Below, piece after piece: positions 1 through 35,346 of a stretch of 35,346 nucleotides of DNA. The stretch is taken from the NCBI GenBank assembly GCA_900128565.1, contig LT635945.1:1-35346 (forward strand). The letters run 5' to 3'. Every line of letters begins with the position of its first letter. Positions within the stretch are counted from its first letter, which is position 1. The notes under the pieces are model-generated. The model had not been told where the DNA came from. It searched no databases and was given only the letters and a program-made list of their open reading frames with translations. Source of the DNA: Stramenopiles sp. TOSAG23-6 (taxonomy: Eukaryota). A program made the translations under genes and the position numbers.

Positions 1-1
1 A

Positions 2-3000
2 CTGAAGTGTGCTGATGGTTTCAGTATAACAGGTAAAACACCATCTTGTTTTGCTGGTCTTTTCGACCCTGGATGGGCTGCATGTATTCCAAGTCCAACA
101 GTGTTACCTCCAAAGGTTGAGACCGAATTTGGTACAGGTGTTGAAGTTCCTAAAACATTCATTGGGGGTGAAATCATCGATCATGGCACAACAGGCGATT
201 TAAGTTGTAGTAAAGGTTTATCTTTGTCAGGGAAACAACCATTTGCTAAAAACGGAAAATTTGATCCTGGAACGATTAAATGTACTTCACCAGGGGCAAA
301 TGATTGTACCGTTCTGAATACTTTAGAGGTGCCTGAATATGGTATTTCTGGTATTGGTTGTATGACTGGTAAAGTTTTGCAACACAATGCAACATGTAAT
401 TTTACTTGTAATGAAGGATACACTTTACAAGGTGAACAACCCAAATGCGCGAATACTAAAATTAGTTTAGGTTCGATAACTTGCACTCCTAACAGCTGTG
501 AAGTTCTTGGTCTTGAAATATCGAACACTAGAACGAATAAGTTTAGCGATTGTTCTAATGGTATGACGATCGCTGACGGCCATGAATGCAATGTTTCCTG
601 TAAGACTGGATATTCTCTAGTGGGTCGAAAACCTTCATGTAATGCCGGAAAGTTTGACATAGGGACTACTACATGTGTACCCGACAGTTGTTTGGTAACA
701 GGTGTACCAACTGTGCAGTCCGGTGACATTGGTAGTGACATTTTCTATAAAACACAACATAGTGTTACCGCTGATGCTAGCGTGGCTAAATATGTGCCAA
801 TTTGTTTTAATGGAATGAGACTTGAGCATGGTCATTTCTGTGCAATTCGGTGTAAAAGTGGATATTCTCATACTGGAAAAAATCCCAGTTGCCATAATGG
901 TACATTTGATCTTGGATGGAAAGTATGTACTCCATCTAATTGCGTTGTGCCTGATAGTATTACAGCTCCTACGAACAGTGACGGTATACCAAGCAACTGC
1001 AAAGCAGCTGCTGTTATGAAACATGGTGATCAGTGTAAGTTCAGTTGTAAAACAAATTTTGTAATATCTGGGGTACCACCAAAATGTCTGTTTGGAAAAT
1101 TTTCTACTGGTAGTGTTAAATGTACAACAGAAGAAAAACAGTACTGCACTGCAAATAATATAAATATACCTACAAATGGTTTCATCGGAAGCAGATGCTC
1201 TAACGGCAAACTCGTGGCGCATGATACGCGTTGTAATATTGGATGTAGTGCCGGGTATGAGTTAGTGGGACAGCAACCTACGTGCTTCAACACAAAGATG
1301 ACACTGGGTTCGCTAAAATGTCAACCAAAAAGATGCGTTGTTCTCGGTCTCTCTCTACCCCATAATATTGAAAACCTTCCTGGTGCATGCGTGAATGGTG
1401 CATCCATCAAAAGTGGTAGTTCGTGTACTTTAATTTGCAAAAAAGGTTATAAAACTGTTGGAGAACAGCCACATTGTTATAATGGCAAGTTTCACGTAGG
1501 ATCTACAAAATGTGTACCTCTAAATTGTGTTATAGATACTTTAAGACAACCTGATAATGGTAAAACACCATCAGAAAATTGTAGTATAGGTGCATACATA
1601 TCACATAATTCACACACATGCAATATTCAATGTAAAAAGGGATATGAGATCAAAGGAGAGCAAGCATCATGTAAATATGGAAAATTTAACCCTGGATGGG
1701 CTACATGTGAACCTCAATCGTGTGTAATCTCAAAGTATGAGTATCTAGGCTGTTTTGCAGATACTAGTGTTCGTGATCTTTCACATCGCGCCATTGGTGC
1801 TGACAAAAAAGTACTCAATGGAGCTAACCGAGAGTCATGTGTGAATGCGTGTATAAGTATGGGCTTTACATATGCCGGGACCCAGTGGTATGGAGAATGT
1901 TGGTGTGGAAATCAATACGGGAAATATGGTGAGAAACCGATTGAAGAATGTAGAACACCTTGCAAAGGGGGTGCAAAAGGTGAAATGTGCGGAGGTGGAT
2001 GGCGTAACTCCATATACAAAGTTCGGGTTCTCCAGAGCCTCGAGAATGGCAATGAAATTCCGAAGGAATGCGCCAACGGTTCACGACTAAAGCATGGCAG
2101 TACTTGTAGTATGAAGTGTAACCCAGGATATGTAATCTCTGGGAACCTTCCATCTTGTTCTTTTGGGGTGTTTGACATAGGAAGTCTCAAGTGTGATATA
2201 AAACAAAGTAATAATATTTGCACTGTTGGGAAAGTTGTTGCGCCAAAGAATGGATATATAGGCCCACTTTGTAAAAAAGACAATTTACTTAAATTAGGAG
2301 AGTCATGTCAAATACGTTGTCAAGATGGCTATAATTTAATAGGAGAACAACCTAAATGTGTTGATACAAACGGTACTTTTGGTGTAACTGTTGGATCTGT
2401 GTCGTGTGTTCCAAAGTCATGCAAAATTAATGGTTTGCAAATACCCAAAAATGGAAATGATATTCCGGGTGATTGCTCAAATGGTTCAAACATTCAACAC
2501 AATAAATCATGCAAGCTTACTTGTACTGATGGCTATACACCAGTTGGAAAGCAACCACATTGTAATGCTGGCAAATTTCATTTTGGAAGCATTAAGTGTG
2601 AACCTAACAGTTGTGCAATTGTTGGGCTAGAATTACCAGACAATTCGACAAATGCTTGGATTACCAAGGGATCGTACTATACTGATGCAACGACTAATGA
2701 TAGACAATGTACTGATGGTGCTATACTTGAACATGGTTCGCGTTGTAGGATAACTTGTAAATCTGGTTATTCTCCAATTGGAGAGGCACCGTATTGCTCT
2801 GCGGGAACATTTCATCCTGGATGGACAATTTGTCAACCACACTCATGTAAAATTCCGGATACTTTCACTGCTCCCCAAAATACAGAAGCTCTGACGTCTG
2901 AATGTACTCCTGGTGTATCTCTCCTTGAGCACGGTGGTGATTGCAAAATAAAATGTAAAGCCAACTTTATTGCATCTGGGAAGCCACCTTCTTGTTCCCT

Positions 3001-6000
3001 TGGCGTCTTTAGTCCTGGCACTATGCAGTGTACACCAGTACAATCTAACGACGGAAGTTGCCTGACCATAGGAAGACGTGCTAGGTATATACGAATTACC
3101 AGTGATAGTCGCTTACATTGCGACAAAGGGTCCGACTGTACGTGGCATGTTCACGATGTTTCGTTTTTAGAAAACTCAACGCCTTTGTCAGGTGTTACAG
3201 CACATAAATGGGCATTTCAAGATGGTAGTCACACTGGTGCTCACATGTTGGATGGAAACAAAACAACCTATTGGGCGCCATTACTAACCGATTGTGGAGA
3301 CACTTGCACTGAATATGGTTCCCAGTGGATTATATTAGACTTCGGCTCCGTCAAAAGGTTTGATAAATGGAAATTTAAACATGATACTTCAACCATAAAA
3401 AATTCAGTAGATCGCATAATTTTTGAAACATCTGAAGATCTTGCATCTTGGTCGAAACCACTTTACTTGAATGTAAATGTTTTAGGCGAGACACAATTTT
3501 CTTTGCCTAGTTTGATTAATGTTCCAGATAATGGTTCAATTGGAACTGTTTGTGGCGATGGACAAACAGTGAAAAAGGATTCGACTTGTTCGTTAGAATG
3601 CGACGCTGGATACTCAATTAGAGGAGAACAACCTCTGTGTGGAAACAATAATGCGTTAAGTAGTGGATCGATTACATGTGTACCGAATAGCTGTATGATC
3701 AAAGGAATAAAACAAATTAAGAACGCGGATCCGTTGCCAGGTAATTGTCGTAATGGAGCTGAATTATTTCATGGAAGAAGTTGTTCAATAAGTTGCGCCG
3801 AGGGCTTTCAATTGTCCGGTAAGCAGCCATGGTGTGATAAAGGTAATTTTCATATGGGTACAATTACTTGTGAACCCCGCAAGTGTATAGTTAAAGGCTT
3901 GAAAACTCCGGCTAATGCGATGCCTCTGCCTAATACTTGTAAAACTGGATCAAAATTGTCACATGGTGATACATGTGAGATATTATGTAATGCGGGGTAT
4001 GAAGTGAAAGGTGAGAAGCCATCGTGCTACCAAGGAAAATTTGATCCTGGATGGATTGAGTGTGTACCCAAAGCTTGTGAAGTTAATTCATCTAAATATA
4101 TAGGTTGTTACAAAGATTCCCCCAATCGTGATCTTAAATATTGGGCCAAAGATTCAAACAATACGGTTTTGCGTCGATCCAATAAAGAAACTTGTGATGA
4201 AGCTTGCAGAGTATTAGGTTATAAATATGCTGGAACACAATGGTATGGAGAATGTTGGTGCGGAAACAAATATGGAAAACATGGCAAGGTATCAGACTCA
4301 GAATGTAATACACCGTGTAAAGGAGGCCCAAAAGGTGAAAATTGTGGAGGCGGATATCGCAATTCCATTTATGAAATCGCGATGTCTTTCCCTGTAAATA
4401 GTGGTGTAATAATTCCTTCAACGTGTAGTATTAGTTCCAAATTAAGTAACAACGAAATGTGTAATCTCACTTGTTTATCGGATGAAGTTCTTTCTGGAAA
4501 ACAGCCTTCGTGTTCTCTTGGTGTATTTGACCCCGGGACAGTGACATGTACCAAGCAGCAAGCTAATGATAAAAGTTGTACAATTGACAGTATTGATCTT
4601 CCCCCAGGTGCTGTAGTTGGACCTATATGTACTAAAGGAAATAAATTAGCTGATTCATCTTCGTGTAGTATAGTTTGTGAAAAAGGAATGAATCTTATAG
4701 GGGATCAACCTAAATGTACAAATGGTGTCATGAGCAAAGGATCACTGAAGTGTGAATTTGCAAAGTGTACTGTTATTGGCATGAGCGTACCTCTCAATGG
4801 TTCTATTTTACCAGGATCGTGTACGAATGGCTCAATAATTGAAGATGAGCATGTTTGTAATATAACATGCAAAGATGGTTATTCACCTTCCGGTATAAAA
4901 CCCTACTGTGCTGAGGGTGAATTTCATAGAGGTTCAGTGACATGCGAACCTGATAATTGTACAATAGTAGGCTTAAAGCAACCGATTAATGGGTTTAAAT
5001 TACCTCCTCGTTGTAAAAATGGGGAATATTTGAAGCACGGAGAATCTTGCCAACTTGAATGTATGGAAGGTTATGATGTACACGGCAATCAGCCAAGTTG
5101 TAGCAAAGGGAAGTTTAACCCTGGTTGGATCAAGTGCACCCCGAAGTTTTGTATTATATCGGATTCGGAGTACATCGGATGTTTTAAAGACAAAATTACG
5201 CGCGATCTTTCATTTCAAGTTAAATCTTTAAAATTGGTTAATACGGAAACTTGTGTGAAAGCATGTAAAGACGCCGGTTATAAATTTGCTGGCACTCAAT
5301 GGTATGGACAATGCTTCTGTGATAATAACTATGGAGATTATGGTGAAGCAGATGAAAAGAAATGTAGTACTAGGTGTAGATCTGGTTCAAACGGGGAAAT
5401 GTGTGGAGGTTCATGGCACAACTCCGTTTATAAAATATTCGAGATTAAAGCTCCAGCGAATGCAAATCCTGTTCCAACAGAATGTAGCAAAGGAAAAGTT
5501 CTGAAACACGGAGAAAAGTGCCCAATGACTTGTAAATCAGGGTTTGCTTTGTCAGGAAAGTTTCCATCGTGTAAGTTTGGTATTATTGATAAAGGAGATA
5601 TTACTTGCACTCAAAAGGTTTCGACAGATTGTACTATTAGCGCCGTAGAACCACTTCTTGAGGGGATTCAAAGTGCGAGTTGCCAAGTTGGATCATTTCT
5701 TGCCGACAAAGAAACTTGTAAATATAAGTGTAAAAGTGGATATACATTACAAGGAGACGCTCCAAAATGTACAAATGCAGTAATGAGTGCTGGAACTTTA
5801 AAATGTGAACCTGATTCGTGTAAAGTATCAAGTATAGTTGTACCTAAATACGGGAAGAATATTCCAGCATCATGCTCTCCAGGTTCGATACTTAAACACG
5901 ATGAAAAATGTCATATTCAATGTAGCGAAGGCTATGCTATATCTGGTATATTACCATATTGTGAAGCTGGAAGATTCCGGCCTGGTTCTTTTAGCTGTGT

Positions 6001-9000
6001 TCCCAAGGATTGTATTGTGACTGGTTTAACATCGCCAAATGGAAAGCCTTTACCCAAGAGTTGTAGTATAGGGGCAACACTGGCTCATGGTCAAGAATGC
6101 AACTTACAATGTAAATCTGGATATTCAACAAAAGGTGTTCAACCTCATTGTGAGGCAGGTAAATTTGACCCAGGTTGGATAAAATGCGAGCCATTGTCGT
6201 GCAAGGTACCTAGTAACTTTACTGTGCCTGCAAATACAAATGAGCTTCCGAGCAATTGTCTTCCAGGTGCCATAATAAATCATGGAGATGTATGTCATTT
6301 GACTTGTAAAAATAATTTTGCTCTTTCAGGCGATCAACCCAGCTGTTCATTTGGAGAATTTTTAAATATTAATGGCATCTCATGCAACACAAAGGTTTCC
6401 CAAGGGAATAAAAAAGATTGTGTTGTCAATATGGGATCCAACGGATCGTATGAGGAAATCCCGGGTGGTTTTAGAACTGCAACTTGTACCGATGGTAATA
6501 TATTAGGAATGAACCAGTCATGTGAAATCGAATGTGAAACTGGGTATACACTTGTTGGAAATCTACCATACTGTAATGATGGTACTATCACTGAACGTTC
6601 TGTAGAATGTGTTCCTAATTCATGTACAGTGTTTGGATTGTATCCACCCATGTATGGTATGGAAATCCCCGGATATTGCAAAACTGGGGCTACACTTCAT
6701 AGCGGTCAGAAATGCGAACTTCATTGTCAGGAGGGTTATGAAATATCTGGGGACCAACCTTCTTGTGAAAACGGCGAATTTAATATTGGGACAATTTCGT
6801 GTGTTCCAAAACCGTGTACTGTAGCAGGTCTTCTCCCATTAGATAATGGGGAATACATGGATCCATGCACTGTTGGGGATAATTTGTCACACGGAGATGA
6901 ATGTAATATAGAATGTTTCAGTGGCTATACACTGCAGGGCAAGGTCCCACAATGTCTATATGGAGAAATGTATCCTGGATGGCCCCGTTGCTCTCCTGAT
7001 CAATGCACAGTAAATGAAACATTTGAGAAACCTGCAAATACCATCGATTTGCCAAACAGTTGTAATCCTGCATTTTGTGGGTCGTCTGCTTTCCCTTGTC
7101 CTATTGGTACACGTGTTATTGCAAAATGGCCTGCGTACGAAGATTTGGAGGATAACCCTTGGTTTGCTGGTACAGTGATTGCTCAGTCGATTATAGATAA
7201 TGAGACCATGTTTCAAATTGAGTTTGTGGATGGGGACTCTGATGAAGTTCATGCACTCGATGTCATACATTGTCCACACCGTGATGATGATTGGGGGAAA
7301 GGGGAAAAGCGTGGAAACCATTTGAGGCCTGATGGATGCAATGCATCTATCCCTGATGGAATGAATTGTGAAATTCAATGTAGTGTTGACTACGCCATTT
7401 CAGGGACACAGCCAAAGTGTAATGCCGGGCTATTAGATGAAGGTGATATTGTATGTCATCAGTATAAATCGAATATAGATTGCAAGGTTACAGCTAATGA
7501 TTGTGTATATGAAAACGGATACCGGTTTAGTAGTGTTGGCGACGAAAAAGAATATGATGGTACAGGTGTTGAAATCCCCGGGAAAAGTGACCATGAAAGC
7601 TGTTCCAAAGGTGTTCTGGCAGATTATCCATCAGCATACGGAGCAACATTTACGGCTACAAAAAAATGTTATGCTGAATTGAGTATTGATATTCCTAGTA
7701 ATCCAAATGCAAGAGGTGTGAAAACTCAACCCACATTTGCGTGGGAGACTTGCATATTCAGTTCTCCAGTTGTAGAACCTGAAAATGGCTTTCTTGGTAA
7801 ATCATGTAAGAACGGGTCGATAATAAAAGATGGCGCGTCGTGTGATGTAAATTGTGATGAAGGTTATTCACTTGAAGGGCAGATGCCTCTATGTACCAAA
7901 GGAAGCTTAGATCCTGGATCTGTCTTATGTGTTCCAAATGGATGTGAAGTAAATGGTCTGGAAAAAATGATACGTGGAAGCTTTTCAGAAAACTGTGCTA
8001 ATGGCTCTCGAATATTAGACGGTGAGGTGTGTGAATTATCGTGCCCAGAAGGATTTGAACCTTCTGGGGATGAACCATATTGTTCTGCGGGTGTTTTTGT
8101 TGCTAATACCATGTCATGCGAGCCTATGAGTTGTATGATACATGGTATTGATGAACCAGAGAATGGCTTTACAAATTGTACTAATGGTGACACTCTAGGG
8201 AACGGGGAAATGTGTGAAGTGGAATGTAATGTTGGTTTTCATTTAGAGGGCGAGCTAGGTTCTTGTTATGATGGAAACTTTGATCCTGGTTGGTCTACTT
8301 GCTCACCTGATGACTGCACTATATCCTCATCTGAGTATATTGGTTGTTTCAGGGATAGTGGGAAACGAGATTTGCCATATAGAATGAAAAAGAATGGCCA
8401 ATACATAAAGAATGCAGACTCTGAACAATGTATTCGTTTATGTGATTTGGCTGGCTATGCTTATGCTGGAACACAATTTTTTGGAGAATGCTGGTGTGGA
8501 AATGATTTTGGCAGATATGGTGAATCTCCAGATGATGAATGCAGTACTGAATGCAAATCAGGTCAAAATGGAGAAATGTGTGGGGGTGTGTGGCGAAATT
8601 CTGTATACTCAATTGGATTTATGGATTCTATTGTAACTCCTGATTCAAATTTAATAATACCCGAAGACTGCGTTGATGGTGCTATTCTGGCACACGGACA
8701 GGAATGCAAGATGAAATGCAAGGATAATTATTCTCTTTCTGGTAAGTTGCCTTCCTGTTCTTATGGTCATATTTATATGGGTGATCCAGTGTGTACAGCA
8801 AAAGCATCTCAAGATTGTGATGTGATGAAAACTGTAACAGGAATGAGTGATACATTTTGCAAATATTACGATGGCAAAGGAACTAATATTCAGCATAAAA
8901 ATCTGAACATTCATGTTGAAACTATAGATAAATGCGTAGATGAAGCCCGCAAAAAATATCCAGATGCAATTGGGTCAAGCTTTAAGCATAAAAATAATCA

Positions 9001-12000
9001 CGGGCATAATTGCTTTGCTTTGATGTATGATAAAGATTCTCCTGTAAAGTTCAATGCTGATAAAAAATGGGAATCTTGTATATTGAGTCTTGGGTTTGCT
9101 CCAAAAAATGGATATATGTCGAATGTGTGTGATTTACGAGCTGTTGTAAAAAATGGGTCTACATGTGCATTGTCGTGTAATGAAGGGTACAGTCTCATAG
9201 GGGAGCAGCCTACTTGCTCCAATACATCATTTAATTCTGGAAGCATTGAATGTATTCCAAATGGATGTACTGTCTCTGGTGTAGTTGTACCTTCATATGG
9301 TGCTCCCATTCCTGGAAATTGTAAAGATGGCGCACAACTCTCTCATCTTCAATCATGTAATCTGAAGTGTCGAAGTGGCTACAATATTACAGGAAAGCAA
9401 CCGTTTTGTGATGCGGGTTTCTTTTCGGCGGGATCAATTGCATGTGAACCTAAGCAGTGTACAGTTATTGGTCTAGAACAACCTAAACATGGAAGACCTT
9501 TACCAGACAATTGCAAAAATGGAAATATATTGTCACACGGATTTGAATGCAATTTATTATGTTTAGACGGATATGACGTAGATGGAGAACAGCCTTCATG
9601 TCATGCAGGAAAGTTTAGTCCTGGTTGGGTAACATGCAAACCGAAATCATGTAGGTATCAGGAATCTGAGTATATTGGGTGTTATGTTGATAAGGGCCAG
9701 CGAGATCTCAAATATTGGGCGAAAGATTCAAAGAATAGAAACATGTCGCAAGCAAATAGAGAAACTTGTGTAGAAGCTTGCAGAAAATTAGGTTATAAGT
9801 ATGCCGGGACACAGTGGTATGGTCAATGCTTCTGTGATAATAATTATGGAGACTANGGAAAGAAAGATGACAAGGAATGTAAGACACCTTGTAAAGCTGG
9901 ACCTAAAGGGGAAATGTGTGGAGGTGGATGGCGTAACTCTGTTTACTCTGTAGGTGTTATTGGTTCAGAAATTCAAAATGCTGCACCTTTACCAGAAGAA
10001 TGTAGACCAGGAAGTATTTTAGAACACAGTAAATCATGTGCTATAACATGTCTCAAAGACTTTACCCCAAAAGGAAAATCGCCTTACTGTCATCTTGGTA
10101 CAATAAAACAAGGAAATCTAACTTGTGCTCCAAAGGAGACGGGTGACTGTGTCATTGATGGATCTGAAATTTCGTTAACATTACCCAATAATAGTTCAGA
10201 TACATCGGTATGTTTATCATATAAAGGTTGCTATCAAGACAATTCGGATAGAGATTTAAAACATCGGATTTCTGGCAAATATAATCGTAAAACATGTGTG
10301 AAAGCATGCAAAAGTGCTGGATTTGCATATGCTGGAACACAATGGTATGGAGAATGCTGGTGTGGAAATACATTTGGAAAATATGGCAAGAAACCGGAGA
10401 AAGATTGCAGAACACCTTGTAAAGTCGGACCAAAAGATGAAATGTGTGGAGGTGGGTGGCGTAATTCCATCTATTTGGTAGATAATATTATTGAAAATGG
10501 ATCTGATTGTGGTATACAATGCAATGAAGGATTTGAAGTTCAGGGTGAACAATCTAAGTGTGTCGATACAAANTTAACCCCCGGAAATCTTACATGTGTT
10601 CCAAAGGGATGTATCGCCATTGGTGTAAAGAAGCCTCTCAATGGGTTACCCGTTCCTGGAGGTTGTATGAACGGTGCAAAAGTTCCACATCTTGGTTCGT
10701 GTAAACTTTCATGTCAAGATGGTTATGTTGTTGGAGGGGAACAGCCATATTGTGTGGCTGGAAAGTTTAATGTTGGATCTGTTACATGTAAACCTAAGNC
10801 TTGTGTGGTTACTGGACTTGTGAAGCCGATTAATGCAGAAACATTATCAAAGTTTTGTAAAAGAGGCACAATGCTGGAACATGGTTCATCTGAATGTAAA
10901 ATCACATGCATTGAAGGATATACAGTGAATGGTGAACAACCTTCATGTGACACGGGTAAGTTTGACCCTGGATGGGTTTCATGCAAACCAAGTAATTGTC
11001 ATGTAACATCCTCAACATACATAGGTTGCTTTAGAGATTCGGGTAAAAGAGATCTTCCCAAGAGATTAAATATTGCAAAAGACAAAGTTAATCATGAAAG
11101 TTGTACGAAAGCTTGCAAAGATCTTGGATATTCTTATGCTGGGACGCAATGGTATGGAGAATGTTGGTGTGGTAATTCATATGGCAAATACGAAAAGAAA
11201 CCAGAAGCAGATTGCAAGACGCCTTGTAAAGGTTTCACAAGTGAAATGTGTGGTGGGGGGTGGCGCAATTCGGTTTATTCTGTTGGGTTTGTGGATGGCA
11301 TTGTAACAAATACATCTAATTTGATAGCCCCAGAAGAATGCAGTGATGGTGAGATTTTGCTTCATGGGGAAAAATGTAAAATGACATGTAAAGAAAATTT
11401 TGCGTTGTCAGGAAAACTTCCTTCGTGCTCTCTTGGTAAATTAAATGCTGGAAGTCCAGTATGTACGGAGAAGGCATCTGGAGATTGTGATGTAGCTGCC
11501 ATCATCAAGGATATGAAGAGTAAAAGTCAAGCAAAATGTACAACTATATTTAGTCGAGTTTCTGGTAAGCAACACAAGCTTATGACAGTACATACTGCAA
11601 ATGCTGAGAAGTGTACTGAAGAAGTACTGAGCAAGCATCCATCTGCAATTGGCTCAAGTTATAAAAACCAAGGGGGTAAAAATTGTTATGCTTTAATATA
11701 CACCAAAGGATATCCTTTACAATTTACAACTTCAAAATCAGACAAGGCGTGGCAAACATGCATATTTAGTCTAGGGCTTTCCCCTGAGCATGGATTTACA
11801 ACTCCCGTATGTCGATACGATGCTATTGTTAAAAAAGATTCTTCTTGTTCACTACAATGTAATGAAGGCTATACAATAAGTGGCACGCAGCCTGTTTGTT
11901 CAAACGGTGCATTTAGTGCTGGAAGTATCAAATGTACTCCTAATGATTGTATTGTTGCTGGTATAGAAGAGATAGTCAATGGTGCGTCGATTCCTGGAAA

Positions 12001-15000
12001 TTGCGTGAATGGGTCAACAATTCCCCATCTTGGATCATGTAAAATAACTTGTCAAGAAGGGTATAAAGTAACTGGAAATCAACCATCATGTGAAGCAGGA
12101 AAATTCTCAATCGGATCTATCACGTGCGAGCCTAAAAACTGTACTGTGGTAGGAGTTAAGCAACCTATACATAGTGAAAAACTTCCAAAGGCTTGCATGA
12201 AAGGCGCATCTCTTGCTCACGGTTCTACAAATTGTAAAATTACATGTGCTAAAGGATACACAGTAAAAGGCTTACAACCATCGTGCAAAACTGGTATTTT
12301 TGATCCTGGTTGGGTACAATGTGAGCCCAGCTCATGTGAAATATACGAATCGAGGTATCTTGGTTGTTATGTTGATAAGGGTCAGCGAGATCTCAAATAT
12401 TGGGCGAAAGATTCAAACAATAGAAAAATGTCGCGAGCAAATAGAGAAACTTGTGTAGAAGCTTGCAGAAAATTAGGTTATAAGTATGCCGGGACACAGT
12501 GGTATGGTCAATGCTTCTGTGATAATAATTATGGAGACTACGGAAAGAAAGATGACAAGGAGTGTAAGACACCTTGTAGTGCTGGACCAAAGGGGGAAAT
12601 GTGCGGAGGTGGATGGCGTAACTCTGTATACTCTATAGGTACTTTAGTGAAGCCAGCTAATGCTGCGGACATACCGGATAGATGTACACCAGGTTCCATT
12701 ATTGGTCACGGGGAGACGTGTAAATTGACATGCCTTGCTGACTTTGCATTGACAGGGAAACAACCAACTTGTATCCTAGGCGAGTTACAATCTGGTAGCA
12801 TTTCATGTGTCGCACGCACCGACAAAGACTGCAAAATTGCTAGTGAGATACCTGTCCCGGCAAATGGTAAAATTAGCCCATCATGTAAACTTGGATCTTC
12901 ACTGAAACACCTTCAACAATGTAATTACACATGTAATGATGGATATGTATTCAAAGGCGACCATCCTAGATGCAATAATAGCAAAATTGATTTTGGAAAC
13001 TCAAGTACAATAAAAATGAAAACGCCAAATAGGTACAACTATCAGAAGGTCAATAGCATTGAAGGTATGACAAATTTGAAATTTTCGGTCATAGCAAAAA
13101 ATGACGCCCATATTGCATTAAGTGAAAAAGACACACATAATAGCCCAAAGTATGAAATCGTTATCGGGGGCTGGGGAGGGTCAAAATCTGTAATACGAAC
13201 AAGAAATCAGGGTGGGCAAGTAAGTCAAAGTCACGCCAAGCCATTTTTGGATAAAAACAGCGCGAAAGATTTTTGGATATCATGGGATAATGGCGAATTA
13301 AAAGTTGGACGTGGTTCTACGTTAGGCACTGGTACATTTATGTCTGCTAACTTGGATATCAAAAAAGAAATTAAATTTGTGCTTGTAGCTACTGGATGGG
13401 GAGCAACAGGTACCTGGAATTTCAATTTTGCTTCTTCAAAATGTCTACCCACTGGATGTTTTAGCATGGGAATTGATAAAACTACCAAGAATGCTTTAGA
13501 TATTCCAGGTGAATGTGCTGCAGGGTCATGGTTACCTAATGGCACTAAGTGTGACATTAAGTGCAAATACGGTTATACTGCTTCGGGTACGATGCCTTAT
13601 TGTGAGGCAGGTTTATTTAATATTGGATCGTTTAGTTGTGAACCAGAAGACTGTATTGTAACATCTTTAAAGAAACCAAAGAATGGCGCAGAGTTATCAA
13701 AAAGCTGTCGTAGTGGCGCATTATTTAGACATGGTTCTTCTGATTGCAAAATTACATGTGCTGATGGATATACCATTGTTGGCGAACAACCATCATGTAA
13801 TGCAGGTAAATTTTATCAGGGGTGGGTAAAATGTGAGCCCAGCCCATGCGAAATACAGGAATCAAAATATCTTGGGTGTTATGTTGATAAGGGTCAGCGA
13901 GATCTCAAATATTGGGCGAAAGATTCAAAGAATAGAAACATGTCGCAAGCAAATAGAGAAACTTGTGTAGAAGCTTGCAGAAAATTAGGTTATAAGTATG
14001 CCGGGACACAGTGGTATGGTCAATGCTTCTGTGATAATAATTATGGAGACTACGGAAAGAAAGATGACAAGGAATGTAAGACACCTTGTAGAGCTGGACC
14101 TAAAGGGGAAATGTGCGGAGGTGGATGGCGTAACTCTGTATACTCTATAGCTTCTTTAGAGAAGCCAACAAATGGATCTGAAATTCCTATCGCATGCGCT
14201 TCAGGCGCACAAATCTCTCACGGGGAAAATTGTGGATTGACTTGTAATCCAGGGTATATTCTGACTGGTGTTCAACCATCATGTTCTTTTGGAGTTTTTG
14301 ATATAGGCTCGATTGTATGTGAAAAGGTGATTGCACAGAAGGTTTGTAAAGTACCCGATCCATCTACAAGTATTATCGACATTCCAAATGGAAAATTATT
14401 TGGAGCTTGTGCTGAAAAAGGAGCAGATATTCCATTAGATGAAACTTGTAAGTTCAAGTGTGCTGATGGATACTCTGTTTCTGGTGACGCTCCAGCATGC
14501 AAAGAAACAAGTAGTGGGGTATACAAATTTGTCCTCTCGGGTACTCTCCAGTGTAAACCAAATAACTGCATAGTTGAAGGGTTGGATACCCCACAAAATG
14601 GAAAGATCCCTGGTTATTGTGCAGAGGGAATGACTCTAGAACATGATAAAGTATGTAGACTAGCCTGTTCTTATGGATATAAAATATCAGGAAATCAACC
14701 AAAGTGTTTTGCAGGAGTTTTCAATCCAGGTAGTATAACATGCGAACCNAAGGATTGTGTTGTCTCATCGATGGTAAGCACTACAGTAATGCCANTCGCA
14801 ACTGTTTCAAGCTCAAGCGGTTCATTATTTTCTCCATTTCATCCTGGAATTCNTCGGCCNATTATTGATATAAAGTGTGAAACTGGCCGCATCCTCTCTC
14901 ATAGCAGCAGTTGCCATCTTACTTGTCCTGAAGGAACGACTATTTCCGGTGAACAACCTTCGTGCTATGCTGGCACTTTTAATCCTGGGTGGATACAGTG

Positions 15001-18000
15001 TTCACCAGATGACTGTGAAATCACAGCAAACTTCAATAAAGATGTCAATGTAATTGTTCCAAGCTCGTGTAAACCTTCATTTTGTGGAACAACTGGTGTT
15101 GCTTGTTATGAAGGAACCCGTGTGATCGCTCTATGGCCTAAATATGCTGGAAATGTNGACAATCCATGGTTTGCAGCAACAGTAAGTCGTGTACATGTGA
15201 AAAATTCAGTGACAACATTTGACATTCAATACGCTGATGGAGATTTTGCTCGAGGTGTGTCATCTTCAAATGTCATTTTATGCCCTGATCGCGATGATAA
15301 TTGGGGAAAAGGAAGTATGCGGGGTAATAACTTANGACCGGAAGGGTGTGGGAATGTTCTCCAACATAATGACAAATGTAGTTTGGNGTGTAAATCAGGA
15401 TATGCAATATCTGGAGAGCAACCATCTTGTAACTCAGGCAAATTTGATGTTGGGAGTATTTCATGTAAGATAATTGACAAGTCTTGTACGATCGACGAAA
15501 CAAAACTCTCAATTCCTCAAAATGGATTTGTAGGCGCGACATGTAAAACAGGTGTATCGCTGAAGGATGGTGCATCATGTGATTTAGGGTGCAATGAAGG
15601 GTACTATATTAAGGGAACTCAGCCGNTGTGTACAAATAAAGTACTGAGCCTTGGCACTCTTATGTGTGCACCTAAGACATGCATTGTACAAGGCATAAAG
15701 CAACCGAAATTTGGTCTGGTAATTCCTGGTGGATGTAAAAACGGGTCTCAGCTTCAAAGTGGACAGTACTGTGAATTATCATGTTTAAAAGGCTATAACA
15801 TTTCTGGAAAGCAACCGTCTTGTTCGGCAGGCAATTTTGACATGGGAACTATATCATGTAGTCCTAGTGATTGTACAGTTCACGGGATGCCTTATGATAG
15901 CACTAATAACACCACAATTCCGATGTTCGTTGGGGGTATATCAACTGCCAGCATATTTGAATGTAAAAATGGATCTCGGATTGGACATGGTGAAACTTGT
16001 AAATTATNGTGTCCTGAAGGATATTCGTTTCATGGTAAGCATGCATATTGTAATGCTGGTGTTTTTGATCCTGGTTATACAATGTGTGAACCTAATGATT
16101 GTGAGCTTACAACTGAGCTTCTTCAAGAAGCCGTTACTTACGTTGAAAAGGATAAAAATATAGTTATCCCGGATTCATGCATGCCTAAATTCTGTGGAAC
16201 TAGTGGTATACACTGTGATAAAGGTACAAATGTCATTGCGCGGTGGCCTGAGTATGCTGGCCAAAAAGATAATCCTTGGTTTGCAGGTAAAATAAGCAAA
16301 CGTATAGTAGATAACAACAATGTAACTTTTGATATTTCATATGCTGATGGTGATGTAGCCTTTAATGTGAACTCATTTGCAATTATTTACTGTCCTCACC
16401 GCGACGAAGATTGGGGAAAAGGAAGTAAACGTGGAAATGATGTTAAACCACAAGGATGTGGTGTGGCCCTTCCTCATAATGGTTCATGCCAGTTTACCTG
16501 TAAGTCAAACTTTGCTATTTCTGGTAAGCAGCCCTCATGTTATGCTGGAAAATTCAATATTGGGAGTATTGCGTGTAATACAATTAACAACTCATGCAAG
16601 ATTGATTCAACAAANGTGACAATCCCTCAGAATGGCTTTGCTGGTGCAACATGTGCGATGGGTTCATCCCTAATGAATGGCGCGTCATGTGAAATGGGTT
16701 GTAATGAAGGATATTATGCTCTGGGTAAACAACCATCTTGTAAAAATACAGTTCTCAATCCTGGTTCGCTGCTATGTGTACCTAAACCGTGTACTATTCA
16801 TGGGGTTTATACAGTAGAAAATGGCGCGCCTATTCCAGGAGCATGTACAAATGGTTTAATGCTTGAGAATGGAAAGTCTTGTAATTTATCCTGTGATGAC
16901 GGTTATACAGTAACTGGTAGACAACCCTCGTGTTCATCAGGAGTATTTGATGAAGGAACTATTTCATGTTCACCGAAGGACTGTCTTGTAATGACTGGGG
17001 CCTCATTCAGTGGCTCAATTCCTTCAACCGCAATGACGGCTGCTGGTATAGAGACAAAGTATTCATCTAACTGCAAAAATGGCGCAACCATATCACATGG
17101 ATCCGAGTGCGATGTGACATGTCCTAATGGATCATCGGCAATGGGCAGAAANCCTTCATGTTTTGCAGGCAAATTTGATCCAGGATTTGCGTTTTGCAAT
17201 CCCGACCCTTGNTTTTTTCCAACATCAATATCAACGTCGAATCGTTATTTATATAAACCAGTTGGTGAAATAGTTGGAATAAACAGCATCGTTTTTTCTG
17301 TAAAGGCTAATAATGATGCACACATTGCTCTCAGTGAATATCCCGATCACAATAGCCCAAAGTACGAAATTGTCATTGGTGGTTGGGGTGGTACGAAATC
17401 TGTAATGCGAACACGAAACCAGGGTCGAAATGAAGCCTTCAGTACGGCCAAACCGTTTTTGGATAAAGATAACTCAAAAGACTTTTGGATATCATGGAGT
17501 AATGGTGCTTTAAAGGTAGGCAAAGGAGCCGTGGTAGGTAATGGAGTATTTATGGAGATGAAGCTCCAAGATAATAAGTTTATAAATCACATGATGGTTT
17601 CCACAGGGTGGGGTTCTGTAGGTGNGTGGAAGATTGGTAAGCTCTTCAAACAATATTCCGAAACGGTAACNTACACCCCAAACTGCAAACCCGGACATGT
17701 ATTATATGATGATGATAGATGCGATGTTACTTTGAACTGTGGTGTCGGAAAAATGATGATAGGTAACCAGCCAAAGTGTAATTCTGGAGTATTTAATGAG
17801 GGAACTTTATCATGTGTAGCAAAGCCAGCAAGTGACAAAGGGTGTCAGATCCCAGTTACTGGATTGGTTCCACCTGTAAACGGCTACATTGGGTCAAATT
17901 GCTCACCTTCCTCTATTCTTCGACCTGGTGACACGTGTTTGATGGGGTGTAATGATGGTTATAAATTAGAAGGAGTATTTCCAAAATGTGAAAGTGCNGG

Positions 18001-21000
18001 AAATATGATCGGCTTGGGATGCGCAGCTTCAAGTATAATAAATACTAACCTTTATTATAGTTACAAGTATGCGACACGTTTATCAGATATAGATAGTATT
18101 CGTTTTTCTGTGCGGGCAAAAAATGATGCACATATTGCTCTCAGTGAATATTCCGATCACAACAGTTCGAAGTATGAGATTGTCATTGGCGGTTGGGGTG
18201 GTACAAAATCTGTAATTCGAACACGAAATCAAGGTTCAAATGAGGTCACTAGCATGGCCAACCCATTTTTAGACAAAGATAACTCAAAAGACTTTTGGAT
18301 ATCATGGAAAAATGGTAAGTTAGAGGTAGGCAAAGGAAAAGATGTTGGCAATGGAGCATTTATGACTATTCCGTTGGACCCATATAAAGAAATAAATTAT
18401 ATGATGGTTTCAACTGGGTGGGGATCTACTGGTGAATGGTCAATTTGTGAATCGCAGATTTCATGTGTACCCAATTTTTGTGTTATATCTGGTATGCCTG
18501 CTGACACCACTTCAAACACAAGTACTTTTTCATTTGAAAATAATTTTTATGAAGATGATATCTCTATGGATTCATATGGCGGATCCTTCTCAATGAGCGA
18601 TGATCAATCANATTCTATGGATTTAGCTACTGGTGGAACTTCATTTTCTTATGAAAGTTCTTTTAACTCTCATTATATCGAAGGAATACCATTACCAGGT
18701 ACATGTATAAATGGAATGCAGCTTCAACATGGAGAATCTTGTCGCCAGTCTTGCGAAAATGGATACTCTATTATGGGCGAACAGCCGCATTGTGACGCAG
18801 GGATGTTTATGATGGGTTCTACCTTTTGTAAACCCAATCGATGCACTGTTAGTGTGTCGTCGTTGAACAATACATCTGTAGGATTATTGGGATCATACAT
18901 ACATCCGAATAATTCAACATATGATTTTTCAATGAGTCATTCTTTCGATTCTACATATTCAAGTGGGTATGAAGAGAAGGATAGCGCCTCNATATTTCAA
19001 AATATGAGTACTGCGAATAATATGTTTATGGGTACAATGCAAGAAATAATGCGAAATTACACAAACGAACGCCCATGTGATGTAGGTGCATCAATGAATG
19101 ATGGAGAATGGTGTGATACAAAATGTGAGCCTGGGTACTATGTTTCTGGAATACCTTCATCTTGTTCTCGTGGATTATTTACCGAAGGTTCTGCAACGTG
19201 TTTACCTTTAGGTTGCTATGTTCCACCTGATACACAAATTCCTGAGGGAAGTGAATATTTACCAACAATATATAATACCACAAACACAGATTATGATACA
19301 TGTATGGTAGGTAATTATATTGAACATGGAAAATCATGCTCACTAAAATGTAAGAATAACTACGCAATTTCTGGTATACAACCATCATGTAATGCTGGAG
19401 TCTTTGACTTTGGCACTATTACGTGTACACCACCATGCAATGGTGGCGTTTGCTCGGGTGACTGCAAAATAATAAGTTCTAAAGTCCCTGTAAATTCAGA
19501 AGTTGATCCAACATGTCTTGCAGGTTCCATAATAGCGAATGGATCATCTTGTTCATTTACTTGTAAACCTGGATATATTATATCTGGTACCCAACCGAAA
19601 TGCAAAGATGGTAAATATTCTGCTGGGACACTAAAATGCAATCCAATGTCGTGTGTGGTACAGGGTCTTACCAAACCATTGTTTGGACTAGACTTACCTG
19701 GAACATGTGTCAATGGTAAAACAATAGAACACGGATCTGTGTGTAATATACGATGTAGAAATGGATACAAGATTTCTGGTAAGATGCCATCATGCAGTTT
19801 TGGTAGATTCTTACAAGGTTCATTTACATGTGAACCTGAAGATTGTGTTGTAATAGGGCTAAAAGAACCCACAAACTCTGTTGCTAGGTGGATACAATAT
19901 GGAACAAGTGCTTCCGATATATATAATATACGTACCTTTGGTGATGATTCGACTGGTGTTCAAATAGAAAAAAAAACTGATGAATGTTATACAGGGGCAC
20001 GTCTAGGCCATGGCTTACAATGTTCGCTACAGTGCAGCGCGGGATACTCCCCATTTGGCGAACCTGCTCGATGTTTCGCTGGAAAATTTAGCAAAGGGTC
20101 ACGTTATTGTAGTCCTAACGATTGTATAGTACCGGCAGATTTCTTCCAAAGTAAACCAACAGGAATGAATCCTCTAACTAGTGAATGTACTCCTGGGGTC
20201 TCCATTTTAGCACACGGTGAATCTTGTACTTTAAGTTGTGCAGCTACATACACATTTTCAGGAACACAACCTTCGTGTTCATTGGGGACGTTTGTACCTG
20301 GAAATGGACAATGTACAAGTAATAGTAGTATTACTGGTTGTACAATTGGGTCCAACGGTTTGACACCTCCGAGTAATGGATATATCGGAAAATCATGCGC
20401 AGCAAATGCAAAGATTNCACATGACAAATCATGCAATGTATATTGTAATTATGGTTATTCTGTAAGTGGCACAATGCCAAAGTGTGATAAAAACACATCT
20501 AGTATGACAAATCCAACCATAACATGTATTCCAAATCAATGTACAGTCTCGGTTTTTAAGCTTCCAACAAATGCCATTTCCGTTGCTTCAATGTGTCATC
20601 CTGGTATGACGATGCAGCATGACTCATCTTGTGATATAAATTGTAAGGATGGTTATGATGCAGTTGGAAGTCAACCGAAATGTTCTGCAGGAATATTTAC
20701 CCCCGGAAGTATTCAGTGTGTCCCTAAGAAATGTTCTATATTTGATATAAAACTTCCNAAGAATGCGAATGATTTACCCGAGAACTGTGTACCCGGTATA
20801 ACTGTTGATCACAATTTTGAGTGTAATATAAGTTGCCGGGAAGGATACAAGGTAAAAGGTAAGCAACCTTTCTGTAAAGCAGGGAAGTTTTTTACTGGAA
20901 GTATTTCATGCGAACCAGACGAATGTAGGTTGGCAGCTTCAAAGTATTTAGGTTGTTATAAGGATAATAGTGATAGAGATTTAGTGCAGCGCCCAAAAAA

Positions 21001-24000
21001 TGCATTGGGTACTGTATATTATCCCATGAACAGAGAGACATGTGTTAATGTGTGTCGAGATAAGGGTTATAAGTATGCCGGAACACAATGGTATGGTGAA
21101 TGTTGGTGCGACAATACAATTGGTAAATATGGCAAGATTGGCGAAGAAATGTGTAATACACCTTGTAAAATTGACAGCACAAAATCTGAAATATGTGGAG
21201 GTGGATGGGCAAATTCAGTATATGAAATTCTTCCTAGTGTTGTAACTATACCTCAAAATGCTAAGCCAGTACCAGATTCTTGTAACGTTGGTTCAATACT
21301 ACAACATGGGGAGGAATGTAAAATAGAATGCGAAGATGGTTATGCTTTATCAGGCACTCATCCTGTTTGTTTTGCAGGACAACTAAAATTTGGCACTATT
21401 ACTTGTACACAAATTGAAAATTCAAAGGACTGCAAAATCCCGGAAATACTACCTGAAAAAGCCCCTGTCAGTATCATAAATTACGAGTTCGACAATAATT
21501 TAATTGATTCCGGTTTAATGAATATGAATCTAAAGGTCGAAGAGGGTAGTGTAAGCTACAANAATGGAGGTTTATATCTAGATGGATCAACCCGGCTTTC
21601 ATCTGAAGCCATGGTACCATACACGTTGGTTGAAAAAAGCATTGAAGCTTGGATTCAGCTNGATGCAGTAGGTGGCCAAAGTGGCTCATCTCCCCTTGCT
21701 ATCATGACTGCTGGATCGCAATTAGAATTTGATGCTATTGTCTGGGGTGATTCACAGCTAAATACTTGGATGGCTGGTAGTCAAGGTAATTTACGNACAA
21801 AAGGGATTTGTGCGTCTCCTGGTGCTTCGTGTTCTATTTCTGAAACTAGCACGAGTGTGGCAAATCCTGTACATATTGTTATTGTTTATCCTTCTGATCG
21901 AGTAAAAAGTACTGGATCAGGAGTTAAAGCCGATGGGTCGGCTGATGTAATTACAGAGGTTTCTATCTACCGAAATGGTATTTTTGCTGGAACGTATACA
22001 ACAGATGCTCCATTCTTGGAATACACTGAAGCTAGTCTATGGCACACAAGTCTTGGTACAAACTTTAAAAGCGGTGCACCTGTTGCATCATGNGCAAATT
22101 CAAGTTGTTTTAAAGGGGTAATTTTTCGAGCTGCTATCTATGATACAGCATTGACAACAGAAAATGTGAAATTACTTTATCATCAGGGTCGCGATTACTA
22201 TGCAGCGAAGTTCTATATGCCAAAAAATGCGAAAATTGATACAAATAAATGTAAAGTTGGAAGTACTATCAAACACGGAGAACGATGCCCAGTAAAATGT
22301 AGCAATGGCTTCTCTGTAATAGCACCTATAGTCGTGACAAATAGTATCAAACATGATATACAGTTTACGTGGGCGGTTGAAGAAGACGCTTGGATTGATC
22401 GATCATACATATGGAATAACCTCGGTTCATTTTCTCCTCGCAATTTTGATATACACGTAATGACAAGTGTAGATAATCGAGGAGCATATTATTCCTTAAA
22501 TTGTGATGATGCAGGCGGGTGTGAGATATGGATTATCACAGAAGCGACAGATAAGAATGTTGAAAGATCATGGGGTGGTGAATGGGCTCATGTTGAAGCA
22601 TCAAATGCTGGGAATACGCCATGTGGTGGCATAAAAGCAACTGCAAATGGTCACTTTATGCAATACTCTTATGGGAGTAAATTTGAAAATTTAACCAATA
22701 CCTTGTGTAAAGATGGTGTGTGTAATTATGATGAATGTTACTACCAGAAAATTTATCCCGGGTTGAATGCGATTATACCGTCATCAGCTGGTGGCCTTAA
22801 CAAAGGTGGCAAACTCGAAATATTTATCCGCTCAGGAATTACTTCGACTTGTATGAATGGTAAAATCAGCCGATCTCTTCTTGAATGTGCTCCTGCTTCA
22901 TGCATTGTGAAAAGTCTTCAAAAACTTAAACACGGAATATCACTTCCAGGAAAATGTGTAAATGGTGAAATATTGGAATCTGGAGAATCATGTAAGCTAA
23001 GTTGTAATGAAGGGTACGAGGCAACTGGAACACAGCCATCTTGTAATAATGGTATCTTTTCAACTGGATCGATTACATGCGAGCCGATGGAGTGCATTGT
23101 AAATGATATGTTTAAACCGACAAATGCAGAAAATCTCCCAACTGAATGTACGAATGGTTCTATTTTAAATCATGGATCGGAATGTATTATTTTATGTCGA
23201 GAAGGATATAGCGCAATAGGCAAACAGCCATCATGTTTTGCTGGTGTGTTTGACACTGGTTGGGTAATTTGTGAACCAGATCCATGTGTAATTGACAACT
23301 CCAATTACATTGGATGTTTCCGTGACACAGGTGTCCGAGATTTGTCTGTGGTGGCCAAGGATGGCAATGGTGTGCGGTTATTAAACTCAAATAAAAAAAC
23401 GTGTGTTAAAGCATGTCTAGATGCTGGTTTTAAATACGCCGGGACACAGTGGCATGGAGAATGCTGGTGTGATAATAGTTATGGGGAATTTGGGCAAGTA
23501 AAAGATGAGGAGTGCAATACGCCTTGTAAGAATGGCCCTACAGGAGAGATGTGTGGAGGTGGGTGGCGTAATTCTGTATATGAAGTTTCTGCTATCACTG
23601 CACCAGCTAATGCGGAACCACTATCATCCGATTGTACTGTAGGCGCAACTTTAAAACATGGCGAAATATGTAAGATGAAGTGCAAGGCGGGGTTTTCAAT
23701 TTCTGGTTCGCATCCTAGATGTCTAGCAGGTAAAATTGAACCAGGTACTATTACATGTGCACAAGGCCAAAGCTCGGACTGTACACTAACTTCATCACCA
23801 ATTCCATCGACTCAATTGAATAATGCAATCTCAACTTGTGATAGCAATATGAAACTTGCGGATAATGGAAAATGTTGGATATTTTGCAAGCCTGGCTATC
23901 ATCATAAGACAGATTCAATTGCTACAGCATACTCGTTGGTTGGTGCAGGGTGTTGTGCTGGTAGTGCCTCACAGGACTTTCAAGAAATAGTAGACATAAA

Positions 24001-27000
24001 AACCAAAGCAGCATGTCAGAGCATATGTGAACAGAATATATTGTGTACATCATTCCAAACTACTCCAGATAGAAGTTGTTACATCTTTTTCGGTGAGGGT
24101 TCTAAATTTGAGGTTTCTGGTTGTGAAAATTTTCCAAATGGCAGTCAAATATTTGCTGACACGAAATGCTACAGAAAAAACACAACATTCTCAATGGATT
24201 CAATCCAACCTCAATGTAAAAGTAAGACTTTGAGCGTCGATAGCAAAATGGAGTGCGAGCCTGATGCATGCATGGTTATTGGAATGAAAGCTCCTAAAAA
24301 TGGCTCACCTTTACCGGGAACTTGTTCAAATGGCACAACTATTCAGCATGGCAAGTCATGTGATTTATCTTGCAAGGATGGTTATACCAAGTCTGGCACA
24401 CCGCCATCATGTAATGCTGGAAAGTTTTTTGTCGGTGAAATTACGTGTACTCCAAGTGATTGTATCGTTGTTGGTATGTCATCATTTGTGTCGAAATCAT
24501 CAAATGTTTACCCATCAAATGAGTATTCATTTATTGGAGACGGATGTTGTGATGTCACCAATGGTAAGAAGAAAACGATAGGCACTGGTATTACAAATGC
24601 CAAGTGTGAAGCAAGATGTGAAAATGAAGAGCAATGTATATCATTTGAACTAAGCGGGTGTAATTCGGATTTATCTTGTAGTGGAACATGTATTCTCCAT
24701 TATGGTGATGCAACATTATTAAGTACAAAGACTTGCAGCTCGGGGATTAAGTGTTTCAAAAAGGAAAACACCGGGAGGTTTCTATTGGCCCAGGGAACAA
24801 CCTCTTCTACTAATGCTACTTCATCAACGTGTATAGATGGTGAAGTACTGAAACACGGCGAATCATGTAAGTTTAGTTGTGCACCTGGATATTTAACCCA
24901 AGCGCAACATCCAAAATGCAATGCTGGTAATTTTGAACAAGGTTGGGTCAAGTGTATCCCTCTGTCATGTAAAGTTACCACAGGTATTGTTGTACCATCA
25001 AATGGTGAAGATATCCCTGAGTCGTGTTCAGTTGGGAAGATGTTGAAACATGGTGAGTCTTGTCGCTTGACTTGTAAATCAGGTAATGCATTATCAGGCA
25101 ACCAGCCATCATGTAAAGCTGGCATATTCGATGTAGGTAGTGTGAAATGCACGCCTAAAAAATCTAGCGGAACTGACAAGGATTGTACTGTAGGCAGTAT
25201 TACTTTTCCAGAGAGATCTATTTATGGAATATGTTATCCAGGAAATCTGATAAAACATGGTGACACATGTAATTATTCGTGTGAAGAGGGATTTAATCCC
25301 CAGGGGGAAAAACCAAAGTGCACAAATGGTATATTGAGTGCAGGAAGTTTCAAATGTATTCCTAGACATTGTACTATTTTTGGTATGCCAGAAGTTTCTG
25401 ATGTTGTCACTGAATGTTCTAATGGAATGATCATAAATAATAATGAAAAATGTTCTGTATCTTGTAGAAAAGGATTTGTTGCTACTGGAAATCCACCATC
25501 TTGTAATGCTGGTAAATTCAACCCAGGGTCTGTTACATGTGTTCCGAATACATGTATAGTTGCTGGTCTAAAAGATGTATATAATGGCTCTTTTGATGCA
25601 AAATGTTCAAATGGGTCCTTTCTTGAACATGGCACTCAATGTAATTTGACATGTGACGATGGTTACGAAGTTGAAGGAGATGCACCTTCATGCAAAGCAG
25701 GTGAATTCAACACAGGCTCAATAGAATGCAAACCATCTAATTGTTTTGGCTTCCAGTATGAAGGATGCTTCAATGAAGATGCCGCGGTTCCAGAATTTAC
25801 AAAGTTAATCCGTAATGGTAAACTTTTGCGTCCATGGAGATGTGCGCGCATTTGTTACCGTAAGGGGTATAATTATGCTGCTGTCAGAGATGGTGGTGTC
25901 TGTTCCTGTGGAAATTCAGTAGGAAAACATGAAGCTGCGACTGAAGCTTCTTGCAATGTGGCTTGCGCTGTCAAAGCTAATGCAAAAGAAGCTAGTTTGA
26001 CGATTGGAGATAAATGTGGTGGAGCTTCACAAAATTCGGTGTATAACTTAACTACTTTCCCATTACCGGCAAATGCTAAAACAAGTGTTGGATATAACAA
26101 AAAAGAAGATACATTTTTTGATCCTTGTTCAGTTGGAGATATCAAACACGGTCAGTCTTGTCTTTTGAGGTGTAAAAATCAATTTGCAATGTCAGGTACT
26201 CAACCAAAATGTTCATTTGGTATACTCAATCCCAATACATTTTCGTGCTCCCCCGCGAATACATCATCTGACTGTGTTGTGGATGGAATTACAATCCCTG
26301 AAAATGGTAGTAGGGGTACATGTATTGATGGCTTACTTGTTAAAGATGGAGGTTCTTGTGAATTAACTTGTAATACTGGATTTGTTTTGTCTGGAGCACA
26401 GCCAGTGTGTGGTTCGAAAAAAATGGGGTCTCATAGCATCAAATGCATAGCTGAGACATGCACAATACAAGGCCTGTTCCCGGTGGAAAATAGTTATGCT
26501 ATGTCAGGAGCTTGTGCAAATGGGGCCACTCTAAATCACCGTGATATTTGTAACGGTTCTTGTCTTACAGGATATACCATTGCAGGTACACAGCCTTCAT
26601 GCTCTTTGGGTAACTTCCGCAAAGGGAGTTTCTCTTGCAAGCCAGATGATTGTATCATTAGTGGGTTTGTAAAACCACTGAATGCTCAAGATCTTCCTTC
26701 TACATGCAAGAATGGGGCGATACTTTCACATAATACAAGCTGTTCCCTGAAGTGTATGTCGGGTTATCAGACAAATGGAATGCAGCCTTCATGTAATGCT
26801 GGGCATTTTTCTCCAGGTTGGTTATCGTGTAGACCACAGAACTGCATTGTTGAGAAATTTGGAGCTATAAGTGATAGTAATCCAATTCCGACAAGTTGCA
26901 AGGCTGGAGCTTTACTTTTACACGGCGAGTCATGTGACATTACATGTTCGAAGGATTATTCTTTGTCCGGTACACAACCAAGTTGTAGTTTAGGTAAATT

Positions 27001-30000
27001 TTCTGCCGGGACAGTTACATGTACAAAAATAAGTTCATCATCGTCTTGTGTATCAACTTTAATTACAGTAGTAAATGGAGTTGTAAGTAGTGCTTGTAGT
27101 CCTGGATCTCTCTTGGCGAAAAGCGCAAATACCACATGCGGTGTCAAGTGTGACCCAAATTATAAACTATCAGGCACACTGCCTGTATGTTCATCTAGTG
27201 GTTTTAACCTTGGTAATCCAGAATGTAAACCTAATGATTGCTTGGTCAATGGAATCATTAAAGATATTAATGGAGAAGAAATTCCACCAATGTGCTATGA
27301 GGGAGCTACACTACCTGACGGCGAATCTTGCGATTTGGCGTGTAAAAAAGGATTCACTGTTAAAGGAGAACAACCAATGTGTGATGGGGGTGCTTTCTCG
27401 CCAGGTTCAGTAACTTGTAAACCGAATGACTGTACTGTGGTTGGAATGCCTCTTGTTGATTTTTCAGATGGTTGGATAGCTTTAGGTGGTGGTGAATGCA
27501 AGAATGGGTACACTTTGAATCATTCATCAATTTGTTCATTGAAATGCATGGTAGGATATTCACCAAAAGGCCAGGGGCCTTGGTGTTCCTCGGGTAGTTT
27601 TGAAACTGGTTGGGCATTCTGTGAAGCTGATTCATGCACTGTTGACGAGGAACTAACTGCTGAAACTTCTGTTTTAAGTAGACGCCGTCTTGAAGAAAAC
27701 GCTCTACAAATACATCCAATGTTCAGTAATGGTAGTCGACGTCTCTCAAAAGATGTGTCTAGTGTTCAAAAATGCCACACTGGTGATGTTGTCGCACACG
27801 GTGAAGCATGCGCAATGACATGCCCACCAAATTATGCTTTGCAAGGAGAATACACACATTGCACTTGTGGTTTGTGGAGTGTCAGTTCAGTGACTTGTTC
27901 GTTATATGATAAAGCTGTTGATTGTATTATTGACAATAGTAAATTAAATTCATTACCTACGGGGGGTCTTCCCGACTCAGGTTGTTCAGATGGATTTTTA
28001 CTCAAGGATGGCTCCACATGTCACTTTGGCTGTAAGAAAGGTTACACAGTTACAGGTACACAGCCAACTTGTAATAAAGGAACAATGAATCTTGGAAATG
28101 TTTCATGTAAAGCTACGGGTTGTATTGTATCTGGTATGCAAGCGCCACTTAATGGAGATAAGCTTCCTGGTGCATGTTCTAACGGTCAACTTATTGAAGA
28201 TGGAAAATCGTGTTCACTTTCTTGTCTCCCAGGGTATGATATATCGGGAGCTCAGCCATCTTGTAGTTCCGGGAAATTTTCAAAAGGGACTGCAACGTGT
28301 GCTCCAAAAAATTGTACTGTTGCTGGATTGACTAAACCTACCAATGGTAAGTCTATCCCTTCTTCATGCAGTAATGGAAAGACTATCACACATGGAAGCA
28401 GCTGTAATCTTTCATGTTTAGATGCATATAATCTCAGTGGGAAACAACCATCGTGTAAAGCTGGTGTATTTGATCCAGGATGGGTAACATGTTCTCCAAA
28501 AGATTGTACAATACCCCAAAATTTTGTGATTCCAACAAACGTTCAAGGTACTTGCACCCCAGGTGGAAATTTATCTCATGGTGCCACGTGTAACTTATCA
28601 TGTAAAACGGATAAAGAGTATGCGTTTTCTGGCACACGGCCGTCATGTAATGCAGCAACTTTCAGTGCAGGAAATGTGGCATGTGCAGTGAAACAATCTG
28701 ATGATTGTAAAGTGAAACAAGGTGAAATTTCAACTCCATCGAATGGTTCACTCGCACCAGCGTGTAATGTTGGTCAAATATTAAAATTTGATTCTGAAGC
28801 AGAAGATTGTGTGAAATGTAATCAAGGGTATAAACTTTCGAACTCATTCGTTCAACCAAAATGTGGAAACAGTGGATCTATCGTTTATTCTCCGCCAACC
28901 ACAGTGTGTATTCCTGATGCATGTATTATAACAAATATGATTCCTCCTCAAAATGGAAAGGCACTTCCATCTGCTTGTACAAATGGGAAAACACTCAATC
29001 ATGGTAGTTCGTGTTTGATAGAGTGTGCTACTGGATATTCATTGGTTGGCAATCAGCCATCATGTTCAGCCGGCGCATTTAGTATCGGTTCAATTTACTG
29101 TAAACCGAAAAAGTGTACAATTAGTGGAATAGTACAGCCAACAAATGGCGCGTCACTTACTGGTGTTTGTGAAAATGGTCAATTTCTGGCACATGGACAC
29201 TCATGTGGTATCAAATGTAATCAAGGATATGATTTCAGTGGAAAACAACCATCTTGTAATGCAGGGGTATTTGATAAAGGTTGGTTTATTTGTAAACCAA
29301 AGGACTGTACAATACTACCAATGAATGTACCAACAAATGGTGCCCCACTACCAGATAATTGTAAAATCAACAAAGTTCTTAAACATGGACAAAAATGTGT
29401 TTTGACATGCCTGCCCAACTATTCGTTATCTGGCACGCTACCTTCTTGTTTGGCAGGTACATTTAGTCCAGGTAGTGTAAAATGCTTATCTACTGACAAT
29501 GCAAAGGATTGTCGAGTGAACAATATCTCACTATGTACCCCTGTTTCCAAAAATGGGGTTCTTGTTAAGAGTGGCACAAGCTGTGATCGTCGATGTGATG
29601 AAGGGTATACAGTAACTGGAACAAACCCATCTTGTACTAACGGCAATTTGACAAATACTGGTAAGGTATCATGTGTTGCAAATACTTGTATTGTAGCAGG
29701 GATGAAGACACTGGAAAATGGAGCAAGCCTTCCAGTAGATTGTACCAATGGAAAAATATTAGCAAATGGTGCCAAGTGTAGTCTTACATGCAATTCAGGA
29801 TATTCTCCGTCAGGTGAACAACCTTCATGTGACAAAGGAGTATTTAAGATTGGATCAGTTACTTGTGCGCCAAATAGTTGTACTGTTTCTAATTTGTCAA
29901 AACCTACAAATGGAAGCGATATTCCAACATATTGTACGAATGGAAAAGATATTGTTCATGGAAGTAGTTGTAAACTGACATGCGAGACTGGTTACTCAGT

Positions 30001-33000
30001 TTCCGGAAATCAACCATCTTGTAATCTTGGCAATTTCACTTCGGGTAATGTCTCTTGTTCTCCAAATAAATGTACTGTACCAGGTTCATATAGTGTTCCA
30101 CTAGATGCCGTGAAAAAAGGCGACCAAAGTTGTTCATCGGGAGAATCTATGAATCATGGTTCACAATGTTTATTTACTTGCAACGCACCGCATACTCTTA
30201 AAGGTACAAATCCATCATGTTCTGCAGGAAAATTTAACCCCGGTAGTACATTTTGTCATTGTACTGTAGTGGACATAAAAGCACCTCTAAATGGTTCAAT
30301 TGGCTCTTGCATAAAAGGATCGAATGTGAGTAAATGTGATTTGAAGTGTAATCTAGGGTATACATTATCCGGAACACAACCGGTATGTATAGAAAATTCG
30401 GTTGCAGCAAACAATTCGGACCCTGTAAAGTGTACAAAAGTTCCATGTCCGAACAATACCATTGGTTTGGGTGGAGGTTCCCCGTGCACGTGTCCATCTA
30501 AGCACTCTGGGGGTTTTACCTTGGGAAGTAGTAGTAATGCATATGATGTAGGCAGCCAATGTCAGTTGATCAGTTGTCCTGCTAATAGTGCATTTAATAA
30601 TGATAAATCAGAATGCCTTTGTAATTCACCATACAAGGGAACAATAATGTATTCTGAAACAAAGAAAAAATATGAGGGCGAATGTAAAATTGAATGTCCG
30701 TCGCTATCCAAAGGTAGCGGTAATGGAAGTACGTGCTCGTGTGTATCTGGATATACTGGAACAGTCACATGGACTTCAAGTAATAAGACATATTGTACTA
30801 CCTGTTGTCATAAGGTAGCATGTCCCAGTCATAGTGAAGGAGATGGGGCTGGAAAAGAATGTCTCTGCAAGCAAGGTTATACAGGTACAGTTCCGTTTAA
30901 TACAGGCCAAAATAAGTATACTGGAGCTTGTAATAAAGTTACTTGTCCAACAAATAGCACTAAAAATGATAATGGACCATGCACGTCATGCGAGCCTGGT
31001 TACACTGGAACGATTCAATTTAACAATAGCAGTAGAACATATATGGGTACATGTACTCGGATCAACTGCCCATTATATTCTACAAGAAGTGGAAATCAAA
31101 ATGTCTGTGTTTGCGATAAAGGTTATACTGGAAATATTACATTTCTTTCTGATAAAAATGAATATTCTGGGAAATGTACAGCTGTGGCTTGCCCGGCAAA
31201 TTCTGGTGGCCCTGGCGCCAAAGACGGATGTCAATGTTTGAGTGGTTACGATGGAGAAAACCCAAAATTTAATGAAAGTGGCAATGCATACTCAACTGGT
31301 ACATGTACAGCGGTTGCATGTGTTACAAACAGCTCAGGTACCGGAAACTGCAAATGTAACAAAGGGTATGGGGGAAATATGAAATTTGATCTCTCAAGCC
31401 GAAAGTATACTGGTGCATGTAATGCGCTATCCTGTCCCAACAATAGTACGGGAAATGGCAAAGGTGAAAGTTGTACATGTGATTTAGGTTTTAGTGGAAC
31501 AATTAGTTTTTCAGATGATAAAAATACTTATGAAGGTAAATGTGTGAGTATCCCTTGTCCATCCAATAGCACAGGTAATGGTCAAGGTGGTACTTGTACA
31601 TGTAATCCCGGTTTTTCTGGAAACGCCACATTTTTGTCCAATACAAACAAATATGAAGATGATTGTAAAAGCATTCCTTGTCCAGTCAATACAGTAGGTG
31701 CAGGTGGTGGTAAGAATAATTGCATTGTTGTAGATGGACATAAAGGAACTGTCGTGTTTTCTGCAAAAAATAATAAATACGAATCATCATTGTCAGTAGT
31801 AGCTTGCCCAGTAGGTAGTTCAAAAACAACAAATGTTTGTTCATGTTCTACTGGTTATTATGGCAACCTTGTTTTCGACAAAGAAACATCATCATACACA
31901 GGCATTTGCACTAAAATCCAGTGCCCCAAAGATAGCACTGGTTCAGGTGGTGGAAATGAATGCAAATGTATTTCCGGGTATTCTGGAACTATTACGTTTG
32001 ATACAAAATTAAATGTATATCAAGGATCGTGTAAAGATGATTCTAAATGTCCTTTAAGAAGTGCAGCCGATGAATCTTCATCCCCCCCTCGCAAATGCTA
32101 CTGTCACCAAGGTTACTCTGGCACAATCTCTTTTGATACGACAAGCAAAAAGTATGTGGGGGTATGTACCCCAGTAAATTGTCCTGCTCATAGTTTGCGA
32201 GATCCACCTTTGCCATTAGGATCGCGAAGAAACTTAGAGGCTAATGATGTGTACGGTGCCCAATCCGCTGCTAATGTACCATATGGCTGTGTCTGTAAAG
32301 CAGGGTGGAATTTCGGCAGTAAACATGGAATAACTTGGTCAAAGACGAGTCAAGTTTTCGTTGGTGAATGCTCACCAAAACCTTCTGAGGAGGACGGTCT
32401 TGTGGCCATACTCTGGATACTTCTTGGTGGTTCTATCGTTGCTGCTTTATTTCTTGGTGCACGGTATGCCCAAAAAATAATGAAACCTAGCATAGCCGCA
32501 AAACGTAAAAAGAGAAAATCGAAAAAGACAAAGGGTAAGGTTGCACCATTGGAAACTTTGGACAATAAAGAAGGTAGTAAACCAGGTATCAGTGATTACA
32601 CAGGCCTGGGAAATACTTTACTCAACGAAGAGAAAACTAATGATGGATATGGGTATTATGATTATTCAAATTCAGATGACTATAGCGATGGTTCTGAAGG
32701 TTTTTGGATGGATATGGATGATGGATACAGTACAGATGAATATTACACCGATGGCTCCTTTGATTCAGATGATAGCGATTTTTTTGCGCAAATGGAAAAT
32801 AGAGCAAAAAATAATCTATTAAAAAAGGAGGAAGCCGCAACAATAATACAAGCAAGAGAAAGGGCCAATCAAGCCCAGAATGATTTTATAGTAAAAAAAG
32901 AGAGTGCAATTCAAGTACAATCTCTTGCCAGAGGTTCCAATGCACGCAAACCTCTGAAAAACTATAGTGATGATGATGTAATTGCTTTACCAAAAGAACC

Positions 33001-33193
33001 AAAACCAGAAAGGGTTGTTTTACCAAAAGAACCAAAACCAGAAAGGATTGCTTTACCAAAAGAACCAAAACCTGACCCAAACGAAGAACGAAGGGTGGAT
33101 ATAAATCATGAAGAAGGTGCTAGTTTTACAAAAGCTGAGTTTATTTCCTTTTATGGTGGTTTAAAAGAATGGGAAAATGCAAAAAAAGCATGA
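2..33193 (+). CDS. Giant (>11,060 aa, 5'-truncated) Cys-rich type I transmembrane surface protein: Sushi/CCP-like stalk with inserted WSC and other domains
   Basis: The frame of ORF 101..33193 is open back to base 2 (LKCADGFSITGKTPSCFAGLFDPGWAACIP, a typical repeat end), so GTG101 is an internal Val. No in-frame stop until TGA 33191-33193. Single hydrophobic helix near the C-terminus followed by a basic stop-transfer segment. Confidence 0.95.
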   Translation: MKCADGFSITGKTPSCFAGLFDPGWAACIPSPTVLPPKVETEFGTGVEVPKTFIGGEIIDHGTTGDLSCSKGLSLSGKQPFAKNGKFDPGTIKCTSPGANDCTVLNTLEVPEYGISGIGCMTGKVLQHNATCNFTCNEGYTLQGEQPKCANTKISLGSITCTPNSCEVLGLEISNTRTNKFSDCSNGMTIADGHECNVSCKTGYSLVGRKPSCNAGKFDIGTTTCVPDSCLVTGVPTVQSGDIGSDIFYKTQHSVTADASVAKYVPICFNGMRLEHGHFCAIRCKSGYSHTGKNPSCHNGTFDLGWKVCTPSNCVVPDSITAPTNSDGIPSNCKAAAVMKHGDQCKFSCKTNFVISGVPPKCLFGKFSTGSVKCTTEEKQYCTANNINIPTNGFIGSRCSNGKLVAHDTRCNIGCSAGYELVGQQPTCFNTKMTLGSLKCQPKRCVVLGLSLPHNIENLPGACVNGASIKSGSSCTLICKKGYKTVGEQPHCYNGKFHVGSTKCVPLNCVIDTLRQPDNGKTPSENCSIGAYISHNSHTCNIQCKKGYEIKGEQASCKYGKFNPGWATCEPQSCVISKYEYLGCFADTSVRDLSHRAIGADKKVLNGANRESCVNACISMGFTYAGTQWYGECWCGNQYGKYGEKPIEECRTPCKGGAKGEMCGGGWRNSIYKVRVLQSLENGNEIPKECANGSRLKHGSTCSMKCNPGYVISGNLPSCSFGVFDIGSLKCDIKQSNNICTVGKVVAPKNGYIGPLCKKDNLLKLGESCQIRCQDGYNLIGEQPKCVDTNGTFGVTVGSVSCVPKSCKINGLQIPKNGNDIPGDCSNGSNIQHNKSCKLTCTDGYTPVGKQPHCNAGKFHFGSIKCEPNSCAIVGLELPDNSTNAWITKGSYYTDATTNDRQCTDGAILEHGSRCRITCKSGYSPIGEAPYCSAGTFHPGWTICQPHSCKIPDTFTAPQNTEALTSECTPGVSLLEHGGDCKIKCKANFIASGKPPSCSLGVFSPGTMQCTPVQSNDGSCLTIGRRARYIRITSDSRLHCDKGSDCTWHVHDVSFLENSTPLSGVTAHKWAFQDGSHTGAHMLDGNKTTYWAPLLTDCGDTCTEYGSQWIILDFGSVKRFDKWKFKHDTSTIKNSVDRIIFETSEDLASWSKPLYLNVNVLGETQFSLPSLINVPDNGSIGTVCGDGQTVKKDSTCSLECDAGYSIRGEQPLCGNNNALSSGSITCVPNSCMIKGIKQIKNADPLPGNCRNGAELFHGRSCSISCAEGFQLSGKQPWCDKGNFHMGTITCEPRKCIVKGLKTPANAMPLPNTCKTGSKLSHGDTCEILCNAGYEVKGEKPSCYQGKFDPGWIECVPKACEVNSSKYIGCYKDSPNRDLKYWAKDSNNTVLRRSNKETCDEACRVLGYKYAGTQWYGECWCGNKYGKHGKVSDSECNTPCKGGPKGENCGGGYRNSIYEIAMSFPVNSGVIIPSTCSISSKLSNNEMCNLTCLSDEVLSGKQPSCSLGVFDPGTVTCTKQQANDKSCTIDSIDLPPGAVVGPICTKGNKLADSSSCSIVCEKGMNLIGDQPKCTNGVMSKGSLKCEFAKCTVIGMSVPLNGSILPGSCTNGSIIEDEHVCNITCKDGYSPSGIKPYCAEGEFHRGSVTCEPDNCTIVGLKQPINGFKLPPRCKNGEYLKHGESCQLECMEGYDVHGNQPSCSKGKFNPGWIKCTPKFCIISDSEYIGCFKDKITRDLSFQVKSLKLVNTETCVKACKDAGYKFAGTQWYGQCFCDNNYGDYGEADEKKCSTRCRSGSNGEMCGGSWHNSVYKIFEIKAPANANPVPTECSKGKVLKHGEKCPMTCKSGFALSGKFPSCKFGIIDKGDITCTQKVSTDCTISAVEPLLEGIQSASCQVGSFLADKETCKYKCKSGYTLQGDAPKCTNAVMSAGTLKCEPDSCKVSSIVVPKYGKNIPASCSPGSILKHDEKCHIQCSEGYAISGILPYCEAGRFRPGSFSCVPKDCIVTGLTSPNGKPLPKSCSIGATLAHGQECNLQCKSGYSTKGVQPHCEAGKFDPGWIKCEPLSCKVPSNFTVPANTNELPSNCLPGAIINHGDVCHLTCKNNFALSGDQPSCSFGEFLNINGISCNTKVSQGNKKDCVVNMGSNGSYEEIPGGFRTATCTDGNILGMNQSCEIECETGYTLVGNLPYCNDGTITERSVECVPNSCTVFGLYPPMYGMEIPGYCKTGATLHSGQKCELHCQEGYEISGDQPSCENGEFNIGTISCVPKPCTVAGLLPLDNGEYMDPCTVGDNLSHGDECNIECFSGYTLQGKVPQCLYGEMYPGWPRCSPDQCTVNETFEKPANTIDLPNSCNPAFCGSSAFPCPIGTRVIAKWPAYEDLEDNPWFAGTVIAQSIIDNETMFQIEFVDGDSDEVHALDVIHCPHRDDDWGKGEKRGNHLRPDGCNASIPDGMNCEIQCSVDYAISGTQPKCNAGLLDEGDIVCHQYKSNIDCKVTANDCVYENGYRFSSVGDEKEYDGTGVEIPGKSDHESCSKGVLADYPSAYGATFTATKKCYAELSIDIPSNPNARGVKTQPTFAWETCIFSSPVVEPENGFLGKSCKNGSIIKDGASCDVNCDEGYSLEGQMPLCTKGSLDPGSVLCVPNGCEVNGLEKMIRGSFSENCANGSRILDGEVCELSCPEGFEPSGDEPYCSAGVFVANTMSCEPMSCMIHGIDEPENGFTNCTNGDTLGNGEMCEVECNVGFHLEGELGSCYDGNFDPGWSTCSPDDCTISSSEYIGCFRDSGKRDLPYRMKKNGQYIKNADSEQCIRLCDLAGYAYAGTQFFGECWCGNDFGRYGESPDDECSTECKSGQNGEMCGGVWRNSVYSIGFMDSIVTPDSNLIIPEDCVDGAILAHGQECKMKCKDNYSLSGKLPSCSYGHIYMGDPVCTAKASQDCDVMKTVTGMSDTFCKYYDGKGTNIQHKNLNIHVETIDKCVDEARKKYPDAIGSSFKHKNNHGHNCFALMYDKDSPVKFNADKKWESCILSLGFAPKNGYMSNVCDLRAVVKNGSTCALSCNEGYSLIGEQPTCSNTSFNSGSIECIPNGCTVSGVVVPSYGAPIPGNCKDGAQLSHLQSCNLKCRSGYNITGKQPFCDAGFFSAGSIACEPKQCTVIGLEQPKHGRPLPDNCKNGNILSHGFECNLLCLDGYDVDGEQPSCHAGKFSPGWVTCKPKSCRYQESEYIGCYVDKGQRDLKYWAKDSKNRNMSQANRETCVEACRKLGYKYAGTQWYGQCFCDNNYGDXGKKDDKECKTPCKAGPKGEMCGGGWRNSVYSVGVIGSEIQNAAPLPEECRPGSILEHSKSCAITCLKDFTPKGKSPYCHLGTIKQGNLTCAPKETGDCVIDGSEISLTLPNNSSDTSVCLSYKGCYQDNSDRDLKHRISGKYNRKTCVKACKSAGFAYAGTQWYGECWCGNTFGKYGKKPEKDCRTPCKVGPKDEMCGGGWRNSIYLVDNIIENGSDCGIQCNEGFEVQGEQSKCVDTXLTPGNLTCVPKGCIAIGVKKPLNGLPVPGGCMNGAKVPHLGSCKLSCQDGYVVGGEQPYCVAGKFNVGSVTCKPKXCVVTGLVKPINAETLSKFCKRGTMLEHGSSECKITCIEGYTVNGEQPSCDTGKFDPGWVSCKPSNCHVTSSTYIGCFRDSGKRDLPKRLNIAKDKVNHESCTKACKDLGYSYAGTQWYGECWCGNSYGKYEKKPEADCKTPCKGFTSEMCGGGWRNSVYSVGFVDGIVTNTSNLIAPEECSDGEILLHGEKCKMTCKENFALSGKLPSCSLGKLNAGSPVCTEKASGDCDVAAIIKDMKSKSQAKCTTIFSRVSGKQHKLMTVHTANAEKCTEEVLSKHPSAIGSSYKNQGGKNCYALIYTKGYPLQFTTSKSDKAWQTCIFSLGLSPEHGFTTPVCRYDAIVKKDSSCSLQCNEGYTISGTQPVCSNGAFSAGSIKCTPNDCIVAGIEEIVNGASIPGNCVNGSTIPHLGSCKITCQEGYKVTGNQPSCEAGKFSIGSITCEPKNCTVVGVKQPIHSEKLPKACMKGASLAHGSTNCKITCAKGYTVKGLQPSCKTGIFDPGWVQCEPSSCEIYESRYLGCYVDKGQRDLKYWAKDSNNRKMSRANRETCVEACRKLGYKYAGTQWYGQCFCDNNYGDYGKKDDKECKTPCSAGPKGEMCGGGWRNSVYSIGTLVKPANAADIPDRCTPGSIIGHGETCKLTCLADFALTGKQPTCILGELQSGSISCVARTDKDCKIASEIPVPANGKISPSCKLGSSLKHLQQCNYTCNDGYVFKGDHPRCNNSKIDFGNSSTIKMKTPNRYNYQKVNSIEGMTNLKFSVIAKNDAHIALSEKDTHNSPKYEIVIGGWGGSKSVIRTRNQGGQVSQSHAKPFLDKNSAKDFWISWDNGELKVGRGSTLGTGTFMSANLDIKKEIKFVLVATGWGATGTWNFNFASSKCLPTGCFSMGIDKTTKNALDIPGECAAGSWLPNGTKCDIKCKYGYTASGTMPYCEAGLFNIGSFSCEPEDCIVTSLKKPKNGAELSKSCRSGALFRHGSSDCKITCADGYTIVGEQPSCNAGKFYQGWVKCEPSPCEIQESKYLGCYVDKGQRDLKYWAKDSKNRNMSQANRETCVEACRKLGYKYAGTQWYGQCFCDNNYGDYGKKDDKECKTPCRAGPKGEMCGGGWRNSVYSIASLEKPTNGSEIPIACASGAQISHGENCGLTCNPGYILTGVQPSCSFGVFDIGSIVCEKVIAQKVCKVPDPSTSIIDIPNGKLFGACAEKGADIPLDETCKFKCADGYSVSGDAPACKETSSGVYKFVLSGTLQCKPNNCIVEGLDTPQNGKIPGYCAEGMTLEHDKVCRLACSYGYKISGNQPKCFAGVFNPGSITCEXKDCVVSSMVSTTVMPXATVSSSSGSLFSPFHPGIXRXIIDIKCETGRILSHSSSCHLTCPEGTTISGEQPSCYAGTFNPGWIQCSPDDCEITANFNKDVNVIVPSSCKPSFCGTTGVACYEGTRVIALWPKYAGNXDNPWFAATVSRVHVKNSVTTFDIQYADGDFARGVSSSNVILCPDRDDNWGKGSMRGNNLXPEGCGNVLQHNDKCSLXCKSGYAISGEQPSCNSGKFDVGSISCKIIDKSCTIDETKLSIPQNGFVGATCKTGVSLKDGASCDLGCNEGYYIKGTQPXCTNKVLSLGTLMCAPKTCIVQGIKQPKFGLVIPGGCKNGSQLQSGQYCELSCLKGYNISGKQPSCSAGNFDMGTISCSPSDCTVHGMPYDSTNNTTIPMFVGGISTASIFECKNGSRIGHGETCKLXCPEGYSFHGKHAYCNAGVFDPGYTMCEPNDCELTTELLQEAVTYVEKDKNIVIPDSCMPKFCGTSGIHCDKGTNVIARWPEYAGQKDNPWFAGKISKRIVDNNNVTFDISYADGDVAFNVNSFAIIYCPHRDEDWGKGSKRGNDVKPQGCGVALPHNGSCQFTCKSNFAISGKQPSCYAGKFNIGSIACNTINNSCKIDSTXVTIPQNGFAGATCAMGSSLMNGASCEMGCNEGYYALGKQPSCKNTVLNPGSLLCVPKPCTIHGVYTVENGAPIPGACTNGLMLENGKSCNLSCDDGYTVTGRQPSCSSGVFDEGTISCSPKDCLVMTGASFSGSIPSTAMTAAGIETKYSSNCKNGATISHGSECDVTCPNGSSAMGRXPSCFAGKFDPGFAFCNPDPXFFPTSISTSNRYLYKPVGEIVGINSIVFSVKANNDAHIALSEYPDHNSPKYEIVIGGWGGTKSVMRTRNQGRNEAFSTAKPFLDKDNSKDFWISWSNGALKVGKGAVVGNGVFMEMKLQDNKFINHMMVSTGWGSVGXWKIGKLFKQYSETVXYTPNCKPGHVLYDDDRCDVTLNCGVGKMMIGNQPKCNSGVFNEGTLSCVAKPASDKGCQIPVTGLVPPVNGYIGSNCSPSSILRPGDTCLMGCNDGYKLEGVFPKCESXGNMIGLGCAASSIINTNLYYSYKYATRLSDIDSIRFSVRAKNDAHIALSEYSDHNSSKYEIVIGGWGGTKSVIRTRNQGSNEVTSMANPFLDKDNSKDFWISWKNGKLEVGKGKDVGNGAFMTIPLDPYKEINYMMVSTGWGSTGEWSICESQISCVPNFCVISGMPADTTSNTSTFSFENNFYEDDISMDSYGGSFSMSDDQSXSMDLATGGTSFSYESSFNSHYIEGIPLPGTCINGMQLQHGESCRQSCENGYSIMGEQPHCDAGMFMMGSTFCKPNRCTVSVSSLNNTSVGLLGSYIHPNNSTYDFSMSHSFDSTYSSGYEEKDSAXIFQNMSTANNMFMGTMQEIMRNYTNERPCDVGASMNDGEWCDTKCEPGYYVSGIPSSCSRGLFTEGSATCLPLGCYVPPDTQIPEGSEYLPTIYNTTNTDYDTCMVGNYIEHGKSCSLKCKNNYAISGIQPSCNAGVFDFGTITCTPPCNGGVCSGDCKIISSKVPVNSEVDPTCLAGSIIANGSSCSFTCKPGYIISGTQPKCKDGKYSAGTLKCNPMSCVVQGLTKPLFGLDLPGTCVNGKTIEHGSVCNIRCRNGYKISGKMPSCSFGRFLQGSFTCEPEDCVVIGLKEPTNSVARWIQYGTSASDIYNIRTFGDDSTGVQIEKKTDECYTGARLGHGLQCSLQCSAGYSPFGEPARCFAGKFSKGSRYCSPNDCIVPADFFQSKPTGMNPLTSECTPGVSILAHGESCTLSCAATYTFSGTQPSCSLGTFVPGNGQCTSNSSITGCTIGSNGLTPPSNGYIGKSCAANAKIXHDKSCNVYCNYGYSVSGTMPKCDKNTSSMTNPTITCIPNQCTVSVFKLPTNAISVASMCHPGMTMQHDSSCDINCKDGYDAVGSQPKCSAGIFTPGSIQCVPKKCSIFDIKLXKNANDLPENCVPGITVDHNFECNISCREGYKVKGKQPFCKAGKFFTGSISCEPDECRLAASKYLGCYKDNSDRDLVQRPKNALGTVYYPMNRETCVNVCRDKGYKYAGTQWYGECWCDNTIGKYGKIGEEMCNTPCKIDSTKSEICGGGWANSVYEILPSVVTIPQNAKPVPDSCNVGSILQHGEECKIECEDGYALSGTHPVCFAGQLKFGTITCTQIENSKDCKIPEILPEKAPVSIINYEFDNNLIDSGLMNMNLKVEEGSVSYXNGGLYLDGSTRLSSEAMVPYTLVEKSIEAWIQXDAVGGQSGSSPLAIMTAGSQLEFDAIVWGDSQLNTWMAGSQGNLXTKGICASPGASCSISETSTSVANPVHIVIVYPSDRVKSTGSGVKADGSADVITEVSIYRNGIFAGTYTTDAPFLEYTEASLWHTSLGTNFKSGAPVASXANSSCFKGVIFRAAIYDTALTTENVKLLYHQGRDYYAAKFYMPKNAKIDTNKCKVGSTIKHGERCPVKCSNGFSVIAPIVVTNSIKHDIQFTWAVEEDAWIDRSYIWNNLGSFSPRNFDIHVMTSVDNRGAYYSLNCDDAGGCEIWIITEATDKNVERSWGGEWAHVEASNAGNTPCGGIKATANGHFMQYSYGSKFENLTNTLCKDGVCNYDECYYQKIYPGLNAIIPSSAGGLNKGGKLEIFIRSGITSTCMNGKISRSLLECAPASCIVKSLQKLKHGISLPGKCVNGEILESGESCKLSCNEGYEATGTQPSCNNGIFSTGSITCEPMECIVNDMFKPTNAENLPTECTNGSILNHGSECIILCREGYSAIGKQPSCFAGVFDTGWVICEPDPCVIDNSNYIGCFRDTGVRDLSVVAKDGNGVRLLNSNKKTCVKACLDAGFKYAGTQWHGECWCDNSYGEFGQVKDEECNTPCKNGPTGEMCGGGWRNSVYEVSAITAPANAEPLSSDCTVGATLKHGEICKMKCKAGFSISGSHPRCLAGKIEPGTITCAQGQSSDCTLTSSPIPSTQLNNAISTCDSNMKLADNGKCWIFCKPGYHHKTDSIATAYSLVGAGCCAGSASQDFQEIVDIKTKAACQSICEQNILCTSFQTTPDRSCYIFFGEGSKFEVSGCENFPNGSQIFADTKCYRKNTTFSMDSIQPQCKSKTLSVDSKMECEPDACMVIGMKAPKNGSPLPGTCSNGTTIQHGKSCDLSCKDGYTKSGTPPSCNAGKFFVGEITCTPSDCIVVGMSSFVSKSSNVYPSNEYSFIGDGCCDVTNGKKKTIGTGITNAKCEARCENEEQCISFELSGCNSDLSCSGTCILHYGDATLLSTKTCSSGIKCFKKENTGRFLLAQGTTSSTNATSSTCIDGEVLKHGESCKFSCAPGYLTQAQHPKCNAGNFEQGWVKCIPLSCKVTTGIVVPSNGEDIPESCSVGKMLKHGESCRLTCKSGNALSGNQPSCKAGIFDVGSVKCTPKKSSGTDKDCTVGSITFPERSIYGICYPGNLIKHGDTCNYSCEEGFNPQGEKPKCTNGILSAGSFKCIPRHCTIFGMPEVSDVVTECSNGMIINNNEKCSVSCRKGFVATGNPPSCNAGKFNPGSVTCVPNTCIVAGLKDVYNGSFDAKCSNGSFLEHGTQCNLTCDDGYEVEGDAPSCKAGEFNTGSIECKPSNCFGFQYEGCFNEDAAVPEFTKLIRNGKLLRPWRCARICYRKGYNYAAVRDGGVCSCGNSVGKHEAATEASCNVACAVKANAKEASLTIGDKCGGASQNSVYNLTTFPLPANAKTSVGYNKKEDTFFDPCSVGDIKHGQSCLLRCKNQFAMSGTQPKCSFGILNPNTFSCSPANTSSDCVVDGITIPENGSRGTCIDGLLVKDGGSCELTCNTGFVLSGAQPVCGSKKMGSHSIKCIAETCTIQGLFPVENSYAMSGACANGATLNHRDICNGSCLTGYTIAGTQPSCSLGNFRKGSFSCKPDDCIISGFVKPLNAQDLPSTCKNGAILSHNTSCSLKCMSGYQTNGMQPSCNAGHFSPGWLSCRPQNCIVEKFGAISDSNPIPTSCKAGALLLHGESCDITCSKDYSLSGTQPSCSLGKFSAGTVTCTKISSSSSCVSTLITVVNGVVSSACSPGSLLAKSANTTCGVKCDPNYKLSGTLPVCSSSGFNLGNPECKPNDCLVNGIIKDINGEEIPPMCYEGATLPDGESCDLACKKGFTVKGEQPMCDGGAFSPGSVTCKPNDCTVVGMPLVDFSDGWIALGGGECKNGYTLNHSSICSLKCMVGYSPKGQGPWCSSGSFETGWAFCEADSCTVDEELTAETSVLSRRRLEENALQIHPMFSNGSRRLSKDVSSVQKCHTGDVVAHGEACAMTCPPNYALQGEYTHCTCGLWSVSSVTCSLYDKAVDCIIDNSKLNSLPTGGLPDSGCSDGFLLKDGSTCHFGCKKGYTVTGTQPTCNKGTMNLGNVSCKATGCIVSGMQAPLNGDKLPGACSNGQLIEDGKSCSLSCLPGYDISGAQPSCSSGKFSKGTATCAPKNCTVAGLTKPTNGKSIPSSCSNGKTITHGSSCNLSCLDAYNLSGKQPSCKAGVFDPGWVTCSPKDCTIPQNFVIPTNVQGTCTPGGNLSHGATCNLSCKTDKEYAFSGTRPSCNAATFSAGNVACAVKQSDDCKVKQGEISTPSNGSLAPACNVGQILKFDSEAEDCVKCNQGYKLSNSFVQPKCGNSGSIVYSPPTTVCIPDACIITNMIPPQNGKALPSACTNGKTLNHGSSCLIECATGYSLVGNQPSCSAGAFSIGSIYCKPKKCTISGIVQPTNGASLTGVCENGQFLAHGHSCGIKCNQGYDFSGKQPSCNAGVFDKGWFICKPKDCTILPMNVPTNGAPLPDNCKINKVLKHGQKCVLTCLPNYSLSGTLPSCLAGTFSPGSVKCLSTDNAKDCRVNNISLCTPVSKNGVLVKSGTSCDRRCDEGYTVTGTNPSCTNGNLTNTGKVSCVANTCIVAGMKTLENGASLPVDCTNGKILANGAKCSLTCNSGYSPSGEQPSCDKGVFKIGSVTCAPNSCTVSNLSKPTNGSDIPTYCTNGKDIVHGSSCKLTCETGYSVSGNQPSCNLGNFTSGNVSCSPNKCTVPGSYSVPLDAVKKGDQSCSSGESMNHGSQCLFTCNAPHTLKGTNPSCSAGKFNPGSTFCHCTVVDIKAPLNGSIGSCIKGSNVSKCDLKCNLGYTLSGTQPVCIENSVAANNSDPVKCTKVPCPNNTIGLGGGSPCTCPSKHSGGFTLGSSSNAYDVGSQCQLISCPANSAFNNDKSECLCNSPYKGTIMYSETKKKYEGECKIECPSLSKGSGNGSTCSCVSGYTGTVTWTSSNKTYCTTCCHKVACPSHSEGDGAGKECLCKQGYTGTVPFNTGQNKYTGACNKVTCPTNSTKNDNGPCTSCEPGYTGTIQFNNSSRTYMGTCTRINCPLYSTRSGNQNVCVCDKGYTGNITFLSDKNEYSGKCTAVACPANSGGPGAKDGCQCLSGYDGENPKFNESGNAYSTGTCTAVACVTNSSGTGNCKCNKGYGGNMKFDLSSRKYTGACNALSCPNNSTGNGKGESCTCDLGFSGTISFSDDKNTYEGKCVSIPCPSNSTGNGQGGTCTCNPGFSGNATFLSNTNKYEDDCKSIPCPVNTVGAGGGKNNCIVVDGHKGTVVFSAKNNKYESSLSVVACPVGSSKTTNVCSCSTGYYGNLVFDKETSSYTGICTKIQCPKDSTGSGGGNECKCISGYSGTITFDTKLNVYQGSCKDDSKCPLRSAADESSSPPRKCYCHQGYSGTISFDTTSKKYVGVCTPVNCPAHSLRDPPLPLGSRRNLEANDVYGAQSAANVPYGCVCKAGWNFGSKHGITWSKTSQVFVGECSPKPSEEDGLVAILWILLGGSIVAALFLGARYAQKIMKPSIAAKRKKRKSKKTKGKVAPLETLDNKEGSKPGISDYTGLGNTLLNEEKTNDGYGYYDYSNSDDYSDGSEGFWMDMDDGYSTDEYYTDGSFDSDDSDFFAQMENRAKNNLLKKEEAATIIQARERANQAQNDFIVKKESAIQVQSLARGSNARKPLKNYSDDDVIALPKEPKPERVVLPKEPKPERIALPKEPKPDPNEERRVDINHEEGASFTKAEFISFYGGLKEWENAKKA
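1736..2020 (+). other. WSC domain 1
   Basis: YLGCFAD..RDL...C...C...GF.YAGTQWYGECWCGN...C.TPC.G...EMCGGGWRNSIY matches the WSC pattern. Confidence 0.9.
3071..3510 (+). other. Discoidin/F5-8 type C-like domain, apparently circularly permuted
   Basis: Contains ARYIRI, LDGNKTTYW, QWIILDFG and TSEDLASW motifs, with ARYIRI first rather than last. Confidence 0.7.
4097..4375 (+). other. WSC domain 2
   Basis: YIGCYKD...YAGTQWYGECWCGN...CGGGYRNSIY. Confidence 0.9.
5171..5434 (+). other. WSC domain 3
   Basis: YIGCFKD...FAGTQWYGQCFCDN...CGGSWHNSVY. Confidence 0.9.
7076..7339 (+). other. Cys-framed Tudor-like domain 1
   Basis: GTRVIAKW...WFAGTV...FQIEFVDGDSDEV resembles the Tudor/SH3-like barrel pattern. 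Flanked by CG..C and CP.RDDDWGKG..RGN..P.GC. Confidence 0.6.
7502..7759 (+). other. PAN/apple-like insert, type 1, copy 1
   Basis: C...SC...V...YPSAYGATF...CYA...WETCIF; homologous to 8858-9085 and 11537-11767. Confidence 0.45.
8336..8611 (+). other. WSC domain 4
   Basis: YIGCFRD...YAGTQFFGECWCGN...CGGVWRNSVY. Confidence 0.9.
8858..9085 (+). other. PAN/apple-like insert, type 1, copy 2
   Basis: C...KC...YPDAIGSSF...NCFA...WESCIL. Confidence 0.45.
9671..9949 (+). other. WSC domain 5 (near-identical to WSC8 and WSC9)
   Basis: WSC pattern; 279-bp unit almost identical in DNA to 12356-12634 and 13868-14146. Confidence 0.9.
10220..10477 (+). other. WSC domain 6
   Basis: YKGCYQD...YAGTQWYGECWCGN...CGGGWRNSIY; inserted in an A-type module rather than D. 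Confidence 0.9.
11018..11281 (+). other. WSC domain 7
   Basis: YIGCFRDSGKRDLP...CGGGWRNSVY. Confidence 0.9.
11537..11767 (+). other. PAN/apple-like insert, type 1, copy 3
   Basis: C...KC...HPSAIGSSY...NCYA...WQTCIF. Confidence 0.45.
12356..12634 (+). other. WSC domain 8
   Basis: WSC pattern; near-identical to WSC5 and WSC9. Confidence 0.9.
13010..13423 (+). other. Methyltransf_FA (farnesoic acid O-methyltransferase-like) domain 1
   Basis: FSV.AKNDAHIALS...YEIVIGGWGG.KSVIR...FWISW..G.LKVG.G...TGWG.TG.W signature. Confidence 0.85.
13868..14146 (+). other. WSC domain 9
   Basis: WSC pattern; near-identical to WSC5 and WSC8. Confidence 0.9.
15083..15349 (+). other. Cys-framed Tudor-like domain 2
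   Basis: GTRVIALWP...PWFAATV...FDIQYADGD...CPDRDDNWGKG. Confidence 0.6.
16193..16459 (+). other. Cys-framed Tudor-like domain 3
   Basis: GTNVIARWP...PWFAGKI...FDISYADGD...CPHRDEDWGKG. Confidence 0.6.
17225..17635 (+). other. Methyltransf_FA-like domain 2
   Basis: NDAHIALS...YEIVIGGWGGTKSV...FWISW...STGWGS signature. Confidence 0.85.
18035..18448 (+). other. Methyltransf_FA-like domain 3
   Basis: Same signature as copies 1 and 2. Confidence 0.85.
20945..21226 (+). other. WSC domain 10
   Basis: YLGCYKD...YAGTQWYGECWCDN...CGGGWANSVY. Confidence 0.9.
21461..22186 (+). other. LamG/concanavalin A-like jelly-roll domain
   Basis: YEFDNNLIDS...GLYLDG...SIEAWI...HIVIVY...IYRNG...FKGVI..AAIYDTALT.ENV.LLY. 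Confidence 0.8.
23306..23584 (+). other. WSC domain 11
   Basis: YIGCFRD...YAGTQWHGECWCDN...CGGGWRNSVY. Confidence 0.9.
23930..24178 (+). other. PAN/apple-like insert, type 2, copy 1
   Basis: YSLVGAGCC...C...C.....C.SF.....C.IF...KCYRK. Confidence 0.6.
24524..24763 (+). other. PAN/apple-like insert, type 2, copy 2
   Basis: YSFIGDGCC...KCEARCENEEQCISF...C.LH...KCFKK. Confidence 0.6.
25757..26047 (+). other. WSC domain 12 (divergent)
   Basis: YEGCFNE...CARIC..KGYNYAAV.DGGVCSCGN...CNVAC...CGG...NSVY. Confidence 0.85.
30446..32371 (+). repeat. 15 tandem four-Cys (~41 aa) membrane-proximal repeats
   Basis: Consensus CP-x-NS-x-G-x-G-x-G-x2-C-x-C-x2-GY-x-G-x-I-x-F-x6-Y-x-G-x-C; EGF/laminin-EGF-like C-x-C-x2-GY-x-G core. 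Confidence 0.85.
32396..32461 (+). other. Single transmembrane helix
   Basis: GLVAILWILLGGSIVAALFLGA, followed by KRKKRKSKKTKGK at 32501-32539 (positive-inside rule). Confidence 0.9.
32831..32950 (+). other. Two tandem IQ-like calmodulin-binding motifs
   Basis: AATIIQARERANQAQ and SAIQVQSLARGSNARK against consensus IQxxxRGxxxR; 23 aa apart. Confidence 0.7.
32981..33079 (+). repeat. 3 x 33-bp coding tandem repeat, (IA/VV)LPKEPKPER
   Basis: attgctttaccaaaagaaccaaaaccagaaagg units start at 32981, 33014 and 33047; the third diverges at its end. Confidence 0.95.
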
Positions 33194-33352
33194 GCAAAAT
33201 CAAATAAAAATGTATTTTAACAAAAAAAAATTCGTTTGATTTTTTTCTTTTTAATTGTAAACATTATTTTAAAGAATATTTTTGTTTTTCACTATTTTTT
33301 AAATAAAAAGAATATTTTCATACAACATTTCTATGCAAATGAATGGCGAAGC
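33194..33352. terminator. 159-bp AT-rich convergent intergenic/3'UTR region with candidate poly(A) signals
   Basis: AATAAA at 33203-33208 and 33302-33307 on +, with T-rich tracts, between two convergent stop codons. AATAAA is weak evidence in DNA this AT-rich. Confidence 0.35.
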
Positions 33353-34272
33353 TTACCATTTATCATTTGCAGGTCCTGTGCGGCAATATAATGGATTTAG
33401 CCCTAAACAATAATGACAAGTCAAATATGACGGACAAGGAGATCTCAAGGCTTGAGTTCCCCCCAAATCTTGATAGCACCAATTATTCATAAATTCAGGA
33501 CATGTATTTTGAAAAAATATTTCAAAAAAAATTCGTTAGGTACAAAATTTCGTACGAAAAATAAATTTGAAATTGAAAAAAAATAAAACATACATGCTCG
33601 TAAAGTCATTTGTTGTGCAAGACACATTGCTTTGTACTCATCATGTGGTACCTTTTTGCACAAATCATAGAACCCATGACCTAATAGATACGCATTCTTA
33701 TTGATGAGTTTACAAATTTCACACTCCTGAACACCCGTAGATGTGTAGTAAATAATTCCTGCTTTTTTTGGAATATTTTTACCAAACGGGATGAATTGAC
33801 CGGGTTCTCTTTTGCCAGAGTCCCCATTTTCGCTTTGAAGTTGTTCAACAAGTCCGCCACCTGAACCAGGAACATTGATACCAGAATGTTTCACTGGTAG
33901 GGCACTATTTTGTAGAATATCAGTCAGAGAAACTGCTCCTGTCTCCCCAGTAGGTCCTGCTGCCTTTCCACCAGCTGCCTCTGCCACAGGTTCTTCTACA
34001 GCTTCCCCTTCCTTTACTTTTTTTCCTCCGCCTTTTTTCTCTTTTTTCTCTTTATCATCGTTAGCTTCTTCTGCATCAGCCTCTTTATCGTCAGCCTCTT
34101 TATCGTCAGCCTTTTTAAATCTTGCTTGCGCGTGGTGGTGTTTATGAGTATGCTTTTTCAGAGTATGCTTTTTATGATGATGTTTCGGTCTGCCAAGAAC
34201 TTTCTCGCCCATACACATTATACAAAAACATGCTAGTATAGCAATTGCAATACATATATTCAATTTGATCAT
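33353..34272 (-). CDS. Secreted protein (~275 aa; exons 34272-33594 and 33501-33353) with His/Lys-rich N-region and Cys-rich C-terminal domain
   Basis: Signal-peptide-like MIKLNICIAIAILACFCIMCMG, then KHHHKKHTLKKHTHKHHH, KEADD repeats and ECEICKLI...LC...MC. The ORF-track tail (MFYFFSIS...) is intron read-through. Splicing gives CPEFMNNWCYQDLGGTQALRSPCPSYLTCHYCLGLNPLYCRTGPANDKW-stop (TAA 33355-33353). Confidence 0.8.
33502..33593 (-). other. Spliceosomal intron, phase 1 (3' boundary uncertain)
   Basis: Donor GTATGT at 33593, CCTAAC branch motif at 33540-33535, T tracts, very AT-rich. Ends ...AAATACAT|GT at 33502, or at the in-frame AG at 33470-33469. Confidence 0.75.
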
Positions 34273-34556
34273 TTATATTGTTGTTTGCAACGTGCTTGTG
34301 ACTGTCTAAAAATATTCGCCGTGGAGAATAAGGAGATTAGACAACAATTTCAGATACTTTCAATTTTGAAATCCAAATTCGAATTAAATCACCGAAACGA
34401 AAATTTCTTCCGAAAGTTTAGAACAAACCTGCTTTGCTGTGCAAATTCGGCGGTTTTTATTGCTTTGACTTCTATTACACCTACGTACAAGTCTGGTATC
34501 AACGGGTAAGTATCAAATTAGCAAGTAAAGATACAACTTACAATTCATACAATAAA
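34273..34556. promoter_or_regulatory. 284-bp divergent intergenic region, probable bidirectional promoter
   Basis: Lies between head-to-head ATGs at 34272(-) and 34557(+). No specific element identified. Confidence 0.45.
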
Positions 34557-35346
34557 ATGTCCATGATGTCTGCACCTCTAAAAAAATCTATTGTAACAGT
34601 TGTAATACCTGAATTTGATACGATTAATTCGAAACTCGGTACCCCTGGCGACAGACTGGGTATATATGTCAAAAGATTAACTCTCGGGGTTCTTTTAAGT
34701 GCTGGTGTTAAAAAGGGGATGCAGTTGTTGCGTATAAACGACACTGATGTCAGTAGTTACACGTATAAACAGGCGAAGCCTTTATTAAAGGATACTGCTG
34801 AGAAGATTCTGGTATTTGGAAAAATTAAACAAGATAAACAAATAAATTCTGTAGTATCTCAGAATAAAACAAAAGAACAAATTGAAACCCAAAAACGAAA
34901 AATGAAGGAAACGAATCTCAGAAAACAACAATTTGTACAACCGCAAACAGAAAAAAGAAAAAAAGTAAATACATTGAAAGACAAAAAGCTTAAAACAACG
35001 GCGAAACCACAGCGAGAGAATTCTATTATAACAGTTGTAATACCTGAATTTGATACGATTAATTCGAAACTCGGTACCACTGACGACAAAATGGGTATAT
35101 ATGTCAAAAGATTAACTCTTGGGGTTCTTTTAAGTGCTGGTGTTAAAAAGGGGATGCAGTTGTTGCGTATAAATGATACTGATGTCAGTAGTTACACGTA
35201 TAAACATGCGAAGCCTTTATTACAGGATACTGCTGAGAAGATTCTGGTATTTGGAAAAATTAAACAAGATAAACAAATAAATTCTGTAGTATCTCAGAAT
35301 AAAACAAAAGAACAAATTGAAACCCAAAAACGAAAAATGAAGGAAA
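34557..35346 (+). CDS. Tandem PDZ-like domain protein, 3'-truncated (not in ORF track)
   Basis: Manual translation, open to window end: MSMMSAPLKKSIVTVVIPEFDTINSKLGTPGDRLGIYVKRLTLGVLLSAGVKKGMQLLRINDTDVSSYTYKQAKPLLKDTAEKILVFG, a Lys/Gln-rich linker, then a second copy. GIYV...AG.K.G.QLL.IN..DV....Y..A..LLK matches the PDZ betaC-alphaB pattern. Confidence 0.8.
   Translation, partial: MSMMSAPLKKSIVTVVIPEFDTINSKLGTPGDRLGIYVKRLTLGVLLSAGVKKGMQLLRINDTDVSSYTYKQAKPLLKDTAEKILVFGKIKQDKQINSVVSQNKTKEQIETQKRKMKETNLRKQQFVQPQTEKRKKVNTLKDKKLKTTAKPQRENSIITVVIPEFDTINSKLGTTDDKMGIYVKRLTLGVLLSAGVKKGMQLLRINDTDVSSYTYKHAKPLLQDTAEKILVFGKIKQDKQINSVVSQNKTKEQIETQKRKMKE
34587..35346 (+). repeat. Direct tandem duplication, period 435 bp (145 aa)
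   Basis: 34587-34911 matches 35022-35346 with 10 substitutions by manual comparison. Confidence 0.95.

What the first reader, a model, noticed from the sequence alone, without database searches (positions are those of the whole stretch)
2..30433. Scaffold-and-plug-in surface protein: ligand-binding domains nested inside Sushi modules of a four-module periodic stalk
Seen: the accessory domains do not sit between Sushi modules, they split them. Example: PQSC-VISKYE-[WSC]-VRVLQSLENGNEIPKEC...C...C...C...C. 11 of 12 WSC domains sit just after Cys1 of D modules. The discoidin, LamG and type-1 PAN inserts follow Cys1 of A modules, and all three Tudor-like inserts follow Cys2 of D modules. The A-B-C-D period continues undisturbed through about 26 cycles. 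Inference: the stalk keeps its register while at least 7 kinds of mostly glycan-binding-type domains project sideways, like a bottle brush. It could act as a multivalent prey-capture, adhesion or coat filament several hundred nm long. I do not recognise this architecture from any characterised protein.
Basis: partly seen in the sequence, partly recalled or inferred. Interest (0 to 1): 0.9.

Follow-up and report, generated by a model that had tools for sequence, protein, structure and literature searches.

The report
Giant sushi-repeat protein with nested domains
A marine eukaryote encodes a membrane-anchored protein of more than 11,000 residues whose stalk of about 107 sushi-type modules carries 26 extra domains, many of lectin-like families, plugged into loops inside the modules rather than between them, a design so far best known from laminin.

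Summary
The window holds one 5'-open ORF (2-33193, 11,063 aa). It contains 107 six-cysteine modules of about 64 aa, arranged as 26 unbroken A-B-C-D cycles plus three extra modules.

AlphaFold2 (pLDDT 90.3) and Foldseek place the modules in the CCP/Sushi fold. phmmer links them to animal SVEP1-like Sushi proteins. Pfam's Sushi model stays below its cut-off.

All 26 domain-sized extras lie between cysteines of a module:
- 12 WSC, 11 of them after Cys1 of D modules
- 1 discoidin
- 3 FAMeT-type
- 1 LamG-like
- 3 Tudor-like
- 5 PAN-like or candidate PAN, of three kinds
- 1 unknown

Paired cysteine losses imply C1-C5, C2-C3 and C4-C6 bonds, so an insert after Cys1 is truly nested. I had no model coordinates, so reassembly of the split fold was not checked directly.

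A 7,735-aa relative (P0001, about 40% identity) is collinear and has the same insert kinds at the same intra-module sites. No other hit combined modules with WSC.

An independent seawater contig and RNA contigs, including polyA-selected ones, match the gene.

The function, a multivalent glycan-binding adhesion or coat filament, is inferred. The nested design has a precedent in laminin (L4 inside LE). CCP as the host, at this scale, appears new.

The parts
2..33193 (+). Giant ORF, 11,063 aa, open at the 5' end (N-terminus missing), stop codon at 33191-33193
   Evidence: An independent metagenome contig covers 18612-32939. RNA contigs lie collinear on it with no joints inside the ORF.
2..30433 (+). 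CCP/Sushi-like stalk (aa 1-10144): 107 six-Cys modules = partial C, D, 26 complete A-B-C-D cycles and a final A-like module
   Evidence: AF2 pLDDT 90.3 and Foldseek hits to factor H, beta2-GPI, CR2, DAF and CD46.
1742..2026 (+).
   Evidence: AF2 model plus Foldseek match to Wsc1 (7pz2, TM 0.78) and Kremen WSC.
3062..3514 (+). Discoidin (F5/8 type C) domain nested after C1 of an A module (aa 1021-1171)
   Evidence: PF00754, 35.4 bits against a cut-off of 28.2; position.
4097..4381 (+). WSC after C1 of a D module (aa 1366-1460)
5171..5440 (+). WSC after C1 of a D module (aa 1724-1813)
7067..7336 (+). Tudor-like domain after C2 of a D module (aa 2356-2445)
   Evidence: BAHCC1-like Tudor, 26.3 bits, below the cut-off of 28; position.
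7484..7750 (+). PANa (candidate PAN/apple) domain after C1 of an A module (aa 2495-2583)
   Evidence: No Pfam match. The Atlas PAN lead was obtained for its sister copy.
8336..8617 (+). WSC after C1 of a D module (aa 2779-2872)
8819..9076 (+). PANa domain after C1 of an A module (aa 2940-3025)
   Evidence: Atlas feature hits to PAN_1/PAN_4 clusters at 0.91-0.93; a lead only.
9671..9955 (+). WSC after C1 of a D module (aa 3224-3318)
10220..10483 (+). WSC between C2 and C3 of an A module (aa 3407-3494); the one WSC not hosted by a D module
   Evidence: The same site is occupied in P0001 (aa 247-333), and that copy is its best match (114 bits).
11018..11287 (+). WSC after C1 of a D module (aa 3673-3762)
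11501..11758 (+). PANa domain after C1 of an A module (aa 3834-3919)
12356..12640 (+). WSC after C1 of a D module (aa 4119-4213)
13010..13435 (+). FAMeT-type domain (PF12248) between C5 and C6 of an A module (aa 4337-4478)
   Evidence: Pfam 98.4 bits; position.
13868..14152 (+). WSC after C1 of a D module (aa 4623-4717)
15074..15346 (+). Tudor-like domain after C2 of a D module (aa 5025-5115)
16184..16456 (+). Tudor-like domain after C2 of a D module (aa 5395-5485)
17228..17647 (+). FAMeT-type domain after C1 of a D module (aa 5743-5882); the C1 codon holds an N
18035..18445 (+). FAMeT-type domain between C5 and C6 of an A module (aa 6012-6148), flanked by two extra Cys
20945..21229 (+). WSC after C1 of a D module (aa 6982-7076)
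21434..22210 (+). LamG-like (concanavalin-type) domain after C1 of an A module (aa 7145-7403)
   Evidence: Laminin_G_3, 25.2 bits, below the cut-off of 27.6, E 2e-5; position.
22307..22861 (+). Unknown 185-aa domain between C4 and C5 of the same A module (aa 7436-7620)
   Evidence: No Pfam, PDB or Atlas match. A homologous insert sits at the same site in P0001.
23306..23590 (+). WSC after C1 of a D module (aa 7769-7863)
23894..24226 (+). PAN-like domain (PANb) between C4 and C5 of an A module (aa 7965-8075)
   Evidence: PAN_1, 14.9 bits, below the cut-off of 21.4; position.
24464..24826 (+). Cys-rich domain (PANc) after C1 of a C module (aa 8155-8275); the only folded guest in a C module
   Evidence: no Pfam match.
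25745..26053 (+). Divergent WSC after C1 of a D module (aa 8582-8684)
   Evidence: PF01822, 46.6 bits; position.
30434..32371 (+). About 15 membrane-proximal 4-Cys repeats of about 41 aa (aa 10145-10790)
   Evidence: no Pfam family; 4 relatives found.
32399..32470 (+). Predicted transmembrane helix (aa 10800-10823), followed by a Lys/Arg-rich stretch; implies type I topology
   Evidence: Read from the translation; no predictor was run.
32471..33190 (+). Cytoplasmic tail (aa 10824-11063) with an acidic segment that resembles the tail of P0001 and three LPKEPKPE-type repeats
   Evidence: by eye; no Pfam family.

Best explanation
The window encodes most of a giant type I membrane protein of a marine eukaryote.

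The extracellular part is a rod of at least 107 CCP/Sushi-type modules. Each module is stiffened by a third disulfide. The modules form a four-module superunit (A-B-C-D) that was duplicated at least 26 times. Junctions inside a unit are fixed at four residues. A longer linker of 3-11 residues, a possible hinge, separates units.

Twenty-six globular guest domains are inserted into surface loops of A and D modules, and of one C module. The loops used are C1-C2 (18 guests), C2-C3 (4), C4-C5 (2) and C5-C6 (2). Because C1 bonds to C5 behind the insert, the host module closes around the base of the guest. The module-to-module contacts of the stalk are therefore left intact.

Shown:
- the anatomy and the period of four
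- the CCP fold, by prediction
- the WSC fold, by prediction
- conservation of the insert sites in a collinear relative
- presence in independent DNA and in RNA libraries

Inferred:
- the disulfide pairing, from paired losses
- reassembly of the split fold
- lateral display of the guests

Most likely function (inferred, about 50%): a multivalent, largely carbohydrate-binding adhesion or pericellular coat filament. It would be anchored in the plasma membrane and present WSC, discoidin, PAN/apple, LamG-like and other domains along a stalk of a few hundred nanometres. The stalk length is module count times a recalled length of about 3.6 nm.
For: ORF and topology.

Modules and period: 107 modules, a lag-4 signal (125 against about 102) and type HMMs. 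There are 26 unbroken cycles with fixed 4-residue linkers.

CCP fold:
- The AF2 model of an insert-free ABCD unit has pLDDT 90.3.
- 70 Foldseek PDB hits have E<=1e-3, and every listed one is a CCP-containing protein. The top hit is factor H 5o32_C at 5e-9.
- phmmer links the modules to SVEP1-like animal proteins P0011 (2.8e-57) and P0014 (7.3e-56).
- Those two proteins score Pfam Sushi at 1e-64 and 3e-97.

Nesting:
- All 26 inserts lie between module cysteines.
- Paired Cys losses: window aa 33-96 lost C1, C2, C3 and C5 but keeps C4 and C6. P0001 lost C2+C3 four times, C1+C5 once and C4+C6 once.
- In the AF2 model of C-D(WSC)-A (pLDDT 86.5), the junction blocks score 93 and 89. The DSSP pattern EEEE--EE at the C/D junction is the same as in intact units. 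The D remainder has the same strand and helix order as an intact D.
- The WSC part matches Wsc1 (TM 0.78, rmsd 2.7 A) and Kremen.

Conservation:
- P0001 is 7,735 aa and scores 3550 bits at 40% identity.
- It is collinear with window aa ~3161-10129.
- It has the same insert kinds at the same intra-module sites.

Real and probably expressed:
- One 14.7-kb contig from another study is 99.8% identical.
- RNA contigs from two studies, one of them polyA-selected, lie on the ORF without joints.

Guest families: WSC 354.7 and 112.1 bits, Methyltransf_FA 98.4 and 184.7 bits, F5/8 type C 35.4 bits.
Against: - Pfam's Sushi model does not reach its cut-off on the window's modules: 17.0 against 20.7 bits, and no hit at E<=0.01 on the long pieces.
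- The canonical Trp is present only in 20 of 27 C-type modules and in none of the A, B or D modules.
- No model coordinates were available. The C1-C5 distance, the contact of the two halves of a split module and the direction in which guests point were not measured.
- Both AF2 alignments consist of paralogous copies from the same protein.
- Six of the nine insert kinds lack a Pfam match above cut-off. FAMeT-type and Tudor-like domains are not known lectins (my knowledge).
- The N-terminus is missing, so no signal peptide was seen.
- The 11 D-hosted WSC inserts are probably one insertion event copied by unit duplication. WSC-bearing D modules cluster on a poorly resolved tree: 5 changes against a shuffled mean of 8.6. 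Independent insertion events are therefore far fewer than 26.
- RNA-library contigs cannot by themselves exclude carried-over DNA (tool caveat).
- No functional data of any kind exist.
Confidence: 0.6

Rival explanations
1. Same architecture, different job. The protein is a surface mechanosensor or matrix/scale anchor, in the manner of yeast Wsc1. There, WSC heads grip the extracellular matrix, the long stalk transmits tension, and the conserved acidic cytoplasmic tail signals. In this reading it is not an adhesin for prey or substrate.
For: WSC is the dominant guest: 12 of 26. The WSC model superposes on the Wsc1 mechanosensor domain 7pz2. There is a single TM helix and a cytoplasmic tail whose acidic segment resembles that of P0001 (by eye).
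Against: Wsc1 is small, with one WSC and a Ser/Thr-rich spring (my knowledge). Here eight other guest kinds are displayed along the whole stalk, which suits multivalent binding better than point sensing. No signalling domain was found in the tail.
Confidence: 0.2
2. Same architecture, used for cell-cell recognition within the species, such as gamete or colony adhesion. It would be comparable to long fibrous sexual agglutinins of algae.
For: The protein is a long, membrane-anchored, Cys-rich fibrous rod with many recognition-type domains. It has diverged to about 40% identity from its closest relative, which would fit a recognition protein.
Against: RNA contigs occur in several bulk seawater metatranscriptomes from two studies. 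That suggests common rather than stage-limited expression, but this is weak evidence. There is no direct evidence either way.
Confidence: 0.1
3. The inserts are not nested. The cysteine before each insert belongs to the preceding module or to a linker, and the guests sit between complete smaller modules.
For: Only 4-7 residues of the host module precede the 11 D-hosted WSC inserts. No coordinates were available to see the C1 strand packed against the rest of the module.
Against: - C1 and C5 are lost together and C4 and C6 together, which is the CCP I-III/II-IV topology.
- Each WSC already has its own 8 Cys, so without C1 the host's C5 would be unpaired.
- Eight of the 26 guests sit after C2, C4 or C5, deep inside the module.
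- The AF2 secondary structure at the junction equals that of intact units.
Confidence: 0.05
4. The giant ORF is an artefact: a chimeric or collapsed assembly of repeats, or non-coding repeat DNA that happens to be open.
For: The window holds 26 single Ns and comes from small sequencing runs. Highly repetitive genes are prone to misassembly.
Against: - The repeats are only 63-85% identical at DNA level.
- An independent contig of 14.7 kb is collinear with 35 mismatches.
- A 33-kb open frame with conserved Cys frameworks exists.
- The fold predictions are confident.
- There is a collinear 7,735-aa relative.
Confidence: 0.02

Closest known systems
Laminin alpha/gamma short arms (and, from my knowledge, perlecan domain III): L4 domains nested in LE modules
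   Same: A rod of small disulfide-rich modules carries a globular beta-sandwich domain inserted between two cysteines of one module (L4 between Cys3 and Cys4 of an LE domain). For the related LF insert, a crystal structure shows that the regular array is not disturbed (PMC5338690, passages read).
   Different: The host module is the 8-Cys LE domain, not CCP. There are one or two inserts per chain, of one or two related kinds. The window's protein has 26 inserts of nine kinds in four different loops, with a strict four-module superperiod. There is no sequence relationship.
Long CCP/Sushi arrays of animals (SVEP1/polydom, CSMD, CR1, factor H)
   Same: They contain tandem CCP modules with short linkers. 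The window's modules hit SVEP1-like proteins by phmmer at E about 1e-57, and these carry the same 6-Cys variant (by eye). The predicted fold matches factor H, DAF, CR2 and CD46.
   Different: In those proteins other domains (CUB, EGF, VWA, pentraxin) lie between CCP modules, not inside them (my knowledge; no such case was found). The module-only relatives examined here show no domain-sized gap inside modules.
P0001, an unnamed 7,735-aa EukProt protein
   Same: It has about 40% identity and is collinear with window aa ~3161-10129. It has the same module types, the same insert kinds at the same intra-module sites, a TM helix and an acidic tail.
   Different: It is uncharacterised. It is shorter at the N-terminus, possibly because the gene model is truncated. 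Its discoidin and extra FAMeT-type copies sit in other units. It lacks the window's C-terminal tail extension. Whether it is an ortholog or a paralog cannot be told, because its source is not named.
WSC-domain proteins (yeast Wsc1, Kremen, fungal WSC lectins)
   Same: The 8-Cys WSC domain passes Pfam's cut-off. The predicted fold matches Wsc1 7pz2 and Kremen 5fwv/5fws.
   Different: In 129 of the 150 best library hits WSC occurs as free-standing tandem copies without CCP-like modules. In the 32 metagenome loci none has modules.
Chlamydomonas mastigoneme protein MST1
   Same: It is a protist extracellular filament built partly from Sushi domains and rich in disulfides (PMC10602792, passages read).
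   Different: MST1 has nine Ig-like and six Sushi domains in series and polymerises. The passages read describe no nested domains and no TM anchor.

Membership tests
CCP / Sushi / SCR module (PF00084) | Module of about 60 residues with a conserved Cys framework, in tandem with short linkers | tested here: met
   107 modules fit a 60-position HMM. 124 of 126 full-length hits carry all six Cys. Linkers are 4 residues within units.
CCP / Sushi / SCR module (PF00084) | Beta-sandwich CCP fold | tested here: met
   AF2 pLDDT 90.3. Foldseek PDB gives 70 hits at E<=1e-3, and all listed ones are CCP proteins. This is a prediction, not an experiment.
CCP / Sushi / SCR module (PF00084) | Disulfides CysI-CysIII and CysII-CysIV | tested here: inconclusive
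   Paired losses indicate C1-C5 and C4-C6, which equal I-III and II-IV, plus an extra C2-C3 bond. Only a few events were seen. No coordinates or chemistry were available.
CCP / Sushi / SCR module (PF00084) | Conserved Trp between CysIII and CysIV | tested here: not met
   Trp three residues before C6 occurs in 20 of 27 C-type modules. It occurs in 0 of 26 A, 0 of 26 B and 0 of 27 D modules.
CCP / Sushi / SCR module (PF00084) | Score above Pfam's gathering threshold | tested here: not met
   17.0 bits against a cut-off of 20.7 on an ABCD unit. No Sushi hit at E<=0.01 on the 5,000-aa pieces.
CCP / Sushi / SCR module (PF00084) | Sequence homology to accepted Sushi proteins | tested here: met
   phmmer E 2.8e-57 (P0011) and 7.3e-56 (P0014). 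These score PF00084 at 1e-64 and 3e-97.
WSC domain (PF01822) | Pfam threshold, eight Cys, WSC fold | tested here: met
   354.7 bits for 9 stretches and 112.1 bits for 3. The divergent copy scores 46.6 bits. 8 Cys were counted in the example. Foldseek to 7pz2 gives TM 0.78 and rmsd 2.7 A.
F5/8 type C (discoidin, PF00754) | Pfam threshold | tested here: met
   35.4 bits against 28.2 for the isolated insert. Within the long piece it scores 26.7, below the cut-off.
Methyltransf_FA (PF12248) | Pfam threshold | tested here: met
   98.4 bits for 1 copy and 184.7 bits for 2 copies, against a cut-off of 24.2.
LamG / concanavalin-like (PF13385) | Pfam threshold | tested here: inconclusive
   25.2 bits against 27.6, E 2e-5, covering profile positions 18-150 of 151.
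Tudor-like | Pfam threshold or match to a solved Tudor domain | tested here: inconclusive
   26.3 bits against 28 (BAHCC1-like Tudor), plus three further Tudor-type families at E 1.7e-4 to 0.04. The PDB profile search gives only PHF20L1 at E 0.43.
PAN / apple | Pfam threshold | tested here: inconclusive
   PANb scores 14.9 against 21.4 bits. PANa and PANc have no Pfam hit. PANa has Atlas feature hits to PAN clusters at 0.91-0.93, a lead only.
Laminin-type nested design (L4 in LE) | Host is an 8-Cys LE module and the guest is an L4/LF CBM35-like domain | tested here: not met
   The host modules have six Cys and the CCP fold. No laminin family appeared in the Pfam scans. It works like this design but is not a member.

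The most novel reading that the evidence does not exclude
A protist lineage has turned the CCP module into a general socket for guest domains. Four different loops of the module accept at least nine unrelated guest folds. The rigid A-B-C-D superunit sets both the spacing (about 15 nm, inferred) and the azimuth at which guests are displayed. The result would be a programmable lectin brush several hundred nm long, used to recognise prey or surfaces. It would be the first CCP-hosted nested architecture and the most heavily nested natural protein described.
Probability: 0.3. Interest if true: 0.8.

Novelty: new variant of a known kind. Interest (0 to 1): 0.62.

Why it matters
Domain insertion into very small disulfide-rich modules is rare. 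The textbook case is laminin, whose inserts still have no assigned function (PMC5338690, passages read).

Here one protein holds 26 such insertions, in four loops of the CCP module. They are conserved in a relative of about 40% identity. The finding gives three things:
- a natural map of where a CCP module tolerates a whole guest domain, which is useful for engineering display scaffolds
- a test case for how mosaic surface proteins are built without exon shuffling, since the gene shows no introns over the 14.6 kb laid
- a candidate for the surface recognition or adhesion machinery of an uncultured marine eukaryote, seen in several seawater data sets

It also shows that a 6-Cys CCP variant is shared by animals and diverse protists, although Pfam's Sushi model misses it here.

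Tried and rejected
- Complex prediction on the two halves of the split D module, C module plus C1 strand against the D remainder. The score was 0.31 against a mark of 0.34: no verdict, so it was not used as evidence either way.
- Simple identity clustering did not separate the module types. Type HMMs did.
- A word-based search for longer homologs of C-D(WSC)-A found nothing.
- The metagenome scan with alignment A2 returned 32 loci. All are WSC-only, and 0 of 32 have a CCP-like module.
Single-protein scans of viral contigs and prokaryotic genome contigs found no relative. These scans reach only close relatives.
- PDB sequence searches for the Tudor-like, PANa and unknown inserts gave only E of about 0.4-0.7. 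The Atlas found nothing usable for the unknown insert.
- No whole genome is held for this window, and there are no earlier notes on it.
- I read an IQ-like motif in the tail by eye. Pfam gives no family there, so I dropped it.
- I considered a prokaryotic or giant-virus origin. I found no support. The relative comes from a eukaryote protein set, and contigs occur in polyA-selected libraries.
- Gaps in RNA contig cover along the gene were not interpreted.
- Gaps of 53-85 aa (one of 204 aa) between module hits in module-only relatives fit one or more modules missed by the score cut, not nested domains. This is my reading; the gap sequences were not inspected.
- Literature: three full-text searches found no paper describing a domain nested in a CCP/Sushi module. 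Supplements were not consulted.

Full report
**What is in the window**

The window holds one open reading frame from base 2 to 33193 on the + strand. It is 11,063 codons long and open at the 5' end, so the N-terminus is missing. GC content is about 0.37-0.41 throughout. Twenty-six single Ns appear as X in the protein.

Downstream lie a 261-codon ORF on the - strand and a 3'-open PDZ-domain ORF on the + strand.

**The stalk**

I built a 60-position HMM from 72 clean copies in the window. It finds 107 modules with score above 10. The framework is C1-x~15-C2-x~12-C3-x3-C4-x12-C5-x11-C6.

Similarity between module i and module i+k peaks at multiples of four. The mean BLOSUM62 score is 125 at lag 4, 119 at lag 8 and 114 at lag 12. 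At other lags it is about 100-108.

Plain identity clustering did not separate types. Four type HMMs converged in two rounds and give ...DABCDABCD....

My module table has 26 complete A-B-C-D cycles. They are preceded by a partial C and a D, and followed by one A-like module.

Linker lengths are as follows:
- B to C: exactly four residues in 26 of 26 junctions.
- A to B: one search printed 25 of 26. The single miss is an off-by-one end in my own table, for the module starting at aa 5939. By reading, the linker there is also four.
- C to D: four residues in 25 of 27 junctions. The two exceptions are a module that has lost C1 and a module whose C1 codon holds an N.
- D to A: 3-11 residues.

Only C-type modules carry a Trp three residues before C6, in 20 of 27.

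**Are the modules Sushi/CCP?**

The evidence is mixed at the level of Pfam but clear otherwise.

Pfam's Sushi model does not reach its cut-off. It scores 17.0 against 20.7 bits on an ABCD unit. There is no hit at E<=0.01 on the two long pieces.

An AlphaFold2 model of an insert-free ABCD unit, built on an alignment of nine such units (A1), has mean pLDDT 90.3. Its Foldseek search of the PDB gives 70 hits at E<=1e-3. All listed hits are CCP proteins, including factor H, beta2-glycoprotein I, CR2, DAF, CD46 and factor XIII B.

An exhaustive phmmer search with aa 375-1516 also hits animal SVEP1-like proteins, P0011 at 2.8e-57 and P0014 at 7.3e-56. Those two score Pfam Sushi at 1e-64 and 3e-97.

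I therefore file the modules as a six-cysteine CCP variant. Two textbook features fail: the Trp and the Pfam threshold.

**The inserts**

HMMs of the window's own insert types, together with Pfam, give 26 domain-sized inserts in 25 modules.

| Kind | Copies | Position | Family evidence |
|---|---|---|---|
| WSC | 12 | 11 after C1 of D modules; 1 between C2 and C3 of an A module | PF01822, far above cut-off |
| Discoidin | 1 | after C1 of an A module | PF00754, 35.4 bits, above cut-off |
| PANa | 3 | after C1 of A modules | no Pfam hit; Atlas features point to PAN clusters, a lead only |
| Tudor-like | 3 | after C2 of D modules | 26.3 bits, just under cut-off |
| FAMeT-type | 3 | 2 between C5 and C6 of A modules; 1 after C1 of a D module | PF12248, above cut-off |
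| LamG-like | 1 | after C1 of an A module | 25.2 against 27.6 bits |
| Unknown, 185 aa | 1 | between C4 and C5 of the same A module as LamG | none |
| PANb | 1 | between C4 and C5 of an A module | PAN_1, 14.9 bits, sub-threshold |
| PANc | 1 | after C1 of a C module | none |

The D-hosted WSC inserts begin 4-7 residues after C1.

By loop, the counts are C1-C2 18, C2-C3 4, C4-C5 2 and C5-C6 2. By host type, they are D 15, A 10, C 1 and B 0. None of the 26 sits in an inter-module linker.

The C1-C2 loop also carries shorter, partly low-complexity expansions in several B, C and D modules.

**Is the nesting real?**

The question is whether the cysteine in front of an insert belongs to the module behind it. 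Four lines of evidence say yes.

1. Each WSC has its own eight Cys. The host's C5 would therefore be unpaired without C1.

2. Cysteine losses occur in pairs.
   - The window's first D module (aa 33-96) has lost C1, C2, C3 and C5 but keeps C4 and C6.
   - In P0001, C2 and C3 are lost together four times.
   - In P0001, C1 and C5 are lost together once, and C4 and C6 once.
   - This implies bonds C1-C5, C2-C3 and C4-C6, which is the CCP I-III/II-IV topology plus one extra bond.
   - The events are few. The other odd patterns in that call are alignment shifts at insert-bearing or indel-bearing modules.

3. An AF2 model of C-D(WSC)-A (aa 505-802), built on an alignment of ten such regions (A2), has pLDDT 86.5. 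The blocks around the junction score 93 and 89.
   - The C6 strand of C, two coil residues and a two-residue strand at C1 of D appear just as at junctions of the intact unit.
   - The part of D behind the insert shows the same order of strands and short helix as an intact D.
   - The WSC part superposes on yeast Wsc1 (7pz2, TM 0.78, rmsd 2.7 A) and on Kremen.

4. Eight guests lie after C2, C4 or C5, deep inside the module.

I could not obtain coordinates, so the C1-C5 distance and the direction in which guests point remain unmeasured.

**Relatives**

The phmmer query (aa 375-1516) found 5,366 proteins at E<=1e-3. I scanned the 150 best listed hits with my module and WSC HMMs.
- Only P0001 has both: 80 modules and 8 WSC. 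It is 7,735 aa and scores 3,550 bits at 40% identity.
- 129 hits are WSC-only.
- 20 hits are module-only.

It is collinear with window aa ~3161-10129. The best HSPs lie on one diagonal at 34-45% identity.

P0001 has WSC after C1 of D modules seven times. It also has the following, each at the same site as in the window:
- WSC between C2 and C3 of an A module
- PANa and LamG-like inserts after C1 of A modules
- the unknown insert and PANb between C4 and C5 of A modules
- a Tudor-like insert after C2 of a D module
- FAMeT-type inserts between C5 and C6 of A modules and after C1 of a D module

Its A-hosted WSC matches the window's A-hosted WSC best (114 bits). The nested sites therefore predate the split of the two proteins.

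Other results on relatives:
- Module-only relatives include proteins from Picozoa and other protists, and one fusion of four modules to an FGE-sulfatase domain. By my reading of the gap sizes, they show no nested domains.
- A pattern scan of metagenome contigs returned 32 WSC loci, none with modules.
- On a poorly resolved tree of the 27 D modules, the WSC-bearing ones cluster. There are 5 changes against a shuffled mean of 8.6, and 3 of 500 shuffles are as low.
- That clustering fits one or a few insertion events multiplied by duplication of loaded four-module units.

**Reality and expression**

- DNA repeats inside the gene are 63-85% identical, not near-identical.
- The stretch 18000-27999 is held at 65-92% of its sampled words by three seawater DNA runs of a study other than the likely source. 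It is held at 5-38% of words by RNA-library runs of several studies.
- I laid contigs of four runs on 18612-35346. One 14,661-nt DNA contig covers 18612-32939 with 35 differences and no gaps.
- RNA contigs of up to 1,397 nt lie on the ORF without any joint. They come from one study without polyA selection and one polyA-selected study.
- Contigs from RNA libraries do not strictly exclude carried-over DNA.
- The eukaryote-type relative, the presence in polyA libraries and the domain repertoire all point to a marine eukaryote. I did not try to name it.

**The rest of the protein**

- Behind the stalk lie about 15 four-Cys repeats of about 41 aa with no Pfam family. Four relatives were found.
- A hydrophobic helix follows at aa 10800-10823, and after it a Lys/Arg-rich stretch.
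- The 240-aa tail has an acidic segment that resembles the tail of P0001 (by eye).
- This implies a type I orientation, with the whole stalk outside the cell.

**How it most likely works**

The stalk is a segmented rod. Four tightly joined CCP modules are followed by a longer linker, and this unit repeats at least 26 times.

Guests are placed in loops whose two ends lie close together, and the C1-C5 bond clamps the base of the largest class. End-to-end module contacts and the register of the stalk therefore stay unchanged.

This is the same principle that crystallography showed for laminin. L4 domains lie between Cys3 and Cys4 of an LE module, and the LF insert leaves the LE array regular (PMC5338690, passages read).

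At about 3.6 nm per CCP module (recalled), 107 modules would span roughly 380 nm if extended.

WSC, discoidin, PAN/apple and LamG families are known mainly as carbohydrate- or surface-binding domains (my knowledge). I therefore commit to a multivalent adhesion or coat filament. My confidence is about 50% for that function and about 85% for the structural reading.

**Novelty**

Three full-text searches found no description of a domain nested in a CCP/Sushi module. The nested-module principle itself is known from laminin. Long CCP arrays and WSC proteins are also known.

I therefore rate this as a new variant of a known kind. It is notable for three reasons: the number of nested domains (26), the number of guest kinds (9) and host loops (4), and the strict four-module superperiod.

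Noticed in passing
window 30434-32371 (aa 10145-10790): About 15 tandem 4-Cys repeats of about 41 aa (CPxNSxGxG...CxCxxGYxGxIxF...YxGxC) lie between the CCP stalk and the TM helix. They have no Pfam family. Similar repeats are visible by eye in the Picozoa protein P0052 and in P0009. Four relatives were found (P0156-P0159).
   Followed up: partly
window 86-283 (aa 29-94): The first D module has lost four of its six cysteines, in pairs: C1 with C5 and C2 with C3. It keeps C4 and C6. This is a natural experiment on the disulfide pattern.
   Followed up: yes
window 33500-33591, inside the - strand ORF 33487-34272: Contigs of two polyA RNA runs from one study skip 92 nt. The junction is ambiguous over 5 nt, and no placement gives GT-AG ends on the - strand (GT..AT or AT..AC are possible). 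The stretch is AT-rich and low in complexity, and no DNA contig bridges it. It could be a non-canonical intron, a strain-level deletion or a library artefact.
   Followed up: partly
window 34434-35345: A 3'-open ORF carries PDZ domains (PF00595, E 4e-9, two stretches). It contains a 300-nt direct repeat at 95% identity (34573-34872 and 35008-35307).
   Followed up: no
window about 18470-19200 (aa about 6160-6400): The C1-C2 loops of one B and one C module hold Ser/Thr/Asp/Asn-rich low-complexity expansions of about 60-70 aa. They are possibly mucin-like glycosylated spacers. A comparable acidic, low-complexity expansion occurs in P0001.
   Followed up: no
window 7067-7336, 15074-15346, 16184-16456: The Tudor-like insert has relatives (E 2e-32 to 7e-8) in four unnamed metagenome proteins. 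Three of them carry Pfam families: thioredoxin, PARP catalytic and TauE. It therefore looks like a mobile small domain that is not restricted to surface proteins.
   Followed up: partly
window 12203-12502 and 13715-14014: The most similar pair of WSC-bearing segments is 85% identical at DNA level. Other WSC copies are 63-78% identical. This points to recent duplication or gene conversion between neighbouring units.
   Followed up: no
P0017 (656 aa): An unnamed protein combines four of the same 6-Cys CCP-like modules with a C-terminal FGE-sulfatase domain (PF03781, E 8e-42). The module family therefore also occurs outside giant stalk proteins.
   Followed up: no
window 32471-33190 (cytoplasmic tail): There are three LPKEPKP(E/D)-type repeats near the C-terminus. 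An acidic segment (around FW..DG...SD.F) resembles the tail of P0001. No Pfam family was found.
   Followed up: no

What the first reader, a model, noticed from the sequence alone, without database searches (positions are those of the whole stretch)
2..33193. At least 33.2 kb without an intron: >11,000-aa membrane protein, still incomplete
Seen: the frame is open from the window edge in mid-repeat with no signal peptide, so the protein is longer than shown (>1.1 MDa from length alone). The neighbouring gene has a spliceosomal intron, so the host can splice, yet this exon exceeds 33 kb. With about 107 modules at 6 Cys each, several hundred disulfides must form. Established: human CR1 has about 30 CCP modules, so this array is several times longer.
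Basis: partly seen in the sequence, partly recalled or inferred. Interest (0 to 1): 0.75.

Follow-up and report, generated by a model that had tools for sequence, protein, structure and literature searches.

The report
Giant sushi-repeat surface protein gene
An uncultured marine protist carries an uninterrupted reading frame of at least 33 kb that encodes a membrane-anchored surface protein of more than 11,000 residues, built mostly from about 108 sushi-like modules, and the gene is real, variable in wild populations and present in ocean RNA libraries.

Summary
Frame 2..33193 (+) is open for 11,063 codons, while the other five frames carry 334-1207 stops. It enters the window in mid-module, so the N-terminus is missing.

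The product is about 1.18 MDa with 850 Cys:
- 108 self-HMM modules of 64-68 aa, usually with 6 Cys. They are divergent CCP/sushi modules by PDB profile, AlphaFold and Foldseek.
- 12 WSC domains, 3 Methyltransf_FA-like domains, one F5/8C domain, one LamG-like domain and other inserts.
- About 13-16 juxtamembrane 41-aa Cys repeats, one TM helix and a 244-aa tail.

An independent seawater metagenome contig matches 18279-32939 with 35 substitutions and no gaps. RNA-library contigs from two studies are colinear with the ORF and show no joint inside it. A 92-nt intron is spliced out of the neighbouring gene.

A 7,735-aa relative has the same domain order.

Caveats:
- Of the 26 single Ns, five could hide stops.
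- The first 17.6 kb has no independent assembly support.
- Repeats of 85-89% identity lie at 9.6-14.2 kb.

Function (adhesion or sensing) is inferred. I rate it a new variant of a known kind, interest 0.6.

The parts
2..33193 (+). Open reading frame, 11,063 codons plus stop (TGA at 33191-33193). It is 5'-open at the window edge.
   Evidence: Codon-usage frame preference is kept in 367 of 367 windows of 180 nt. The lowest 90-nt GC is 0.26, against 0.17 for the neighbour's intron.
2..30442 (+). Ectodomain mosaic: 108 divergent CCP/sushi-like modules (64-68 aa, mostly 6 Cys). The first is truncated by the window edge (2-97) and the last lies at 30254-30442. Other domains are interspersed.
   Evidence: self-HMM census, Cys counts, alignment A1, PDB profile, AlphaFold pLDDT 95.1, Foldseek hits to CCP-containing entries, Pfam Sushi 24.0 bits on aa 1227-1358
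1721..2002 (+). WSC domain 1 of 12. The others are at 4076-4360, 5150-5416, 8315-8596, 9650-9934, 10139-10405, 10997-11272, 12335-12616, 13847-14128, 20924-21211, 23285-23566 and 25742-26080 (this last one divergent).
   Evidence: Pfam PF01822 scores 354.7 and 112.1 bits in 9+3 stretches. The 12 inter-module segments cluster together.
3044..3487 (+). F5/8 type C (discoidin) domain
   Evidence: Pfam PF00754, 35.1 bits against a cut-off of 28.2 when scanned alone
13016..13444 (+). Methyltransf_FA-like domain 1 of 3. The others are at 17210-17623 and 18026-18481.
   Evidence: Pfam PF12248, 98.4 and 184.7 bits in 1+2 stretches; cluster of 3
7004..7297 (+). About 100-aa Tudor/SH3-barrel-like insert, 1 of 3. 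The others are at 15014-15304 and 16100-16414.
   Evidence: cluster of 3. Only weak Pfam Tudor hits, below cut-off. A counterpart lies in P0001 at 2371-2466.
7469..7738 (+). Cys-containing inserts of about 50-105 aa that look PAN/apple-like by eye. Further ones are at 8807-9064, 11477-11746, 23915-24073 and 24461-24775.
   Evidence: Pfam PAN_1 reaches only E 0.22 for 24461-24775, so the assignment is weak.
21419..22186 (+). Concanavalin A-like / Laminin_G_3-like domain
   Evidence: Pfam PF13385, 25.2 bits, just below the cut-off of 27.6. It matches P0001 4049-4250.
22325..22888 (+). 188-aa domain of no known family
   Evidence: no Pfam hit at E<=1. It is conserved in P0001 at 4331-4466.
30443..32398 (+). 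Juxtamembrane stalk of 41-aa, 4-Cys repeats (CPxNSxGxGxGxxCxCxxGYxGTxxFxxxxNxYxGxC). Thirteen clean copies lie at 30575-32179.
   Evidence: There is no Pfam family. 289 proteins share the region at E<=1e-3, with best identity 44%.
32399..32458 (+). Single transmembrane helix (aa 10800-10819), followed by KRKKRKSKK
   Evidence: aligned with the TM of P0001
32459..33190 (+). 244-aa cytoplasmic tail. It holds an acidic Tyr/Phe-rich cluster, an IQ-like motif (32900-32950), a 33-nt tandem repeat coding PKEPKPER (33000-33072) and a terminal FTKAEFISFYGGLKEWENA motif.
   Evidence: IQ scores 18.6 bits against a cut-off of 20.3. Tandem repeat. Acidic part conserved in P0001.
33356..34272 (-). Neighbouring gene: signal/TM-like start, His-rich and acidic region, Cys-rich C-terminus, with one 92-nt intron (33500-33591, placement ambiguous by 5 nt)
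   Evidence: RNA-library contig X6 record 15 joins 33499 to 33592. The spliced frame runs on to a stop.

Best explanation
This is a real, expressed, nuclear gene of an uncultured marine protist. Its last 33.2 kb, at least, form a single coding exon.

It encodes the C-terminal 11,063 residues of a type I membrane glycoprotein. The parts, from outside the cell to inside, are:
- A very long extracellular rod of about 108 divergent, three-disulfide CCP/sushi-like modules.
- Interspersed ligand-binding-type domains: 12 WSC, one discoidin, one ConA/LamG-like, three Methyltransf_FA-like, and Tudor-barrel-like and PAN-like inserts.
- A stalk of 41-aa Cys repeats.
- One TM helix.
- A 244-aa cytoplasmic tail with conserved acidic motifs and an IQ-like motif.

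Inferred mechanism: the CCP array acts as a semi-rigid spacer. It holds many carbohydrate- and protein-binding heads up to a few hundred nanometres from the membrane (about 3.5-4 nm per CCP is recalled, not measured here). There they bind glycans on prey, particles or mates. The tail couples the molecule to cytoplasmic partners.

Shown: the frame, domain content, topology elements, independent assembly of 14.7 kb, presence in RNA libraries, and conservation of the architecture in a second organism. Inferred: surface exposure, disulfide pairing, extended length and the adhesion/recognition role.
For: Frame: 1 stop in 11,064 codons against 334-1207 in the other frames.

Coding signal along the whole length:
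- 0 of 367 windows lose the frame preference, and there is no AT-rich island like the 17% GC intron or the 18% GC intergenic DNA.
- Differences between in-frame paralogous repeats in the 5' half are enriched at third codon positions: 21 of 41, 27 of 48 and 31 of 57.
- 16 of the 26 N fall at third positions.

Population variation: of the 36 single-base differences listed in the ORF, 21 are synonymous, 15 are non-synonymous and none is a stop.

Independent assembly: the X3 contig of 14,661 nt equals window 18279-32939, with 35 substitutions and 0 gaps.

RNA libraries:
- Contigs from X6 and X8 (poly(A), study P3) and X7 (study P4) are colinear with the ORF.
- The listed pieces cover 7,627 nt, which is 68% of 21897-33193.
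- No RNA joint lies inside the ORF, whereas the neighbour's 92-nt intron is skipped in X6.

Domains.

Topology: a single hydrophobic window followed by a basic cluster.

Conservation:
- P0001 (7,735 aa, 81 modules) has the unique anchors in the same order. These are F5/8C, the Tudor-like insert, LamG-like, the unknown 188-aa domain, a PAN-like insert and the divergent WSC.
- P0001 also has a homologous TM and tail.
Against: - No experiment or localisation exists; the function is inferred from domain types only.
- The N-terminus and signal peptide lie outside the window, so type I topology is incomplete.
- Five N-containing codons could be stops.
- Three WSC-containing copies at 9566-9953, 12218-12662 and 13730-14174 are 85-89% identical, with exact runs of 105-158 nt. 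Order or copy number there could be mis-assembled.
- RNA libraries can carry DNA, as the tool itself warns. Transcription of the giant ORF is therefore probable, not proven.
- Only 5 of 66 single modules reach Pfam Sushi at E<=0.01, and Foldseek E-values are weak (>=0.075).
Confidence: 0.7

Rival explanations
1. The length is inflated by assembly. The source assembly (small DNA libraries, coded X1/X2) may have joined or mis-ordered paralogous repeat blocks. The true gene would then be shorter, or would be two or more genes.
For: - 26 ambiguous single N lie between 9856 and 22093.
- Repeats of 85-89% identity, with exact runs up to 158 nt that end at an N, lie at 9.6-14.2 kb.
- The X3 contigs break at 18279-18304, beside a 79.6% identical repeat.
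- Positions 1-17671 were never compared with an independent assembly.
Against: - An independent contig covers 18279-32939 without a gap.
- Outside 9.6-14.2 kb, DNA repeats are at most 80% identical.
- The frame and its codon preference never break.
- The relative P0001 is itself 7,735 aa with colinear anchors.
- A mis-join between in-frame repeats would change the module count but not the giant nature of the gene.
Confidence: 0.1
2. The frame is interrupted in the living cell. A stop may be hidden under an N, or in-frame introns may be removed. The products would then be smaller than 11,063 aa.
For: Five N codons could be stops. RNA contigs cover only parts of 21.9-33.2 kb and nothing upstream was laid.
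Against: - At three of the five codons, paralogous copies or the module consensus give a sense residue: Y in NNYGDYGKKDD, S in QPSC and the module-final Cys.
- The frame stays open for thousands of codons beyond each N.
- No RNA joint lies inside the ORF.
- No intron-like AT-rich segment exists.
- The S/T-rich or acidic inserts inside modules have counterparts in the protein P0001.
Confidence: 0.07
3. The protein is the same, but its role is structural rather than adhesive. It would be shed or assembled into a pericellular coat, scale or hair layer, with the CCP/WSC array as a matrix component.
For: It has huge size, hundreds of disulfides, lectin-type domains and S/T-rich inserts that suit glycosylation. 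Sushi proteins of oomycete zoospores are secreted at attachment (PMC3869178, passages read).
Against: A conserved TM and a conserved cytoplasmic tail argue for a membrane-tethered molecule with cytoplasmic partners. I noticed no recognisable cleavage module next to the membrane in the sequence, though I did not test this further.
Confidence: 0.2
4. The protein is the same, but it acts mainly as a mechanosensor or surface-stress sensor, like yeast Wsc1 or polycystin-1. WSC heads on a long spring would signal through the tail.
For: There are 12 WSC domains, a single TM, a conserved tail and an IQ-like motif at 18.6 bits.
Against: The IQ motif is below the Pfam cut-off. There is no GAIN/GPS, PLAT or channel part. 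The array is far longer and more heterogeneous than in the known sensors (recalled).
Confidence: 0.12

Closest known systems
P0001 (EukProt gene model g1215.t1, 7,735 aa, organism not named by the tools)
   Same: It has the same module type (81 matches to my module HMM) and WSC, Methyltransf_FA, F5/8C and Sushi Pfam hits. The unique anchors lie in the same order, and it has a homologous TM plus acidic tail.
   Different: Local identity is about 35%, or 30-57% per domain. P0001 is shorter by at least 3,300 aa and has one C-terminal Cys repeat instead of 13-16. It lacks the IQ/PKEPKPER/YGG..EW tail extension, and its model also starts in mid-module.
Complement receptor 1, factor H and other vertebrate regulators of complement activation (CCP/sushi arrays)
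   Same: Both are tandem arrays of about 60-aa beta-sandwich modules. They are the best PDB profile hits (CR1 1.3e-9, factor H 6.8e-7) and the best fold hits. CR1 is also a type I membrane protein (recalled).
   Different: - The window has 108 modules against 30 in CR1 and 20 in factor H (recalled).
- Its modules carry six Cys rather than four.
- The framework Trp is replaced by Phe in the consensus.
- The array is interrupted by WSC and other domains.
- It comes from a protist, so a complement role is not expected.
Selectin consensus repeats (six-Cys CCP variants; recalled, not tested here)
   Same: They are CCP modules with a third disulfide that act as spacers holding a lectin head away from the membrane.
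   Different: Selectins have 2-9 repeats and a C-type lectin head. I did not compare the positions of the extra Cys.
WSC-domain surface proteins: yeast Wsc1 cell-wall sensors, polycystin-1 (recalled)
   Same: A WSC domain sits on an extended extracellular stalk, with a single TM (Wsc1) and a signalling tail.
   Different: The window has 12 WSC copies and a stalk of folded Cys modules rather than a Ser/Thr-rich rod. It is more than 20 times larger.
Phytophthora zoospore adhesive proteins (PnCcp sushi protein; thrombospondin-repeat adhesin cited there)
   Same: These protist extracellular proteins are built from animal-type adhesion modules and are implicated in attachment (PMC3869178, passages read).
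   Different: PnCcp is a 10 kDa protein with one CCP module that is secreted from vesicles. The window's protein is membrane-anchored and more than 1.1 MDa.
Giant proteins in general (titin about 40,000 aa; bacterial giant surface proteins)
   Same: They share size class and repetitive modular build. Many giant bacterial proteins are surface adhesins (10.1101/2023.11.21.568195 and PMC12863079; passages and abstract listing).
   Different: Titin is intracellular and is encoded by hundreds of exons (recalled). The bacterial examples have no introns by nature. This one is a eukaryotic surface protein on one exon of at least 33 kb.

Membership tests
CCP / Sushi / SCR module (Pfam PF00084) | Tandem modules of about 60 residues | tested here: met
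   There are 108 matches of 64-68 aa, mostly head to tail.
CCP / Sushi / SCR module (Pfam PF00084) | Four framework Cys (paired 1-3, 2-4) | tested here: inconclusive
   Six Cys columns are invariant or at least 90% conserved. In the HMMER alignment to factor H, three of them align with factor H Cys residues (read by me as its 2nd, 3rd and 4th framework Cys), and two (columns 22 and 34) align to non-Cys residues, so they are the extra pair. Disulfide pairing could not be read from the tools.
CCP / Sushi / SCR module (Pfam PF00084) | Conserved Trp between the third and fourth Cys | tested here: not met
   The consensus is SCxxGxFxxGxxxC, with Phe in that place. Some modules have a Trp four residues later.
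CCP / Sushi / SCR module (Pfam PF00084) | Score above Pfam's gathering threshold | tested here: inconclusive
   A two-module piece scores 24.0 bits against 20.7. Only 5 of 66 single modules hit at E<=0.01, and Sushi is not listed for the 5,000-aa chunks. P0001 carries a precomputed PF00084 hit.
CCP / Sushi / SCR module (Pfam PF00084) | CCP beta-sandwich fold | tested here: met
   The AlphaFold model has pLDDT 95.1. The listed Foldseek PDB hits are entries that contain CCP-module proteins (factor H, C4BP, CD46, CD55, CR1, beta2-GPI, factor B, C6, PAPP-A, poxvirus B6), with TMq 0.34-0.62 and probability up to 1.00, but E>=0.075.
WSC domain (PF01822) | Pfam gathering threshold | tested here: met
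   Scores are 354.7 and 112.1 bits against 27.8, in 12 stretches.
Methyltransf_FA domain (PF12248) | Pfam gathering threshold | tested here: met
   Scores are 98.4 and 184.7 bits against 24.2, in 3 stretches. No enzymatic role is implied for an extracellular copy.
F5/8 type C (PF00754) | Pfam gathering threshold | tested here: met
   It scores 35.1 bits against 28.2 when scanned alone, and 26.7 bits inside the 5,000-aa chunk.
Laminin_G_3 / ConA-like (PF13385) | Pfam gathering threshold | tested here: not met
   It scores 25.2 bits against 27.6, E 2e-5. This is a likely relative, just below the cut-off.
EGF-like domain (for the 41-aa C-terminal repeats) | Six Cys, an EGF profile match over the whole domain, and the EGF fold | tested here: not met
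   Each repeat has four Cys. The PDB profile hits Notch EGF only over CxCxxGYxG, about 10 residues, with E 0.003. For the fold model (pLDDT 90.5), the best Foldseek E is 2.6, and an EMR2 EGF hit has probability 0.38.
Type I single-pass membrane protein | N-terminal signal peptide | not testable with these tools
   The N-terminus lies upstream of the window. No upstream sequence was found.
Type I single-pass membrane protein | One TM helix with a basic cytoplasmic flank | tested here: met
   There is a single hydrophobic window, aa 10797-10822, followed by KRKKRKSKK.
IQ calmodulin-binding motif (PF00612) | Pfam gathering threshold | tested here: not met
   It scores 18.6 bits against 20.3, E 0.0015. 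The stretch VQSLARGSNARK fits [FILV]QxxxRGxxxR by eye (pattern recalled).

The most novel reading that the evidence does not exclude
This is the longest CCP/sushi array so far described and one of the longest uninterrupted protein-coding exons of any eukaryote. It defines, with P0001, a family of megadalton CCP-WSC 'fishing-line' receptors. With these, small marine flagellates would reach several hundred nanometres beyond their surface, a sizeable fraction of their own cell diameter, to recognise and hold prey or particles.
Probability: 0.3. Interest if true: 0.75.

Novelty: new variant of a known kind. Interest (0 to 1): 0.6.

Why it matters
Small uncultured marine protists are major grazers, and how they recognise prey is poorly known. 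A preprint on marine protist single-cell genomes reports compact, intron-poor genomes and an enrichment of adhesion and sensing functions in heterotrophs (10.64898/2026.04.17.719054, passages read). It does not mention sushi, WSC or giant genes in its main text (0 occurrences); its supplements were not seen.

This gene has three useful properties:
- It offers a concrete and extreme candidate receptor. It is over 1.1 MDa, it is present in RNA libraries from two studies, and it shows mostly synonymous variation in wild populations.
- It shows that an organism that can splice keeps at least 33 kb of coding sequence free of introns.
- It extends the known range of the CCP module: about 108 copies, a third disulfide, and a non-animal host.

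It also warns that gene callers and protein databases miss such genes. No protein with at least 50% identity to its C-terminal 916 aa exists among 1.84 billion cluster representatives.

Tried and rejected
Extending upstream failed:
- No whole genome is held.
- A scan of metagenome contigs with the first 500 aa found 104 pattern matches, none of them a relative.
- A search for longer proteins with the first 600 aa gave only hits of 25-27% identity.
- The window's own protein is not in the 5,499-17,499-aa range of the protein collection.

Searches and folds that gave nothing usable:
- The ESM Atlas had no usable hit for the C-terminal 916 aa.
- The fold of the 41-aa repeat has no meaningful PDB match, and its PDB profile matches Notch EGF only over a 10-residue motif.
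- Alignment A2 of double repeats came out of register and was dropped in favour of A3.
- Pfam on 5,000-aa chunks did not list Sushi; smaller pieces were needed.

Read-laying results that I do not use as evidence:
- Depth in the RNA libraries is zero or low in bins 17.7-20.6 kb and rises towards 33 kb. The tool states that contig depth and uncovered parts cannot be interpreted.
- The DNA-run joints inside the ORF (21137>23549 and 23574>29813, sides 22-26 nt; 18337>17672) have short sides and lie at repeats. I treat them as cross-matches, not as deletion variants.
- The bin 33012-33601 has depth 25,832 in X3 because of an A/T-rich low-complexity stretch shared with other organisms.

Earlier notes of this scan gave nothing for this genome, for the words searched or for the sequence.

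Literature: searches returned no paper describing a giant CCP-WSC protein of protists in the held library.

In one search, the comparison 8452 vs 11125 is meaningless because that pair has gaps, and I ignore it.

Taxonomic placement of the host was not attempted beyond 'marine protist', because the tools gave coded names only.
Full report
**Observation**

The window holds one frame, 2..33193 on the + strand, that is open from the first base for 11,063 codons and ends with a single stop. Over the same span the other five frames carry 334 to 1207 stops, so the open frame is not a chance event.

The window has 26 isolated N, all between 9856 and 22093, which give 17 X in the translation. Sixteen of the 26 fall on third codon positions, as expected for ambiguous calls at polymorphic sites in coding DNA.

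Five N-containing codons could be stops, depending on the base: TAN 9856, NGA 15335, TNG 16008, TGN 17212 and TGN 22093. At three of them, paralogous copies or the module consensus indicate a sense residue:
- Tyr in the WSC motif NNYGDYGKKDD
- Ser in QPSC
- the module-final Cys

**What the frame encodes**

An HMM built from 48 of the protein's own repeats finds 108 modules of 64-68 aa. Of these, 104 score 27 bits or more. The first match covers only HMM positions 37-67, so the window begins in mid-module.

Of 80 full-length modules, 70 have six Cys. Sixty-six clean modules align with 26-55% identity to the first, and six Cys columns are invariant or at least 90% conserved.

Pfam finds, in the two 5,000-aa chunks:
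- 12 WSC stretches (354.7 and 112.1 bits)
- 3 Methyltransf_FA stretches

Scanned as separate pieces:
- An F5/8 type C domain scores 35.1 bits, above its cut-off.
- A Laminin_G_3-like domain scores 25.2 bits, just below its cut-off.
- An IQ motif in the tail scores 18.6 bits, below its cut-off.
- A two-module piece scores 24.0 bits on Sushi, above its cut-off of 20.7.

The inter-module segments cluster as follows:
- 12 WSC
- 3 Methyltransf_FA-like
- 3 Tudor-barrel-like
- 5 PAN-like inserts in all (two of them cluster as a pair, three are singletons)
- singletons: the discoidin domain, the LamG-like domain, a 188-aa domain of no known family, and short linker segments

The last 916 aa comprise about 13-16 repeats of a 41-aa, four-Cys unit. 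These are followed by the only strongly hydrophobic segment of the protein (aa 10797-10822; the next best window scores 1.43 against 2.65), then a basic cluster and a 244-aa tail. The calculated mass is 1,177,443 Da, with 850 Cys.

**Are the modules CCP/sushi?**

For:
- The profile of 66 modules hits 51 distinct PDB sequences at E<=1. All 51 carry names of CCP/sushi-containing proteins: complement regulators and receptors, poxvirus complement-control proteins, CSMD1, seizure 6-like, GABA-B R1 and factor XIII B. CR1 scores 1.3e-9 and factor H 6.8e-7.
- AlphaFold gives a confident model (pLDDT 95.1).
- The listed Foldseek hits are entries that contain CCP-module proteins. TMq reaches 0.62 and probability reaches 1.00, although E-values are weak (>=0.075), as is usual for a 67-residue query.

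Against simple membership:
- Only 5 of 66 single modules reach Pfam Sushi at E<=0.01.
- The framework Trp is Phe in the consensus.
- Two additional conserved Cys (columns 22 and 34) align to non-Cys residues of factor H.

I therefore call them divergent, three-disulfide CCP-like modules. The pairing of the extra Cys is inferred.

**Is the gene real and uninterrupted?**

Sequence evidence:
- Codon-usage preference for the frame holds in 367 of 367 windows of 180 nt.
- The lowest GC of any 90-nt window is 0.26 and lies inside recognisable domains. The neighbour's intron has 0.17 and the 3' flank 0.18.
- DNA repeats inside the gene are mostly below 80% identity.
- The exception is three WSC-containing copies at 9566-9953, 12218-12662 and 13730-14174. 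They are 85-89% identical with exact runs of 105-158 nt, and this is where a mis-assembly is most plausible.
- Differences between these in-frame copies are enriched at third positions: 21 of 41, 27 of 48 and 31 of 57.

Read evidence:
- The stretch 23001-33000 is held by two small DNA data sets that may be the source, by three seawater metagenomes of another study (0.72-0.91 of the sampled words), and by RNA libraries of several studies.
- I laid four runs on 17672-35346.
- The independent metagenome X3 gives one 14,661-nt contig equal to 18279-32939, with 35 substitutions and no gap.
- Contigs of the poly(A) libraries X6 and X8 (study P3) and of X7 (study P4) are colinear with the ORF. The listed pieces cover 7,627 nt, or 68% of 21897-33193.
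- No joint in any RNA run lies inside the ORF.
- In the same run X6, one contig skips 33500-33591 in the neighbouring minus-strand gene, and the spliced message keeps its frame to a stop. This serves as a positive control for splicing.
- Of the 36 listed single-base differences inside the ORF, 21 are synonymous, 15 are non-synonymous and none creates a stop.

Limits:
- RNA libraries may contain DNA, as the tool warns.
- Contig depth cannot be interpreted.

**Relatives**

Among proteins of 5,499-17,499 aa, the C-terminal 1,500 aa find a 7,735-aa EukProt model, P0001, with precomputed F5/8C, WSC, Methyltransf_FA and Sushi hits. They also find a 5,562-aa receptor-phosphatase-like protein that shares the Cys repeats.

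P0001 resembles the window's protein closely:
- It has 81 matches to my module HMM.
- Its unique anchors lie in the same order as in the window's protein:

| Anchor | Window protein (aa) | P0001 (aa) |
|---|---|---|
| F5/8C | 1015 | 1666 |
| Tudor-like | 2335 | 2377 |
| LamG-like | 7140 | 4049 |
| Unknown domain | 7442 | 4331 |
| PAN-like | 7972 | 4798 |
| Divergent WSC | 8581 | 5319 |

- Its TM and acidic tail align with the window's (E 4e-7), including DY.GL..TLL, FW and D.FF..M.
- Its model also begins in mid-module.

The C-terminal 916 aa have 289 relatives at E<=1e-3 among 1.84 billion cluster representatives, but none above 44% identity. So neither this protein nor a close relative is in that collection. 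The sources of the top hits carry no organism names.

**How it most likely works**

The following is inference from the domain types. A type I membrane glycoprotein uses its CCP array as a long, disulfide-stiffened spacer. At about 3.5-4 nm per CCP (recalled), 108 modules would span about 0.3-0.4 µm if extended.

Along this spacer sit 12 WSC domains, a discoidin domain, a ConA/LamG-like domain and other inserts. These would act as multivalent binding sites for glycans or proteins on prey, particles or partner cells.

The conserved tail, with its acidic aromatic cluster and IQ-like motif, would connect to cytoplasmic machinery.

The functional rivals are a structural coat or shed matrix protein and a Wsc1/polycystin-like mechanosensor. 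The structural rivals are assembly inflation in the 5' half and a hidden stop or in-frame intron.

**Comparison with the known, and novelty**

The protein resembles animal CCP-array receptors and lectin-on-a-stalk adhesins. It also resembles secreted sushi and thrombospondin-repeat adhesives of oomycete zoospores (PMC3869178, passages read).

It is not a plain member of PF00084 by the tests above. The combination and scale are not described in the papers found by searches:
- about 108 CCP-like modules
- 12 WSC domains
- 41-aa Cys repeats, a TM helix and the tail
- at least 33 kb on one exon

Giant proteins as such are known. Titin is about 40,000 aa, and bacterial giants exist (10.1101/2023.11.21.568195, passages read). 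I therefore rate it a new variant of a known kind, with interest 0.6.

Noticed in passing
window 33500-33596 (minus-strand gene 34272..33356): The only RNA-supported intron in the window (92 nt, one X6 contig) cannot be placed with GT..AG ends. Because of a 5-nt repeat (CATGT) at both junctions, it reads either GT..AT or AT..AC. It may be a rare AT-AC intron, or a strain difference at the 3' splice site.
   Followed up: partly
window 33356-34272, minus strand: The neighbouring gene encodes a protein of about 275 aa. It has a hydrophobic N-terminus, a His-rich stretch (HHHKKHTLKKHTHKHHH), an acidic KEADD repeat (15-nt tandem repeat at 34076-34117) and a Cys-rich C-terminal half that looks saposin-like by eye. 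There is no Pfam family at E<=0.001.
   Followed up: partly
window 34434-35346, plus strand: The downstream 3'-open gene has PDZ domains (37.1 bits). It contains two copies of a 300-nt unit at 95% identity spaced 435 nt apart. An X3 contig 'goes back 439' there, so the copy number of this tandem duplication may vary or be mis-assembled.
   Followed up: partly
window 33100-33190 (aa ~11034-11063 of the giant protein): The terminal motif EGASFTKAEFISFYGGLKEWENA matches 8 stretches of P0079, a 963-aa CCCH zinc-finger protein, and also matches P0111. It appears to be a short cytoplasmic module, with no Pfam family, that is shared by unrelated protist proteins.
   Followed up: partly
window 33012-33601: An A/T-rich low-complexity stretch attracts contigs of many other organisms (summed depth 25,832 in X3 and 5,621 in X6). 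It breaks the X3 assembly between 33528 and 33569.
   Followed up: no
window 9856-22093: All 26 ambiguous bases lie in the central third of the gene and none lies elsewhere in the window. One sits directly at the end of the longest exact repeat, 9698-9855. This suggests consensus conflicts between repeat copies or alleles.
   Followed up: partly
P0002 (5,562 aa, metaclust): A second giant protein shares the C-terminal Cys-repeat region (36% identity, E 3.9e-59). It carries tyrosine-phosphatase, fibronectin-III and GCC2_GCC3 Pfam hits. The 41-aa repeat stalk is therefore reused in other large receptor-like proteins.
   Followed up: no
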